Positions 1-64,000 of a stretch of DNA of 64,000 bases are shown here, in pieces. Below the pieces are notes generated by a model, which saw only the letters and a program-made list of their open reading frames with translations, was not told the DNA's origin and did no database searches. Source of the stretch: a virus; the IMG/VR virus record IMGVR_UViG_3300021171_000004, positions 1 through 64,000 of that record. The stretch is one strand, 5' to 3'. Numbering within the stretch: the stretch's first letter is position 1; each line of letters begins with the position of its first letter. The position numbers were made by a program, and so were the translations under genes.

Positions 1-200
1 GTGCGGACCTAGGCGGTGCGGAGCTAGGCGGTGCGGACCTACGCAGTGCGGACCTAGGCAGTGCGGACCTAGGCGGTGCGGACCTAGGCGGTGCGGACCT
101 AGGCGGTGCGGACCTAGGCGGTGCGGACCTAGGCGGTGCGGACCTAGGCGGTGCGGACCTAGGTGGTGCGAACCTACGCAGTGCGAACCTACGCAGTGCG
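1..200 (+). repeat. 15-bp tandem coding repeat (GCGGACCTAGGCGGT variants)
   Basis: About 13 tandem units encoding A(D/N)LXX pentapeptides. Confidence 0.95.
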
Positions 201-539
201 ATAAATGCAGAACTAGCTTTTGCACAAGCATCTATTGTTCCGGATCACGGCCCGCTCTTTGTTTGGAAAAAATGCCAGAACAATGTTCTTGTTCGATTGT
301 TCATTCCATCGAAAGCCCGACGTTCGAACGCAACAGGCCGTAAATGTCGCGCAGAACGAGCCAAAGTTCTAGAAGTAATCGGTGCAGAAGTTGGAATATC
401 TCAATCCAACTCTTCTTTTGTGTATAAAACGGGAGAATGGGTTCGCGCCGATAAATGGGATGAAGATCGATGGAACGAGTGTTCTGGAGGGATTCACTTT
501 TTTCTCACACGAGTTGAAGCGGAGAAGTACAATCTGTGA
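3..539 (+). CDS. Pentapeptide-repeat protein with DUF5758-like C-terminal domain (5' truncated by window)
   Basis: Frame from nt 3 reads ADLGG/ADLRS/ANLRS repeats and continues into the 297-539 ORF (RSNATGRKCRA...WNECSGGIHFF). Confidence 0.85.
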   Translation, partial: ADLGGAELGGADLRSADLGSADLGGADLGGADLGGADLGGADLGGADLGGADLGGANLRSANLRSAINAELAFAQASIVPDHGPLFVWKKCQNNVLVRLFIPSKARRSNATGRKCRAERAKVLEVIGAEVGISQSNSSFVYKTGEWVRADKWDEDRWNECSGGIHFFLTRVEAEKYNL

Positions 540-784
540 CCGAAATTCCCCGTCTCGTTCAGGAAGCCCAGCTTCTCACCCAGTTGGTTGAGAAAGCCGC
601 CCGTACACAGCAATATGGTTCTTTTTCCGCTAGAAACCCTACGCTCGGAAAAATGGTTCGCTGTCCGTACTGCCGAATTCGCGAACGAAACCATGAATGC
701 CGGGCAAAAATAAATCACCCAGTAGAAACAGGAAAATCTTTAGTAAAAGGCAAACGACTTAGGAAAAGAGGAGAGAAACCATGA
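536..784 (+). CDS. Hypothetical protein (CxxC)
   Basis: GTGA overlap with upstream gene; CPYC motif. Confidence 0.6.
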   Translation: MTEIPRLVQEAQLLTQLVEKAARTQQYGSFSARNPTLGKMVRCPYCRIRERNHECRAKINHPVETGKSLVKGKRLRKRGEKP

Positions 785-1350
785 AGATCGCAGGCTACGA
801 TGTGGAGTTGATTACCCGCGAGACTGCCAAGGTGGGGTGTACGATTGTGACTCGTGCGGAAGCCGAAGCTCTGCTCGAAGAAATGAACAAGATCCCGGTC
901 ACACCAAAGAGAGAAGAGATCGAAAAGCTGCCCCGCAGTGATTCTGGTTTTCTATCTTTTGCTATTCGTTTTGGAGGCGACGGATGGGTTTCTGTCAGCC
1001 GAAACAAAAATAGCGATGGTCACAGAAACGATGCAGACGGCACAACTGGGTATAACAACGCTGCCGCATTTTTCTGTTTGCGACCGGAACGCGCCGAAAA
1101 ACTGCTCAAATTCCTAACCGAACAGTTGGGATATGTTGCGTACCCACTTCCGCTGTTTGGTGGTTGCGCCCGGCGAAGTCGTGGACAGTTTGTAATCCAT
1201 TATAGCTATGGAGGCCAGAAACAAGGCCGTACAGGAAACGAGTATGCGCGAGAAGAATTCACGTCTTTCGAAGCCGCCCAAGCAATCGCAGAACAACAAG
1301 AACGAGAGATGGGATCGGCTTATAAATATTGGGTTGAGGAACTCCATTAA
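781..1350 (+). CDS. Hypothetical protein
   Basis: 189 aa, GGAG RBS, ATGA coupling. Confidence 0.7.
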   Translation: MKIAGYDVELITRETAKVGCTIVTRAEAEALLEEMNKIPVTPKREEIEKLPRSDSGFLSFAIRFGGDGWVSVSRNKNSDGHRNDADGTTGYNNAAAFFCLRPERAEKLLKFLTEQLGYVAYPLPLFGGCARRSRGQFVIHYSYGGQKQGRTGNEYAREEFTSFEAAQAIAEQQEREMGSAYKYWVEELH

Positions 1351-1877
1351 TGCTCCTTCAATTTACAGTTCAAGCCGATGATTCCATCTGGATCGTGGAT
1401 ACTCAGTTTCTCAATTGGGCCCGCGTTTCCGCTCCAGGTACGGACCCAATTTCCACCGTGCTCGAATCGGGTAAACTGATTCCACAGGGGTTCGGTGTGT
1501 ATGCGTTCGAGGGCCGCACACCTGAAACGGAAGGCCCAGGCGCAGGAATCTGTTCCGTAGGTACGTATCTGGTCGGCCTCGGAAACACCATTAAAATCTA
1601 CATCCGCACAAACGTACCTATTAAGGATTTTACTATGCCCGCTCCGATCCGTCAGATTTTGTATGAAATCCTGCCTACGGATCCTAAGCAAATCGAAAGC
1701 TCGATTCAGGAGATAGCAAATGGACAAGCAGCGGAATCATCGGGACCGCAAGAACCCCAAATCAGCCGAGAGCTACCAGAAACAGCGACACGAACAGAAC
1801 AGCCAGAGGCCGAAACAAGTGTGGAATTCCCAAGCGAAAATCTGGGAGAATCGGTAGATACGGGCGGCGAAAGTTAG
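1350..1877 (+). CDS. Hypothetical protein, acidic C-terminus
   Basis: 175 aa, TAATG coupling. Confidence 0.65.
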   Translation: MLLQFTVQADDSIWIVDTQFLNWARVSAPGTDPISTVLESGKLIPQGFGVYAFEGRTPETEGPGAGICSVGTYLVGLGNTIKIYIRTNVPIKDFTMPAPIRQILYEILPTDPKQIESSIQEIANGQAAESSGPQEPQISRELPETATRTEQPEAETSVEFPSENLGESVDTGGES

Positions 1878-1895
1878 TTCACTAAGTGAACAACC

Positions 1896-2087
1896 ATGTG
1901 GATAGAAATCCTAATCCTGCTCGCGATTGTGGTGGAAATCGGATGGTCTATTTACGTACGAAAACAGGATGCTGAGGCCCTCACGCTTTTAAAGGAAATC
2001 AAAACCATTCTGGAAGATTCTAACGCAGAATTGGCCGATATCCGCGACGAAACAGTGGAAGGAAAAGATGAGCCAACATCAAGCTAA
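1896..2087 (+). CDS. Small membrane protein with coiled coil
   Basis: N-terminal hydrophobic helix. Confidence 0.65.
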   Translation: MWIEILILLAIVVEIGWSIYVRKQDAEALTLLKEIKTILEDSNAELADIRDETVEGKDEPTSS

Positions 2088-3270
2088 AGTAGTTCGTATC
2101 ACAGAAATCCTCCCACATAAAAATGCCGACTCCCTCGGCTTAGTCGAGATCGGCGGATTCCAAGTAGTGGTGCGTCTAGAACAATTCAAAGTCGGAGATT
2201 TAGCTATTTACGTGGAACCCGATTCTATTGTGCCCGAACTTCCGCAATTCAGTTTTGTGTGGGAAAAGGATGGTGCAGGCCAGCTACGAGTATTGGTTCC
2301 AGAAGATCCAATTCCAGAAAGATATCGTCGAATTACCGTTCGAAAATTCCGAAAGGAATGGTCCGAAGGTTTACTCATGCCGATTCAGGAATTTCGAGAA
2401 ACTTTCGATGCGCAGGAAGGCGCGGACGTAGCCGAACTGTTAGGCATTACCCATTGGAACCCGCCCGAGGACCAAGAAGACCGCGAACCCAGTTCGAAGC
2501 AATCCAAGACGATGCCTCGCTCTTTTAAGGGTTGGATTTATTTCCTCAAAAACTGGGCCGTTAAGATCATCACTCTGGGCCAGTACGATCCGTGGGGTGA
2601 GTGTGGCGGCGCGAACGAAAAAGCACCCCGGAACACACCGCCAGTTTACGACGTGGAAAACTTCAAACACTACAAAGATGTTTTCAATGCCGCTGTCACC
2701 GAAGGCGATATCACCATGCCCGCAGAAACGGTGGTAGTTACCGAGAAAATCCACGGCTCGAACGGGCGCTTCCTTTTCCAAGCGGATTTGCTGGGCGGCG
2801 GGAAAATGTACGCAGGGAGTCGCAAGCTGTGGAAAAAAGCAGGCAGCACAAATATTTGGCGGAAAATTCTGTCTACGAATTCCGATATCGAAAAATGGTG
2901 TCGGGAGCATCCAGGATATGTGCTCTACGGTGAAGCGGTGCCCACACAGGGCGGATTCGAGTACGGACACACCAAAGACGCACCGCACCTGTTTTTGTTC
3001 GATATACGAACCCCAAACGGCAACTGGGTAACTTATACCGATGCCCGCGGAATGACGGGCGGATACAATATCGAATGGGCTCCTCTGCTCTATCACGGGC
3101 CGTACGATCTCGAAAAGATTTCCTCTTTGGTGGACGGAAAAACCAAGACAGGCGGAAACCATATTCGGGAGGGTGTCGTGATCCGGACGGAGCCGGAACG
3201 CCATGTGCGCGGGTTGGGTCGGGTCCAACTAAAAATTGTCTCGAATGACTACCTGAAAAAAGAACAATGA
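2068..3270 (+). CDS. ATP-dependent RNA ligase (DRB0094/Rnl2-like family)
   Basis: N-terminal PHKNADSL...GDLAIYVEPDS module, motif I TEKIHGSN, LYGE, FLFDI, REGVV, LKIVS. Confidence 0.9.
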   Translation: MSQHQAKVVRITEILPHKNADSLGLVEIGGFQVVVRLEQFKVGDLAIYVEPDSIVPELPQFSFVWEKDGAGQLRVLVPEDPIPERYRRITVRKFRKEWSEGLLMPIQEFRETFDAQEGADVAELLGITHWNPPEDQEDREPSSKQSKTMPRSFKGWIYFLKNWAVKIITLGQYDPWGECGGANEKAPRNTPPVYDVENFKHYKDVFNAAVTEGDITMPAETVVVTEKIHGSNGRFLFQADLLGGGKMYAGSRKLWKKAGSTNIWRKILSTNSDIEKWCREHPGYVLYGEAVPTQGGFEYGHTKDAPHLFLFDIRTPNGNWVTYTDARGMTGGYNIEWAPLLYHGPYDLEKISSLVDGKTKTGGNHIREGVVIRTEPERHVRGLGRVQLKIVSNDYLKKEQ

Positions 3271-3437
3271 AAACCTGGCAGGTAGTCCTTCTAGTCTATC
3301 TCACAACTGGGGTGGTTGGTGCGTACTTAGGCAGGGCCGGGAGTCCGCTCTGGGTGGATTTTTTGATGGCTCTGGCAATCAGTCTGTTGGGAATTCTGTT
3401 GATTCGTCGGATACGGAATCAAAATCCAAGCAAATAA
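3267..3437 (+). CDS. Small two-helix membrane protein (56 aa, not in ORF track)
   Basis: MKTWQVVLLVYLTTGVVGAYLG...FLMALAISLLGILLIRR; ATGA overlap with ligase. Confidence 0.6.
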   Translation: MKTWQVVLLVYLTTGVVGAYLGRAGSPLWVDFLMALAISLLGILLIRRIRNQNPSK

Positions 3438-3939
3438 TATCCTCTGGTTCGTGCGGGAAATCTTCTAGATATTTCGCGAGGCAATCCAGACAAATTTCGT
3501 CTTCTGCCAAGCCGTCTTTTTCCTGTTCACATAGTGAACAAATCAACGGTGCCTCCGGATTTCTGTGACACGGCTCGCTACGCACACCGCCGCCAGCAAG
3601 AGCATCAAGCCTAAAGCGATTAGCAGGCCAGTCACTCTGGTTTCCAGCCCGTCTTTCTTAAATATTGCCCGAGTTCGTAGAGGTACTGCTGTTCGAAATT
3701 ATATTGTTGGATTCGAACGCCGATCCATTTAAGAAGTTTGTAAATCCCATAGAAAAGAACCAACCATGGTATCACACTCATTGTTTAAACTCCTCGTCCA
3801 GACTTGGCTCTGGCCAGAATATCGTCGGGAGATCATCATCCGTCGCGTGATACGGGCATTCCTCAAGTTCTTCTAGGTTCAGAGGCGGAATGCTCCGTTT
3901 CGTGCGCTTTGGCTTATCGAATAGCGGCTCCCGTTCCAC
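3379..3939 (-). other. Operon of four small ORFs (3778-3939, 3632-3781, ~3543-3635, 3379-3546)
   Basis: Translationally coupled short ORFs downstream of promoter TTGACA-17-GAGAAT; last ORF has CxxC..CxxC. Confidence 0.55.
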
Positions 3940-3944
3940 AAGAA

Positions 3945-4020
3945 ATTCTCTCAAAGTTTAAACTAGATGTCAAGTTCTTTCGCAAATACGCTTGCTAAAA
4001 CTCACAAATTGTGGTACTAT
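3945..4020. promoter_or_regulatory. Divergent sigma70-type promoters
   Basis: Minus strand TTGACA(3973-3968)-17-GAGAAT; plus strand TTGCTA(3992)-17-TACTAT(4015) with extended TG. Confidence 0.65.
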
Positions 4021-4026
4021 GTCTAA

Positions 4027-4224
4027 GTGGGTGAGAAAGAAAATACCCAAAAGTGCGAAGTCCACAACATCCGGGACGCACGAACCAACGATCTGATTTA
4101 TCGATGCAGCCGCTGTCTTGGATGCTATGCCTGCGAACACACCGCCATCTATTTTGCGAAATGGTGGTGGCGCTGCAAGGACGGGAAATTGCGAAAAGTG
4201 ATTCGGGACGGGGGTGTGTTTTGA
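4027..4224 (+). CDS. Small Cys-rich (Zn-binding) protein
   Basis: Six Cys; GTG start 6 nt after the -10 box. Confidence 0.55.
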   Translation: MGEKENTQKCEVHNIRDARTNDLIYRCSRCLGCYACEHTAIYFAKWWWRCKDGKLRKVIRDGGVF

Positions 4225-4442
4225 TTTTGGAAGTCAAACAAGTCGAACCAAAGGTTTGGGGTTTGTACGTAAACGGAATCCTGTTCGGAACATCCAAAAG
4301 CCGATTCGATGCGGATCATGGAAAAGTAATCCTGGAAAACGCCTTCGACCGGGTAGAAAAAGGATTGGACCCGCCGAGCGTTCCGGACGCCACAGGGTTC
4401 AGTTCACAAAGTGAACAGATAACGGACATTCTAGACACATGA
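4221..4442 (+). CDS. Hypothetical protein
   Basis: TTG start overlapping the upstream stop; 3' part of the 4053-4442 ORF. Confidence 0.55.
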   Translation: MILEVKQVEPKVWGLYVNGILFGTSKSRFDADHGKVILENAFDRVEKGLDPPSVPDATGFSSQSEQITDILDT

Positions 4443-4675
4443 GAAAAATATTCGGATACATCATAATCGGAGATTGGGGTACGCTTGGGCTGAGTCCGTA
4501 CGCGAAGCCCGACGAGTTCAACATTTTGTGGACAAATCATCTTACTCTGTTTCACACGAGAAAAAGAGCGCAAGCCGCTATCAAGGCCACAAAGAGATTC
4601 GTTGAAGTGAACGGTTACTCTTGGCCCGTGAAGTCTTTTTTCATCCGACCCGTGGATCATGTCACTCACTCTTGA
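4439..4675 (+). CDS. Hypothetical protein
   Basis: ATGA-coupled ORF. Confidence 0.6.
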   Translation: MRKIFGYIIIGDWGTLGLSPYAKPDEFNILWTNHLTLFHTRKRAQAAIKATKRFVEVNGYSWPVKSFFIRPVDHVTHS

Positions 4676-4859
4676 ACGCTGTAACGAACTCCAAAAAGAA
4701 CTCAAACTCTGCGACCGGGAGATCGATAGCATCGTACAAACCTATTACATGGTCGAGGACGGCCAAAACATAGGTGGAAACATCGCAGATATCTCTAGGC
4801 TCCACGCGAAGCTGGTGGAACAATTGGCAGAACGGAAGCGGGAGCTAGAGAAGAAATAG
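4659..4859 (+). CDS. Hypothetical coiled-coil protein
   Basis: Overlapping operon ORF. Confidence 0.55.
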   Translation: MSLTLERCNELQKELKLCDREIDSIVQTYYMVEDGQNIGGNIADISRLHAKLVEQLAERKRELEKK

Positions 4860-5037
4860 CTTTTTCCTTTTGCCACCGATCTTGGATTCGAGCAATTTCC
4901 TTAGCGGCGTAAAAACTAATCGCACGAAACGTTTCATTTGAGGAAACTTGCCGGACCTGAAAATGCCCGGCAAGCACATGCTCCTCGACTTGAAAATCTC
5001 CGTACGTAGCAACAACTTTTAGATAGTACGGAGTCAT
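4795..5037 (-). CDS. Hypothetical protein
   Basis: ATGA-coupled to the 5034-6053 gene. Confidence 0.55.
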   Translation of the reverse strand: MTPYYLKVVATYGDFQVEEHVLAGHFQVRQVSSNETFRAISFYAAKEIARIQDRWQKEKAISSLAPASVLPIVPPASRGA

Positions 5038-6053
5038 GGGACCAAACTTATGCTGAAGGATTTGGTTATGGCCAATAATTTTGTCATGAACGGCTGTTGA
5101 AATAAAACTTCGTTCACGACTAGGCCAGTCGATCCCTGTTGAATTTCCTGAACTGGCACGGCCCAGTTGAAGCCGTTCGGGACGTTAGGAATATTCAAAC
5201 TGAAAGCGAAATTGAGATTTCCATTCGCATCCACGAAATTTGGGTTAGCAGTCAGAGTGCCCGTCAAAACACCGTTCGCGTCACTGGCCAGAGTTCCAGC
5301 CGGAACACCCACGGATCCGTTCCATTGCTGAACATTAATTGTTCCGATGTAGACGGCACCACCAGCATCGAATAATAAACTGCCCGTCACGGGGAGAGTT
5401 ACAACCGGAAGAGGCGCAACGGCTAGTTTGAATGCGGCAACTCCCTGATACCAACCCACGGGGCTGCTCCACGAGGCTGAGCTTGTGATAGGTCCCGCCG
5501 CAGATTGAATTTGGTCTTCAAAGTAAATGGCATTGTCAAAGGCTTCCAGCGTGTAGCCTGTACCTCCTGTCAAACTATCGTAGTTTGTGGTGCCGTTCCA
5601 GCCATACCCTAGAACCAAATCGTTGGCCTGTTTTGGAGTAATTGAAAAAGACAAAGAACTTGTACCTGTTCCGAAACTTTCTTGGGCCGCTTGGTCCAAA
5701 ACAAGAGAAGCAGAATAATCTGCAAATATCGCCTCTACGTAACTGACCTGACTAAACGAAATGGTAACTGTCACTGTGTTGCCGGAAGCCGTGGCAGTCC
5801 ACAAACCAGTGGTGCCGGGAACCAGAGTCCAAGTTTCTTGCGGGTCTGTTACCGCGATGCCGGATCCAGGTGTAATAAATGCGAACAGCGTGTCGCCAGC
5901 TTTTGCGGACGAGAATATCGGGAATGTGTAGGTTTGTTGCGGATTCAAATAAGAGTAAAAACGAATCAATTTCGGCGGCTGCGCCAAAGTTTGAGCATTG
6001 GCTGAAAAAGCTGAAACCACGAACAAAACTATCAAAAGGAAAATCTTTTTCAC
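5034..6053 (-). CDS. Secreted beta-rich protein (signal peptide)
   Basis: MKKIFLLIVLFVVSAFSANAQ signal peptide; GAGGTG RBS; own promoter. Confidence 0.8.
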   Translation of the reverse strand: MKKIFLLIVLFVVSAFSANAQTLAQPPKLIRFYSYLNPQQTYTFPIFSSAKAGDTLFAFITPGSGIAVTDPQETWTLVPGTTGLWTATASGNTVTVTISFSQVSYVEAIFADYSASLVLDQAAQESFGTGTSSLSFSITPKQANDLVLGYGWNGTTNYDSLTGGTGYTLEAFDNAIYFEDQIQSAAGPITSSASWSSPVGWYQGVAAFKLAVAPLPVVTLPVTGSLLFDAGGAVYIGTINVQQWNGSVGVPAGTLASDANGVLTGTLTANPNFVDANGNLNFAFSLNIPNVPNGFNWAVPVQEIQQGSTGLVVNEVLFQQPFMTKLLAITKSFSISLVP

Positions 6054-6089
6054 AGGGACACCTCAGTATTAGATTTGAACTACAATCCC

Positions 6090-6169
6090 ACCGTACACAT
6101 AGTGAACAGCCGTGTCAAGCAAAATTATTGGAAATTGTTCTTGACATGCCCGAACGATTTTGGTAGGAT
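6090..6169. promoter_or_regulatory. Divergent promoters; the leftward one contains a GTTCAC-N3-GTGAAC-like site
   Basis: Minus TTGACA(6118-6113)-17-TACGGT; plus TTGACA(6141)-17-TAGGAT(6164); site at 6093-6107. Confidence 0.7.
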
Positions 6170-6199
6170 TTATTCGTCCCTGAAATCTGAGGAGGAAAA

Positions 6200-6607
6200 A
6201 TGAGGAAAGCAATCGCAGTAGTGATTCTGTTTGCAGCAATCGGTCTGAGCCTGAACGTCAAGGCGCAATCAACCTACGATGTATATTCCCAAACCACCCG
6301 AACTTGCAATTTGGGTGTCTGTAGCAATGCGCAGTTCACGCCAGAGGCCACGCTGTCCTATGCCTTCGACTTCACATATTACGGCCAGAAAAATGTTTCT
6401 GGAGAAGTGACGTGGAACGGTACAACCTACACAGACGCTGTGGGCTCCCTGGTTTTTGAAGGCTACGGCAACCACTATCCTTTTGGCGAATGGGATTTGG
6501 TTTATACATTCAACGGAAGTCACGATAGCGGGAGGGAAGTTTTCTACTGCTTCCGTTCGTGCGGGTCAAACAGCAACAAATCCGGGGAAGTAGTGGTTTC
6601 TCAATAA
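6200..6607 (+). CDS. Secreted protein (signal peptide, 4 Cys)
   Basis: GAGGAGG RBS; MRKAIAVVILFAAIGLSLNVKAQ. Confidence 0.8.
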   Translation: MRKAIAVVILFAAIGLSLNVKAQSTYDVYSQTTRTCNLGVCSNAQFTPEATLSYAFDFTYYGQKNVSGEVTWNGTTYTDAVGSLVFEGYGNHYPFGEWDLVYTFNGSHDSGREVFYCFRSCGSNSNKSGEVVVSQ

Positions 6608-7072
6608 ATGGCACAATTCGCAGAAGCAGTGAACCACACCCTCGGGTTCGAAGGCGGATATGTAAATAATCCGGACGATCCTGGGGGTGCAACTAAGTAC
6701 GGAATCGAACAACGGGACATGCCGGATGTAAATATTCGTGATATCACGCCCGATCAAGCCGTCCAATATTATTCCGAACACTACTGGAAACCGCTCTATA
6801 GCCAAATAACTTCCCAGTTGGTTGCCAATAAATTATTTGACGCCGGGGTAAATATTGGGGTGGGCGAGGCGGTCAAATTGTTGCAGCGGGCGCTTCTAAT
6901 CGAAGAAGACGGCCTGTTCGGACCCAACACCCTATCTGCTACGAATATTGCTGGGGACGGCCTGCTACCCACGTACAAACAGGTATTAACGCAGCACTAC
7001 CAAGCGATTGTGGCGGAAAAGCCAGCCGAAGCAAAATTTTTGGCGGGATGGCTGCGTCGGGCAAATTCCTAG
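6608..7072 (+). CDS. Endolysin, glycosyl hydrolase family 108 with peptidoglycan-binding C-terminus
   Basis: EGGYVNNPDDPGGATKYGI, LFDAGVNIG, DGLFGPNTL, FLAGWLRR. Confidence 0.92.
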   Translation: MAQFAEAVNHTLGFEGGYVNNPDDPGGATKYGIEQRDMPDVNIRDITPDQAVQYYSEHYWKPLYSQITSQLVANKLFDAGVNIGVGEAVKLLQRALLIEEDGLFGPNTLSATNIAGDGLLPTYKQVLTQHYQAIVAEKPAEAKFLAGWLRRANS

Positions 7073-7109
7073 TTTTGTCCGAAAAATACATCTTTTTTCT
7101 GACAAGTCT

Positions 7110-7161
7110 GTAAGTCTTTTGTAATCAATGATTTACGTAAGTCACTTGTTTTCAATAGGAT
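7110..7161. promoter_or_regulatory. Tandem IHF-like binding sites
   Basis: AATCAATGATTTA (7123-7135) matches WATCAANNNNTTR; a second related copy follows. Confidence 0.5.
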
Positions 7162-7213
7162 GTGTGGTATCGTTACACGTCCTATGTAAGAGGGAAGAAG
7201 TGTGTCATAGGGA

Positions 7214-7432
7214 TTGATGAAGCCGATTGAGAACCCCGACATTACGAATGAAGATCCGAAATACTGGGAAAGAGTCCTTTTAAGTCATGGACTTAGCCCG
7301 AATGCGGGCGCAGTTCCCAGCCGAAAGGTATCTTTTATTGGTGGATTAAACAATTTAGTCGGCAAAGAGGAAGAAGAAGAGAGAAAAGCAACTGGTCAGG
7401 TGATTCCAAAAGGCCACGGACCAGAAACATAG
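7214..7432 (+). CDS. Hypothetical protein
   Basis: 72-aa ORF with purine-rich upstream sequence. Confidence 0.55.
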   Translation: MMKPIENPDITNEDPKYWERVLLSHGLSPNAGAVPSRKVSFIGGLNNLVGKEEEEERKATGQVIPKGHGPET

Positions 7433-7515
7433 ATTTGGGCCCCGGCAGTTAAGGCGCACGTAGCAATGCAGCTACTAAGAAACAAATATTCTGCCAAATT
7501 TTATAGGAGAAAAAC

Positions 7516-7941
7516 ATGCTCGTACTAGTCCCGTACGCTGATTTTATTGCTGTTGGTGGTGCCGCTGTCGCGGTTATTGCTCTGATTCACAGTCTAGCCA
7601 AGAAAGCCGGACCTGCGGGCGCTACTGGGCCGCAGGGGAAGCAAGGAATTCCCGGAGTCCAAGGTCCGATTGGCCCGCAGGGGCCAGCAGGAGTGGCCGG
7701 GGCGAAGGGCGACAAAGGCGATTCTGTGAAGGGTGCGGATGGGGCACCGGGTCGAGATGGGAAAGACGGGGCGTCTGTAAAAGGTGACAAGGGTGATAAA
7801 GGCGATAAAGGCGATTCTGTCAAAGGCGATAAGGGTGACTCCGTGAAGGGCGACAAAGGGGATAAAGGTGATTCCGTTGTCGGGCCCAAGGGTGATAAGG
7901 GAGACAAAGGCGATAAAGGGGACAAGGGCGATCACGCTTAA
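7516..7941 (+). CDS. Membrane-anchored collagen-like (G-X-Y) protein
   Basis: AGGAG RBS; N-terminal TM helix then GPQ/GDK triplets. Confidence 0.85.
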
Positions 7942-7979
7942 ATTTTAGTTCACAATGTGAACAAACGAAGTCCTATAGG

Positions 7980-8115
7980 TAGGATGGGGTCTTTCATATC
8001 CCCCCGTGGCCGCATAAGGGTTCTTGCTGAGAATCTTTATGGGCGCGGGGCGCTATCGAGGCCGAAAGAGAATGGTATGACTGGACAGGGCCTGAAAAAC
8101 CCTGTCCCTATCCTA
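7980..8115 (+). ncRNA. Candidate structured RNA (unknown family)
   Basis: Closing stem TAGGATGG/CTATCCTA; internal stems CATAAGGGTTCT/AGAATCTTTATG and GGACAGGG/CCCTGTCC with G-U pairs. Confidence 0.5.
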
Positions 8116-8135
8116 AAATTTTTCAGGAGAACAAA

Positions 8136-8321
8136 ATGAAAGTAAAGCGAGCGCAGAAATGGCTCCCTCAAGCACAAGTAGAAAAAGCATTTCACAAGGC
8201 GATTACATCTCTTCGAAATGTGCGCGGGTTTGTGAATCTCGAAGCCAAAGTAACTATCCGCGTTTACGATGCGACCGACCCGAACAAAGCGGTAATTTTG
8301 CAGAGCAAGCACGCGGTTTAA
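8136..8321 (+). CDS. Hypothetical protein
   Basis: AGGAG RBS. Confidence 0.65.
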   Translation: MKVKRAQKWLPQAQVEKAFHKAITSLRNVRGFVNLEAKVTIRVYDATDPNKAVILQSKHAV

Positions 8322-8795
8322 TATGACAACACGAATTCACATAGTGAACTTCGGGCCCGATAAGGTCGAAGCGAGCGTAGAATCCACTAATATTACGTCC
8401 GCGCCAGAAGTAATTTGGCCCAACCAATATAAAGATTTTTACGTTTACGACAATCACGATATCGTGGTGAAAGAAATTCCGAACTCGAAGCCTGTATGAG
8501 TCGCTACCAATATTTCTGTAGTTTATGTTCAGGTTCAGTGACCAAACCCGAAACAGGCACGAGCACATCCAAATCAACCAAAGCGGGCCTTCACGGTTGG
8601 AAATGTAGTTCGTGCGGGGCAAAAGGCGTAAAAGTGATTCGCAAAATGAACAAGGACGGTGAGTGATGCGTGGAGACATTTTAGCCAGAGGCGCGGCCAG
8701 CGCGACTTTTCCTTCGAACAGCCATATTCCCCAGGACAAATGGGACTCCATATTCGGCAAACGTCCGCTAAATATCGCGAAGCCAGAGAAGAAAA

Positions 8796-9056
8796 ATGAA
8801 ACTAAAAGAACGGCTCGCAAGCGCTCTTCAGAATAATAGTCTTCTTGGTCTGTACAGGCTGTTTGGTGGACTTAGCGAGTTCTGGGCGTTCATATTCGGA
8901 GCGGCCACTATTTATCTCGCGTTAAAAGGAAAGCTCGACGGAAATTTTGCTTTAGCTGTGACCGCGATTACAGGAATTCTTACGGCTCACGACGCTTTGG
9001 ATGATTGGCACAGCCGACACAGAAGAGACCAACAAGACCCAAATAATGCCAGTTGA
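8796..9056 (+). CDS. Putative holin (two TM helices, charged C-terminus)
   Basis: FWAFIFGAATIYLAL and FALAVTAITGILTA hydrophobic segments; near endolysin. Confidence 0.45.
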   Translation: MKLKERLASALQNNSLLGLYRLFGGLSEFWAFIFGAATIYLALKGKLDGNFALAVTAITGILTAHDALDDWHSRHRRDQQDPNNAS

Positions 9057-9855
9057 ACTGTACCATCAAATCCCGCCCGATCCCCCGGGGAGCCCTGTGA
9101 AGAATTTCTATATCGAAGCTGTCATTGTTTGCCGTGAGTACGATGATTTTTTGCGGAGTACGCTTCCGCACAATAAACAACTTTTCGACCGAGTAGTTGT
9201 GGTCACATCTCCAGAGGATAAAAAGACGCAGAAATTGTGCGAATTTTATCATGTGGAGTGTGTCCAAACTGACGCGCTCGGTACGAAGCAGAAAAAGTTT
9301 TGCAAAGGCGCGGGCGTAAACGAAGGACTTGCCCGGCTTTCGAAAAAAGGCTGGGTTTTGCATCTCGACGCCGATATCTGGTTGCCGCCACAAACCAGAA
9401 TTTTGCTCGAACAGGCCCAGTTAGACGAGAAAATGATTTATGGAATTGACCGATTCAACGTCCGTGGCTATTCCAAATGGGAAAAATTTCTAAAGCGCCC
9501 TGTTTTGCAGCACGAATGCGGGTCCTACATCCATCTCGATAATTCTTTCCCAGTAGGAACCCGAGTGATGCAAAGTCACATGCATGGGTACGTACCAATC
9601 GGTTTTTTCCAACTGTGGTGTCCCGCGGTTTCTGGAATTAACAAATATATCGAAGGCCACGCAGACGCGGGCAAGGAAGATATTCTTTTTTCATGGCAAT
9701 GGCCGCGAGCCTCGCGAGGATTCATTCCGGAAATAGTCGCCTATCATCTCGAAAGCGAGGATTCAGGTTTTGGGAAAAACTGGGCAGGCAGGAAAACTTC
9801 ACAGTTTGAGCACGTTTCCTGGATACGAAAAATTCTAAGGTGGTTCACAAAGTGA
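9046..9855 (+). CDS. Glycosyltransferase, GT-A (family 2-like)
   Basis: VIVCREYDDFL, KGAGVNEGL, WVLHLDADI (DxD), IGFFQLW, ED. Confidence 0.85.
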   Translation: MPVELYHQIPPDPPGSPVKNFYIEAVIVCREYDDFLRSTLPHNKQLFDRVVVVTSPEDKKTQKLCEFYHVECVQTDALGTKQKKFCKGAGVNEGLARLSKKGWVLHLDADIWLPPQTRILLEQAQLDEKMIYGIDRFNVRGYSKWEKFLKRPVLQHECGSYIHLDNSFPVGTRVMQSHMHGYVPIGFFQLWCPAVSGINKYIEGHADAGKEDILFSWQWPRASRGFIPEIVAYHLESEDSGFGKNWAGRKTSQFEHVSWIRKILRWFTK

Positions 9856-10298
9856 ATTTAAGTGAACGGCCCGTAAACGGGCAATTGAAACACAAAATCG
9901 GCTCTGTCGAAATAAATGTCGATAACAAGGCGGGATGGGAAGACTACGATTTCGGAATGTATCTGGGAGATTATGTTCGAACTGTTCGACAAGAGCGCGA
10001 ACAATTAATTCAAAAATGTCGCGAAGCCGGAGCAAGAATGCTCCATCCGAACGATGGGTGGGTTGGCCGCGATAATGGAAAGCCGGTCGCGCTTCGGAGT
10101 ACCTATCCAGATTTTAATGACAATCCTAAAGTGGGGGATTTAATCGCGCTTGGATTCAGCATTAAAGATATAGATTTGTTTCGCGTAGTCGCGAAGGACG
10201 GAAATACGTACGCACTAGAGTTTTTTAGTTCACTTATTGAACAACCGTCTCTCGAAACTACTTTGGATAAACTTCTGAAGATTATCAAAAGATGGTAA
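9852..10298 (+). CDS. Hypothetical protein
   Basis: GTGA-coupled ORF, HPNDGWV motif. Confidence 0.6.
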   Translation: MNLSERPVNGQLKHKIGSVEINVDNKAGWEDYDFGMYLGDYVRTVRQEREQLIQKCREAGARMLHPNDGWVGRDNGKPVALRSTYPDFNDNPKVGDLIALGFSIKDIDLFRVVAKDGNTYALEFFSSLIEQPSLETTLDKLLKIIKRW

Positions 10299-10307
10299 GA
10301 GGGGCCC

Positions 10308-10604
10308 ATGGAATCGCGAATCTTGACAGAAGCCGAGATTGCGATTTGCGTGTGGAACTGTAAATCCTACGCCTATGATTTTAAAGCCATCCGTGGAAAA
10401 TGTGCGAACCCGCAATGCAAGTATCCATTGTCCGCGCTTACAGAGAATTTCTATTCGCACGAAGTAAGCGGTAAGGTTTGCGATCTCTGCCATACCATGG
10501 AAGATGCTGTTCGCCAGCAAACCGGACTCCGGGCCGCGCACGAAAATTGGAAAAAAGAACAGGAATCCAAAAAGAAGATCCTCGATAATAACAGGTACCT
10601 ATAA
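10308..10604 (+). CDS. Cys-rich hypothetical protein
   Basis: GAGGGG RBS; three Cys pairs. Confidence 0.6.
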   Translation: MESRILTEAEIAICVWNCKSYAYDFKAIRGKCANPQCKYPLSALTENFYSHEVSGKVCDLCHTMEDAVRQQTGLRAAHENWKKEQESKKKILDNNRYL

Positions 10605-10614
10605 AGGAGCCAGT

Positions 10615-10905
10615 ATGACAGAAAATGCCTCCACGTCAATGTTCGTAGAAGCAGAAAAAGCTGTTACGGATGTCGTAGCAAAAGTAGAAAACGAAGTCGG
10701 CAAAGTAGAGTACGTAACCGCCGAAGAATTTGAAAAACTTGTAGCCGAAGAAGAAAAAATAGTTGCGGAAGCCACAAAAATCGAGCATGTGGTTGTTCAG
10801 GAAGTGAAACAGGCCGTTGCGAACGTAGAAGTCGCTGCCGAAAGTTTTGTCCGGAAAAATATTGATGTTAGGGTCGGTTCGAGCCACATCAAAAATCCCG
10901 GCTAG
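10615..10905 (+). CDS. Acidic alpha-helical hypothetical protein
   Basis: AAGGAG RBS before ATG 10615. Confidence 0.65.
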   Translation: MTENASTSMFVEAEKAVTDVVAKVENEVGKVEYVTAEEFEKLVAEEEKIVAEATKIEHVVVQEVKQAVANVEVAAESFVRKNIDVRVGSSHIKNPG

Positions 10906-10992
10906 GTCTCGTAACGTACGGGTACCCAGAGCGTACGAGGGGTTTCCCCCGGTTTAACCTAGGCGTGAGCCGAAAAGCCGGGTATAATCTTA

Positions 10993-11068
10993 TGGCCTGT
11001 GGTCCAACGGGCAGGACGCGAAACTGTTAATTTCGACGGTGAAGGTTCGAATCCTTCCGGGCCAGCCA
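10993..11068 (+). tRNA. trnN: tRNA-Asn (GTT)
   Basis: Acceptor TGGCCTG/CGGGCCA, anticodon arm CGAAA-CTGTTAA-TTTCG, T arm GAAGG-TTCGAAT-CCTTC, encoded CCA. Confidence 0.95.
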
Positions 11069-11159
11069 TTCACTTTTTCCGAACCGGAACCTTAATCGGA
11101 ATCGCCACGGACGGGTATTTCAAATTTAGGTACGCCTGAAACAGCATTGCTTGTAGCAT

Positions 11160-11375
11160 TTATAGCTCCCCCGAAGATACACGAACAAGAAAATCACCAG
11201 ACGGAATTATTCGGCCCTCATGTCTTCGCAAGCAAACAAAGCCCGCAGCTAACAAAGCCTCGAACGCTTCCGTAATTGTACGAGCGTCCGATAGAAAGTT
11301 GTAGCGCACAAAATACAGGTCTTTGGTTTTCTTCGAAAGTTGCGTGACGGAAACAGTCCATTGTTTTTCGGGCAT
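11160..11375 (-). CDS. Hypothetical protein
   Basis: TGATG-coupled downstream of the recombinase. Confidence 0.55.
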   Translation of the reverse strand: MPEKQWTVSVTQLSKKTKDLYFVRYNFLSDARTITEAFEALLAAGFVCLRRHEGRIIPSGDFLVRVSSGEL

Positions 11376-11932
11376 CAGAATATTGACATCAGGGCATCGT
11401 GTGTTTTTTCCGCGACTTCGGCATCGTTTAGATGAACGTACTTCATAGTCGAGCTAATCGAAGCGTGCCCGAGTCTTTGTTGAACCACCGCTAGGTTCAC
11501 ATTCGCACGAATCAAATGGGTAGCTATCGAGTGCTTTAAGCTGTGTGGTCCGAAATTGATTCCAGCTTTTCGTGCGTGTTTGTGAAAAATAAAATTGAAT
11601 GATTTCGGATGCAAGGTCCCACCCTTCGCGCTCGGAAATAGCGCGTCTCCCGCATCCGTAGGGCGAACTCTCATCCAATCCCGGAGCCCCCTCTCCAAAT
11701 TTAAGAGTGGTTCGCCCTTATGATTTTCCAAGGGTTGAAGTGTGTGTTTTGAACCTTTCAACCGTTTGATCGAAAGCGCACCGTCAATAATATCAGTTGT
11801 CCGTAGCGCCGTGACTTCCCCAGCGCGAAGGCCGTGACGGTACGCACACAAAATCAAAAGCCAGTCCCGCAGGGACTCAGCACGAGCGATTTTCAGGACG
11901 GACAAAAGTTCAGACGGTTGCAGATAGTTCAT
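11375..11932 (-). CDS. Short tyrosine recombinase (FimB/XerC-like catalytic domain, 185 aa)
   Basis: RHGLRAGE, RLKGS, HSLKHS, LGHASISSTMKY; likely start MNYLQPSELL. Confidence 0.9.
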   Translation of the reverse strand: MNYLQPSELLSVLKIARAESLRDWLLILCAYRHGLRAGEVTALRTTDIIDGALSIKRLKGSKHTLQPLENHKGEPLLNLERGLRDWMRVRPTDAGDALFPSAKGGTLHPKSFNFIFHKHARKAGINFGPHSLKHSIATHLIRANVNLAVVQQRLGHASISSTMKYVHLNDAEVAEKTHDALMSIF

Positions 11933-12167
11933 CAGAGTTTTCCTTTTTCGGACGTTCGCCCTCACCTGGCGTGAAGCCATCCGGGTCATTGTTGAGAGCG
12001 TACGAACCTTTGCATTCAAGATGCATGTACCAATCTTGCCAGTCGCCCTGCCACATTCCTTTGAAATGATAGCAGGTTTCTCCTGTTTCAATTTTTTGGT
12101 AGCACCATTCGCAGCGATGCGGTTTTCTCGCTTGGAGGTTTTTTCCTTCTCCGAAATCGCTCATCAC
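11910..12167 (-). CDS. Zn-finger hypothetical protein
   Basis: ARKPHRCEWC...HLEC. Confidence 0.7.
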   Translation of the reverse strand: MMSDFGEGKNLQARKPHRCEWCYQKIETGETCYHFKGMWQGDWQDWYMHLECKGSYALNNDPDGFTPGEGERPKKENSDELSATV

Positions 12168-12367
12168 GAACTCCTAGGATGCGAACTACTCATAAGTTCT
12201 ACGTTCGCGCCATCGTAAAAATCTTTCAGCGAATCGGTCCAATATTCAATCACGTCCGAATCAATCGGTTGTCCGTATTTGAACTGAATCAGGATTTCTT
12301 CACTGCCGGGATTTATTCCAGCGGACTTTTCACCACACCAAGAAATATAGAATTTCAGCCAAGTCAT
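12164..12367 (-). CDS. Hypothetical protein
   Basis: ATGA-coupled in operon. Confidence 0.6.
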   Translation of the reverse strand: MTWLKFYISWCGEKSAGINPGSEEILIQFKYGQPIDSDVIEYWTDSLKDFYDGANVELMSSSHPRSS

Positions 12368-12552
12368 ACAGTCATCCCTTCTTCACGCTGTTTTTCGTAC
12401 AGACGAATGTATTCTTTTATTTTAGGCGAGAAACAAAGCATTGCGCCGAGTTGTTTTGTGGTGCCGTGCGGAACGTCTCCGAACGTTTCTGAGTATTTAA
12501 CCCAGCATTCGTGCAGAGTTTCCGCCAATCGAATTAATCCTTCGTCTTTCAT
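12364..12552 (-). CDS. Hypothetical protein, first gene of recombinase operon (probably leaderless)
   Basis: ATG 7 nt after putative -10 box. Confidence 0.55.
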   Translation of the reverse strand: MKDEGLIRLAETLHECWVKYSETFGDVPHGTTKQLGAMLCFSPKIKEYIRLYEKQREEGMTV

Positions 12553-12559
12553 ACGAAGC

Positions 12560-12588
12560 ATGTTCACATAGTGAATTAAGGTTGTCAA
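12560..12588 (-). promoter_or_regulatory. Promoter of recombinase operon overlapped by palindromic operator
   Basis: TTGACA-17-GAACAT; site GTTCACATAGTGAAT at 12562-12576. Confidence 0.65.
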
Positions 12589-12771
12589 GTGTTTTTTCGT
12601 ATGTAAACACAAAAAGGCCAGCGCCCAGTTACAACTCCTTGGCCCCACTAACAAACATAGTGTACGAAAACTGTTTTTAGCCGTCTGTCCACTTTTGCAC
12701 ACCTTTTAGTTTATTTTTGTTTGCCTCCGAACGGAGCCATGAAGTAATAGTACTCCAATAGGAGCAAATCA

Positions 12772-13071
12772 ATGAGCGATTTTGGGCCCGCTTCGGGCAA
12801 CGGCCAGTTAAACGAATCTTCGCCCGCCTCGGTTGTATTTTTAGAAGTGCATACACAGGGACCTGTGACCAGCGCAATTTCTTCTGGTGTTCCGGGTGGC
12901 CTTAGCGGAAACGCTTCGGGACTCAACAATTTAGGTCCTGGCGATACCGCAGGCTCGAACTCTACCGCGTACGGGACCGTTTCAAATGGATCCGCAGTGG
13001 CTCCAGTGTTTACAAATTTTCAAAATAGTCTTGTGCCGAATGTGATGTTCCGGCTCAAGAACCCAGGATAA
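12772..13071 (+). CDS. Small G/S/T-rich putative virion protein
   Basis: AGGAG RBS; N-terminus similar to 13077 gene. Confidence 0.65.
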   Translation: MSDFGPASGNGQLNESSPASVVFLEVHTQGPVTSAISSGVPGGLSGNASGLNNLGPGDTAGSNSTAYGTVSNGSAVAPVFTNFQNSLVPNVMFRLKNPG

Positions 13072-13076
13072 AAAAT

Positions 13077-13346
13077 ATGAGCGTCGATCTCGGTCCAGCT
13101 TCAAACACAGGTGTCCTGTTCGCAGGACAAACTTCTTCAATCGAAGTTCATGTGGGCAACCCTCCGTCCGTGAATCTCGGAAATATTCAAACGGGCGTCG
13201 ATCCCTTGCCGCCTTCTGCGGCTCCCTACATTGACCCGGGCCAAGTAGGAACAAATATCACGGGCAACGCAGTAGTTCCCATCAACAAAACTATCGTTTT
13301 TACGGGTGCACCAGGAACTACGCAGACTATTGCAAATCCAGCTTAA
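13077..13346 (+). CDS. Small putative virion protein
   Basis: Shares D(F/L)GPAS..G and EVH motifs with 12772 gene. Confidence 0.65.
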   Translation: MSVDLGPASNTGVLFAGQTSSIEVHVGNPPSVNLGNIQTGVDPLPPSAAPYIDPGQVGTNITGNAVVPINKTIVFTGAPGTTQTIANPA

Positions 13347-13405
13347 CGCACTTCACATTGTGAACTGCCCGATTTGAAAATTTTAGCAACAAAAAGAGAA
13401 ACACA

Positions 13406-13825
13406 ATGAAGAATCCAAAAACATGGGCTGGAGCCACTCCCTATAATCATAGCGGTAAAGTGGACCACAGTTCCAGTGGCCGAAGCGAAGGCGCTTCAAG
13501 CAATTCCCGCGGGCACGCGCATCCAACTAAATCATGGAAAGGCGCTACGTCCATGGGCTATAGCAAGCCGACTGCGGACTCCGAAGCTCTGGACCCGATC
13601 CCGGGCAGCACGAACACGCATCCTTTGCTCCAAGTGAAGGAATCCACTGCGAGTCCTGCGTATGGTCCGGGCGCTTCGATGATCGGCGCTCCGAAAACTG
13701 GAGCAAAAACATTTGGCGCGGATCCCAAAGAAAGTATGCCTAAGCCTTGGCACAAGCGTGGGTACGATATGGCAGGCGGGCATGGTGTCGCCACAGGCAT
13801 GGGAACTGCTCGCAAAAGGCCGTAA
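13406..13825 (+). CDS. Low-complexity G/S/K-rich hypothetical protein
   Basis: 139-aa ORF. Confidence 0.65.
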   Translation: MKNPKTWAGATPYNHSGKVDHSSSGRSEGASSNSRGHAHPTKSWKGATSMGYSKPTADSEALDPIPGSTNTHPLLQVKESTASPAYGPGASMIGAPKTGAKTFGADPKESMPKPWHKRGYDMAGGHGVATGMGTARKRP

Positions 13826-13956
13826 TCATGCCGCTCAAAGGAGCCCGTTATCGATGGAAATCATACCCATCGGGCGAGAAGGTTCGCTTGGCATTCAATA
13901 AATCAGGAAAAGTCGTAGAAGTCAAGAAACCGGGTAAGCCTGCGCACAAAGTCTAA

Positions 13957-13985
13957 TTGACTTTCCGCCCTAACCATGCTATGCT
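13957..13985 (+). promoter_or_regulatory. Sigma70-type promoter
   Basis: TTGACT-17-TATGCT with extended TG. Confidence 0.6.
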
Positions 13986-14094
13986 AAGTTTCCAAAGAAG
14001 GTTATACGTGGGAACGAAAATGTCCGCGTTGTGGATTAACCTTGCGTAAGAAAACGGGCGAAGTGATTAGGTGTATCTGTGGGTGGTGGTGGAG

Positions 14095-14307
14095 ATGAGT
14101 TACGAACCGAGCAGACTCTTAGCAAATATACCGCTCGAAGAATACTACGTACAATTCGGATACGACGGCCATCTTCATATTGTGGACGACCAAAAACGTG
14201 CAAAAGAATTGTTCGAAAAGCAACTTCTAAATTTGAAAGCCGTGCCCGAATTTGGAAAAGATTGCTATGCTTGGGTGAGTAACAGACATCGTGATCGTCG
14301 AGATTAA
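14095..14307 (+). CDS. Hypothetical protein
   Basis: ATG at 14095 within the 14071 ORF, ATGA-coupled. Confidence 0.6.
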   Translation: MSYEPSRLLANIPLEEYYVQFGYDGHLHIVDDQKRAKELFEKQLLNLKAVPEFGKDCYAWVSNRHRDRRD

Positions 14308-14533
14308 CACCGATTCGACTGTGTGGTCTGCCGTAAAGCACGCACTCCGCGAAGCAGGCTACAAATATTTTCTACAAGAACAGCTTTACAGCCCGAACAA
14401 AACTCTTTTTGTGGAACCGCGAGCCATGGAGCCCGAAGGCGGAAAACTTTCGCATGGTCTTCTAGTTTACCAAGGCGGCGCGATTGTGGATTCGCACGTT
14501 CAGGAAGTGTACTCAGAGGAAATTCAAAAGTGA
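14291..14533 (+). CDS. Hypothetical protein
   Basis: Overlapping operon ORF. Confidence 0.55.
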   Translation: MIVEINTDSTVWSAVKHALREAGYKYFLQEQLYSPNKTLFVEPRAMEPEGGKLSHGLLVYQGGAIVDSHVQEVYSEEIQK

Positions 14534-14710
14534 AACTATGGACTACCTGTACACATTGTGCCGAAACAGTACAGGGTGAAAGAACCTATTACACGGGCGG
14601 ATATTTCGATACGTACGAAAAACACGAATGCGGCCCAGAACCTAATTTGACTGTCGCCCAGCATGTAACGTACAAACCAGTGCCTCTACAAGAGCCACAG
14701 AAGGTGAACG

Positions 14711-15394
14711 ATGCCGTCGATCAAGAAAAGTGAATTAGAAGCGCTTCGAGCCACAGCATACCAAGAAGGAATATGGGAGAAGCGATACAACGCAGAGAAA
14801 CAGTGGAAGAATTATTATCGCGATTGGTTGTATGATTATTCGAAAGAAGCGGGCGAGGCGAAGCGAACTCTTCAAGAAAAACTTACCATCGAAAATGAAA
14901 ACGTCGGCCAACTAAAAGATTTGCTCGCCCAAGCAGAATCTCGACTCACCGAACGAAACCAAACAGTCGCCAAATTCCTCCATAACGGAATCAATCTGGC
15001 CGCGGAGCATCGTAAACAACAGCAAGTTGCAATTGATTATTGTGTGGAAGCATTCGGGTGGCGCGACAAATACATTAAACTTTTAGTCGAGCGGGACAAT
15101 TTGCGTTCCGAACTCGCCCTGCAAAAAGAAATACCAAAAATGGTCGAGCAGGTTGTTCACTATGTGAACGAGTGGAATCCAGGAACGTTTTACGCGACGA
15201 AGGAACCCGATCCAATTCCGGCGAACCCGCCACAAACAAAATCCTATGCCCGTCTCGCAGTTGCCTTACTAATTGGCGCAACGATTGGCCTGACCATCCT
15301 GTGCGCGTACGAAGCTAAGATTATTCACAATCAGCGCGAACTTATTTTGGGACTCTGGAGATTCATTCAAGCAGGATGCCCGTTTACGGGGTAA
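14711..15394 (+). CDS. Coiled-coil protein with C-terminal TM helix
   Basis: Heptad-rich; LAVALLIGATIGLTILC. Confidence 0.7.
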   Translation: MPSIKKSELEALRATAYQEGIWEKRYNAEKQWKNYYRDWLYDYSKEAGEAKRTLQEKLTIENENVGQLKDLLAQAESRLTERNQTVAKFLHNGINLAAEHRKQQQVAIDYCVEAFGWRDKYIKLLVERDNLRSELALQKEIPKMVEQVVHYVNEWNPGTFYATKEPDPIPANPPQTKSYARLAVALLIGATIGLTILCAYEAKIIHNQRELILGLWRFIQAGCPFTG

Positions 15395-15864
15395 TAAAAA
15401 ACTCGAATTTTGGTGATTTCTTTTTGGAAGTTTTTGGCCAGATCGAATCGCTCGTTTGTTTTCACCCCGTAAAAATTACCTAGAGCCGAAAAATCCTACG
15501 GACATGCTCGAAGCGTGGTTCCACAATTTCATATAACTTTCCAATTTCTGTAGTTTCTGTACGTACAGAAATACATATGTGTGTCCTCTCTGACACGTTT
15601 TAGACGTGCGAACACAAGCATATTATGCTGTGCCAATACAAGCATATTCTGTCATACGGACACAAACGTCCGTCTACGGGAATATGATCCCGTCTAGTGT
15701 CTGTAATGTCCGTACCAAAAAGCCCATGCCACTAGCGCGTAGCACGCGATACGGATAATCCAGCCCACTAGTTTTGCTTTGGTTTTGTAGTGCGTCGAGA
15801 CACCTCTAGGGTTTAGTGTTACCCCTTAGGATCCTGCCCGGCCTATCAGGATCCGTACGGTACA

Positions 15865-16101
15865 CTATTCGCCTTGAGGAATGAGTCTGCTAACGAGTTT
15901 GGAATTGTACGGGACGATTCCTACCATACCCCAGACTTCCGTATAGTCTCCGTCCCGCACGTCAACAAAGAACGCATCATAATTGCCCGCGTCTTTGCCT
16001 AAGTGTTCCCTAATTGCCTGTACGTCTTGAGAATCGGACACCAGCGTTAGATGCTGGCCTAGGTTTGCTACTGTTCGCATTTTGTTTTTGCTCAATTCCA
16101 C
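15865..16101 (-). CDS. Early-region hypothetical protein
   Basis: GAGGTG RBS before GTG. Confidence 0.65.
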   Translation of the reverse strand: MELSKNKMRTVANLGQHLTLVSDSQDVQAIREHLGKDAGNYDAFFVDVRDGDYTEVWGMVGIVPYNSKLVSRLIPQGE

Positions 16102-16172
16102 GACACACCTCTAGGGAGTGTATCCCAGTAGACAGACTCCCGTGTGAGAGTCTGCCCTAGCGGTACACTGGC

Positions 16173-16556
16173 CTAGCAATGGATTGTGAAAATATTGCCG
16201 TTATCGCCTACGTACAAGTCACACTCTCCGAATGAGTGTGCTAGGTCCGTTAACTGGGTTGCGATGGGCTCTGGATAGTCTCCGTCCCAAAAGCCCGCAC
16301 CATGCCTGTTACGTGTGAGCCAAAAGTCATGGGGTATATGGGAATCAGGCGGAAAACTTCGCAGCACAGAATCGTCTAGGCCGGAAGTAAGCTTGTAGTA
16401 CTCTGTCTCGAATCGTTCGCAGTCTGCCTTAAACCGTTCGAGCGTAGCAGGCGATAATACCGCGTCCGAATACTTTGAATCGTCTAGCGGGATCCCGAAT
16501 TCATCCGTACTAGACCATAAAGCAGTTTCTATGTAACTTGACAAAAATTTGTCCAT
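16173..16556 (-). CDS. Conserved phage early hypothetical protein
   Basis: YIETALWSS...HDFWLTRNRHGAGFWDGD motif; GAGGTG RBS. Confidence 0.8.
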   Translation of the reverse strand: MDKFLSSYIETALWSSTDEFGIPLDDSKYSDAVLSPATLERFKADCERFETEYYKLTSGLDDSVLRSFPPDSHIPHDFWLTRNRHGAGFWDGDYPEPIATQLTDLAHSFGECDLYVGDNGNIFTIHC

Positions 16557-16651
16557 AAGTCACCTCACAGTAGATTCTTGCTTCTCAACAGGCAAGCAAG
16601 TGCAAGCAATTTGAACGCTAATGCTAGGGTATAGCGTCGAAACATAGGGTT

Positions 16652-16816
16652 TTATCCTTTGGGGTTTAGATTGAACTGAATTAGTTCTAAATGGCCGGTC
16701 TGAACTAGTTTCTTTGCGTCCCGATGGCACGTGCCTAGGGTTTCCCATTTTCCCGTAGACTTGCGCCGTGCCTTGACAATGTAATGATCCTCATTCCAGA
16801 CAAAGCGTAGTTTCAT
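16652..16816 (-). CDS. Small early hypothetical protein (54 aa, not in ORF track)
   Basis: GAGGTG RBS; MKLRFVWNEDHYIVKARRK. Confidence 0.55.
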   Translation of the reverse strand: MKLRFVWNEDHYIVKARRKSTGKWETLGTCHRDAKKLVQTGHLELIQFNLNPKG

Positions 16817-17199
16817 GGTCTCACCTCATACGTGATAGCCTCTTGTGGCGAATCAATGGGAAACACGGTTATGCGTGCCACTAGACGGCGCAATTCCTCT
16901 TGTGTTGAGTACATCTGTTTGGCCGGGTACGTGTCTTTGGGATTGCCAAACACACGATCATACTCCCATCGCCAACGTCGCCACACTCGAATAATTTGAT
17001 TCGCGGTCGCCTGAGAATTTTCCGAGTGTCGGGTAACTCCCGCAAACACTAGCTTGCCATCCGTACCGATACCGTAATGCTGATATTCGGTACCCGTTTG
17101 TTTTTGTTGCTGAATTACATACGTAGGATGCCATTGTCCGTGAGACAGCCATAACGTGCTTTTGGGCAGTCGGGCAACAAACTTTAGTTTTCTTCGCAT
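16813..17199 (-). CDS. Early hypothetical protein
   Basis: AGGAAGGAAG RBS. Confidence 0.65.
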   Translation of the reverse strand: MRRKLKFVARLPKSTLWLSHGQWHPTYVIQQQKQTGTEYQHYGIGTDGKLVFAGVTRHSENSQATANQIIRVWRRWRWEYDRVFGNPKDTYPAKQMYSTQEELRRLVARITVFPIDSPQEAITYEVRP

Positions 17200-17236
17200 T
17201 AGTCTTCCTTCCTTTCGATTGTTTGTTTATGCTGCC

Positions 17237-17560
17237 CTAGCGGGCAGGAAAAGAGTTTTGTACGGATTCCCATAGAAGTTTTGATCCACCAAACCAAAAC
17301 TGAGAAGCAAACTCTAACAGGGTTTTCTCTTCCTCTTCTGATAGATCATTCGCCGCTGTCCAAGGTTTAAACCAGTCTTGATATTCAAACTTCGCGTTTG
17401 TCGGCTGTCCGTACTCGTCTAGTTCGCCAACAATGCGTGTAGCGGGCCCACCTGTTCCGAGTAGGATGCGGTGTTCGCGCATCCATTCGAGTGAACCATG
17501 CGCGTGCTCATTCGCTACAGTTTGGAAGTCTTTCTCTGGTACGGCTATTTTGCTTTTCAC
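17237..17560 (-). CDS. Conserved phage early hypothetical protein
   Basis: ILLGTGGPATRI...EYQDWFKPW; GAGGTG RBS. Confidence 0.7.
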   Translation of the reverse strand: MKSKIAVPEKDFQTVANEHAHGSLEWMREHRILLGTGGPATRIVGELDEYGQPTNAKFEYQDWFKPWTAANDLSEEEEKTLLEFASQFWFGGSKLLWESVQNSFPAR

Positions 17561-18183
17561 GATTGCACCTCATCTTTACTCACTACGCTCGAAACCTTTT
17601 CCCAGATTGAGAAAGTAATGTCAAACTGGCCTACGCTGTCCACATTGAACAATAGCCGTTTGTGGCCAGCATCGTGCAAGCGCTTGTATATGTCTTTAGG
17701 GTTGGCGTTTTGGCCGGGATGCATCCCGCTTTCGAATCCATCCTCTAGCTTGACATAGCCGTAGTCTTCGGGGTTGATATGGTCATTTAGTGCGCGTCGA
17801 GGATTATCTTCCAGAGTTTCGAGATAATCGGGCAAGTCAATACATTCTAGGCAATACATACCGTCATCCGTTAAAAACCCAGACGGTTGCCAAGAATAGG
17901 AATTGTGAACTGTACGTAGTGCCTTGCCACAATCGGAACAGGTAGTCCATTCATCAGGCCATTCGATGGCATAGCCGTACTTTTCGAGTAAGTCTGTCAC
18001 CTCACGGCAAAAGTAATTCCAATTGTTGAATAGGATGCCTTTCTTCGGATCATCGTATCCCAGTTCAGCGTACCCGGAAGACCATTCCGTATACTCAATA
18101 TACCTTACCCGTTGTTCAGCGGGCAATTCTGAACAATGCGGTTTGCGTCCCATACTCTTGCGGAGAATGTATTCAGGAGTCAT
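17557..18183 (-). CDS. Conserved phage early hypothetical protein (CxxC)
   Basis: GYAELGY, EWTTCSDCGKA, FESGMHPGQN, GQFD; GAGGTG RBS. Confidence 0.75.
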   Translation of the reverse strand: MTPEYILRKSMGRKPHCSELPAEQRVRYIEYTEWSSGYAELGYDDPKKGILFNNWNYFCREVTDLLEKYGYAIEWPDEWTTCSDCGKALRTVHNSYSWQPSGFLTDDGMYCLECIDLPDYLETLEDNPRRALNDHINPEDYGYVKLEDGFESGMHPGQNANPKDIYKRLHDAGHKRLLFNVDSVGQFDITFSIWEKVSSVVSKDEVQS

Positions 18184-18694
18184 AGTTTCACCTCATTTGA
18201 ATTTTCGAACGAAACGCGACTAGAATCAACCCAGACAGAGCCCGTACCAGAAACAGGAGTAACAAGGTATCGGATATTGCCGTATGCTGTCTTAGCGTCT
18301 TGCACGTACACGGCAAACAAAAGCTTGTCTGTACATAGCATACCCTGTTTGCCAATGGACAAAGATAATTCGGCGGATGTAGTCATACGGTCTCCCGATA
18401 GGTGCACGGTCTCTTGAAACACTCTTCAGGGGTTGCGCCACAATCAGCGCACCGTCCATTGCAAGCCCGCGCGTACGCTATGTCAATATTATGTGTACTC
18501 GCATTGTCCGTATCTGTGGGCAGTTCACAGTCTAGCAGAGCCCGCACTGTGTTCGCACCGTCTGAGAATCCGTCGAGATAGTATGAGGATGATCCTTGCT
18601 CTGCCTCTAAATGCTCTAGGACGTGCCAGAGGATGTATTCTCCTGTTGCCCTAGAGAGTTTGCGTTTCGTCGAACGGTACAGCAAGTTTGGCAT
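18180..18694 (-). other. Two early hypothetical ORFs (18383-18694, 18180-18422)
   Basis: GGGAGG RBS before 18694; first genes after leftward promoter. Confidence 0.6.
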
Positions 18695-18717
18695 ATTGTT
18701 TCCTCCCTACGCTTGCA

Positions 18718-18804
18718 AGTATAGCCTATAGGGAATAGTTGTCAAGAGAAAAATGCGAACAAACCAAAAATAATCTTGACAAATAACTCGAACTATGGTA
18801 TATT
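18718..18804. promoter_or_regulatory. Back-to-back near-consensus sigma70 promoters
   Basis: Minus TTGACA(18745)-16-TATACT; plus TTGACA(18776)-17-TATATT with extended TG. Confidence 0.75.
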
Positions 18805-18970
18805 ACGTGCATGATAGTTTGCCTGATAAGCAAACGAGTCAGCACAAAGGATAATCGTGCATGAAAGAGTTTTTGATTGGACTAGGCATTGCCGTGCTTA
18901 TAATTTTGGTGGGCTCAATCAAGGTACGTGCGAATCCGCCAAGTAGAAAACATGGGCTCTGGTACTAGGC

Positions 18971-19703
18971 ATGTCTCAAACTGATACAGTGACCGTGATA
19001 GAAGAATGGACATGCGATAGCATGATCCGATACATACCTCATGCGGATGGCACGCGCACGGTACTAGAGCAATCGAACAAACCCCGGCCATACGTGTTCT
19101 TTAGACAGTGGATAACACGCGAAGAACTAGAACGGATGTACCCCGATGAATGAGGCGATATTCGAACAAAACCCAAACGGCATAGGTGAGCCCGTACACG
19201 CCACAATCGGGAGTTATGAGAACAGAGGATCATACGTTTGGGTAGACACACCAGACGGGGAAGCACTAGCAAAAAGCTTAGAGGATGCGGGAATACCTGT
19301 TACGCGTGTCCTTTACACTCCCGCACCTCCGCTGAACGGAAGAACGCGCCTACGTTTTAAGAGAGACCATTGAGACTGCCTCGTATGAAAGCATGGGAAG
19401 TTTTGATGCAACGCGCGATAATTCAAGCTACGCGCGAGGCTATAGTCCGTCTTTGTTCACAATATGAACAGAAAAAACCGCACGTACAAACCCTAACAAG
19501 AGACAATGGGAAACCCTAACGCGGGCTCAACTAGGATCAAGCTTAGACTGGCCATCGCACGCCAAGCGCTAGCAGAACTACAGGATACCGGCTTGCTATT
19601 GAGCCCAGAGGATAGGCTAGAGAGAATGAAACTGATTGAACGCCTAACTACTGGGAAACGGACTAAGAAAGCCCATAAGCACGGCGCATTCGACAAAGAA
19701 TAG
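18971..19703 (+). other. Small rightward early ORFs (18971-19153, 19146-19373, 19385-19519, 19506-19703)
   Basis: Short overlapping ORFs downstream of the rightward promoter. Confidence 0.5.
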
Positions 19704-20180
19704 AATAGGATGCCCGTGCATAGGCTAAACCGTTGAAAACGCGCACAAGGCGAACGGGATAGCGTGCCTCATTCTTTATATCGCAAGCGCGTTTGCTTTT
19801 CTGTTTGTTCAGTCGCTACAGAAAACAGGATAATCCTTTTTGCATCTTCTTTCGCATCGCAAAATACAAACCCAGTGTTTTCAGCGCGATAGCGCCAACA
19901 AAAGAGAATGCGAACTAACTGCAATGATCCAAAGCCCCTGCAATGTTTCGAAACCCCAGACATTTTTCCAATTGCCCGCGAATAAAACAAAGGACATAGC
20001 GCGATGGCCGGGCGGATTGAGTTTGTAAGTTATTGAAAACAAACGATAGGGGACCCTAAAAAGCATTCTTTTCTCGTTTCGACTAAGGGCCCCCAAGAGG
20101 ACCCGACTTAGACTAAGTGAGTCACGTTTGCACGAAAGTTGTTCACATACCCATTCAGTTCATATGTGAATAGGAGTGTC

Positions 20181-20459
20181 ATGGAAAGTATATACGCAGT
20201 TTTGGCCCCGCCAGTTTTAGTGCCTCACATCAAGATCGGATGGACGGACAATTTCGAACGCCGCCTCTCCCAGATCCGTAGATTGAATCCTGGCCAGATC
20301 GATGTGCTCCGAACGATTCCGGGGACTCGTGCGCAGGAGCAGGATATTCTTCGAGAACTCGCGGCCTATAAGAATCACCACGAGTGGCATTCTGATTCTG
20401 AGTTCCTTCGGCAGTGGATGGACAGTTTCTTTGGTGAACAGCCGTGTTCACAATCATAG
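20181..20459 (+). CDS. GIY-YIG-like (T5orf172/Mug113) protein
   Basis: IYAV..HIKIGWTDNFERRLSQI...EQDI...EWH; AGGAG RBS. Confidence 0.8.
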   Translation: MESIYAVLAPPVLVPHIKIGWTDNFERRLSQIRRLNPGQIDVLRTIPGTRAQEQDILRELAAYKNHHEWHSDSEFLRQWMDSFFGEQPCSQS

Positions 20460-21088
20460 AGCGGGTGGTTGAACGGGAAGAAAATCCACGACTTTGCAGT
20501 CGCGGCGTATCCGCCAAGAAACAGTGGAGACGCCCGTATCGGACTTATTATTCTGTCCGATGTGGGTGCGGTCGAATCGTCAAAGTTCGGATCGAGAATT
20601 TTAACAGCGAACGGACCTGTAAATTCTGTCGGGTGTCTGTGCCTTTGTCGGAGTCTTTGAGTCGGGCGTTAGTGTACGTAGCCCAACAACCCGCTTTGAT
20701 TCGGAAGCCAGAAATTGAAACACTCCCGCGGCAAGTTTGTGTAATCTGCCACGCCGGGTTTTTCCCGAAGAATTCCCAGCAGAAAACTTGCGGATGGTAC
20801 TGTTCTAAATTGCGACGGAAGCGCCGTTCTTTACCGCACGGTTTGGCGAGCATCCCGATAATTCAATCAAAGAGACGGCTCAAGCCAGAGGATGTTCTCG
20901 AACGCGATAACTGGACTTGTCAGCTTTGTTCGTTTCCGGCTCCCAAGCATCTTCGGGGGTCCCATTCAAGTATCGCTCCAGAGGTGGGGCACATCATCCC
21001 ACACGCACAGGGTGGTAGCTACACTTTGGAAAATCTGCAATGCGAACACCGCGGTTGCAACCTAGAGAAGAATTTTAAGAATGCCTAA
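20444..21088 (+). CDS. HNH endonuclease with Zn ribbons
   Basis: VLERDNWTCQLC, HIIPHAQGGSYTLENLQCEHRGCN. Confidence 0.88.
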   Translation: MFTIIERVVEREENPRLCSRGVSAKKQWRRPYRTYYSVRCGCGRIVKVRIENFNSERTCKFCRVSVPLSESLSRALVYVAQQPALIRKPEIETLPRQVCVICHAGFFPKNSQQKTCGWYCSKLRRKRRSLPHGLASIPIIQSKRRLKPEDVLERDNWTCQLCSFPAPKHLRGSHSSIAPEVGHIIPHAQGGSYTLENLQCEHRGCNLEKNFKNA

Positions 21089-21461
21089 CTTCAACATCGT
21101 TCTGAACGGGCCGATCCAGGTATTCGACCTAAACAACAATCTAATCGCGTCCAAGCCTCTGACTGGCCTGACGGTTTCCGTTTTGGATTACACGTCCGGA
21201 AGCACTGCTTTCAGTGCCGCTGCGACAGCAATTACTCTGCCCGTCAGCCCGACGAATTTTATGTATCTCCGGAATGATGGCACCGCAGTAGCCGTGGTTT
21301 CGTGGATCCCGCAGGGCGGATCTGGAGCCATAGTTCAGAATCTCGGTATCTCATCTGCCGCTGCTGTCATCCAAGTCGGCCAAACCGGGACCACAGGAAT
21401 TACGGGTCTGACGGTTTCGTGCGCAGCGGCCACGACTTTGGAATACTTCCTGGCGGGATGA
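21081..21461 (+). CDS. Putative virion structural protein
   Basis: Beta-rich, T/A/S-rich composition. Confidence 0.6.
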   Translation: MPNFNIVLNGPIQVFDLNNNLIASKPLTGLTVSVLDYTSGSTAFSAAATAITLPVSPTNFMYLRNDGTAVAVVSWIPQGGSGAIVQNLGISSAAAVIQVGQTGTTGITGLTVSCAAATTLEYFLAG

Positions 21462-21784
21462 TGTTTAAGAAAATTAAGCCGACCCAAATCCGACCAGTAT
21501 TTGCGATCCCGCAGTTTCCGCACTGTGACCCGAGAATTCTTCACGCACCCGAAGAGTGCGAATTTTGCGACATACACCCTGAGTGGCAGGTACTCCGAAC
21601 GATGTGGGGAATCGCTTTTACGGGGTACGAACCAGAAGGAAAAGAATTGCCATGTCCCGCAGATCACGCTCGCGGAGATAATCATAAACTATGGGGCGGG
21701 AATACAGCCAAACCGAAGCCGTGGCATAATCATTTGGGCGGCAAAAGATCGGACTGCCCGGCGTGCGCAGAAGAGGACAAATGA
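21458..21784 (+). CDS. Conserved Cys/His phage protein
   Basis: FPHCDPRILHAPEECEFCD...WGIAFTG. Confidence 0.65.
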   Translation: MMFKKIKPTQIRPVFAIPQFPHCDPRILHAPEECEFCDIHPEWQVLRTMWGIAFTGYEPEGKELPCPADHARGDNHKLWGGNTAKPKPWHNHLGGKRSDCPACAEEDK

Positions 21785-23254
21785 ACCCCACATCCAAACT
21801 CGCACACTTCAAGAACGGTGGAAATTCCGTACTCGGCCTCCCGGTCTGGTTGGATGATGAAAATTCAGAGTTCGTCTCGCACCAAGGCAAATGGGTTCAT
21901 GTGGATGATATGCCACTAGAAAAACTCCACACGGTGGACACGTCTATTGCAGTTTCTCCGAAAAGGATACCCGTGTTTACGGCCCAACCCCAAGTCCCGA
22001 ACATATCGGCTTTCAAGGAAGCCGTTCATCAGACAAACCCGAACCCACAATTTATTTTCAAAGATGGAGAACTCGTAAAACAGTAATGGCATACATAGCC
22101 GCAAGCAATTCTTCCGGTCCACTAAATTATTTGCAGCATCAGTGCGCGAAAGCGAACGTCGAATATCATTGCGCCGAATCGTTTGATGTTTCGAGGCTAC
22201 GTCACATCGGCTTTTCTTTTCGAAACGTGGGCCTCAAGTTAGTTCGTATTGTGAACCAAGGAACGGAGCATTTCCTAGAACCAGGCGAGTCGGTGAATTT
22301 TCAAACGGACCAATTCCCGCAAGTCGAGGCTTTGAATAATGGACTCTGACCAAGCCTTAGTCGCAGAACTCGAACGCATCTTCAAGGAAGAGTTTCTCAA
22401 AGCCGCCCCGCTTTACCAAGCGTGCAGCAAGGTCAAACTTCCGTACGAAGATTTGCATCGCCCGACTCTAATGTACCGCGGCAGTCTCCGCGAAGAAACC
22501 CGGATAGTAGACCAAATCGCGGATTACGAATCTTTCAAAACAGCGCCCGAGGTTGAGGAATTAATCGAACTCGCTACTAAAATGGGCGGTCAAGCCGGAG
22601 CGTACGTAGATGGCGCAATCCGGGTGGAGAACTGCCGGACCAAGGGTGCCGATCCTCGGGACGTACGAAATACCAAAGTAATCGATGTGTTCGAACACGC
22701 TGATGGCCGGAGAAATTTACAGGTTTTTTTTGTTCAAGGTTCCACATCTCCAGACCCCGCCGCGCAATCAATGGCTTGGTTCGGGTATAAATTCTTTTTT
22801 GCCGCAGCGAACGTGGTTTTGGAGTACACCAAACGTGCCAATCCTTCATAAAATTCTTCTCGGCGTCGAAATCTACGCCATCGCAGCCACTTCACTCGTC
22901 GCGCTGTCGGTAATTTTATCCACTGTCCGAACGCTTACGTCGAAGACTACCGTTTTTAATTATCCAGCGGACGTTCCGAAAGCCGAAGCCAAAGCTGCCG
23001 CCGAAGGTTATTTTCATAAAGCCTTGGTTGCGCTGGATATTTTCCTGAACGTTTTGGTATTCGCAGGACGCCAAGGCGAAACAATGTCAACTCATGCCTG
23101 GGTCGCAGCCGGAGAAAAGAAACTCTGGGGCCGATTGATGAACTGGTGGCTTGACGGCTTCCAGAATTCGCACGGGCCGCAAGCCGCTTCTGGCGATTTA
23201 GAACGGGCGTCCACAGAAGTAGAAAGACTGAAAGGTCTTTTGGGAATCAAGTAG
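21781..23254 (+). other. Operon of hypothetical ORFs (21781-22086, 22086-22349, 22339-22851, 22835-23254 membrane)
   Basis: Tightly coupled ORFs; the last has TM helices. Confidence 0.6.
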
Positions 23255-23328
23255 TTCACAATATGAACAGGAGATTCAAATGATTAAGGAGATTGCCATG
23301 ACTACAGTTCACTAGGAGGTGAATAGTC

Positions 23329-23505
23329 ATGGCTGGAAACGCTCATAGGAACCGGGCGAAACTTCGCTCCTCACCCTGTCTTGCACATTGTCCGTATTGC
23401 CAATACCGTCCTTCTGTTGCACGCGCCGAAGGATTGCCTTGGAAAAACAAAAACGGGCATCGTCATAATTCTCATAGCAAAAAGCGTGGTCGTAGAAATA
23501 GATAA
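23329..23505 (+). CDS. 58-aa basic Cys/His peptide (not in ORF track)
   Basis: AGGAGGTGA RBS; MAGNAHRNRAKLRSSPCLAHCPYCQ...KKRGRRNR. Confidence 0.6.
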   Translation: MAGNAHRNRAKLRSSPCLAHCPYCQYRPSVARAEGLPWKNKNGHRHNSHSKKRGRRNR

Positions 23506-23510
23506 AAACC

Positions 23511-23534
23511 GGGGTGGGTCGCACCACCCCTTTA
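23511..23534 (+). terminator. Intrinsic terminator-like hairpin
   Basis: GGGGTGG/CCACCCC followed by TTT. Confidence 0.55.
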
Positions 23535-23573
23535 AACCTTAGAGTACATGCTCGATGAGCAAAGGAGAGTACC

Positions 23574-23891
23574 GTGATTACATCTGATTTGCAGTTGGAA
23601 GTTCAAGAAATAGAATCCGGAACTTATGTGTTTCCGGCTCTTGGAAAAAAGAAATTGCCGCATACTTGGGCGCTGTTCGTGTACCGAAATGGCGATGCCG
23701 AATTGTACACAAAGCGGAACCAGAAAACTGGGGCATTGATTGGTAAGCCTCTCAAGCTTGGAAACCCATGGGATTTTTGCGACCACGACGCCGCAGGGCT
23801 GGAAGTTATTCCCAAAGGTGACCCACGAAATCTGTACAAATCTGAGAATCATATCTGTAAAAATTGCGGAAAAGAATTTCGGCCAGCCTAG
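23574..23891 (+). CDS. Hypothetical protein (C-terminal CxxC)
   Basis: AAGGAG RBS before GTG. Confidence 0.65.
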   Translation: MITSDLQLEVQEIESGTYVFPALGKKKLPHTWALFVYRNGDAELYTKRNQKTGALIGKPLKLGNPWDFCDHDAAGLEVIPKGDPRNLYKSENHICKNCGKEFRPA

Positions 23892-23933
23892 CTGCCCCTC
23901 GGCATTTAAGAATAAGTACCAAGGAATTGAAAT

Positions 23934-25058
23934 ATGGCGCAGCCTGCTCAGGTAATCTTCACCGATCCGAACAACGACTGGAACGCGATTGATAATTCCG
24001 CAGCCAGTGTTACCACGACTTTAAATAACAGCGCACCTATCGGTTTCGATACACCCGCTTTGGTCGGTTATCCAATTGGGGCAAAGGCGCAAGGGTTGAA
24101 TAGTTTTGCCAACACAGGCACGACCACGTTGGATTCAGTAAACGATATCGTGAATCCCGATGCTCAAGTCGGTACGTTCGCGGGCAATCCGGTTTCCGCA
24201 GTGGTGCCCACGTACAAAACTGTTACTACGGTTTTGAATTCAAATTTGAGTACGCGATTACTGTTCCGCAACCCTGCGTGAAGGAATAAATCATGGCTAA
24301 CGCATTTGGAAACCCAATCACCATTACCGCAACGATGGGCGCGACTTGGCGGAATACCGCAGGTAACGGTGCGCCTGCGAACCAAGATATCACAATCCAA
24401 AAAATTATCTGGGATGGTGCGACGGCGGCTGGTACGTTCGTGATTCAGTACGGAGACGGCACCCAATTTTTAGCGGGCACGGCACAAGCGACGACTAACC
24501 CTAACCCGGTCATCTACGATTTTATTGGTGGCCGAAGACTTTTTGATTTCAAAGTTACCACGCTTTCGAGCGGGACACTTCAGATTTTCTATACACCGTA
24601 AGGATATTTATGAACCCTCAAAAATGCGCAAATTGCGAAGTTCTGGGTGATGGCAGTTCTGCGTCCGATCATGGGCATGTTTCGAAAATTACTCCTCAGA
24701 AACTAAAGAAACGGGAGTATGCGAACGACCCTATGTACCGAACCGAAGTCGATTCCGGACTCGGCCCGAAGCGTGAAGCCGCAACCACCAAAGCTCGGCG
24801 TGGACCTAATTCTGTTCGCCCGCTCGATGGCGGATTCGCAAAGTGAGTGTAAAAATGGCAGACAAACAAATCACAATCGATGGTAGCGGAAATCAGGTCA
24901 AACATAGTCCCGCAGGAACTACTCCGCTCCCGCCCAGCGCTGGCCTACCAGTTACTGCTACAGTGAAAACTGTGGGCAACCCGAACGCGACGGTTCACGG
25001 ACAAGTGAATGCGGGCGGGGTTATTTACGGCCCTATTTTCGATAATCCTGGACAATAA
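23934..25058 (+). other. Four small putative virion genes (23934-24281, 24293-24601, 24610-24846, 24843-25058)
   Basis: AAGGA RBS sites; T/A/N/G-rich composition. Confidence 0.6.
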
Positions 25059-25202
25059 AAAAGGAGCATTATGTTTTTTCACATCGCAAAGTACGTCGCT
25101 ATTTTGTTCGCAGGCGGGGTTGCTACCTCGTACGCAGAATATCGTTTCCAGTACAGTTTGTATAAGACCATCACTGCGGTTTTCGGGAAGAAATTTTAAG
25201 GG

Positions 25203-25252
25203 TTGACTTTCTGTTGAGTTCGTGATACGATGGTTTTGTTCACATTGTGAAC
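25203..25252 (+). promoter_or_regulatory. Promoter with perfect palindromic operator at about +1
   Basis: TTGACT-17-TACGAT then GTTCACATTGTGAAC (25238-25252). Confidence 0.7.
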
Positions 25253-25262
25253 CAGAGGGTGT

Positions 25263-25475
25263 ATGAAACACTTCTATAGGTCCCACGATCTTCAAGTGAA
25301 CACTCTCCCTTCGGGAACGATTTCATACGATATCTTCGACCGTTCCCGCCGCTACCTGCTCGCAGGTTTTTCATTGACCGACCGGAACGAACAAGAAGTA
25401 ATGGACCGATTGCGTACACGGGTGGACCAAATCATTTTAGATGAACCCGTACGCATGGGAATGAATGTACGATAA
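25263..25475 (+). CDS. Hypothetical protein
   Basis: GAGGG RBS downstream of the promoter. Confidence 0.6.
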   Translation: MKHFYRSHDLQVNTLPSGTISYDIFDRSRRYLLAGFSLTDRNEQEVMDRLRTRVDQIILDEPVRMGMNVR

Positions 25476-25580
25476 GAGTTTTATAAGCGGTCTCGAACTA
25501 ATGGATCCGAGCTAAGTCTGCCCCATTCAATGCAGAACCGCACAGTTCGAACCTTCCAATAAGAAGATTCAGGAGAAACA

Positions 25581-25952
25581 ATGAGCGACGAAGATTTATT
25601 GATTGGTGGAAAGCAAGAAGCACCCGCACTCCCGAATGGCTCTGGTTCCACTGGAATCCAGGTGCCCATGGATATCGTGAATGCCTCTGTGTTTGGGGTT
25701 TTCAAAACCCTCGGCAATTCAAAGAACGTGGATGAATCGGGCGCAGAAGAGTACGTCGAACAAAAGTTCGCTATTCAGATTCCACGCCACGAACCCGCCG
25801 AAAGTGTAGCTCAGTTTATTTGGACCGCGAAGTTTCTCCCGCAGGCCGCACTACGAGCCGTTGGCTCGGGCGGCGAAATAAACTTTTACCCGCTCGATAT
25901 GTTCAAGCGGTTTGCGATCAAGGTTAGTCCGGTGGTCGGCGTAACTCTCTAA
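25581..25952 (+). CDS. Hypothetical protein
   Basis: AGGAG RBS. Confidence 0.7.
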   Translation: MSDEDLLIGGKQEAPALPNGSGSTGIQVPMDIVNASVFGVFKTLGNSKNVDESGAEEYVEQKFAIQIPRHEPAESVAQFIWTAKFLPQAALRAVGSGGEINFYPLDMFKRFAIKVSPVVGVTL

Positions 25953-25953
25953 C

Positions 25954-26328
25954 ATGCACTTAAATGTGACTCTTCCTTTAGTTCCCCAAAAAGTGGTTCT
26001 AAAACTTTGGGGTACTGAATTCTGGTTAACGAATACAGACAAGTACTGTGCGAAGGTTCTCGAAATAATGCCCGGCTGGAGTTGTTCGCGCCACTTTCAC
26101 CCTATTAAGACGGAAACGTTTTACGTGTTGGAGGGAGAGGTAGAGTTGCAGATGTGGAACTCGTTTGGGATGGAATCCGGCGAGTATCTAAAAGCAGGCG
26201 ACCAACGATTAATCCTGCCACGAACCCATCACAGGTTCTCAAGTCTCGAAGGCGCACAGATTCTGGAGATTTCGACTCATCACGAAGATGAGGATACGAT
26301 CCGCATCGAAGAATCCCGCAAAATATGA
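25954..26328 (+). CDS. Cupin (sugar isomerase-like)
   Basis: KLWGTEFW, CSRHFHPIKTETFYVLEG, HHRF, LEISTHH. Confidence 0.85.
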   Translation: MHLNVTLPLVPQKVVLKLWGTEFWLTNTDKYCAKVLEIMPGWSCSRHFHPIKTETFYVLEGEVELQMWNSFGMESGEYLKAGDQRLILPRTHHRFSSLEGAQILEISTHHEDEDTIRIEESRKI

Positions 26329-27062
26329 CGCACTCCGTAGTTCTCCCGACCGCATACGGTCAGATGATTGTGAATCGGTACGACGGGAATCAGACTCAAC
26401 ATTTCCTTCGCACGGGCCGGGCAATCGACCACGATGAAATTATGAGCGTGGCCCAGCTAATCGATCCTGGGATGGATGCCATCGATATCGGCACCTGCTT
26501 CGGAGCGTGGACGCTAGCATTTTCACAACGCGCCCGAAGGGTTTATTCTTTCGAGCCGCAGCGGATGATTTATAATCAGTTGTGTGGTTCGCTCGCGCTA
26601 AACGGAATCGAAAATGTACGAACCTACAATGTCGCGGTCGGGGCAGAGACGGCGATTCTGAACGCCCCGAAATACAACTACAACGACTACCTCGAATTCG
26701 GTTGTGTTTATTTTTGTCCGCGCACGAAACAAGGCGACATGGCCCAGCCCATCCAGCCGAGCGAAGAGACGGTCTACCAAGTTCCGCTCGATATTTTCAA
26801 GCTCGACAATATCGGTGTTATGAAAGTGGACACCGAAGGCATGGAACTAGAAGTTCTCGCTGGAGCCAAAGACACCATCGAACGAAACCGCCCAATTCTC
26901 CACCTTGAAATTTTCATGCTAGATCGAGCCAAGCTGGATGAAATTTTGAAAAATTGGAATTACACTTCCTTCGACAACAGCGGAGACATGCTCGCCGCTC
27001 CAGCAGAGAAATACGACCTAGGCAAAAACGAAGCCGGAACATTTATCATCGCCCGAAAGTAA
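26325..27062 (+). CDS. FkbM-family SAM methyltransferase
   Basis: IDIGTCFG, VYSFEPQR, MKVDTEGMELEVLAGA...RPILHLE. Confidence 0.9.
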   Translation: MTHSVVLPTAYGQMIVNRYDGNQTQHFLRTGRAIDHDEIMSVAQLIDPGMDAIDIGTCFGAWTLAFSQRARRVYSFEPQRMIYNQLCGSLALNGIENVRTYNVAVGAETAILNAPKYNYNDYLEFGCVYFCPRTKQGDMAQPIQPSEETVYQVPLDIFKLDNIGVMKVDTEGMELEVLAGAKDTIERNRPILHLEIFMLDRAKLDEILKNWNYTSFDNSGDMLAAPAEKYDLGKNEAGTFIIARK

Positions 27063-27070
27063 GGTCCAAC

Positions 27071-27577
27071 ATGGTTGTTGCACCCGGAACCCATTTCGAA
27101 ACATTTCTAAACAGCATCTACGAAGGCAAGCCGCTCAAGATTATCGAAACGGGCTGCATGAGGGACCTAGCCGTAAAAAGTGAGTATGGCGACGGATGGA
27201 GCACTCTTTATATTGCCCGTTGGGTTTCGAAACATCCGGAATGTGAATTTCACAGCGTCGATCTAAACATCAACTCTATCGATATCGCGCACGCAGCCCT
27301 CGAAGCCGAAGGACTCGCGAAGTATTGTAATCTGCATGTCCAGGATTCTCTCCGCTATCTTAGTCAGCTAACATGGGTGGATTTTGCTTTCCTCGATTCA
27401 TGCGATGGCCTCCAACACGGCCTCGACGAGTTTAGACTCGCGCTTTCCGCAGGTGCGAAACTAATCGTCATGGACGACTACCAAACCAAAGCAGCGTGGG
27501 CCGTAACCGAAGCTAAAAAACTTGGGTGGAGTGTTCAGCAAGTGGATAGATATTCGGTCATCAGGAGAACGAACTGA
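27071..27577 (+). CDS. Class I SAM methyltransferase-like protein
   Basis: IIETGCMR..DGWST, SVDLN, DSL, FAFLDS, IVMDD. Confidence 0.75.
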   Translation: MVVAPGTHFETFLNSIYEGKPLKIIETGCMRDLAVKSEYGDGWSTLYIARWVSKHPECEFHSVDLNINSIDIAHAALEAEGLAKYCNLHVQDSLRYLSQLTWVDFAFLDSCDGLQHGLDEFRLALSAGAKLIVMDDYQTKAAWAVTEAKKLGWSVQQVDRYSVIRRTN

Positions 27578-28779
27578 TGCCTGTGATGACGCAGGAGTAT
27601 GCACACAACCGCATAAAAGAAATCACCAAAGAAGCCTCTGTTCGCGCCCTCACGCCGATGTCTGTAGCGGATTTAGGCGGGTGCTACTTTACGATTGGCC
27701 GAGTTGAAGAATCATTGGCGCTTACGAGACAAGCCGCTGGCCTTAAAAAAGACGCGAACATCCAAATGAATTTGGGTTTGGTCTACAAGGATTTAGGCCA
27801 GCACGCCCAATCGCTCCACGAAATCGAAGAAGCATATTGGTTGAATCCGGAAGACCAATACATTCGTCTGGGTTACGCTGAGGCTTTGTTACGTGCCGGA
27901 TTTTGGAAACAAGCATGGCCTATTTATGGACATGCCCGACCCACGCAAATAGGCGCACATGACGATCTAAGTTTACCAGAAGCCGTGAAGGAATGGAAGT
28001 GCGGAGAAACTCTTCCTCCCGAAGCCCTGCTTATCGTCATCAACGAAGGCGGAACTGGGGACCGAATCAGTTATGCACGCTGGCTGAATGAACTCACCCG
28101 CCGAGGAATCAATTGGGTTTTTTATCCGTATAGCGAACTGTTTCCGTTCTTCGAAAGAATTTTTCCTCGCGAAAAACTCCTGCAAGACGGCGACAAAATC
28201 ACAGCCACGCATTGGACAACCACTTTTTCATTGCCCGCTGCTTTAAATATCGGCCCGACAGAAATTCCAGAACCGCTTCCGTTTACAGCACTGCCGGAAA
28301 AAATCGAGAAGTATAAACTTGCGAAGCAGGACAACCTTCCGATTATTGGAATCTGCTATCGAGCCGCTGAGATGTTTCAAGGCGGTCGCAGGGTTCGGTC
28401 CATGTCTGAAGGCCAAGCCATGCGTTTGGTGACAATGACGGGGGATCGCGTTCACTGGATCTCTCTTCAGTATGGCATGAAAATGCCTTATCCTATTACG
28501 AACGTCCCGCTTGAAAATTGGGAAGACACCGCAGGATTGCTTGCGAATCTCGATGGAGTGGTTTCCGTAGATACCGGGGTCATGCATCTGGCCGGGGCCA
28601 TGGGTAAGAAAATGGCTGTTGTGCTCAGTGGAAATTCGTGCTGGAAATTTGGAGCAAAAGGTTCGAAACTGAAGTTGTATCCTTCCGCAACTTTTTTCCG
28701 AAACGAATCCGAGGGATTCGAAAACTCTATTAATAATATTATCGCAGCAATCCGAGAAGGTTTCTTCAGTACAAATTAG
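27577..28779 (+). CDS. TPR + GT-B (GT9/heptosyltransferase-like) glycosyltransferase
   Basis: TPR helices (MNLGLVYKDLGQ), EGGTGDRISYARW, LDGVVSVDTGVMHLAGAMGK. Confidence 0.85.
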   Translation: MPVMTQEYAHNRIKEITKEASVRALTPMSVADLGGCYFTIGRVEESLALTRQAAGLKKDANIQMNLGLVYKDLGQHAQSLHEIEEAYWLNPEDQYIRLGYAEALLRAGFWKQAWPIYGHARPTQIGAHDDLSLPEAVKEWKCGETLPPEALLIVINEGGTGDRISYARWLNELTRRGINWVFYPYSELFPFFERIFPREKLLQDGDKITATHWTTTFSLPAALNIGPTEIPEPLPFTALPEKIEKYKLAKQDNLPIIGICYRAAEMFQGGRRVRSMSEGQAMRLVTMTGDRVHWISLQYGMKMPYPITNVPLENWEDTAGLLANLDGVVSVDTGVMHLAGAMGKKMAVVLSGNSCWKFGAKGSKLKLYPSATFFRNESEGFENSINNIIAAIREGFFSTN

Positions 28780-28837
28780 TTTGTGCCCGCCATCGGCCAC
28801 GCCTAGTAACAAAAACAGCAACTAAGGATTTTAAAAT

Positions 28838-29557
28838 ATGCCTCAGCAACCTCAATCGGCGTCTCAGTACGCTTTTGGCCCGGCTTCGAATGGCGGTGGA
28901 GATATCATTCACTACATCGGGGCCAACGCCAATCCTACGGGTCCCAACCTTCTCGGATGGGTCGATAAGAATGGCGCGAACGCAGGCGTCTCTTTTGTCG
29001 TTAACGGCCTCCAAAGTTCCGCTGCGGCTCCAATCACTGGAGCGGCGGGCGGGGTATTCTCCTACACTTCAAACGGTATCCAAGCCACTGTAAGTTTGCC
29101 TGGTGCAAGCGCTATGGAACAGGTTCCGTTTATCGTTCGAGCGGGCGGATACGTTTCTCTCGGCGCAGGAACTTATACTGCATCGGTCCAGCCTCTGCTC
29201 TATGCTTCCACGACTGCTGGTTTCACCGCAGCCGCTGCGAACGCTATCTTCTCCGCAGCCGCGGTGGGATGGACGGTCACTTCCGCCACTCCTATTGCCG
29301 CTCCGTATTTTCTCGAAGCGCATCTCTTCGGGGATAGTACTTCTGGAAAAGTCTCAGGATGGACGCAAGGCGCAGCCCCAACCGCAGGCACGGGCGGAAC
29401 GGTGGCATTTGTTGATATCACCGCTCTCACGAACGCGCCCACGAGCGTCAGCTTTACGGCAGCTATTCCTCTTCAATTCGCAGTCGGAGTCACTCTCAGC
29501 ACTACTGCTGTGGCGTCTTCGGTTGTGAACCTTGGATCGCTAACCATCGAATCTTAA
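28838..29557 (+). CDS. A/S/T-rich virion protein (paralog of 29626)
   Basis: Shares PFxxRAGG...AGTYTAxVQPL...PLQFAVG with next gene. Confidence 0.7.
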   Translation: MPQQPQSASQYAFGPASNGGGDIIHYIGANANPTGPNLLGWVDKNGANAGVSFVVNGLQSSAAAPITGAAGGVFSYTSNGIQATVSLPGASAMEQVPFIVRAGGYVSLGAGTYTASVQPLLYASTTAGFTAAAANAIFSAAAVGWTVTSATPIAAPYFLEAHLFGDSTSGKVSGWTQGAAPTAGTGGTVAFVDITALTNAPTSVSFTAAIPLQFAVGVTLSTTAVASSVVNLGSLTIES

Positions 29558-29625
29558 CCGTAACACCGTGCCCGTCTAACGCGCACATCGAAACACAATC
29601 GTAACAACAAAGAAGGTAAATTTCT

Positions 29626-30219
29626 ATGCAGGTAATTGCTCAAGCTCCAGCGGCTGCTCTCGTTTCTGTGAACGCGACTGCTGCTGTCAATGCTTTTAAC
29701 GTCATCGCTGGTGAACCCGGCGCAGGCACTCAGTGCAACCTAAACCTCCCTGGTTCAAACCGTCTCAACGCCCAGCCGTTCGTGATTCGCGCTGGTGGAA
29801 TCATCAACCTCGCGGCTGGCACCTACACTGCCACCGTGCAGCCGTTGATGTTTGCTTCCACGACCACGGGATATACCGCTGCGGTTGGTAACGCAATCGC
29901 GTTCTCCGTCGCGGCTGTGGCTCTCACTTTCACTTCCACGGCGGCTGTTGCTGCTCCGTACGAACTCGAACTGCACTGCATCGGGGATACAACCTCCGGT
30001 CTTTTGCAGGGTTGGTCTCAGGGCCAGGTTCCGACGACTTCGACAGGCACGGCGTTTACGCTCGTGACCGCTGCTCCGACGATCCTGTCGCGTATTCTTT
30101 CCAGCGTCAACTACGCGACCGAACCGCCTCTTCAGTTCGCGGTTGGTATCGGCCTCACGGCTGGCACCGCAGCGGCTGGTTCGACAATTTCGTTGACCAC
30201 GTTCCAGGCAGAAGCCTAA
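29626..30219 (+). CDS. A/S/T-rich virion protein (paralog of 28838)
   Basis: Same shared motifs as the 28838 gene. Confidence 0.7.
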   Translation: MQVIAQAPAAALVSVNATAAVNAFNVIAGEPGAGTQCNLNLPGSNRLNAQPFVIRAGGIINLAAGTYTATVQPLMFASTTTGYTAAVGNAIAFSVAAVALTFTSTAAVAAPYELELHCIGDTTSGLLQGWSQGQVPTTSTGTAFTLVTAAPTILSRILSSVNYATEPPLQFAVGIGLTAGTAAAGSTISLTTFQAEA

Positions 30220-30239
30220 TAGAATCAACAACTTACAGG

Positions 30240-30265
30240 ATGGGGAGTTCGAAAGGGCTCCCCGT
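30240..30265 (+). terminator. GNRA-capped hairpin (terminator-like)
   Basis: GGGGAGTTC-GAAA-GGGCTCCCC, flanked by an IHF-like site and a palindrome copy. Confidence 0.5.
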
Positions 30266-30433
30266 TCACTTTGTGAATTATGGCAAAAGGCACCAAAGTA
30301 AAAATCAAAGTTTCCGGCACTCCGAAACAAGTAAAAAACGCACTGCACACCCTTACTAATTCAGAACCGCCCGTAGAAAAAGTAACGCCCATACGAACCG
30401 CCGATTTCAAAGCACACCAAGCGAGAACCAACA

Positions 30434-30691
30434 ATGGATAGCCCAATCTTAAAAGACATTCTAGACAAAGCTACGGCTGGCCTCGGAAAAAAGAAAAGGC
30501 CGAAGCACGGGATGCGTAGCACGCACATAGACCATTTGGATGATGGTTCGCACGTTGGACGAATCCAACCGCACGAAGGCGATGAGATGAGTTTTTCCGC
30601 CAAAAACGAAGGCGAACTAGCCAGCAAGATTAAAGAATATCTGGGCGACAAAGAAGCGCCAGTTGCTCCCGAGGGGGCCGAGAAGGTGTGA
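30434..30691 (+). CDS. Hypothetical protein
   Basis: 85-aa ORF coupled to EndoVII gene. Confidence 0.6.
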   Translation: MDSPILKDILDKATAGLGKKKRPKHGMRSTHIDHLDDGSHVGRIQPHEGDEMSFSAKNEGELASKIKEYLGDKEAPVAPEGAEKV

Positions 30692-31188
30692 CAAACTCAG
30701 AACGGGTTCGTAAATACGCGCTAAAACGGATCGAACAGGGTTTATGTATTCGGTGTGGAAAAGAGCCTGCTATTCCGGGGATACAGATCGGTTTAAAATG
30801 TAAACCCATCGAAAAAGATAGAAACAGGCGGTATATTGAAAATCGTCTCGCCGCAGGGATTTGCCGAGTTTGTTGCAAGAATAAAATTTCTCCTCCCAGA
30901 AAAACACGATGTGATGAGTGCTCCCTTCGTCATCGGCTCGCCGCTATGGGTCTTAGTCCCGAAGAACAGCAACGGACAACAGAGTACTTTTTGCACTTTT
31001 TCAGGGGAAGGTGTGAGTCCTGTGGAACAACCGATCCAGGCAAAAAAGATTGGTGTGTAGACCACGACCACAAAACCGGAAGATTCCGGGGGATTCTGTG
31101 TAATCGTTGCAACGTGGCACTAGGGATGGTGAGAGATAATCCCACAGTTCTTCTCGCGTTGGTTCAATATCTATCCCAGAAAGCGTGA
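30688..31188 (+). CDS. Endonuclease VII-like (free-standing homing endonuclease)
   Basis: GRCESCG...VDHDHKTGRFRGILCNRCNVALG. Confidence 0.9.
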   Translation: MTNSERVRKYALKRIEQGLCIRCGKEPAIPGIQIGLKCKPIEKDRNRRYIENRLAAGICRVCCKNKISPPRKTRCDECSLRHRLAAMGLSPEEQQRTTEYFLHFFRGRCESCGTTDPGKKDWCVDHDHKTGRFRGILCNRCNVALGMVRDNPTVLLALVQYLSQKA

Positions 31189-33032
31189 AAGTGTATAACC
31201 CGTTCGATTTTGAGAATCTCTACAAGGATGCCAAAGAGAAAGTCGTAGCGACCAAATCGACCGAAGACTGGGCTAAGTTCGGGTACGAAGATTTTAAAGT
31301 GTGGGAGAAAGATTTCCGCAATGGGCAAACCGACCTGTTTTGGTTGTCGGTGGAGATATTGGATCTTGCTCTTGTTGATGAAGTTCATCGCCCTATTACT
31401 GACGATTTCTTCATTAAGAAAAATCCTTATGTTGATGCTAGGAACTGGCGAGAGGCAATCTCGAAACAAAGCACGGTGAAAAACCGTCTTCTCTTGTGGC
31501 CGCGAGGTACGTTCAAAAGTTCTATCGGAATGGCGGATGCCGTCCAATGGATCGTCTGCTTTCCGAACATAAGGGTCATTTATTTCACTGCCGAAGAAAC
31601 TCTTGCGAATGATTTTGTTAGACAAGTAAAGCACTATTTTCAGGTTCCGGAAAATTCAAGGATGACCCGGTTCCAGATGTTGTACGCCGCGCACTGCGTG
31701 TCTACGAAAAGAAAAGAAGCGGACGACCAATTTTTGAGTCCCGCCCGTACAGACACACAGCCCCAACCTACCCTGTTAGCGTTATCTCTTGGGATGAGCA
31801 CAGCAGGAAAACACGGCGACGTGGCTTTCTTTGACGACACGGTTTCCAATAAAAATTCAGGGCCTAAAGCAACTCCCGAACAAAGAGTTCAAGTCGCAAA
31901 CGAAATCAAATCGGCTCGCCCGATTATTGATCTTTACGGATACAGAAATTATACGGGAACTTACTGGGACAGCGCGGATGCTTATGTTTCGCTTGAAGAG
32001 ACTATTTCTGATTTAAAGGTTCTGAAAGCCCCTGCATGGGAAATTAAGCCCGCAGCCCGCAAGAAACAGATTCACGAACTCACCGAGGAAGATGTAGTTC
32101 TGCTTTTCCCAGTTGACCGCAACGGGGTTCCGCGCCTCACCTTTAAAGCGCTGATGGATGAGTTCAAGGTAGACGCCTTCATTTTTTCGTGCCAATACCT
32201 CCTAAATCCCACACTCACCAAAACGGTTAAGTTTACCGACCAAATGTTCCGGAAGCAGATTGTTCCTTCTTCGGAATTCCCGCAGGATGGAACTTATTTT
32301 ATCGCGGACGTTTGGGATTTGGCTACTTCGGATGGAAAAAAATCCGACCGTTCGTGTGGCATGGTTGGGAAATTTACTATTGCAGGTCCGCTCGCAGGCC
32401 GCATGTACGTTTCGGAAATTATCCGCGGACGGTATAGTAAATCCGAACTACCATTTCAAATCGCGGGCCAAGCTAATCGGTGGAAGCCGCTCAAAAATTT
32501 AGGCATCGAAAAACCCCCGGCGCATGATTTTCTTGAAAACGACATCATGCGGGCGATGCAAAAAGTTGGCTACCCAGATTGTCCGGCCATCGAGTGGATT
32601 CCAATCGAGAATATCAAAGGTGCGAAAAACGAACGCGCCGCCGAGACGGAAATTCTTCTGGTGAATAATCAGGTATTTTTCTCGGCGGATATTCCGACCG
32701 ACGTGATGAACGAAGTTATCAAGGAACATGTCAACTTCAAGGCCGGAGCTAACCGCAAGGACGATTCGGTAGACACCTTGGCTCGGCTCGCACGGTACAT
32801 GCCGAAGGAAATTTCCTGTCCGCAAAGTGAACAGGAAAAACAAACCGCAGCTTGGGATTTGCTTAAACAAAAACAACAGCACGAACGGATGTTTCCTCCG
32901 AACGAAGACAAACAAACTTCGACATGGAAACGAGACGGTTACGACCGCCAACAAGAAGTAGCGGCCCCCCTTACAGAATGGGAAGGGATGCCAATAGTGA
33001 GATCGATTGAGGAACAATATCTAGGAACTTAA
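31185..33032 (+). CDS. terL: Terminase large subunit
   Basis: Walker A-like LLLWPRGTFKSS, Walker B FFDD, GTYW coupling motif, FSCQYLLNP, nuclease WDLA...DDSVD. Confidence 0.9.
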   Translation: MKVYNPFDFENLYKDAKEKVVATKSTEDWAKFGYEDFKVWEKDFRNGQTDLFWLSVEILDLALVDEVHRPITDDFFIKKNPYVDARNWREAISKQSTVKNRLLLWPRGTFKSSIGMADAVQWIVCFPNIRVIYFTAEETLANDFVRQVKHYFQVPENSRMTRFQMLYAAHCVSTKRKEADDQFLSPARTDTQPQPTLLALSLGMSTAGKHGDVAFFDDTVSNKNSGPKATPEQRVQVANEIKSARPIIDLYGYRNYTGTYWDSADAYVSLEETISDLKVLKAPAWEIKPAARKKQIHELTEEDVVLLFPVDRNGVPRLTFKALMDEFKVDAFIFSCQYLLNPTLTKTVKFTDQMFRKQIVPSSEFPQDGTYFIADVWDLATSDGKKSDRSCGMVGKFTIAGPLAGRMYVSEIIRGRYSKSELPFQIAGQANRWKPLKNLGIEKPPAHDFLENDIMRAMQKVGYPDCPAIEWIPIENIKGAKNERAAETEILLVNNQVFFSADIPTDVMNEVIKEHVNFKAGANRKDDSVDTLARLARYMPKEISCPQSEQEKQTAAWDLLKQKQQHERMFPPNEDKQTSTWKRDGYDRQQEVAAPLTEWEGMPIVRSIEEQYLGT

Positions 33033-35576
33033 ATGGCTGAGATTACGCCGCTTCAATTAATTGTACCCGATACATATGTAGGGCCGCTTCTGCAAGCTGC
33101 GGTGAATCAAGCCTTTTTAACTCCGAAGGCCGCAGTTTGGATCCCGGCAAACTACGCTGGGACGGACACGTACACGAACCCTAATAATGTGCCCGTGTTC
33201 GATATGCGTTCGGGTGGTTCTACTAGTTTTACGTCTAATACAACATTTTCAACGATTGCTGGGGGAACGAATACTTCTGCTGCGCTAGTGGTCGGAACTG
33301 GTGCATCCCTGACGGCAACAGGAACAGGTTCTATTATTTCAACCGCCGTAGCAAACTCTCCTACACCAAGTAGTGCTTACACTTTCACGAGTACACCAAT
33401 TACAACGGCACCGTTTAGCGGGAATCTGCTGGTAGGAGCGAATATCAATGCTGCTGGCACAGGTTCATACACAGCCGGGTCTGGTTATGCCTTAATAGGA
33501 ACACCAACAGCCACCTTAGCGTTGGAATATCAGACGGCTGCCGCTGCGACAAGCTATTCTTCGACATTCACTTACTCGGTCAGTTCTGGCAATTGGGGTG
33601 GGACCATCGCAGCGTTTTCTTCGCCGGGAAACAATGCCGCTCTCGTTCAAGGGAAAGTGCAATCCGCTTCAACGTCACTAGCTTATACCAGTAACAACGG
33701 TGCTGGGAATCTGCTGATTGCAGTTTTCAGGTATAACGGGGCAAGTGCCGCCCCCATTGCGTCAATCTCCGATACAGCAGGAAATACCTGGGTTTCTGCG
33801 GGCGCTCGCGCCTTTCAGGGGTATGCCAAAGGCGTGTCTGACTCCAATTTTCTGGAAGTTTGGTATGCCATGAATAGTATTGCCGGTGCAAACACCGTCA
33901 CTGCGACGATGGGTTCAGGTACCACTGGCGGTGCAACTCATATGGGGATTGCAGAGTTCTCTGGTGTAGCCACAACTAATGCGCTCGTAGATTATAACTT
34001 CACCGGTTCAACGACTGGGGCCACAAGCATCCCAGGCGCAACGACAAACCCCCAGTACACGATTAACGCCACCAATAATACTACTGGTGTAGTTGACTTT
34101 ACAGGTCGGGACTCCGGTGCAGTTGTCCGCAGCGCATTCAACGCAAGAGCCGGAACAGGCGGCTTATTCTACTTCAAAAATGGTATCTATCCTGGGCAGA
34201 CTTCGCTACATGAAAGCGTGGCAGGGCAGACGGCCATCTGGTATGTATGGGGGATACCCGCGCCTGTGTTGGGAACCCAAGAGGTTTCATTTCATATTGT
34301 GTGCGAGAGTTTTACTCAGACTCTTTATGCCACGCTGCAAACAGATGGTTGTATCCACCAAATCTTGCCCTCCGCGTATGCAGGGCCCCAACCATTATCA
34401 AATAACACATTATCCGGATTCTGGCAGCGTCCTAATGCTACCTTTGGGGCCATCAACAACAACGCAATATTTTTTGTAAATGGCACCGTTCGCATTCCCG
34501 ACAATCAGCATACACCGTCCAATTCCTTCGATACCTTTACAGCTATATACTCATCTCACATCAACACAGTTGCCGATACGGTTATCACCGCAGTAGACCA
34601 ATTGTGTTCGGGGCTGGCTGTCGGGCTGTCGGGCGTCAATGGTTATCGCACAAATCAATCGGGGACAGATGAGACGTACTTCGAGAACACCTACGCTGTT
34701 GGCTTCAATACTCCGTACAACGTCCTGTCGAATCACCCCATCGGAAATAATATGCACGCAGCCTGCAATCAAAACGCAGGAACGTTCAGCATTTCAACAT
34801 CAATGTATGGTGGGATGTTAAACCATTTTGGAGATTACCACAATCTAAATGGTTTTGTGTTTGGATGCGCCCAAACAGGGACGCGCTGGGACTTGCAGAA
34901 CATGGCTCAGGAATTTGCAATCACTGGAACTTTTGCGCGGGCAGGGAACGCCACAGAAACAACTCCTGGCAACTGCATGGGGAAAGTGAGCGTAAGTTCA
35001 GGCTCTGCGAATAATGTGTCTTTCACGCCCGGTTCATTTTTCGCATCTGGTAACGGCGCTAATTTCCAAGTCACTGAATCAACCCGGCTCATACAGCCAG
35101 GGTTGCTCACTTCTAATTTCACTTCGGCTGCGACTACAGGGACGACCAAGCAAACGTTGGCGACATACACGTTTACATACAATGCTGGTGGGGGAGGCCA
35201 GGGGAGCAACATCGGCCCGTTCCAAAACAACCCTGGTGCGGTTTTCAGGATAAAAGCGTGGGGTATCGCTGCAAACAATGTTAACAGCAAAGTGTTTGAA
35301 CTTGATTTTGGTGGCACTCTTATCGCTAGTATCACCGCCACTCCGAGCGTCGCAGATTCCGTCAAATGCGAAGCAGAAATAATTGTTAGCTCCGTTGCGA
35401 ACACGCAGGAGGTCATAGGCTATTGTGACGATGGAACAGCACGAACGGTAACACGCTCTGCTCCCGCAATTACAGGTAATGCAAATATAATTTTGAATGC
35501 TGCCGCAACTACAGCCGGGGCCGCAGGCGATTTCACCTTCAAGGGGATGACGATTGAATACGTTGGTGGCAACTAA
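33033..35576 (+). CDS. Large S/T/G-rich fibre/spike-like virion protein
   Basis: 847 aa; DSGAVVRSAF..GGLFYFKNGIY typical of a beta-helix start. Confidence 0.7.
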   Translation: MAEITPLQLIVPDTYVGPLLQAAVNQAFLTPKAAVWIPANYAGTDTYTNPNNVPVFDMRSGGSTSFTSNTTFSTIAGGTNTSAALVVGTGASLTATGTGSIISTAVANSPTPSSAYTFTSTPITTAPFSGNLLVGANINAAGTGSYTAGSGYALIGTPTATLALEYQTAAAATSYSSTFTYSVSSGNWGGTIAAFSSPGNNAALVQGKVQSASTSLAYTSNNGAGNLLIAVFRYNGASAAPIASISDTAGNTWVSAGARAFQGYAKGVSDSNFLEVWYAMNSIAGANTVTATMGSGTTGGATHMGIAEFSGVATTNALVDYNFTGSTTGATSIPGATTNPQYTINATNNTTGVVDFTGRDSGAVVRSAFNARAGTGGLFYFKNGIYPGQTSLHESVAGQTAIWYVWGIPAPVLGTQEVSFHIVCESFTQTLYATLQTDGCIHQILPSAYAGPQPLSNNTLSGFWQRPNATFGAINNNAIFFVNGTVRIPDNQHTPSNSFDTFTAIYSSHINTVADTVITAVDQLCSGLAVGLSGVNGYRTNQSGTDETYFENTYAVGFNTPYNVLSNHPIGNNMHAACNQNAGTFSISTSMYGGMLNHFGDYHNLNGFVFGCAQTGTRWDLQNMAQEFAITGTFARAGNATETTPGNCMGKVSVSSGSANNVSFTPGSFFASGNGANFQVTESTRLIQPGLLTSNFTSAATTGTTKQTLATYTFTYNAGGGGQGSNIGPFQNNPGAVFRIKAWGIAANNVNSKVFELDFGGTLIASITATPSVADSVKCEAEIIVSSVANTQEVIGYCDDGTARTVTRSAPAITGNANIILNAAATTAGAAGDFTFKGMTIEYVGGN

Positions 35577-35624
35577 AAGTAAAAAGTTTTTCTCTTCATT
35601 AGGAGAGAGAGAAGGAGAAGTAAA

Positions 35625-35909
35625 TTGGCTCAACTCAGAATGTACGTGAACAAAGGTTGTCCGCATTGTGAACAAGCAAAGGCTTTTTTTGACGCCCAGA
35701 ACGTAATAGTGGAAGTTGTTGAAATTGGGTTCGATCCCGTTCTGCAAGCCGGGCTAAGGTCGCTGTTCAACGGCGGCAATTTCCAGGTTCCGCTTATCGT
35801 TTCGTTCGCAACCCAAGAGGTGGTTCTAGGTAATGATCCAGTTCAACTCCAGCGTATTATTGCTGCTCTTGTCCCTAGCACAAAGCCATCTGACTCTGCT
35901 TCTCAGTAA
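35625..35909 (+). CDS. Glutaredoxin/NrdH-like redoxin
   Basis: GCPHCEQAKAFF, cis-Pro motif QVP; AAGGAG RBS, TTG start. Confidence 0.85.
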   Translation: MAQLRMYVNKGCPHCEQAKAFFDAQNVIVEVVEIGFDPVLQAGLRSLFNGGNFQVPLIVSFATQEVVLGNDPVQLQRIIAALVPSTKPSDSASQ

Positions 35910-36207
35910 CGGGAAGATTTTCGACCCGATTTTTGATGTACATTTTTGGTGGAAGACCGCAAAATCAGATTGGCTGAGAGAGTTGCGGTCATGCCCCGTG
36001 TGTCTGGGATTCTGGACTGCCGCCATCGTTTCTTTACTCGCGGGAATCCACAATCCATGGCAAATTCTAGTTGTGGCCGGAACTGGACACGTACTATACC
36101 TGCTTCGCGAAAAATACCTGCCCTGTGATAAATGCAAGGTTCCGGAACCGATCCCATTTAAATTTGTAGGACATCAAGCGGTGGGTGTGGAACCTGCTCC
36201 TAAGTAG
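35833..36207 (+). CDS. Membrane protein with two CxxC motifs (DUF1360-like)
   Basis: IFDP...LRELRSCPVCLGFW, hydrophobic helices, C-terminal CDKC. Confidence 0.65.
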   Translation: MIQFNSSVLLLLLSLAQSHLTLLLSNGKIFDPIFDVHFWWKTAKSDWLRELRSCPVCLGFWTAAIVSLLAGIHNPWQILVVAGTGHVLYLLREKYLPCDKCKVPEPIPFKFVGHQAVGVEPAPK

Positions 36208-36427
36208 CTCTCCGTCAGCAGGTGTCGCGGAGCCTTACAATTCTGAACCATGTTCGGCTGTGGGATCGAGAATGCAGGCGGCGTACTCTGTCGAATCGGG
36301 TACCGCAATTCCTCCATAGGAATCGGTAATCTGGTACATCCAACCGTCAGGACAGCGGCCAACATACTCAAGTTCCCTAGTGAACGTAGGCTCAGGATTT
36401 TGGTTATCAGGTGACATCACCCCCCTT

Positions 36428-37183
36428 TCATTGCTTTTTGTAAGCTGCTATGCCCGCCAGCCAGTGGCCTCCTCCGCTTTCCGAACCATCTGCGTTGCGG
36501 CCCATCCAAGAACCAATGTAGACGCCCGTGGTTGGTGCAATCATGTCCTCAGCGAAAACACATGTGGCCTTCCCCTCAAGCGTGTATCCCGGGCCAGATC
36601 GCACAACACCCCCGCTATTGGGCGGGCAGCTTTCCCCCCAAGCTAATATGAGCGCGCCTGCTTCGGTGTCTATTGGTAGTGTCCAAGCGTAAGGGCAATC
36701 ACCACCGTTGGTGCAATCCGGAAAGACAGAGTTCTGGTCCGCGTACGTGCCTAAATTACCCGCGTCGAAATTCCAGTTCCCGTCGTAAATAAGGATAAGC
36801 ACATCCGAAAACTGATCGCCTGAGAACGACAGTTGAACCCCGGTTGTACACGACACACCGACCCCGCAAAAGGAGCCGAAATTGGTGTGATACGAACAAT
36901 TGCCCGTGAAGGTCACGCACTGGTCCCGGGTCCAAACATCGCCCCGGCTGTCAGTTATTGTTCCCTGCGAACTGAATCTTGCGATGACTACTGCCATCGT
37001 GTTCGGTGGAGTCAGGAAGTAGCAGCCTGCTTGGGCAGAGCAAGCTACTGTCGTACGGATTGGCAGAGACAAAAATGACGAACGCGACCGTACCGGAGCG
37101 AGAAAACAAATTCCAGCGAAAAGTAAAGCACTAACAAAAAGTGCTTGGCCTATCGAAATGAAAACAGCGCGTAAATTTTTCAT
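36428..37183 (-). CDS. Secreted/membrane-anchored Cys-rich beta protein
   Basis: N-terminal hydrophobic segment; GGGAGG RBS; promoter TTGACA-18-TATATT at 37224-37253. Confidence 0.75.
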   Translation of the reverse strand: MKNLRAVFISIGQALFVSALLFAGICFLAPVRSRSSFLSLPIRTTVACSAQAGCYFLTPPNTMAVVIARFSSQGTITDSRGDVWTRDQCVTFTGNCSYHTNFGSFCGVGVSCTTGVQLSFSGDQFSDVLILIYDGNWNFDAGNLGTYADQNSVFPDCTNGGDCPYAWTLPIDTEAGALILAWGESCPPNSGGVVRSGPGYTLEGKATCVFAEDMIAPTTGVYIGSWMGRNADGSESGGGHWLAGIAAYKKQ

Positions 37184-37345
37184 ATTTTCCTCCCTAGTTT
37201 TTCAAGCCCATGCTTGTTCGACAAATATACCACGGTGAAAAGATTTTTGTCAACTACTAAATGAGAATAACTCCGGACGAAGCAAATCCTCAAGGCCAGA
37301 TAAACCCAGACGATTTCAAAAGTGCTGCGGAAGTAGCGGGATGGT

Positions 37346-37738
37346 ATGTATAAGGACCGAAAATCTCCGGAAGTTAAGGCCAAAGAGAAAGCTAGGACTC
37401 TGCGGTGGATAAAAAGTAATCCAGAGAAGTATCGACGGGTTACGAAGAACCGAAATTTGAAAAAGAGTTTCGGTATCACACTAGAGGATTACGAACGGAT
37501 GCACGCAGATCAAAACGGTCTGTGTGCTATTTGCCAGAAACCAGAAAAATATAAAAGTGCGAATCCCCAAAGTTTAGGGCAACTACTGAGTCTAGCTGTA
37601 GACCACGATCATAATAGGAATCATGTTCGCGCTTTGCTGTGCATGGCCTGCAACAAAGGGTTAGGGTGTTTTGAAGAAGATATACTCCGTTTACAAGCTG
37701 CGATTGAATATATCAAGAAACATGCGGGAGAAAATTGA
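37346..37738 (+). CDS. Endonuclease VII-like (free-standing homing endonuclease)
   Basis: FGITLEDY..QNGLCAICQ...LAVDHDH..VRALLCMACNKGLG. Confidence 0.9.
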   Translation: MYKDRKSPEVKAKEKARTLRWIKSNPEKYRRVTKNRNLKKSFGITLEDYERMHADQNGLCAICQKPEKYKSANPQSLGQLLSLAVDHDHNRNHVRALLCMACNKGLGCFEEDILRLQAAIEYIKKHAGEN

Positions 37739-39861
37739 TGGCTAGGATAGAACCAGATGCCGCAAACCCGCAAGGTCAAATTGACCCAAAAGATTTTATA
37801 AGTGCTTCCGAAGTTACTAAAGCGGGCGCGTTGCAGTTGGTTTGTCAGGATGCGCAATCCAGTGAGGCTTGGTTAACTCAAAACTACTGGAATATCAGAT
37901 GGCGTGAGGCGGATGCGCTGTATCAATCCCCGCCTTCGGTTCTCATGTGGGAAAATACCACAACGCCGCGTTCAAATGTAAATCGCTTCGTAGTTGCGGA
38001 AACTGTGAATGCAATTCACCCGCAAATCATGAACGGGCTATTTTATGAGCAGCCGCCATTCGTTCTGCGTCCGCGCCCGGTAATTACCCAGAACACTTCC
38101 CGGGCGATTTCCACGGTTATTGCACAGGAATTGGATGAAATAAACTTTCGGCAGGAAACCGATTGGGGGCTTTTTTCCTCGCTCAACTTCGGCACAGGTA
38201 TTTGGAAATGGGGTTTTAAAACCTACCCGAAGAAAACCACGAAGTACGTTCCGGTAGGAAACACCGTTTCGGTGGCGGCTCCCCTCCCGAATGCTCCGGC
38301 CACGATTCTCGAAACACCAGAATCCCTGATGTACAAGCGGGTAGTCGGTGAAGAAGATGTTCACACACCGACTTTCGAAAACAAAGATATCCGTTATGTT
38401 TTGCCTGATCCGGCGCTCAAAGTCCCGGATATCCGCAAGGGCAAGTTTGTAATCGACAAGATGTATCTCACGTACAAGGACCTGATTAAACTAGCGTCCG
38501 AAGAGTACGTGGATGAGGATCCAAAAACCGGAAAGCAAACGCTAAAGAAGCGCTACGATCTTCCGAGCGAAGCAGAAATCAAAGAGTGGTTTACTAAACC
38601 CAAAGAATTGCCTGCGGCTGGGGCGGCGGGCGAGTCCATGTCTCCGCAGGGCACGGCTTATATCCATCACGCCAAGCCTGCCTTTCAACCTTCGACCGCG
38701 GATCCACTAGACGAACCTCTAGAAGTTTTGGAGCGCTGGGACAACGATAAAGTCATCACGGTTTTAAATCGTGTAAAAGTCATACGAAACGAGCCGAACG
38801 AATTTGGAGTTATCCCTTTCCTCTCGCTTAATTGGTGGAATATTCCTGATGCTTTTTGGGGTCTCGGTCTTGGGCGCGTCATTGGTGTCGAACAAAGAGT
38901 TCAAGCGGGCCTCATTAACGCCTGTCTTGATTTGGCATCCCTTATCGTTAATCCGATGTTCGTTCGGGCTCGTGGCGCGAATATTAACGAGCAGCAGATA
39001 CGTCAACGAATTGGTGGAATCATCGCAGTTGACGGGGACACGCAAAAAGCCCTAACTCTACTCGAACAGCCGAGTATTCCCGCCGAAGTCGTGCAGCAAA
39101 TTGCTTTGTCGCAATCCCGAGTTGCAACCACGTCCGGAGCGGACCAGCAACTTACCATGGGTGTGAACACGGGTAAGGGCGGGGCCATGCGCACAGGCAC
39201 GGGCGCTGCGGGTATGATTCAGGCAACCATGAATCGTATCGGCGGTTTTGCCGAAGCTTTCGTGCGTCAAGTCTACGAACCCTTTATCTACACAGTTCAC
39301 AAACTGAACAAAGAGAAGATGCCGATTTCCTATATTCGGAAACTTCTCGGGGATAAGCTGGGCAAGGACTTCAAGTTCGACGCGAACGAGTTTTTGAACG
39401 CGCCCGCTGAGTTCGAAGTTCTGGCTGGTTCGCACTTAGCCGCAAAATCCCAGATGGCGCAGTCGCTGTTCATGATGCTCCAGCTTTTTGAGAATGCTCC
39501 TTTGATGCAGCAACTGAACGAAATCAATCTCAAGAAGGTGAACATAGAAGAATTGTTCCACATGGTGCATGACATCTCCGGGTGGAAGAATTACTACGAC
39601 ATCATCCAAGACATGACGCCCGAAGAAATCCAAAGGCAGCAAGCGAAGTCGCAAGGTGCCCAGATGCAGGCCAAGTTGCAGGGTCAGATGGCCATGGAAG
39701 ATAAGAAGTTCCAGAATAACCAGCAACTCATAGACCAGGAGAATGAAGGCCGAGCCGCACGGGATATTTTCCGCGTGATTGCGGAGAAGTCTGCGGAGCC
39801 AGAAGCACTACTTGGAGCAGAAGCCCCGTCCGCAGGAGTAGGAAGTTCTGAACAAGGATAA
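37735..39861 (+). CDS. Portal protein
   Basis: 708 aa between terminase and scaffold/capsid; FGTGIWK, FWGLGLG, RTGTGA, Q-rich C-terminal helix. Confidence 0.85.
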   Translation: MMARIEPDAANPQGQIDPKDFISASEVTKAGALQLVCQDAQSSEAWLTQNYWNIRWREADALYQSPPSVLMWENTTTPRSNVNRFVVAETVNAIHPQIMNGLFYEQPPFVLRPRPVITQNTSRAISTVIAQELDEINFRQETDWGLFSSLNFGTGIWKWGFKTYPKKTTKYVPVGNTVSVAAPLPNAPATILETPESLMYKRVVGEEDVHTPTFENKDIRYVLPDPALKVPDIRKGKFVIDKMYLTYKDLIKLASEEYVDEDPKTGKQTLKKRYDLPSEAEIKEWFTKPKELPAAGAAGESMSPQGTAYIHHAKPAFQPSTADPLDEPLEVLERWDNDKVITVLNRVKVIRNEPNEFGVIPFLSLNWWNIPDAFWGLGLGRVIGVEQRVQAGLINACLDLASLIVNPMFVRARGANINEQQIRQRIGGIIAVDGDTQKALTLLEQPSIPAEVVQQIALSQSRVATTSGADQQLTMGVNTGKGGAMRTGTGAAGMIQATMNRIGGFAEAFVRQVYEPFIYTVHKLNKEKMPISYIRKLLGDKLGKDFKFDANEFLNAPAEFEVLAGSHLAAKSQMAQSLFMMLQLFENAPLMQQLNEINLKKVNIEELFHMVHDISGWKNYYDIIQDMTPEEIQRQQAKSQGAQMQAKLQGQMAMEDKKFQNNQQLIDQENEGRAARDIFRVIAEKSAEPEALLGAEAPSAGVGSSEQG

Positions 39862-39864
39862 TAC

Positions 39865-40251
39865 ATGAATGGCTCCGAGATCGAAACGGCCCCACGACGC
39901 CCCCAGATAAATCCACTCGCACTAGACGAGCCCCAAGAACTATCCGATACGGAAAAAATGGATTTGATAGCCGGAGACGATTCTCCGTACGCCAAAGCCA
40001 TGAAAAAACTCATGCGGTGGGAGATAGCCAAATCCCGCGAAGCCGCAGAGGATTGCGACCCGTCCGAAAAGGAAAAGCAGGTAGCCCTGCTCACGGTTTT
40101 GTATGCCCAGAAAAAGTTCTTCAATAGTTTAATGGGCGCAATTCTGTTCGAAAAAACAAGCCATCTATCCGATGTCCGTCAAAAAATCGCACAGGAAGAA
40201 TTGCAAGACCGAGAAAAGCTTGAATCAATAATTCTCGCAAATCAAACTTAG
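39865..40251 (+). CDS. Hypothetical head-assembly region protein
   Basis: Immediately after portal. Confidence 0.65.
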   Translation: MNGSEIETAPRRPQINPLALDEPQELSDTEKMDLIAGDDSPYAKAMKKLMRWEIAKSREAAEDCDPSEKEKQVALLTVLYAQKKFFNSLMGAILFEKTSHLSDVRQKIAQEELQDREKLESIILANQT

Positions 40252-40372
40252 ACGGTTATTCGGCACACCATACAAGTCCAGACAGGCGGTTCCCAACCGT
40301 AGTTAGACCCGGAATCCCAATAGGCTTTATGAACATGCTTGTTGGTGCCGCAGTTTGAGCATTGCGGCGGGG

Positions 40373-40945
40373 TTACTTTTTTGCAATTGCAGTCGCGATA
40401 CGAACAAACACTCTCTTCGGCTTTAGGTTTTTTGTGTCCCATACTCTTTTTCCTGTCCATGAGTCTGTTCCTTTTCCGGCCACCCGTTTACAGGTTTGGC
40501 CTTTCGTGATTCCAACTTCTGTCCAACCATCTCGTTTGTAGATTTCTCCAGTTCGAGGGAGTTCAATTAGTGTCTCGAACCCAACCACTTCGTCTCCATA
40601 TTTCTTCTGCCAGTCCGTGGCAACCGTTTGACGGAATAGTTCAAGGACCTTCACAGTGAAGTTTCGAATCGGATATTTTCCGTGCGGTTCGACATGATAG
40701 AAAATGTTGTTCACAATGTGAACTAGCATCTGTCTTTTTGTTTCAGGTGTTATCCCGAAAAATTTGTCTCGGCCAACCAAATGCAACGTGGCCGAACCGC
40801 CAACAATTCCACCATAGTATTGCCCGCCCCACAGCACGGTATAGCAGATGTTTCGGCCTACGAACCCTTTCGGGTTCGAATAGTGAACCGCCATGTCTGC
40901 CAGCAAACGCGGGTCAGTTCTTTTGATTCTTTCTAACCTAAGCAT
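40373..40945 (-). CDS. Mom-like / DruA (DUF4338)-like GNAT-fold protein, possible DNA modification enzyme
   Basis: HYS..GFVGRNICY, NNIFY, DWQKKYG...FETL, TGEIYKRDGWTEVGITKG; promoter TTGCGC-17-TATAAT 7 nt upstream of ATG. Confidence 0.7.
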   Translation of the reverse strand: MLRLERIKRTDPRLLADMAVHYSNPKGFVGRNICYTVLWGGQYYGGIVGGSATLHLVGRDKFFGITPETKRQMLVHIVNNIFYHVEPHGKYPIRNFTVKVLELFRQTVATDWQKKYGDEVVGFETLIELPRTGEIYKRDGWTEVGITKGQTCKRVAGKGTDSWTGKRVWDTKNLKPKRVFVRIATAIAKK

Positions 40946-40990
40946 CACGAAAATTATACACCACGCGCCAATTAAGCGCAAGGAGAAGTT

Positions 40991-41884
40991 ATGACAGAAG
41001 TAGCAGAAGCACCAAAGAAGTGGGTAAGGTCTTACCAACCGAAGGACGAAAACGGATACCCTATCGGTCCGCCCCAGAAATTTGAAGCGGACACTCAACA
41101 GGAATTGATTGACAAGCTCGCTGCCGCGCACGAAAACGCGAGCGCTGCTTTGTACAAAACCCGCCAGCAAGTGAAGTTAGGCGCGATGCTCGAACCCGAC
41201 CCGGACGAGCCTCTGCAAACGTTCGAATCGAAAACTCTCACCGCCGAGGAACGGCTTAAAATTACTAAGCAACTGGCCGACCCAGCCACTGTGGTTGAAG
41301 GCTACAAAAGTTTATCAGAAGCCGTTTATGGAGCACCGCCTGAGAAGGTTCAGGAATCTCTCCGTGAACGTGAAATCAGTAAGCGCGTAGATTCCATCCG
41401 CGCTGCAATCGCCTTATTCGTCAAGGAAAATCCCGCGTACGTAGAGTGCGAAGGAAACTCCGACAAGATGAAAAAATACATGGAGAAAAATAATCTCCGA
41501 TACACGGCGAAAAACCTCAAGATTGCTTTCGAAGATTTGTCCAGTGATGGTTTACTCACTGTGCGAACTCCGCAAGCGGCAGTACCAGTAACACCCGTTG
41601 TTACTCCTGTAACGACGAACGCACCCGCTGTGCCTGAGGCGATCCCTCCCGCACCGACAACTCCGGCCCCGGCGATCCCGGTTGAGCCTACGGAAGTGCG
41701 CCCCAAGAACTCGTCCAGCGGATTAGGACGCGAAAATTCCAGCGCAGTACCTGGAATCACACCACCTAAGACCCCGGGGATTTCTATCAGGGATATTAAC
41801 AAAATGAGCGCCGCAGAATACCAAGACAAGCTGAAGGATCCTGAGTTCCGGAAAGCTGTCGAAGCTCTGTACGCCAAGAAATAA
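40991..41884 (+). CDS. Capsid scaffolding protein
   Basis: Helical, Pro-rich linker, C-terminal KMSAAEY; directly before capsid gene. Confidence 0.75.
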   Translation: MTEVAEAPKKWVRSYQPKDENGYPIGPPQKFEADTQQELIDKLAAAHENASAALYKTRQQVKLGAMLEPDPDEPLQTFESKTLTAEERLKITKQLADPATVVEGYKSLSEAVYGAPPEKVQESLREREISKRVDSIRAAIALFVKENPAYVECEGNSDKMKKYMEKNNLRYTAKNLKIAFEDLSSDGLLTVRTPQAAVPVTPVVTPVTTNAPAVPEAIPPAPTTPAPAIPVEPTEVRPKNSSSGLGRENSSAVPGITPPKTPGISIRDINKMSAAEYQDKLKDPEFRKAVEALYAKK

Positions 41885-41922
41885 TATCCCGGCACACAAA
41901 ATAAGTTTGAAGTAGGAATCAC

Positions 41923-42945
41923 ATGGCCGGATACAATCCAGCTAGCAACACTACTTCCAACCTGCCTCAGTCTCGCGTTATCTACTACGATAAACGCTTC
42001 ATTGAGAACCTGAAGGCTCAAACTCCGTTCGTCCGTTGCGCAGAACGGCGCGAACTTCCGCTCAACAGTGGAAACCAGCTTGAGCTTTTCATGTACAATA
42101 CGTTCGGTGCAAACACCGCGCAGGTTTCGGAAGGCACGGTGCCCACGGGCATCTCCGCTTCGGTCGGGACTACGACCGCCACAATTGGGGAGTACGCAGA
42201 TTACGCGAACTTCTCTTCTCTTTCACTTGCCACCGCAATCGATCCAGTCGTCGAAAACGTTGGCCGCGAACTTTCTTACCGCCTTGGACAATCCTTGTCC
42301 GCAATTACCCGTGCAGTTGCTGACGGCGCAAACAGCGTCGATAGCTCTGTAAAGGTCACGATTGCTGGTGGTACGTCACTCGCGCTCGCAAACATCCGCG
42401 CTCAGGTCCAGTCTTTGGCTGGCCGCGCGGTTCAACCTTTCAACGAAGCAGAAGCTCTGATGGCGGGTGTGATCCACCCATTTGCCGTTGGCGACCTTCT
42501 GAACGATTCTTCGAATAACTCCGCAATCGACGTTCTCAAGCACACCGTGCCTGGATTGCAGCGCATGGACGACCTGGTTTCTATCGACTTGGCCGACACA
42601 CTTGAGTTCCCGGCTTCCGGTGTCGCATTCTTCCAGTCCAACTTGGTTACGCTGACGACCGCGTATCAGGGTTCGGCGGCTGGGGTGGTGGCATACCGCA
42701 CGTACATTTTCGGGAAAGACGGGGTCATAGCGATCAGATTAGGTGGTCGCGGAGATAATGCCATTGAAGATGGCAACTGGAGAAATATTGAGTGCAACAT
42801 CGTCCAAAACGCTCCATTAAGCGTTGCGGATCCGAGCGGCCTCATCCCGGGTTGGACTTCGTATCGTGTTCACTACACAGCGAGCCTTCCTCCGGACACA
42901 ACCATGCGTTTGCGCACGATTGACGCAACGAGTGCCATCTCCTAA
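41923..42945 (+). CDS. Major capsid protein (N4-gp56-like family)
   Basis: LPLNSGNQL, SEGTVP, IGEYADY, IHPFAVGDL, IFGKDG, DPSG; followed by terminator. Confidence 0.85.
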   Translation: MAGYNPASNTTSNLPQSRVIYYDKRFIENLKAQTPFVRCAERRELPLNSGNQLELFMYNTFGANTAQVSEGTVPTGISASVGTTTATIGEYADYANFSSLSLATAIDPVVENVGRELSYRLGQSLSAITRAVADGANSVDSSVKVTIAGGTSLALANIRAQVQSLAGRAVQPFNEAEALMAGVIHPFAVGDLLNDSSNNSAIDVLKHTVPGLQRMDDLVSIDLADTLEFPASGVAFFQSNLVTLTTAYQGSAAGVVAYRTYIFGKDGVIAIRLGGRGDNAIEDGNWRNIECNIVQNAPLSVADPSGLIPGWTSYRVHYTASLPPDTTMRLRTIDATSAIS

Positions 42946-42990
42946 CAATTAACCATTGTTCGAACCTTCTAGAGCATTCGGACGCGACCG

Positions 42991-43029
42991 GGGCGGTTTT
43001 CTAGAAGCCGCCCTGCTTCGTTTTTTTTC
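42991..43029 (+). terminator. Intrinsic terminator after capsid gene
   Basis: GGGCGGTTT/GAAGCCGCCC stem then T8. Confidence 0.7.
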
Positions 43030-43049
43030 GTGCCTCCAAGGAGCCACAA

Positions 43050-43772
43050 GTGCCAAATTGTATTTATTGTGGAACTACAATTCCCCCCGATGTGGGTTTG
43101 CGTTGCGTGAAATGTAATACGCCCGCCAAACCCAAAAAAGGTTTTCAATATTCCGACCAAGACTACGATAAAGAGTTTGCGTATGATCTGGATACGGTCG
43201 AGCCCCGAGTTTCAAAAATTTTAGAACAGACTGAGACGCGGGAAATGTCGAAGTCTTCGCAGCAAGCCAAAGAGGAATATCACCGCCTGTACGAACAGAA
43301 CGTCGAGTCCCGGAAAGAATACCGCTGGGAAAATCAGGCCGAACTTCAACAAAAACGCGAAGGCCGAATTATTCACATGAACGAATTCATGCGCCTGCTA
43401 CGGCAAGCCCTGCCTGTAGGCTACTCCGCTTGGTTCACCGAAAAAGGCGGCATGGCTAATACTCTCGGACTTTATGTAGGTCATCCTGGACTTTTATCCG
43501 GTTGTACACATTTGAACGGCGAACCGCATTACGTTGGATTCGTACAAGTCCCGTGGATGCAGGAGTTCGAGGAATTACATTTTGACCGATACAACGTCCC
43601 GCTCGGATCCAAACGCCGCGGCTGGCGAACCATCCTATTGAAACTAATCGAGTCCAAGATTCTGACTGAATCCAAGGCTCATGAAGTTTTCGGAGCACCA
43701 CTTGAAAATGCAATGGCCCGTCGTTACAGGCATTATTTGCACTTTCTGAGAAATAAAGGAAAACAGGCATGA
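43050..43772 (+). CDS. Hypothetical protein with N-terminal Zn ribbon
   Basis: AAGGAG RBS; CIYC..CVKC. Confidence 0.7.
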   Translation: MPNCIYCGTTIPPDVGLRCVKCNTPAKPKKGFQYSDQDYDKEFAYDLDTVEPRVSKILEQTETREMSKSSQQAKEEYHRLYEQNVESRKEYRWENQAELQQKREGRIIHMNEFMRLLRQALPVGYSAWFTEKGGMANTLGLYVGHPGLLSGCTHLNGEPHYVGFVQVPWMQEFEELHFDRYNVPLGSKRRGWRTILLKLIESKILTESKAHEVFGAPLENAMARRYRHYLHFLRNKGKQA

Positions 43773-44185
43773 TGGTTTGTTCTTTATGTCGCAAACAACC
43801 AAGGCATAGTAAAAGTTGGTGTTTGGAATGTACTCAGAAAAAAGCGAAACAATACCAAACTACCTACCGTAAAAAACACCCTCAGTCCCACCGGGTGGAA
43901 CGTCTTAGAAAAAGCCATCTCACTCTTTCTGAATACGAAATTCTAAAGCAACATCAGAATTCCCGATGCGCTTTGTGCAGAAAGGAATACCCTATTTTTG
44001 ATATCGACCACGACCACGGACATTGTCCGTATGCTAGGGCGTGCAAGGAGTGTATTCGAGGCTTACTCTGCCGTCTGTGCAATCGATATCACCTTCCGTG
44101 GTTGGAGAAAAATCTCCATCTACAAAGCGAATTTGTTAAGAATTACCTGAAATCAAGGCCATTCTTAGAACAGTTAGCCGCCTAA
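43769..44185 (+). CDS. Endonuclease VII-like (free-standing homing endonuclease)
   Basis: QNSRCALC..IDHDH..CIRGLLCRLCN. Confidence 0.88.
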   Translation: MMVCSLCRKQPRHSKSWCLECTQKKAKQYQTTYRKKHPQSHRVERLRKSHLTLSEYEILKQHQNSRCALCRKEYPIFDIDHDHGHCPYARACKECIRGLLCRLCNRYHLPWLEKNLHLQSEFVKNYLKSRPFLEQLAA

Positions 44186-44227
44186 AAAAAAAATCGACCG
44201 CCGTAATTAACGGCCAAGGAGCAATAT

Positions 44228-44761
44228 ATGAGTAGTGAATTTGATAAAACGAACGACCCAATAGCGCAGTTTGCTGCCACTCTGCCGAGCAAAACCAACG
44301 TGGAAGTTTCAAACGAACTGGCCGCGCTGGAACTCGAAGAGAAACAGTTAGACCTGGAAATCAAGCGCGAAACCGTAGCTAAGATTCGTGCGCAGCGAAA
44401 CGCCAAACTGGACGAAGCCCGCGCAAAGATGATTGCTACGAAGCAATTCTTGGCGCAGCGCGAAGCCAACCAAGCAAATTGCAACCATCGTAAAGGTGGG
44501 ATCGGTGCGGAAGCCGTCATGCGCGGCCAAGGCACGGACGCCATGTACGCGGTTATCAAGCACAAGCTCCCGAACGGAAGATATTTCGTTTTGTGCCAGC
44601 GATGCGGCAAGGAATGGCACCCAGGATTCCCATTGCTCGGTGAAAAAGAAACTGCCGGATACCGTGAGGCTCTCAACTTCGCTACGGACAATTCTCCCAG
44701 CGGTTCCTCGACTTTTATTTTTGAACGCACCGAGTCTCTTGAGGAACGGAGCGCGGTCTAA
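44228..44761 (+). CDS. Coiled-coil + Zn-binding hypothetical protein
   Basis: AAGGAG RBS; CNH...CQRCG. Confidence 0.7.
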   Translation: MSSEFDKTNDPIAQFAATLPSKTNVEVSNELAALELEEKQLDLEIKRETVAKIRAQRNAKLDEARAKMIATKQFLAQREANQANCNHRKGGIGAEAVMRGQGTDAMYAVIKHKLPNGRYFVLCQRCGKEWHPGFPLLGEKETAGYREALNFATDNSPSGSSTFIFERTESLEERSAV

Positions 44762-44952
44762 TGGCAAAAACAGTTCAACAGATGTCCGCAGCCGAATATA
44801 AAACTTGGTTGCTTGAGAATCCGGACGAAGCCAAAAAACTTGACGCCCCAACTGCCGCGCCAGTAGTTCCAACCGTGGTGTGGCGAAACGGCGTGGCTGT
44901 TCAGATTGCGGACAACAGCCAACTCACCAAAAACGGGGTGGTTCAGGGTTAG
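44761..44952 (+). CDS. Small hypothetical protein
   Basis: QMSAAEY motif shared with scaffold C-terminus. Confidence 0.6.
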   Translation: MAKTVQQMSAAEYKTWLLENPDEAKKLDAPTAAPVVPTVVWRNGVAVQIADNSQLTKNGVVQG

Positions 44953-46685
44953 ACTTTCTGCTCCCCTGTTGGTTTGAACCGTTTCACGAACTCGATGGTT
45001 TTGTTCGTAATCGGCTCATGCTTTGTTGCCTCTACCATAGCGGCCAGCTTTAGAAGGTTTTTGACATCTCGACCCGTAAGGTTGGGGTTCTCTTCTACGA
45101 TCACATCTACCATTTTCGGGGCAATTTTGATTCCCGACGATTCTGCGAGCACTTTCCAGATTCTTTTTTGGTCTTCCACGTTCGGCACTTTATATGGAAG
45201 TCTAGCTACGCAACGACTAGCAATAGCATCATCCACATCATCTGGGCGGTTTGTAGTCAAAAACAGAATATTGGATTGGTATTCCAGCACCCGCAAAAAT
45301 ACCCCCACAATGGCGTTTTGGCTCAGGTCGCTGCCGCGCTCGTGAACGTATACATCGGCCTCGTCCAAAAGCATTACAGCTTTCCAGCGTTTTGCCCGAG
45401 TGAACACTTTCAGGAGTTCATCCTCTAAGTCGTTCGGGTCTGTTCCCAACTGAGAACATTGCACTGAATAGAGGGCTCGCTCCTCGGATTCGGCATACAC
45501 TTCAGCGGTCAAAGTTTTTCCGACGCCAGGTAATCCTGTCAGAAGAACCACCGCACCCCCACCCTTTCCGGCAATGATATCCTTAAAGGTTTGGTCGCTA
45601 TGGGATATCAACATTTTTACAAGGTCTTTCTGTTCAATCGGTAGAATCAATTTTTCGGAGAGAGTTTTATCGTACACATACGGAGTTAGGTAGTTGAGAT
45701 GGATTTGCAGGCGCAGGTGTCTTTTTAAATCGAATACAGCTACGAAAGGGTGAATCGGAACTTCAATCTCCGGTTCTTCGATATCGTTGTCCGCGGCAAT
45801 TTCAGCAGCCTCCATATCCTCTTCCTCTGCGGAGGCTTGAATAAACAGCTTGTTTGTGTGGGATACCCAAAAGTAGCTATGAAGATACGCTTCTCGATCC
45901 GAGTCCCGCTCTTTTTCATCTTCTACGAACACATCAATTACAACGCGCGAGGGCGAACCATTTCTCTCCATTGTAACGGTATTAGTTCGATGCCAGTACC
46001 AAGAATCGCTCCGATTCGGGTTTCCGTCTAAATCATCAGTAGCGGTTCCAACCGCGTAAAATTGTTTTCCGATTTCTGGAACCGTCTCCCCGAACCGTTT
46101 TGCTTCTACTAGATATTTTGCTCTAAGTTCGGGCGTTTCCATGTAGAAATTTTTACGGGCTAGAGTTTCCAAAACGGTGTACCCAATGCAGTCCTCGCTT
46201 TCAAAGTGGACGCGAGTTTCTTTTTTACCCCCAAACTGTTCGTGGATTAAATCCATCGAGGTCCAAGCAGGTCGTACGTGGTCTCGGCCCCGTTCTTCTG
46301 GGTGGTATTCGATTTCATCTACATAGTAGGCAAGCCAAATATCCCCGTCTCCATCGTATTTCTTATAGAGCCGATGGCCTGGAACTTTACCAAGTGCCCG
46401 AACAAGAAGAGGTTTTAGATTGCGAACCGCACGAACTGTTGGAGAACCTTCACCGACAAGTGCTTGTCGCCACACAGCGATATCTTTGAGGATGACTTTA
46501 ATTCCATGGACGGTCGGGTGTTCTTGAAAAATTTTTTCGAACGCATCCAATTGTTTCGGGGTTAGCGCGGCTAAATTCACGAACGCTTCTTTTTTCCAAC
46601 TCCACGATTCTTCGTTATCGAGAAATGGTTTGAACAGCCTCAAACCGATTTCTTCAGCCACGCGCTTCGATAGACGGATTTCCAT
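44949..46685 (-). CDS. AAA+ ATPase
   Basis: Walker A GLPGVGKT, Walker B MLLDEAD, LTTNR, DDAIASR, GRDVKN. Confidence 0.92.
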   Translation of the reverse strand: MEIRLSKRVAEEIGLRLFKPFLDNEESWSWKKEAFVNLAALTPKQLDAFEKIFQEHPTVHGIKVILKDIAVWRQALVGEGSPTVRAVRNLKPLLVRALGKVPGHRLYKKYDGDGDIWLAYYVDEIEYHPEERGRDHVRPAWTSMDLIHEQFGGKKETRVHFESEDCIGYTVLETLARKNFYMETPELRAKYLVEAKRFGETVPEIGKQFYAVGTATDDLDGNPNRSDSWYWHRTNTVTMERNGSPSRVVIDVFVEDEKERDSDREAYLHSYFWVSHTNKLFIQASAEEEDMEAAEIAADNDIEEPEIEVPIHPFVAVFDLKRHLRLQIHLNYLTPYVYDKTLSEKLILPIEQKDLVKMLISHSDQTFKDIIAGKGGGAVVLLTGLPGVGKTLTAEVYAESEERALYSVQCSQLGTDPNDLEDELLKVFTRAKRWKAVMLLDEADVYVHERGSDLSQNAIVGVFLRVLEYQSNILFLTTNRPDDVDDAIASRCVARLPYKVPNVEDQKRIWKVLAESSGIKIAPKMVDVIVEENPNLTGRDVKNLLKLAAMVEATKHEPITNKTIEFVKRFKPTGEQKV

Positions 46686-46726
46686 AGTCCCTCCTATTTA
46701 GAAGTGTATCACAGAAAGGTAGCCGA

Positions 46727-48052
46727 ATGCAATTCGCCTACGAACGTGCCCGAGTGGGCACCCGAGCGGCCCAGTGGATTAACCCCAAAAAAGACGAACT
46801 ACTCATCCCTGACCGGAAAACCGCCTACGCACTAATCGAGAAGTTCGACGTACAGTTACAGGCGAAACTGCCGCGGCACAAACGGGCTGAGATTTTGATT
46901 GCAAAAAGCATGATATATGAGGCTTTGGGCGATCAAAAGATGATGCAGGCCGCGGAAGAGGCTTTCAAGGTTACGAAAACCTCCACAACTGCCCACATGA
47001 TGGCGGTCGCCCATCACCACTTTGGGCGGCTCCAAGAAGCCTGTAATTTTTACACCTTAGCGTACCGTTTCCCGCACGAAGAGGGTTTTAACGTCGATCT
47101 GGCTTATACACAGGCCCTGCTATTCCAAGGCAGGTGGTCTGAGGCCCACAGGATGACGCTAGGACTGAAGAAACGGATGGTGTATGCCGCTTACCTGCCA
47201 GAATGGGACAGTCGGCCCTGTATGGCGCTCTCAATCGTTTCTGAGGGTGGTTTTGGGGACATAATTCAGTGCGGGCGGTGGATACCCATAATTCGAGAGA
47301 TGGTCGCGAACGTAACAGTCTACCTGCCGCCATATTTCTTCGAAACTGGGTTTGTGGACCTGATGCGGAAGCAAAGTTGGTGCCCAGAGGTCAAACTCCT
47401 AACCGACTGTCCGCAGAATGTTCCAGCGGTCGGCTTTTTCGACCTGCCAGCTATTTTTGATGTCCAGCCAGATAACATTCCGCCTTCCCTCAGTTTCAAG
47501 GCGGATCCCATACGGGTAGCGAAATACCGAGATATTCGTAATTCGCGATTCCCGAATGCCAACCTCCCGACCGTGGGCTTCTGTTTCGCGGCCCGCCAGC
47601 AAGAGACTCCTTTAGTGCCGGACGGGACGTACCGAGCCCTCACAGAGCAACAGGCGGAAAGAATTCTGGTTGCAGGATTCGAAAAAGTTCGCTTTGTGAA
47701 CTTGCAAAAAGATTTGAAAATCGACCAGTTCGCAGCACCGCTTATTGCCCGGCCAGAAATCAATTCTTGGGAAGATACGTGCGCGATTATCGAGAATCTA
47801 GATTTTGTGATTTCAGTGGACACCGCGGTTTTTCATCTCGCAGCCGCCATGGGGAAACCCGTGATTTTGATTTTATCGGGGGCCTCGGATTGGAAATTTG
47901 GTCTAAACGATGAGACGTGCCGCTGGTATTCAAACGTACGAATCATTCGCAACAATGGATTTGGTTTTGAAAACGCCGTCGAAAAGGTTATTCAGCTAGT
48001 CGAAAATGCCCAATTCCACAACCCAACTGTCGAAAATCACGCAATTCGCTAA
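46727..48052 (+). CDS. Second TPR + GT-B (GT9-like) glycosyltransferase
   Basis: SEGGFGDIIQCGRW, LDFVISVDTAVFHLAAAMGKP, DWKFG. Confidence 0.85.
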   Translation: MQFAYERARVGTRAAQWINPKKDELLIPDRKTAYALIEKFDVQLQAKLPRHKRAEILIAKSMIYEALGDQKMMQAAEEAFKVTKTSTTAHMMAVAHHHFGRLQEACNFYTLAYRFPHEEGFNVDLAYTQALLFQGRWSEAHRMTLGLKKRMVYAAYLPEWDSRPCMALSIVSEGGFGDIIQCGRWIPIIREMVANVTVYLPPYFFETGFVDLMRKQSWCPEVKLLTDCPQNVPAVGFFDLPAIFDVQPDNIPPSLSFKADPIRVAKYRDIRNSRFPNANLPTVGFCFAARQQETPLVPDGTYRALTEQQAERILVAGFEKVRFVNLQKDLKIDQFAAPLIARPEINSWEDTCAIIENLDFVISVDTAVFHLAAAMGKPVILILSGASDWKFGLNDETCRWYSNVRIIRNNGFGFENAVEKVIQLVENAQFHNPTVENHAIR

Positions 48053-49076
48053 GACCTTCCCAGATCTTGCTCCCATGGTTCAGACCACTGCGGGCGGTTC
48101 TTCGCTCGAACCCGCTCTCACGGTTTCGTCCGATACCATGATTGAAATGATTTCCCAGAACTTCAATTGGAAGTGGAATCGTTTTATCGTCCCGACCTTT
48201 TACACGAACGGTTTCCAACAGGATTACGCCCTGCCCGGTGTCGTGAATTTAGGCTGGCTCGAACACGGGGTTTTAATTGATATCAACAATACGGCGATTC
48301 CGAAACCAGTTTGGCCTTTAGAAGTTGTTCGCGATCTGGAATTTACTTCCACCCAGTACGGTCGGCCCGGACAAATTTGCTGGCTTCCGAATGACCAACT
48401 TTATTATGCCACATGGGGCGCTCAAAACACGGGCAATTCCACAATCGGATTGAATCCCGGTCCCAATATGGTAATCGGAACTCTTCTGGGTGTGTACGCT
48501 GCGCCGATTAATCCTATTCTTCAAGTCCAGGATGCTTTCGGAAATCTCTGGGTTGTCACGACCTTTGGGACCACAGGCGCAACCAACCCCTTCGCCACGA
48601 ACCAGAATCCTGTTTTTCCCTCCTCGAATAATCCCACCACTGTCGCAACTACTGTCACGGACGGAACCGTAGTTTGGACTGCGGTAAATCCCAAAGGCAT
48701 GGGCGTGCGCGTAAATCCAATTCCCCCGCAAACCGGAATCGTTTATCAATTTTATTTGGCTGCGCAGTACAGAGCTTTTGCGTTTTCGAACGGGCCGTTC
48801 ACACAACTCAGCCAAACCATCGAACCCATACCCGACGATTTCGCGAAATATTTCCGAGACGGATTCGTATCCATGATGTACGCGCACTCGCAGGATCCGC
48901 GGGTGCGTGCGAAATTTCAGGATATGTACAACAATTGGTTGAAGTCGCTAAATGATTTTCGAAGGCAAGCGGATCGCGAGCGCGAAAATGCCGGATTTTA
49001 CCCCAGCAGCCCGATTATACAGGGCCCAACTTTCGTAAACGCCGGGCCCGCCTACCCATTTATGCAAGGTTTCTAA
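48006..49076 (+). CDS. Putative head-tail adaptor protein
   Basis: FNWKWNR, QQDYALP, IPDDF; similar to 52452 gene. Confidence 0.6.
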   Translation: MPNSTTQLSKITQFAKTFPDLAPMVQTTAGGSSLEPALTVSSDTMIEMISQNFNWKWNRFIVPTFYTNGFQQDYALPGVVNLGWLEHGVLIDINNTAIPKPVWPLEVVRDLEFTSTQYGRPGQICWLPNDQLYYATWGAQNTGNSTIGLNPGPNMVIGTLLGVYAAPINPILQVQDAFGNLWVVTTFGTTGATNPFATNQNPVFPSSNNPTTVATTVTDGTVVWTAVNPKGMGVRVNPIPPQTGIVYQFYLAAQYRAFAFSNGPFTQLSQTIEPIPDDFAKYFRDGFVSMMYAHSQDPRVRAKFQDMYNNWLKSLNDFRRQADRERENAGFYPSSPIIQGPTFVNAGPAYPFMQGF

Positions 49077-49970
49077 TGTTGCATTTCACGATAACAAGCG
49101 CACAGGTCACGTACGTCCAGCCGCCGCCCGTGAATTCACAAAGTGAACAGATTCCGAACACTACTTTTTTAAATGTTCAGACGGTGAATTCCAGCGAATT
49201 GGATAATCCCGGCACGAACCAACCCGCGGTAGCCAGCACTTTTCCGAGGGTGGCCGATCCCTGGATCGTGAATCCGAACTTAGTCCAAGTGTTCCCAGTG
49301 AACAATCCGCCAGCGCCATGACAGAAAACATAACCATCACATCCCAGCAAGCAACCGCTCCGCAGAGTCCGACACCCGGCGCGAAAACATGGGCCCAGTT
49401 TTACGGTACGCCCGCACTAACCCGAACCGTAACGGCTTCGGTTGTCGCGAATCCCGTGAGTTCGAGCACAGCTACGATTAACATTCCGTTGGGGAATTAA
49501 TGTCCGAACTTCACACAACCATAACCGCCAGCCAAGTCAATCCGCAGCCTAGTCCGACTCCGAATCTGGCTACGAACACAGTAACACCAAATGCGAACTG
49601 GGACGCTTTTTCCAAGACGCCCGCAGTTCCCGTGGTGCCGTCTTCCACTCTGGATAATCCTGGAGTGGTTCACGCGCCTCCGGCGAGTTCTCCGAATGTC
49701 GCGCCGAGCACACACGACCCGGCTTTAATTATTACCACGGCAGATGCCCGAGCAACTTACCAATGGCCGGACGGTTCATGGCGGCAATATCCCGTAAACC
49801 AAACCGCTGAAAATCTCGCGTACGGAACAGGTCCACTCTACGCAAACGCGGGCGGGTTCGGCAGCAACAAAAATTCAGGAAGCACAGGGCCGGGGCAAAC
49901 GTACAATGCAAACTCTTTTGCGCCGGGAGTCGGCTTCGCGCTCGTGCCGAATAATAGCCCGTACAAATAG
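49076..49970 (+). other. Three related small P/T/N-rich virion genes (49076-49321, 49318-49500, 49500-49970)
   Basis: Shared N-terminal TIT(S/A)xQ; SPTP in the last two and SSxLDNPG in the first and last. Confidence 0.6.
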
Positions 49971-49972
49971 AG

Positions 49973-50383
49973 CTAGTCAAAATACTCTATTTTTTCAATG
50001 AAGCCGAGAATTTCTAGCGCTTCCACAGCGCACCCATAGTGAGTAACAAAATGACGATTCTCTCTATGTTGGACAGTAAACTCGTCCGGGTTTGCGATTC
50101 CCTTCGGAAGCCCGATCCCAGTAAAAGCGCCGCCAGCATTTTGGGCTTGTAACCCAATCGCGCTACGAATCTGTTGGGTTGTGATTTCTTTTACATTATA
50201 GTTGTTGGAATCGGGACCCCGTAGGGCTGTGAACACCTCCCACACAGCTTTCGCATATCTGGTCGTGGCGTGCCGTTCGTCGGGGTTCTCAATGTCATTG
50301 TTCATAAACGCGATAACATCTGAAATCAGTTTCCTAGCTTTTTTCTTCGCTTTAGAAGCATATTTTTCGTTGGGCGTTTTCAT
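49973..50383 (-). CDS. Hypothetical protein (antisense accessory gene)
   Basis: AGGAGGGAG RBS; promoter TTGACA-17-GAACAT with operator at 50403-50417. Confidence 0.75.
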   Translation of the reverse strand: MKTPNEKYASKAKKKARKLISDVIAFMNNDIENPDERHATTRYAKAVWEVFTALRGPDSNNYNVKEITTQQIRSAIGLQAQNAGGAFTGIGLPKGIANPDEFTVQHRENRHFVTHYGCAVEALEILGFIEKIEYFD

Positions 50384-50422
50384 TACTCCCTCCTGTTTTC
50401 ATGTTCACATATTGAACAAACT

Positions 50423-50794
50423 ATGTCAAGCACTATTTTAACCAGCACCCAAAAAACTCTCCAGAGCGCCGAAAACCTTATTCCTTTGCCCGCTACAGGC
50501 CCAACCGCTCAGGTTTTTTCGCAAGGCGATTCCGTAACACAACTTCAGACCGTAACCAGTTCGGTGATTCAAACTTCGAATTCCGTTTCCGTCACGGACG
50601 GCACCACAGCGGATTCCACGGCTACCTACATTGGCTCGAACGGCGGAACGCCGATGTTTGCGATAAAAAATCCGAACGGAACCGCGCCACCGAATCTGAA
50701 TAATCCCTTAGCCGCGCCCGCAATTCCCGGATTGACGCCGCAGGGTTTCAACGATAACGGAACGATTTCACAGGGGTTAATTGGGAAACTATGA
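50423..50794 (+). CDS. S/T-rich putative virion protein
   Basis: Composition and gene context. Confidence 0.55.
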   Translation: MSSTILTSTQKTLQSAENLIPLPATGPTAQVFSQGDSVTQLQTVTSSVIQTSNSVSVTDGTTADSTATYIGSNGGTPMFAIKNPNGTAPPNLNNPLAAPAIPGLTPQGFNDNGTISQGLIGKL

Positions 50795-51342
50795 GGGGTG
50801 TACAAACGGATTTAACAGGGCAAACCTTCGGGTATTTAATCGCTATTTCGTTTGTTGGTAGAACATCTAAGGGAACAGCAAAGTGGTTGTGTCGTTGTGT
50901 ATGTGGAAAAGAAACCGTTGTACAAAACCCAAACCTTAGGTCAGGAAGCACCAAAAGTTGTGGATGTAAACGAGAAGAATTGCGCATAAACAGAAAAAGA
51001 CCCCTGCCTTTAGGTGAAGGTGCGAAACGGGCGATTCTCTCTAAGTATAAAAAGTGGGCACGACACAGAAACCATTCGTGGGAACTATCTGACGACCTGT
51101 TTTTTGGCCTCACTCAAAAGAATTGTTTCTACTGTGGGGACCCTCCTTCCAAACAGTATCTCGCGAGGCACTATGGCGCGTTTATCTACAATGGTGTAGA
51201 TCGCTGCGACAACACAAAAGGATACACTCCAAATAATTGCGTTTCTTGTTGTAATACCTGCAATCTCGCCAAACGAAAGCTATCTATAAAAGATTTTATT
51301 CAGCACATCAGAAAAATAGCCAAATATACAGAAAGCCTATGA
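50791..51342 (+). CDS. HNH-type homing endonuclease
   Basis: DLTGQTFG..WLCRCVCG..SCGC; GVDRCDNTKGYTPNNCVSCCNTCN. Confidence 0.88.
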   Translation: MRGVQTDLTGQTFGYLIAISFVGRTSKGTAKWLCRCVCGKETVVQNPNLRSGSTKSCGCKREELRINRKRPLPLGEGAKRAILSKYKKWARHRNHSWELSDDLFFGLTQKNCFYCGDPPSKQYLARHYGAFIYNGVDRCDNTKGYTPNNCVSCCNTCNLAKRKLSIKDFIQHIRKIAKYTESL

Positions 51343-52451
51343 GTAGCGTCCTATTCGTTTTTGCCCGGCATGGCCGAACCGCAGGAAATCAAGACAACAT
51401 CTACCGTAGTTTGTCGAACGAACCGTTCGCACAACTGGATGCTGCGGGCCGAGATGACGCCCGAGAATTAGGCATTTTCCTCAAAGGTTTGGGCTACGAA
51501 TATCCGCTCATAATTACGGATACTCTGGACCGTACGAACGAAACAGCAAAAATAGTCGCTGAGATTCTAGGCATCAAGGAAATTGTTCAGGATAAGCGCC
51601 TGCTCCCGCTAAAAATGGGCAAACTGACAGGCAAAAATAAAGATGCTAATCCGATAGATGAGTACCTGAAAAACCGCACGAAGAAAATACCGGACGGTGA
51701 AAACATGGTGGAATTCGACAAACGCCAAGCCTTGGTGTTTGCGGACATTCTGGAACTCGTCTCGACCCTGAAAAAACCAGTTCTAGTAATCGGCCACGGT
51801 TCGAACACTTCTTTTCTATATCACAAAGTGAACAAAGGCGGCAAGGAAGTCGGCTACGAAGGGCTTACCAATCCTGGTGGAGCTTCCCTGTTTACCAGAT
51901 CCGGTATCACACCCGTTTTCAAATCACGGGCCAAGGAGCCAAAAGAACCCTTGGTTCAACTCAGCCGATGGTCCATAGAATTTGTGGGCGGCAAAGGCAC
52001 GGACGGCAAACCAAAATCCTGCTTCAATTGCCACATGATGTATTCGAAGCAGAAAACCTGCTCGATTTTGGGTCCAGATATCATTATTGACCGATTGAAC
52101 AAAGGCGAAAAACTTTACACTCCAGTTTGCGGCGAACACGATCCCGGCAAGCCCACGGAAACAGACAATCCAACTTACCCGTCTACCGAACTAGGCGCGG
52201 AAAAAGCCGATGAAGTTGGGCTCGAATGGGCCGAAGGCGACGGTACAAATTGCGGCGGCTACGAAAAAGGCGCTCCCTGTAAATATTTCATCGCGTCCGA
52301 AAAAGACAAAAACAAAGAACTAAAAGATGGTGTGTGCCTCGTTTTGAAAAAATCGGACAACAAAGTGGATAGTGACGATTGTTGCGCCGCTCATGACGGT
52401 CCTTCCATGGAATGGCGTAACGCGGTCGAGTTGCTGAAAAAGGAAAAGTAA
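51339..52451 (+). CDS. Histidine phosphatase fused to Cys-rich (HiPIP-like) C-terminus
   Basis: FARHGRT, LDRTNETA, PDGE, LVIGHG; two four-Cys clusters. Confidence 0.8.
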   Translation: MSSVLFVFARHGRTAGNQDNIYRSLSNEPFAQLDAAGRDDARELGIFLKGLGYEYPLIITDTLDRTNETAKIVAEILGIKEIVQDKRLLPLKMGKLTGKNKDANPIDEYLKNRTKKIPDGENMVEFDKRQALVFADILELVSTLKKPVLVIGHGSNTSFLYHKVNKGGKEVGYEGLTNPGGASLFTRSGITPVFKSRAKEPKEPLVQLSRWSIEFVGGKGTDGKPKSCFNCHMMYSKQKTCSILGPDIIIDRLNKGEKLYTPVCGEHDPGKPTETDNPTYPSTELGAEKADEVGLEWAEGDGTNCGGYEKGAPCKYFIASEKDKNKELKDGVCLVLKKSDNKVDSDDCCAAHDGPSMEWRNAVELLKKEK

Positions 52452-53387
52452 TTGGCGACAACCATAACAGTTGCAGGTTCGATAGGATGGAGTCAGGCAT
52501 TTGTTGGATTCAAAGGCTTGGCTATTGGTGTGGGTTCCGAACCAGCCATCAGCACTGCGAATATCATCCTGCAAACAATTATCGGGCCCCCGTTTTCATG
52601 GAATTGGAATCGCGCAAGCGTAACTTTCACGACAACTGCGGGCACGCAGGATTATGTTCAGGCAACTACTGGTTTCGGTTTCATCGAAAAAGGAAGTTAC
52701 AAAATCCCCGCCGCAACAATTACGAACACAGCCGCAACAGGGGGCGTAGCCACCTACACTTCCGCGAACACTTTCAAGGCTGGGGATTTAGTAACGGTAA
52801 CGGGCACCACGAACGGTTCCGGTGTTTTCAATATAACGAATCAAACCGTCGCGACTGCGACTTCCTCGCAATTCACAGTGAATCTAAATGCGTCGGTGGT
52901 GAGCGCGGGAGACACGGGAACTGCCACGGTCGGAACCACCACGGAGATTTCCGAAGTGTTCAACATTTTGGGCACGGGAAACGAACTCGGCTCGCCAACA
53001 AAACTCGCGCCACAAAAAGACGACAACGCTGGAAACATTACGTACCGCCTGCTCCCGATTCCAGACCGCACGTATACGGTTGAAGTCATTTACCAACAGC
53101 GCCCGACTTCTCTAATCAATAACGTGAGCAACACTTGGGCTCCGATTCCCGACCACTATTCTTATATCTACCAATGGGGATTTTTGGCGCTCATCTACGC
53201 CTACAACAACGACAGCCGATGGGCGCAAGCCAGCCAAAAATTCGTGGCCGGACTTCTGGGCGCTGCGGAAGGGCTAGAAGAGGAAGAAAAAAACATCTTC
53301 CAGAACGCTTGGCTGAACACTATCACCGAACAGCAAGTCACATCCGCTAAGGCTCAACAGGGCGTGGGTTCCAGGCAAATAGAATAA
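52452..53387 (+). CDS. Putative adaptor/tail tubular protein A-like with inserted beta domain
   Basis: FSWNWNR, GTQDY, PIPDRTY, IPDHY. Confidence 0.65.
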   Translation: MATTITVAGSIGWSQAFVGFKGLAIGVGSEPAISTANIILQTIIGPPFSWNWNRASVTFTTTAGTQDYVQATTGFGFIEKGSYKIPAATITNTAATGGVATYTSANTFKAGDLVTVTGTTNGSGVFNITNQTVATATSSQFTVNLNASVVSAGDTGTATVGTTTEISEVFNILGTGNELGSPTKLAPQKDDNAGNITYRLLPIPDRTYTVEVIYQQRPTSLINNVSNTWAPIPDHYSYIYQWGFLALIYAYNNDSRWAQASQKFVAGLLGAAEGLEEEEKNIFQNAWLNTITEQQVTSAKAQQGVGSRQIE

Positions 53388-56300
53388 TGAGTACATCTCT
53401 TCAAGCCGCGGGCGCTCACGCTGAAAAAGACACGCGCTGGGCACCGATTTTCACAAACAGATTTTTTCTGGGCCTAGTAACAAACAGGAATCCTCTGCGC
53501 AGTCCCGTGGGTGTGATTTACGAACAATACTATCACCTCGGCGGAACGGACGCACTCATCGGCGGCGTAAACGTAGAAATTTCCCCAAGGCTTACAATTG
53601 CTCGGCGTCCAGGAAATACGGCGGGACTTTCCACTTTTATTTCATCCGCAAATATTCCCGATGTGCCCGATTCGTTTTTCTCTTTCCACGAAATCGGCGG
53701 AAATATTCGAGTAATTGCGGACACACCTTCTGCGATTTATTTAATCGGCGGATTCGCGAATGGTTCCGGCACCGCTTCGCAAGGCGTGATTCCGATTTTC
53801 ACAAAAGCATCTGGAGCAGGCCAAAGTTTTTTTCAAGGCGTCGGGCAATCGCTTTATTTCAGCGACGCGAAAGAGCAGCAAAAATGGCTGGATTTTGGCG
53901 CAGGAAATCCTGGAAATAGTTTCGCAGCCATCACGAACACGGCTCTGACCAGTAATGTCGCCACGATTTCATCCATAAATAACTTTGCGCCCGGCCAAAC
54001 GGTTGTACTTACGCAGACCACGAACGGTTCTGGCGCATTCAACGGCACTTTCGTAGTGACCGCCGCGAACACCACGCAATTCCAGTTCGCGCTCACCCAC
54101 GCAAATATTGCATCGGCACCCGATACAGGCTTCGCGAACGGAACATGGAACTGGGGAATTGTCGCGCCGCTTAGTGCGCCAACTCTAAATATCGTGGCGT
54201 CTGGATCCGCCGCAACTACATGGCAAGCCAGCACAGTTTTTTCCACCATGGGATTGATTGTTGATGCTAACGGAAATGTCCAGCAATTAACATCTGTAAA
54301 TGCCCTCGGCGGAAACAATACACAGTTCGGCACAACCGGAAACGGTAATCCCAATTGGAACCAAACTCCGGGCGGAACCACCACGGACAATACAATTACG
54401 TGGACCAACTGGGGTCCGATTGGTGTTTGGTCTGCGCACGCAACTTTTCTAAACGATTCGATTGGTGGAACTCTTACCCAACCCGCAGTAATTTTTGACC
54501 CGAAAACTGGACACATTCAAGTCAACGGTGCCCCAGGTGGGGCGTCTGGAGTCACAGGCGGAAGTTACCCGAACTTTACAGGCACGCTTTACAGTTTCAT
54601 CTGGGATGGCACGGTCAAGTGGTTCGACATTGGTGCTCCCGCACTCTGGCAAGGCAGTCATGCGTATGCGGCTTACCTAAACAATAGTCCCACCACGACT
54701 GCACACGCCGTAGCGGAACCGACTTTACCACCTAGCACGCAAACAATTTTTTGGCAAATTTCGGGCGGCGGAACCTCGGGTGCGAGCGGGACTCAGCCAC
54801 CATTTTCCACGACCGTTGGAAATATCACATCTGATAACCAATTGACTTGGATTGATCTTGGAACCGCAACATGGGCTGCGTCCACAAATTACACTCAGTG
54901 GACGGGCACGGCTCCAGTTTTTAGCGTTATCAAAGACACAAATGGTAATATGCAAGTTTGTGTTGTCAGCGGAACTTCTGGTGCGAATCAGCCTCTCCCG
55001 CAGTGGATAGCCGCCCACGCCTATGCTCTGAACACCCAAATCGTAGACTCAAATTTGTTTGTTCAGAAAGTGACAACGAACGGAACCTCAGGTTCATCGA
55101 AAACTCTGAGCAATTCCGCCCTGACTTCGGGAATCGCAACTTATACGAGCGCAGCCCATGGATTTTCGGCGGGCCAGTTCGTAACTGTAACGGGCAGTAC
55201 GAACAACGCAGCCTTCAATGTCACGAACGGTCTTATTGTAAGCACGACCACAAACACCTTTACGGTAAATATCGCGCACGACAATATCGCATCTGCCGGA
55301 GATGTTGGAACTGCGGTGGCCGGGCCAACATGGAACACGACCCCGGGCGGAACCACTACAGATGGCACAGTCACTTGGACAAACCAAGGAATCGAGAATG
55401 CCGGGGGTCGCCCAGCCGCGTGGGGGTTCAATTACGGCGACACTACGCCCGATGGCACTGCAAAATGGGTGTGCGTAGGCCCGCCAGTTACTTGGGCTGC
55501 CAGTACACAATGGCATCTGCCGTCTGCGGGTTTCGCGCCACCAACGGCTTCCCAGCCCTACGGTGGGTCGGAAGTCAGCACAAACGGATTCGTGCAAGCT
55601 GTGATTCAATCTGGAAAATCTGCGGCGTCTCCGACTCCGAGTTTTTCCGCTACGATTGGAAATTTCGTACTGGATCCTAGCACGGTCAATAATCAAATTA
55701 TCTGGCGGAATATTTCTGCATTCAGCCAAAACTCATTGGCGTTCCAAAAAGGCTATGGCTACGTTTACTCTTTCAAATCTCGAACCGTAACAGATTTGTA
55801 CGCTCCGCAAGCTACTGGTGGTGGCGGTGTTTTACTCGGGCAATCTGCGTCTACGCCAAGTCCTTTGGTGGACCAAGGGACAACTCCGACAGGCAGCGCG
55901 GACGGCACCGTTTCTACTTCTTCGCCAAGCGTTCAAATGGCCGTAGGCGTCAATTCCGGTTCCGTAATTTACGTGAGTGGAAAAGGCAGTCTGGATCCTC
56001 AGGTTGATACTATCTCTATTTTCCGGACATTTGACGGCGGTGCGACATTCTTCTGGCTCACGGATATCAAGGCACCTGCGCCAGTTGGCGGCATTGCCCA
56101 ACCATGGACTTTTGCGGATTTTTTGCCGGACGTGGCGAGCAATCTTTTCTCCGGTTTGAACACCTTAGTTTTGGCTCCGATTAACCACGCCAGCGATCCC
56201 CCGCTCGCGGGAGCGGTGAATCTCACGCAATATTTCGGGCGTATTTTCTACAGTGTCGGTTCAACTGTGTACTGCTCGCAAGGTCCGAATGTCGGCGGGT

Positions 56301-57571
56301 CGAGTCAGCCTCCAGGAAACGGCTACACACAATTCAACCCCGGGCAGTTCTGGACATTCCCACAACAGGTGTCTAGGTTAGTTCCCACACAGGTCGGACT
56401 CCTAACTTTTACCACGTCCGATGTCGGAATTATTTCTGGCGGGCCGAATATTCTGACCCTGTTTTCAAACCTCTATATCCAGGGTCTTGGCCTGTCCACC
56501 TATAACGGATTGGCCGTGCGCGGCGGACTTATTGATTTATTCACTGCGGACAGCCAAGTTGTTACTCTGGATCCGAACGCGGGCGGCTCGAAAGTTGGGT
56601 TTCCGATTGGCGACCAGTTTTTCAAATTCGGCTCCCAGACAACCACATATTCGCCTTCGACTGCGTACGTGGCATTTCACACACAGGGTTTGAACGACGA
56701 GGCTCTGTTCGTCGCGGATGGTTCTACCGGATGGTTCCGCGGAGTCACCAGCCTCGCACCAGATTCCGCAATCAGCGGGCCTGTGTGGAGTCCTAAAGCA
56801 AATATTGTTGGTGGCACAAAAGCCATTGCTTCGCTCGAAGTTTCACCCGGCCAGCACGCGCTTTTGCTGGGAGCCACGACTTCAAATCAACCAGTTCTTG
56901 TCCGTGACTCTACGTACACGACCTTTTCGGATAATAGTTCTGCGTATCCTGCGAACTTTATTTTCGGGTCCATGGTGCTCGCGAATCCCGGACAACTAGC
57001 GGAAATTGGATTCATCACCTGCGAATTCTACAAGGTCGGCACGTCCCCGAAACTCTCCATTCTGTTGGATGAGGTAGTGGATTCCGTTCTATCAATTTTT
57101 GCAGCGGTACAAAGCGCGGGCAACACAACCTACACTTTCACACTCACGTCCGGATTTACGCCCGTGGTCGGGGACGATGTGAATATTACCGGAATGGCCG
57201 ACGCCGGAAACAACGGGACTTTTGTTATCAATTCTTTGGGTGCGGGTACTTTTACGGTTGCGAATCCAAACGGAGTTACGCGGTCGGGACAAACCGGGGC
57301 AAGCACGAGTTTCGAAGATTTGTCCGCGTACGTAGCAACTGCAACAGGTCTGCCTCCGCAGGATTCTCCGTGGCGCTACGGACTCACCCTGACGGGAACT
57401 AGCTTGTACACAAACCGATATTATATGCAACAAAGCATCGGTGGAGGAATTCCGCCGCAAGGAACCTTCTGCCGTCATTGCCAAGTGCGGGTAGATTTTG
57501 GCTCGACCGACACCGTGCAAAACGAAATTTTAACGCAAAGCCTGTATGGTGCCCATTGGAACGAGATTTAG
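53387..57571 (+). CDS. Large tail nozzle (tubular B-like) protein with internal repeats
   Basis: 1394 aa; NVEISPRLTIARRPG N-terminus, YFGRIFY; repeated W.A....GTSG...P.W....G.T.D.T..W modules. Confidence 0.7.
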   Translation: MSTSLQAAGAHAEKDTRWAPIFTNRFFLGLVTNRNPLRSPVGVIYEQYYHLGGTDALIGGVNVEISPRLTIARRPGNTAGLSTFISSANIPDVPDSFFSFHEIGGNIRVIADTPSAIYLIGGFANGSGTASQGVIPIFTKASGAGQSFFQGVGQSLYFSDAKEQQKWLDFGAGNPGNSFAAITNTALTSNVATISSINNFAPGQTVVLTQTTNGSGAFNGTFVVTAANTTQFQFALTHANIASAPDTGFANGTWNWGIVAPLSAPTLNIVASGSAATTWQASTVFSTMGLIVDANGNVQQLTSVNALGGNNTQFGTTGNGNPNWNQTPGGTTTDNTITWTNWGPIGVWSAHATFLNDSIGGTLTQPAVIFDPKTGHIQVNGAPGGASGVTGGSYPNFTGTLYSFIWDGTVKWFDIGAPALWQGSHAYAAYLNNSPTTTAHAVAEPTLPPSTQTIFWQISGGGTSGASGTQPPFSTTVGNITSDNQLTWIDLGTATWAASTNYTQWTGTAPVFSVIKDTNGNMQVCVVSGTSGANQPLPQWIAAHAYALNTQIVDSNLFVQKVTTNGTSGSSKTLSNSALTSGIATYTSAAHGFSAGQFVTVTGSTNNAAFNVTNGLIVSTTTNTFTVNIAHDNIASAGDVGTAVAGPTWNTTPGGTTTDGTVTWTNQGIENAGGRPAAWGFNYGDTTPDGTAKWVCVGPPVTWAASTQWHLPSAGFAPPTASQPYGGSEVSTNGFVQAVIQSGKSAASPTPSFSATIGNFVLDPSTVNNQIIWRNISAFSQNSLAFQKGYGYVYSFKSRTVTDLYAPQATGGGGVLLGQSASTPSPLVDQGTTPTGSADGTVSTSSPSVQMAVGVNSGSVIYVSGKGSLDPQVDTISIFRTFDGGATFFWLTDIKAPAPVGGIAQPWTFADFLPDVASNLFSGLNTLVLAPINHASDPPLAGAVNLTQYFGRIFYSVGSTVYCSQGPNVGGSSQPPGNGYTQFNPGQFWTFPQQVSRLVPTQVGLLTFTTSDVGIISGGPNILTLFSNLYIQGLGLSTYNGLAVRGGLIDLFTADSQVVTLDPNAGGSKVGFPIGDQFFKFGSQTTTYSPSTAYVAFHTQGLNDEALFVADGSTGWFRGVTSLAPDSAISGPVWSPKANIVGGTKAIASLEVSPGQHALLLGATTSNQPVLVRDSTYTTFSDNSSAYPANFIFGSMVLANPGQLAEIGFITCEFYKVGTSPKLSILLDEVVDSVLSIFAAVQSAGNTTYTFTLTSGFTPVVGDDVNITGMADAGNNGTFVINSLGAGTFTVANPNGVTRSGQTGASTSFEDLSAYVATATGLPPQDSPWRYGLTLTGTSLYTNRYYMQQSIGGGIPPQGTFCRHCQVRVDFGSTDTVQNEILTQSLYGAHWNEI

Positions 57572-57616
57572 CGCCCGACGCGCACGGTTTCAGGTTGTTT
57601 TTCTGGAACAGGAGCC

Positions 57617-58477
57617 TCAATCTTCCTCGGCATCGGGGTTCTTATCGGCTCCGAAATTCCAGTTCTCTTCGTCGTCCCGGTATTCATAACCATCCTCCTC
57701 TGGATTGTATAGCAAAGTTGGTTGCTCAACGAAAATCGGCACTCGGTAGGTTCGCAGAAAATCTAGCGTATCGGGACTGATTTCTCGGGCATAATTTCTG
57801 GTTAGATAGAATCGCTTCGGGTAGGCATACTGGGCACGCCAGCCTTGGTCGCCGCGAACATAACGGCCCCAACCATAAACCTGTCCGTAGATTCCCTTAT
57901 ATGTGGCACTGATAACTTCATCTAGGGTATCTTTAGCGTAGATTCCGCAGGAGCAGAATTCGGCGGGAACATTGTGTACAGGTGGGGCAGGAAGGATTCC
58001 CGCAGGATCAAAAACAGACGCTCGCCCCAGCGTGTTTCCCTCGGCTTTTCCGCAGTACGCGACCATCGGAATTCCAGGTCGCAAAAGATGCTTTTCATCG
58101 TCGTCGAAGAAGCTATTTTGCGAACGCAGGGCCATCTTTTTCAAATCTAATTTCCACGCTCGCCAGCCAACTAAGGCTTCCATCATGTTGGTTTCGAATG
58201 GTTCGGAATCAGGTTTGTGTTCTCGCAAGGGCGGGGGAGAAAAGATTGAGTGGTTAAATTTGTAACTTACCCAACCGGCGACGATATGAGCGTTCACGGG
58301 TTGAGTAAACTGAGCCTTCAGTGATTCTACCATCTCTTTTGGATAATAGATTACGTCCCCCGTCATTTTGGTGTCTGGTTCTTTCATCTCCATCAAATCG
58401 GGTAAAGGTTCTTTGGATGGCGGGATACCGAATTCCGCACGAATCCGGTCGCTTAGTTTTTTAAGATTCTCAAACAT
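57617..58477 (-). CDS. Conserved phage hypothetical protein (antisense accessory gene)
   Basis: LVGWRAW, CSCGIYA, GWGR..GWRAQYAYP; ATG 6 nt after putative -10 box. Confidence 0.7.
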   Translation of the reverse strand: MFENLKKLSDRIRAEFGIPPSKEPLPDLMEMKEPDTKMTGDVIYYPKEMVESLKAQFTQPVNAHIVAGWVSYKFNHSIFSPPPLREHKPDSEPFETNMMEALVGWRAWKLDLKKMALRSQNSFFDDDEKHLLRPGIPMVAYCGKAEGNTLGRASVFDPAGILPAPPVHNVPAEFCSCGIYAKDTLDEVISATYKGIYGQVYGWGRYVRGDQGWRAQYAYPKRFYLTRNYAREISPDTLDFLRTYRVPIFVEQPTLLYNPEEDGYEYRDDEENWNFGADKNPDAEED

Positions 58478-58519
58478 GGAGATATGTTCACATACGGAAC
58501 GGAGTTTGTCAAGCCCAAA

Positions 58520-59824
58520 ATGGCCTCGATTTCTAAAAATCGCCAAACCGCACAGGATATGATTAACGCAGGAAAACTAGTCCCTGCGCCGAATCCGATT
58601 GCGGATAAACCGCCTACTCCGGTTTCCCAGATCGCGACTAATCCGCTGTCTCCAAATCCATATCTGCGAACACCTCTGCCTGCTTCGTACTCGCAGCAAC
58701 CCGACCAGCAAAGACAGTGGCAAAATAACGGGTCTATTCCACAAGTTCGAATTCCGCCCACAAGTTTGACTTCGAATCCAATCGTAGGTGCGCAGGCCGC
58801 TTCTCAGAGCATCGTAATTCAGGAAACTGCAACAAACGTTGCTACGGTGATTCCACCGCTGCGAATTCCTATCAACAAACAGACGGGAACTTCGTACATT
58901 ATTCAACCGTCCGATTTAAATACGCTGGTTACTTTTTCGAACAATTCGGGCGGAACTATTTTTCTTCCTAGCCCGAGCGGAAACGCCAGCGGATTCGTAC
59001 AGTTAATTTTCAAATCCTACGCGAACCCAACAAGTCCCGCAACAGGTGTAACCGGAAATATTACGCTCACGACCGGAAACGCGGCTTTCGTGATTCTCGA
59101 ATACGGTGGTGGCGGAACTAACGTCGGTGCAACTAGCGTTACGGACACTCTAGGAAATACGTACACTCCTTTCGACGGAGCGTTCCGTTTGCATTCTTTC
59201 GATGCCGCGTTTTTTTCGGGTTTGGGCGTCAATCTCGAAATTTGGTACTCCACAGGAATTACAGGCGGCACAACGCAAATTTCCGCGGCTCCCGGGCTCG
59301 CGGGAGGTTATCTAAATATTTACGTTCTTGAGTACGCGGGAATTCCAGTGTCCAGTGCAATTATTGCGTACGGGAACAATTTCAGCGGCACTACAGCTTC
59401 GTCTCCTCTGACATTAACGACTACAGCTACGGGTGTGGGAAGCAACGATATCGTCATCGGCATCATGGCAAATGATGCGGGCACGGGAACGGGAAGCAGT
59501 TTAACCACTCGAATCACCCCGGGTGGACTTTCCTACATTGGCGATCAGCCATCTACTTCACCCGTTGCGAACGTAACGATGAGTTTCACGGGTACGGTAA
59601 ATTACGCCGGGGTTGCCGCGGTGATGCAGATTTTGCCAGCAATGGGAGCGTTAATTCTCCCGACGTTTTGGTATTGCTGGATTGAGAACACAGGTTCGGG
59701 AACTTTCACCTTCCAGTCTCTATCCAAAATAGACGGAGCTTCGGCCAACCTTACAAGTTTGGCTCAGAACAAAGGTTTGTTGCTGGTTTTTGACGGTGCA
59801 AATTACTACACAATGCGCGGGTAA
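58520..59824 (+). CDS. Tail fibre/virion protein
   Basis: INKQTGTSYIIQPSDLNTLV..., C-terminal IENTGSG..FDGANY; S/T-rich. Confidence 0.7.
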   Translation: MASISKNRQTAQDMINAGKLVPAPNPIADKPPTPVSQIATNPLSPNPYLRTPLPASYSQQPDQQRQWQNNGSIPQVRIPPTSLTSNPIVGAQAASQSIVIQETATNVATVIPPLRIPINKQTGTSYIIQPSDLNTLVTFSNNSGGTIFLPSPSGNASGFVQLIFKSYANPTSPATGVTGNITLTTGNAAFVILEYGGGGTNVGATSVTDTLGNTYTPFDGAFRLHSFDAAFFSGLGVNLEIWYSTGITGGTTQISAAPGLAGGYLNIYVLEYAGIPVSSAIIAYGNNFSGTTASSPLTLTTTATGVGSNDIVIGIMANDAGTGTGSSLTTRITPGGLSYIGDQPSTSPVANVTMSFTGTVNYAGVAAVMQILPAMGALILPTFWYCWIENTGSGTFTFQSLSKIDGASANLTSLAQNKGLLLVFDGANYYTMRG

Positions 59825-59836
59825 CACAAGGAAAAT

Positions 59837-60076
59837 ATGAACGGGGATGCACTGGAATTGATGAAAGAACTTGGCCGAATCCACGCCGATCTGAAACAAG
59901 ACATCGGAGGCGTACGAACCGATCTAGCGGGATTCAAAGGCAGTATCGAAGCCCGAGTTGGCGGTTTAGAAAAAGATGTCAAGGATGAGAAATTCTGGAA
60001 CAACGTGAAAGCTGCGACTGGACCATTCATGGTTTTGCTCCATGTCGGTGCTAAAAAAATCGGGATTAACATCTAG
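59837..60076 (+). CDS. Small coiled-coil/membrane protein
   Basis: AAGGA RBS. Confidence 0.6.
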   Translation: MNGDALELMKELGRIHADLKQDIGGVRTDLAGFKGSIEARVGGLEKDVKDEKFWNNVKAATGPFMVLLHVGAKKIGINI

Positions 60077-60078
60077 CC

Positions 60079-60465
60079 ATGCTCAAATCGCGCTCCGTAA
60101 CTGAGAAGGACCGCACGAAATTAGAAGAGTGGATATCTGCCGATTCGGACCACTCCGAAAAATGTAAACCAGATTTTTGGATTGCGCACGAAGATGGTGT
60201 TCGGCAATTCGCAATTCAGGATGAGCACGGCGATATTTTTTTCGTCCGGGCCGAAAACGTGTTACGCCTCCATATCCAGTTCGCGCCAAATCAGCGGATT
60301 CGCACGGCCAAAGCGATTGACGAATTCACTCCACTGATTGCGGCAGGAGCCAAAAAAGAGCGATACAAGCAACTAATTTTTGAATCCGTATTCAAACCTC
60401 TCATCAAATTTTTAGAAAAGCGCGGCTTTCATGCCAGCCCCGCAGAACAGGTCCACGATTTATGA
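60079..60465 (+). CDS. GNAT-like virion-associated protein
   Basis: Paralog of next gene (WxxxDxxH, LRxxxQF, FxxxxGF). Confidence 0.6.
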   Translation: MLKSRSVTEKDRTKLEEWISADSDHSEKCKPDFWIAHEDGVRQFAIQDEHGDIFFVRAENVLRLHIQFAPNQRIRTAKAIDEFTPLIAAGAKKERYKQLIFESVFKPLIKFLEKRGFHASPAEQVHDL

Positions 60466-60839
60466 TTTATGTCCGCAAAGTGAACAAAACCGATCCAGAA
60501 GGCCGAATCGCAGAAGAGTGGCTCGCGAACGACCCAGAACATCAAAAACTAGGTATCACGCCCGAACAAATCTGGGACGGAGAAGTCGCCCTTATTTATG
60601 ACGAAGATGGACCAATTTACGCAATTCGTTTCCAAAAAGCCCTGCGGGTCGCCGTGCAATTCAATCCCCGAACCAAACTCAGAAACGCGAGAGCAGGTAA
60701 GGAAGTTGCTGAGTGGCTCCAAGGTTTGGCAAGGAACTCCAATTGTTCTGAAGTCATTGTGCGGGCAGGCGGTCGAGCCGCGAAATTCGTAAAGCGTCTC
60801 GGATTTTCGGATTTTGTAGGACAGTACCTAAAGGCATAA
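60462..60839 (+). CDS. GNAT-like virion-associated protein
   Basis: Paralog of previous gene; FVKRLGF. Confidence 0.6.
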   Translation: MIYVRKVNKTDPEGRIAEEWLANDPEHQKLGITPEQIWDGEVALIYDEDGPIYAIRFQKALRVAVQFNPRTKLRNARAGKEVAEWLQGLARNSNCSEVIVRAGGRAAKFVKRLGFSDFVGQYLKA

Positions 60840-60842
60840 AAT

Positions 60843-61532
60843 ATGTGCGGAGCGAGTTCCCAGCAGAAATCAGCATTTGCCAACGAACAAAAAGTTTCTA
60901 ATCTTTTGACCGAAGGGTTGCAGCAAATTGCCGGAGATAACCAGCTTATTCTCGGAAATTTGGTTAAAGGGTTAACTCCGATCCAAACTGCGGGGCCCAG
61001 CCAATTCGGATTCGCACCCGCGGAAGAAGCCGCCTTGCGTACGGACACAGCCGAACAATTGAACCAAGCAAGCGCCCAAACTGCAAATGCTGTTCGCGGG
61101 GCGGTCGCGTCCCGGGGTGGTGGAACAACCTATCTGCCTAGCGGTTCGGAAGCCTCGATTATCGGTTCGCTTGCACAGGATACCGCGGTAAAAGAAGCCG
61201 AAGCCCAATCCGCAATTACGGCAAAAGGTTACGACATTGGCCGACAGAATTGGGAGTTCGCCACGCAGGAACTAGCTACTGCGCCAGGTGAGCTTGAAAA
61301 TCCGATTACGAACGCAGGAAGTGCAGCGAGCGGTGCAGCTAGTTCTGAAATGCAAGGTGGAACCGCGATTACCGCTGCGAACCAAGCATGGGAGGGTCCA
61401 GTAGGGCAAATTATTGGTGGTGTGGCGGGCGGGGCTCTCAAGGGTGGAATTAACATTGGTGGAGGCGGGCCTGCAAATCTTCCGCTAAGTGATACCAGCG
61501 GTTCCACAAATCCAGGAACTGCGTACAGTTAA
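60843..61532 (+). CDS. Internal virion / DNA ejection protein
   Basis: MCG start, A/G/Q-rich, C-terminal glycine-zipper; podovirus gene order. Confidence 0.65.
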   Translation: MCGASSQQKSAFANEQKVSNLLTEGLQQIAGDNQLILGNLVKGLTPIQTAGPSQFGFAPAEEAALRTDTAEQLNQASAQTANAVRGAVASRGGGTTYLPSGSEASIIGSLAQDTAVKEAEAQSAITAKGYDIGRQNWEFATQELATAPGELENPITNAGSAASGAASSEMQGGTAITAANQAWEGPVGQIIGGVAGGALKGGINIGGGGPANLPLSDTSGSTNPGTAYS

Positions 61533-61539
61533 GGCAAAT

Positions 61540-61953
61540 GACATGATTCGATACGAGGGGTTAGTTTTGGCGCTTGGGAAAATGAACGGATGTTTCGATG
61601 ACCCGGAATCGCACGCATTCAAACTGCGTAATCCGCTTCTTCTCAAAACTTACCGTCCGGAAAAGAAATGTGATTCAGACCACTACAGAATTTTTTCAAG
61701 TGTGATGGGCGGGTTTAAAGCCGGAATCGCAGACATGGTTGCAAAATGTTCGGGTAAAAATAACCGTCTGAGTGCAGAAAACGTACTCAAGGATTTGCTG
61801 TCCATATATGGATTCAACCACGAAGTTTCTACGCGCAAAATCGTACTTTTTCTCAGACGCGCACTCGACGACGAAGAGATTTCGCTAAACACAAAACTCA
61901 CTTATTTTCAGGAATCGCCCGTAGAGGAACCAAACGATGGCAACCGACCCTAA
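61540..61953 (+). CDS. Hypothetical protein
   Basis: 3' part of 61489 ORF (MIRYEG...); start position approximate. Confidence 0.55.
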   Translation, partial: DMIRYEGLVLALGKMNGCFDDPESHAFKLRNPLLLKTYRPEKKCDSDHYRIFSSVMGGFKAGIADMVAKCSGKNNRLSAENVLKDLLSIYGFNHEVSTRKIVLFLRRALDDEEISLNTKLTYFQESPVEEPNDGNRP

Positions 61954-64000
61954 CGCCGTAACCGCAACGAGTCCGAATATGGACCAAACTCAGATTCCGG
62001 CGAGTACGCAACTCCAGCCTCCCGCTCCGGGTCCGACCGCTCCAGCATCTATTCCCGCGCAAGCGGCAACCCCACCGTCTCCCGGAAGTTCTTTCCGGCA
62101 CCTAGCCCCGGCTATGATTGGTTCGATTCTGGGCTCGCTCGCAGGCACGCCAACTCCGAGTTATTCCGTGGACGAATCCGGAAAAATGGTAGCCACGCCT
62201 GCGGCTCCGCTCACAACTACCCAAAAAATAAAAGCCATCGCCGCGAACGCACTCATCGGACTGTCCGCTCCGGCTCCCGAAAAAGAAAAAAGCGGACTCG
62301 CGAACGCTCTCGCAGGCGTGGGTGCGGGTGCCAAAGCCGTTCAGGAAAAAAATCTGCAACAGGATACCCTAAAGCGTGCGCAAGCGCAGGAAAATTTCGA
62401 GACGCAACAGCAAACTACGCTGCGAAAATATCAGGTTGCGCACCAAAACGCCCTCACGATGTCCACTTATTTCGCGAACAAAAAACTCGCGAACGAAATG
62501 GACCCCCATTACAAACAGAACGAGAGTCTTTTCAACGCAGTTCAGGCTTCGCCGGAATTGGGTGCCCACGCACACGAACTTTCCGATTCACAAGTTGAAC
62601 AAGAAGTGAAAAAAGACCCCACTTTTTGGGCTACGCACATAATCAAGCCTCTCGGATGGGCTCCGGAAACCGACGCGAACGGACAGCAGGTTATGGTGGA
62701 CGGCCAGCCGAAATTCTACATGCGAATGGCTGTGATTGACGGTACGCAAGATGGAAAAATCAAGGTTACTCCGGAAATGGCCGAGGATTTCCAGAAATAC
62801 GGACCAATGGCGCGAATCCCGAACGCGGATTCCATCAAAGCCGGAGACGAGTACGAACTCACCTCTCTTTTACCTGCGATGAATCGCGTGGAAGAACAGC
62901 GAAAAGCGGTTTTGGATGGGTGGGCTAAGGCAGAATTGGGGTGGTCAACCGACCCGAAAGATCCGACGAAGGAAAATCCTGTTTTGATTAATCGCGTTTT
63001 GCCGCCCGGGTCGCCAGATGCGGTGAAGCCATTGGGTCCTGTGACTCCGCTCCCGCTAAAACAAGAAGAAGGAAAAACCGAACTCCAGAAGGCGCAGGCT
63101 GCGGAAGCGGATGCCAAAGCGAAAGAGGCGCTCGCGAACGCCGCGTTGATTTCGGGAAATATCGGAAACGGCGGGCAAGCTGCGATTCCAGCCTATCTGG
63201 ATGCCATCGGAAAACTGCCCGAGTCCTCTCAAGCTATTTTGCGAAATGTGCCTCCGATGCAGCAAGCGGCTCTTTTAAAAGTCGCGAACGGGGATGCTGA
63301 CATAAATAAGATTTTTCCTACCCGCACTACGAAGGGTTCAGGACAGTTAGACGCGGCCCATGCTGCTACTCTCACATCCCTGCTTAACCCGCGGTGGACG
63401 GAAGGATTGTATAACACGAAACAATCCGCTCAAAAGTCTTTCGCAGACGGGGAAGACGGAAAAGCCATCGCTTCGTTCGGTCAATTTCTTGTCCACGCAG
63501 ATGACGTGAGGATGGGTTCGGACAGATTGCAGCGCACGAATAGCCCATGGTTCAACGAACCCATTAATACAATAAAATCCAAAGGCATGGGCAACCCCGG
63601 CGTTCCCGGACTTATGGCCGATATTTTTGCTGCCCGTAGTGAATGGCAGAATTTCATCAAAAACGGGCACGCTTCGGACCTAGCAGACAGCGAGCAAGGC
63701 CGACAAATTATGAGTGATTCCTCCTCCCCTGCGCAAATTATGCGGGCGCTTCAGGAAATGGGAAAACAAGCGGTCGGGCGTCTCGACCAAATCGACGGAA
63801 AATGGCGCAGAACGTGGGGTGGACATTATCCCGGACTCATCACGGATTCCGCTCGAACCGCTGCGAACAATCTTGGTTTGGGGGATTATATCAAACAATA
63901 CCCGTCCGAAAGTGGGGCTATGTTTGGAGTTCAGCCCAACAGCGAACAAATCCAATCTCCAGATAATCCCGCCCAGCGTCCTGCGGGTGCAACAGGCATT
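61937..64000 (+). CDS. Large internal virion / DNA transfer protein (3' truncated)
   Basis: GAGGA RBS, ATG 61937 (MATDPNAV...), frame appears open to window end. Confidence 0.7.
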   Translation, partial: MATDPNAVTATSPNMDQTQIPASTQLQPPAPGPTAPASIPAQAATPPSPGSSFRHLAPAMIGSILGSLAGTPTPSYSVDESGKMVATPAAPLTTTQKIKAIAANALIGLSAPAPEKEKSGLANALAGVGAGAKAVQEKNLQQDTLKRAQAQENFETQQQTTLRKYQVAHQNALTMSTYFANKKLANEMDPHYKQNESLFNAVQASPELGAHAHELSDSQVEQEVKKDPTFWATHIIKPLGWAPETDANGQQVMVDGQPKFYMRMAVIDGTQDGKIKVTPEMAEDFQKYGPMARIPNADSIKAGDEYELTSLLPAMNRVEEQRKAVLDGWAKAELGWSTDPKDPTKENPVLINRVLPPGSPDAVKPLGPVTPLPLKQEEGKTELQKAQAAEADAKAKEALANAALISGNIGNGGQAAIPAYLDAIGKLPESSQAILRNVPPMQQAALLKVANGDADINKIFPTRTTKGSGQLDAAHAATLTSLLNPRWTEGLYNTKQSAQKSFADGEDGKAIASFGQFLVHADDVRMGSDRLQRTNSPWFNEPINTIKSKGMGNPGVPGLMADIFAARSEWQNFIKNGHASDLADSEQGRQIMSDSSSPAQIMRALQEMGKQAVGRLDQIDGKWRRTWGGHYPGLITDSARTAANNLGLGDYIKQYPSESGAMFGVQPNSEQIQSPDNPAQRPAGATGI

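Follow-up and report, generated by a model that had tools for sequence, protein, structure and literature searches.

Dispersed through the genome of an uncultured soil phage (virus record of 95,523 bp), one short palindrome recurs between genes, in promoters and within coding sequence, which raises the question of what recognises it, and whether as DNA or as RNA. In the window analysed here, the first 64 kb of the record, GTTCAC-W3-GTGAAC is found in seven perfect and 13 one-mismatch copies (Table 1). The seven perfect copies of the original prediction all lie where it placed them, its twelve one-mismatch copies are all present with a further one at 47687 that it had missed, and its seven two-mismatch copies are joined by four more (10795, 14498, 40874 and 49175). 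The spacer is exclusively A/T in each of the 20 best copies, again as predicted. The whole 95.5-kb genome (G000) holds 14 perfect and 22 one-mismatch palindromes, and a position weight matrix scan returns 48 sites against 0.55 expected, for a total of about 36-48 per genome according to the matching criterion. Such counts had been described as far above chance, and they are: dinucleotide-preserving shuffles of the window (n=100) give an expectation of 0.01 perfect copies and 0.12 copies with at most one mismatch, with none of the 100 approaching the observed numbers. The enrichment also survives a codon-aware background. When whole codons are shuffled within genes and intergenic DNA is left unchanged, the palindrome count drops to about 11, roughly the number of intergenic sites, and synonymous shuffling lowers it to about 13.5; since these shuffles lose the coding copies, some 25 of them are unexplained by amino-acid sequence or codon usage. 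Over the dinucleotide and codon-aware nulls, the enrichment amounts to about 150-fold or more.

The sites share a nearly invariant core, TTCA-N5-TGAA, within a palindrome of 15-17 bp whose outer and inner base pairs tolerate more change: the outermost and innermost pairs together account for 42 of 58 mismatches, and mismatches are spread symmetrically over both half-sites. With one site per 2-3 kb, spacing between neighbours is close to random, and sites are enriched just upstream of gene starts. Strong sites (n=35) favour gene boundaries: 57% are no more than 50 nt from one, against a chance value of 22% (p<0.0005), and 31% fall between genes (11.5% by chance). About 40% are deep within genes, where it is hard to see a regulatory role. 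Many copies occupy precisely the gap from a stop codon to the following start or Shine-Dalgarno sequence, several end 1-5 nt before an ATG or fall within the first codons, and the distance from motif to start codon ranges from about -65 to +43.

Table 1. Palindrome copies in the window and their genetic surroundings (G001, 94-kb relative)
Feature	Coordinates	Strand	Context
Perfect copy	1877..1891		Occupies 18-nt gap between stop of gene 1350-1877 and ATG at 1896
Perfect copy	3525..3539		Amid small, uncertain ORFs
Perfect copy	4402..4416		C-terminal tail of conserved gene 4053-4442, peptide S-Q-S-E-Q; 22 nt ahead of next ATG; orthologous G001 gene also carries a copy
Promoter with one-mismatch copy 6107-6093	6090..6118	-	-35 at 6118-6113, gap 5 nt; motif overlaps -10; drives gene 6053-5034
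Perfect copy	7948..7962		7 nt past stop of gene 7516-7941; position common to G001; followed by ~50 nt of highly conserved sequence
One-mismatch copy	8335..8349		14 nt past stop of conserved gene 8136-8321; G001 ortholog has weaker copy 18 nt past stop
One-mismatch copy	9843..9857		Includes TGA stop of gene 9001-9855
One-mismatch copy	10228..10242		~65 nt upstream of conserved gene 10308-10604
Integrase-like operon promoter with one-mismatch copy 12576-12562	12560..12588	-	-35 at 12588-12583, gap 6 nt; distal half of motif plus AT forms TG-extended -10 at 12565-12560
One-mismatch copy	13351..13365		5 nt past stop of 13077-13346, 41 nt before ATG at 13406
Perfect copy	15155..15169		Deep within ORF 14711-15394, peptide V-H-Y-V-N
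One-mismatch copy	19455..19469		Between two leftward ORFs
One-mismatch copy	23254..23268		Begins on last stop base of gene 22685-23254; Shine-Dalgarno sequence next
Perfect copy	25238..25252		11 nt ahead of ATG of conserved gene 25263-25475; just downstream of promoter-like hexamer pair
One-mismatch copy	30264..30278		45 nt past stop of gene 29626-30219, before terminase module
Two-mismatch variant, left half GTCCGC	32818..32832		Recurs at 35659-35673 and 60471-60485; all three near gene boundaries
One-mismatch copy	39295..39309		Within portal gene, peptide V-H-K-L-N; present in all relatives, possibly kept through protein conservation alone
Perfect copy	40709..40723		740-nt gap upstream of capsid genes
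One-mismatch copy	47687..47701		Within gene 46727-48052
One-mismatch copy	49134..49148		Within gene 49076-49321, peptide S-Q-S-E-Q
Promoter of gene 50383-49973 with one-mismatch copy 50417-50403	50401..50429	-	-35 at 50429-50424, gap 6 nt; TG-extended -10 at 50406-50401; motif also 5 nt before rightward ATG 50423
Promoter with two-mismatch copy 58500-58486	58484..58512	-	Geometry as in preceding row: -35 at 58512-58507, -10 at 58489-58484; ATG distance suggests leaderless mRNA

Four leftward sigma-70-type promoters (6118, 12588, 50429 and 58512) have a common layout, in which a consensus -35 is followed by 5-6 nt and then by the motif, which fills the spacer and the region of a TG-extended -10, the hexamers standing 16-18 bp apart. 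RNA polymerase has no sequence requirement in the promoter spacer; the left half-site, though located there, still keeps 4-6 of its 6 matches. The motif at these four promoters is in a repressor-type position, and sites elsewhere show no -10/-35 at a fixed distance from the motif. Together, boundary bias and promoter overlap point to transcription. Our best explanation, to which we assign about an even chance, is that the palindromes serve a dimeric DNA-binding regulator, specific to this clade, as operators and roadblock sites through which it controls phage transcription. One sequence-specific homodimer, most likely encoded by the phage clade, would bind the palindrome on double-stranded DNA and may bend or narrow its A/T-rich centre without contacting it. 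A symmetric, dimeric binder, as originally proposed, is the best reading. At the four promoters the site covers about -23 to -9, a geometry in which bound protein would exclude host RNA polymerase. By analogy, the copies that lie at gene junctions, or in the opening or closing codons of genes, along the long rightward operons could serve as roadblocks or local silencers, and with so many of them a single protein could silence a large part of the genome or set the timing of its expression.

Selection on the motif acts at the DNA level, in agreement with the earlier claim, because coding copies occupy both stop-free reading frames (14 and 8), sites are kept in relatives despite unalignable flanks, and mismatches carry no strand bias. 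In 10 of 23 cases coding copies fall in the terminal 15% of the protein, and the peptides S-Q-S-E-Q and S-H-S-E-Q recur from the motif in SSB, Erf and other proteins. In the 94-kb relative G001 there are 21 palindrome copies against none for a control pattern, and 21 soil-metagenome contigs retain the palindrome (31 copies over 69 kb); conservation among relatives holds within this range, but the motif is absent from more distant phage relatives. Some 11 site positions are common to G000 and G001, with flanks only about 29% identical, and many positions turn over between relatives while density persists. The two genomes also differ in spacer preference, as expected for a co-evolving phage protein. 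The stoperator analogy would imply a temperate lifestyle; a tyrosine recombinase is encoded, the nearest isolate is lytic, and the 'provirus' label of one relative (G004) was unsupported on checking.

By itself, a perfect palindrome does not tell recognition of the duplex apart from an RNA hairpin (-6 to -7 kcal/mol), and the motif, with a 6-bp stem and 3-nt loop, might instead work in polycistronic transcripts as a processing site, a stability element or a translational operator for an RNA-binding protein. The folding energy of perfect copies is -5.9 to -7.0 kcal/mol, the junction copies between stop and Shine-Dalgarno sequence would be well placed for such a role, and flanks and loop are mildly strand-biased (flanks have A and then a purine on the sense side after the motif), which would not be expected of a purely symmetric site and counts against a simple duplex reading. 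The mismatches speak otherwise: sense-RNA pairing is kept by 14 single mismatches versus 15 of the mirror class, an absence of sense-strand G-U bias that argues for duplex DNA recognition and against a hairpin, and the other 29, half of the 58, break the stem outright. The stem sequence itself is conserved beyond pairing, and the variable distance to start codons likewise disfavours an RNA element. At the four promoters the motif precedes the predicted start of the leftward transcript and so cannot act in those RNAs. The flanks lack a T-run (no U-tract for an intrinsic terminator), and no Rfam family matches. We consider an RNA function improbable and retain the dimeric DNA-binding regulator as the preferred reading.

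Who would provide that regulator is a separate matter. The lack of an obvious HTH repressor, noted earlier for the window, extends to the whole genome: searches for HTH_3, Peptidase_S24, Sigma70_r4, ParB_N, HTH_17 and LexA_DNA_bind find none of them there, and Pfam or PHROGs searches of about 50 phage proteins recognised no DNA-binding regulator. This lends some weight to a host binder, which could be a nucleoid protein or a global transcription factor, for instance a LexA-like repressor, and through which the phage would couple its expression to host state. Many Acidobacteriota lexA promoters do carry TTCGCC or TTCACC repeats, which the half-site resembles, and these occupy the same -35/-10 spacer as the phage operators; the LexA box of Acidobacterium capsulatum and alphaproteobacteria has been described as a direct GTTC-N7-GTTC repeat. 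However, the lexA boxes are direct repeats with an 11-bp period, as opposed to inverted repeats 9 bp apart. The 30 Acidobacteriota lexA upstream regions contain no palindrome and have other motifs, mostly direct repeats; the palindrome is not the LexA box of these genomes. Nor did the proposed look at candidate host genomes bear out a host site: a perfect copy with an A/T spacer is found in none of the 401 Acidobacteriota genomes searched, and two MAGs holding related phage contigs show just a two- to threefold excess over control, without A/T spacers. With the G000/G001 spacer difference fitting a phage protein, a host binder appears quite unlikely.

On the phage side, the genome encodes a tyrosine recombinase, which the original prediction had listed among candidate binders, but this integrase-like product is not credible in that role because the core sites of tyrosine recombinases need a spacer longer than 3 bp. 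A candidate for the clade-encoded dimer is a 226-aa protein whose gene is bracketed by conserved palindrome sites. In its AF2 model (pLDDT 80.7), residues 39-153 align to the DNA-binding domains of KorB, ParB, Spo0J, SopB and P1 ParB, its best fold matches (Z 4.0-5.7, 89-105 residues aligned), although by the tool's own caution a Z below 8 in a helical protein may reflect a common arrangement only. Foldseek rows for this protein are weak with none significant, an Atlas lead is weak, a Pfam search gives no match, and hhalign against the ParB profile returns a probability of 0.2%, that is, no sequence-level homology. A homolog is found on a 50.7-kb phage-like contig without palindrome enrichment. 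We treat the protein, with its weak ParB/KorB-like fold matches, as only a lead.

The same fold matches could suggest a non-transcriptional role, in which ParB/KorB/Noc-like loading or anchoring on the sites would help to condense, segregate, replicate or package the genome. Compared with parS, the half-site is shorter by one base, and turnover of positions at constant density and near-random spacing would suit dispersed anchors. Set against this are the PF02195 search (ParB N-terminal, CTPase domain), which leaves G000 without a hit even at E up to 1 but does match control genomes, the doubts just given about the fold matches and profile comparison, the homolog on a contig without palindrome enrichment, and the boundary bias and promoter overlap, which indicate transcription; a role of this kind has, in our view, a low probability. 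Finally, activator sites or part of a phage-specific middle/late promoter redirecting host RNA polymerase would fit the number and spread of sites, which resemble promoter classes of large lytic phages, and the lytic nature of the nearest isolate (PMC11924767), but this is improbable given that -10/-35 elements at a fixed distance occur only at four promoters that already have consensus -35 and TG-extended -10 hexamers, that copies abutting an ATG or in first codons leave no room for a transcription start and leader, that about two-fifths of sites are deep in genes, and that no phage RNA polymerase signature or gene and no sigma factor was found in the genome.

The operator and roadblock reading can be pushed further, to a lytic, non-temperate Acidobacteria podovirus with genome-wide sites serving a dimeric regulator of an undescribed family, and strong selection shaping protein tails, a combination that we regard as tentative and on balance unlikely. 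The 226-aa protein might then be this regulator, its DNA-binding domain remotely ParB/KorB-like and a CTPase domain lacking, and selection for sites in protein tails would give rise to the recurrent S-Q-S-E-Q and S-H-S-E-Q peptides.

The palindrome itself is outside the L5 stoperator, phiC31, KorB, parS and LexA-box families, each of which shares part of its features. Half-sites very similar to those here form the inverted repeat of parS, but there they abut and include one more T, instead of flanking 3 A/T bases, and parS occurs as a few sites near the origin versus 36-48 here; with no ParB gene present, the earlier parS analogy does not hold. Acidobacteriota LexA boxes share a TTC-purine-C half-site within the -35/-10 spacer of a regulated promoter, yet in direct rather than inverted orientation. 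In phiC31, conserved inverted repeats (CIRs) are reportedly bound by the products of repressor gene c (Ingham et al. 1994 Nucleic Acids Res 22:821; Wilson et al. 1995 Mol Microbiol 16:131); these are palindromic operators of ~17 bp in many highly conserved intergenic copies genome-wide, as here, although that phage is temperate, its repressor is identified, it has fewer copies, which are intergenic, and the sequences are unrelated. The KorB/KorA network of IncP plasmid RK2 places palindromic operators of 12-14 bp around the replicon for a dimeric global repressor (PMC11790492). As in our phage, some of these operators are in promoters and others far away, and the 226-aa candidate's best, weak fold matches include KorB; unlike here, KorB has a ParB-type CTPase domain and slides as a clamp, and its operator differs in sequence and spacing. 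For the stoperators and operators of cluster A mycobacteriophages (L5 gp71, TipsytheTRex repressor; PMC9283540, PMC6550527), the originally suggested likeness stands in that more than 20 copies of one short site are dispersed over a genome relying on host RNA polymerase, at promoters (four here) and in very short intergenic gaps of long operons, where they are proposed to block initiation and elongation. It fails in that L5 sites are asymmetric 13-14-bp elements (13-mers) that work in one orientation only, each occupied by a monomer that has two DNA-binding domains, whereas the 15-17-bp palindrome, with an orientation-free core and mildly biased flanks, implies a symmetric dimer, many copies lie within genes, and an HTH repressor is not recognisable. 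Overall, the dispersed palindromes resemble known phage and plasmid operator networks and call for no new principle, and the best reading, by analogy, is that the system would work like L5 stoperators, phiC31 inverted repeats or KorB sites.

A recount of the 15-bp palindrome GTTCAC-W3-GTGAAC gives 7 perfect copies in the window, where dinucleotide shuffles predict 0.01, and 20 copies with at most one mismatch, where they predict 0.12. All motif coordinates of the original prediction proved correct, while its list was incomplete, having left out the one-mismatch copy at 47687 and four two-mismatch copies. The window forms the first 64 kb of the virus record (95,523 bp, 49% G+C, estimated completeness 97%). 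Over the full record the perfect copies number 14 and those with one mismatch 22, and a weight matrix run over the whole genome returns 48 sites where 0.55 are expected. The enrichment persists under a codon-aware background: shuffling whole codons inside genes, with intergenic DNA unchanged, left about 10 of the 36 copies, which are the intergenic ones, and synonymous-codon shuffling left about 13.5, so that amino-acid sequence and codon usage account for at most 2-3 of the ~25 coding copies. Regular spacing is rejected, as the gaps between sites have a near-random coefficient of variation of 0.8-1.0. Three copies (32818, 35659 and 60471), each near a gene boundary, have the altered left half GTCCGC beside an unchanged right half, and may form a second affinity class or serve a second partner.

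The studied genome belongs to a tailed phage, with genes for a large terminase, an SU10-type portal, an RNA ligase, RecA, Erf, SSB, ThyX, a UvrD-type helicase, a primase-helicase and a DNA polymerase of family A. Nearly all its conserved genes are carried on the + strand. A small tyrosine recombinase gene adjoins a tRNA-Asn gene (10993-11068), which has a consensus -10 (TATAAT) directly upstream (window 10975-10990). Both contig ends (window 1-200 and genome 95420-95523) lie among tandem copies (~20 seen) of the 15-bp unit GTGCGGACCTAGGCG and its variants. The assembly thus broke in the repeat, which makes a circular or circularly permuted genome probable; read as coding sequence, the array may yield a pentapeptide repeat. 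The nearest isolate (portal identity 37%) is Tunturiibacter phage Tunturi 3, a 97.6-kb podovirus from tundra soil that infects Acidobacteriota and grows lytically, yet carries recombinase genes (PMC11924767). A portal scan of genome contigs recovered distant relatives only, in one Bryobacteraceae MAG and one Sulfotelmatobacter MAG, and these portal relatives, together with Tunturi 3, suggest that the host is probably an acidobacterium. Closer than Tunturi 3 are IMG/VR contigs, among them G001 (94,368 bp, portal identity 73%), in which synteny is kept in a permuted order. A further IMG/VR relative of 26 kb (G004; loci L164 and L165) consists of syntenic phage DNA with even G+C over its full length and no host flank, and its 'provirus' classification is not supported. 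The packaging and head module of the studied phage contains, as insertions, three related HNH / endonuclease VII-type genes (30688-31188, 37346-37738 and 43769-44185), all matched by a single G001 gene, and an apparent paralogous family of small Gly/Ser/Thr/Asn-rich proteins (12772-13071, 13077-13346, 23934-24281, 24843-25058 and 49076-49321), also found in G001, shares a conserved C-terminal end of the type (F/W)-(R/K)-N-P-A/G.

The motif is kept in relatives, with 21 copies in G001 at no more than one mismatch versus none for the reversed control pattern (37 sites by weight matrix), and 31 copies in the 69 kb of 21 short soil-metagenome contigs chosen by one conserved gene of the clade. Tunturi 3 carries a single copy in 97.6 kb, the two MAGs with portal relatives show no real enrichment, no perfect copy with an A/T spacer occurs in any of 401 Acidobacteriota genomes, and an IMG/VR scan with one motif variant returned chance singletons only outside the known relatives. 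These data support a motif specific to one phage clade, and a literature search for it found nothing relevant. About 11 positions of the studied genome have a counterpart at the matching gene or boundary in G001, where the flanks are ~29% identical and hence unalignable. Positions also shift, the copy at 1877 preceding a small gene that in G001 carries its copy ~120 nt inside the ortholog, and the spacer preference is A-W-W in the studied phage versus T-N-A in G001. The best-conserved non-coding-looking DNA common to the two genomes follows the perfect copy at 7948 (window 7963-8135, the first ~50 nt nearly identical) and matches no Rfam family. Separately, a Sulfotelmatobacter MAG contig (L022, G006:C6) contains two copies of a ~500-bp repeat, at 4037 and 4542, each with a longer palindrome around the same 15-bp core, which is probably an unrelated host repeat.

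Using a gene map in which ORFs conserved in G001 were given priority, we find 57% of the 35 strong sites no more than 50 nt from the start or end of a gene, versus 22% of random positions (p<0.0005), and 31% versus 11.5% in intergenic DNA (p=0.0015). At 1877, 23254, 13351, 25238 and 50403 the copy takes up almost the whole stop-to-start gap, and at 9843 the stop codon lies inside the motif. Sigma-70-type promoters opening with C-TTGACA are recognizable in the phage, and four leftward ones share a common layout in which the motif follows the -35 hexamer after 5 or 6 nt. In three of the four, the distal half-site together with AT supplies a TG-extended -10 (GAACAT) whose distance from the -35 is exactly 17 bp. 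Across all four, the motif covers about -23 to -9, with its left half in the promoter spacer; RNA polymerase makes no sequence demands there, yet the left half-site is still matched at 4 to 6 of 6 positions. Such a placement is classic for a repressor operator. Two of these promoters (12551-12561 and 58477-58484) have an ATG only 6-7 nt past the -10, and their predicted transcripts would be leaderless. No -10 or -35 element stands at a fixed distance around the remaining sites, which argues against the motif as an activator site or general promoter element. Neither a sigma factor nor an RNA polymerase signature was found in the phage genome, and the whole of it is thus presumably transcribed by the host polymerase.

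Positions of the motif-bearing promoters and of the gene for the candidate binder
Feature	Position	Strand	Remarks
Leftward motif promoter	6118	-	-35, gap, motif
Leftward motif promoter, recombinase operon	12588	-	-35, gap, motif
Leftward motif promoter	50429	-	-35, gap, motif
Leftward motif promoter	58512	-	-35, gap, motif
226-aa candidate protein	genome 91369-92049, beyond the window		motif in codons 7-11 and another in the last codons

Overall, the network of sites proposed in the original prediction is confirmed as an observation, whereas its interpretation as operators and stoperators of one dimeric protein is only partly supported. We infer the binding of the palindrome, the sign of its effect and the identity of its binder from sequence, and hold the following model with about as much confidence as doubt: one homodimeric, sequence-specific DNA-binding protein would recognize the palindrome, block initiation at the four leftward promoters, and at the junction copies in the long rightward operons either hinder elongation or act locally, the two effects combining into a genome-wide shut-down or timing of expression.

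The binding protein could instead be a host factor, such as a LexA-like repressor, which we consider improbable. In the upstream regions of lexA from 30 Acidobacteriota genomes (loci L026-L052 among them; L050 comes from the unpublished genome G030, and the statement on boxes is independent of it) we recognize putative LexA boxes of at least four types. In the most common one, TTCGCC or TTCACC is repeated directly every 11 bp (e.g. TTCGCC-N5-TTCGCC) between -35 and -10. Its half-site resembles that of the phage, and it likewise sits in the promoter spacer, but the arrangement differs, and the palindrome occurs in none of the 30 lexA regions, nor as a perfect copy in the 401 Acidobacteriota genomes.

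A functional hairpin in the sense-strand RNA is a further alternative, and such a hairpin could indeed form (-5.9 to -7.0 kcal/mol). Among 58 distinct single-mismatch copies, 42 are hit in the outermost or innermost base pair and the TTCA-N5-TGAA core is nearly invariant; 14 of the changes keep G-U pairing in the sense RNA, 15 in the antisense only, and 29 break the stem otherwise. The mirror symmetry of 14 versus 15 is predicted for a symmetric protein on duplex DNA but not for a sense-strand hairpin. Furthermore, the four promoter copies lie upstream of the predicted leftward transcript and so cannot act as RNA within it. The operators of 434 and P22 have a non-contacted, deformable center, and the A/T center of the palindrome fits such a spacer. 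Flanking sequence shows a mild bias only, with A and then purine on the 3' side, to which the Shine-Dalgarno sequence that often comes next contributes. The coding copies occupy both stop-free frames, encoding 14 S-x-S-E-Q-type and 8 V-H-x-V-N-type peptides; a peptide-level repeat is rejected because the two frames yield two different peptides, and the target of selection is DNA or RNA. Ten of 23 coding copies fall in the 15% at either end of the protein, as in the tails of SSB and Erf, and protein ends are the least constrained sequence.

Three further readings do not hold. Hairpin promoters for a phage RNA polymerase, of the N4 virion-polymerase type that the 6-bp stem and 3-nt loop resemble, were rejected as the ORFs lack a polymerase metal-binding signature (the pattern has one chance match, in an AAA protein), there is no giant ORF, and the sites extend beyond any early region. 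The recombinase at 11375, earlier named as a possible binder, is rejected because tyrosine recombinase core sites need a spacer longer than 3 bp and recombination at 36 sites would leave the genome scrambled. For a restriction or modification site, the motif does include CAC-N3-GTG, but avoidance rather than enrichment would be expected.

Returning to a phage-encoded dimeric regulator, the absence of an obvious HTH repressor extends from the window to the whole genome, in which HTH_3, Peptidase_S24, Sigma70_r4, ParB_N, HTH_17 and LexA_DNA_bind are all unmatched although control genomes match each. Pfam or PHROGs comparison of ~50 proteins gave no regulator, and ESM Atlas and PDB-sequence searches gave no recognizable one. 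The 226-aa protein is at best a doubtful candidate. G001 and 13 of the 21 soil contigs share the copy at the 5' end of its gene, 2 further contigs have a two-mismatch copy at that position, and the 3' copy occurs in 6 contigs. Against the candidate, 2 soil contigs keep the S-Q-S-E peptide but use another serine codon that breaks the palindrome. In its AlphaFold model (mean pLDDT 80.7), residues 39-153 best match the DNA-binding domains of KorB, ParB, Spo0J, SopB and P1 ParB, at Z-scores of 4.0-5.7 that may reflect a common helical arrangement, and Foldseek returns the same proteins in non-significant rows only. A weak 'ParB HTH' lead comes from ESM Atlas. Also against the candidate, profile comparison with acidobacterial ParB proteins yields a probability of 0.2%, and Pfam no match for 21 family members. 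The complete Tunturi 3 genome, with its one site, encodes no homolog, which fits a link between protein and motif; a homolog on a phage-like 50.7-kb contig (G006:C120), where the palindrome is not enriched and the gene start has no site, does not.

The motif signal is solid and testable. Very little is known of how phages of Acidobacteriota, a dominant phylum in soil, regulate their genes, and the studied genome offers a clean, testable regulatory code of one 15-bp site, ~40 copies and four promoters of fixed operator geometry, a code found again across a clade of soil phages. The binder may belong to a new family, and since the common repressor and regulator families searched are absent, its discovery would probably define one among phage DNA-binding regulators; it would also tell whether dispersed roadblock regulation, for which mycobacteriophages are to date the main example, is a wider phage strategy.

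The network is functionally akin to the conserved inverted repeats of the phiC31 genome and to the dispersed C1 operators of P1. Functional parallels also exist with cluster A mycobacteriophage operators and stoperators (PMC9283540), although L5 sites are asymmetric, monomer-bound and orientation-dependent whereas the site studied here is a palindrome, and with the KorA/KorB operators of RK2 (PMC11790492). It differs from parS and OB sites, whose half-sites abut and which require a ParB-type protein, and in arrangement from the LexA boxes of the likely host phylum. Belonging to none of the cluster A, phiC31, P1 C1 and RK2 KorA/KorB systems, it is best described as a dispersed operator network of the kind known from mobile replicons, in a phage group with unstudied regulation, and as the principle is already known its value lies chiefly in extension to this new group.
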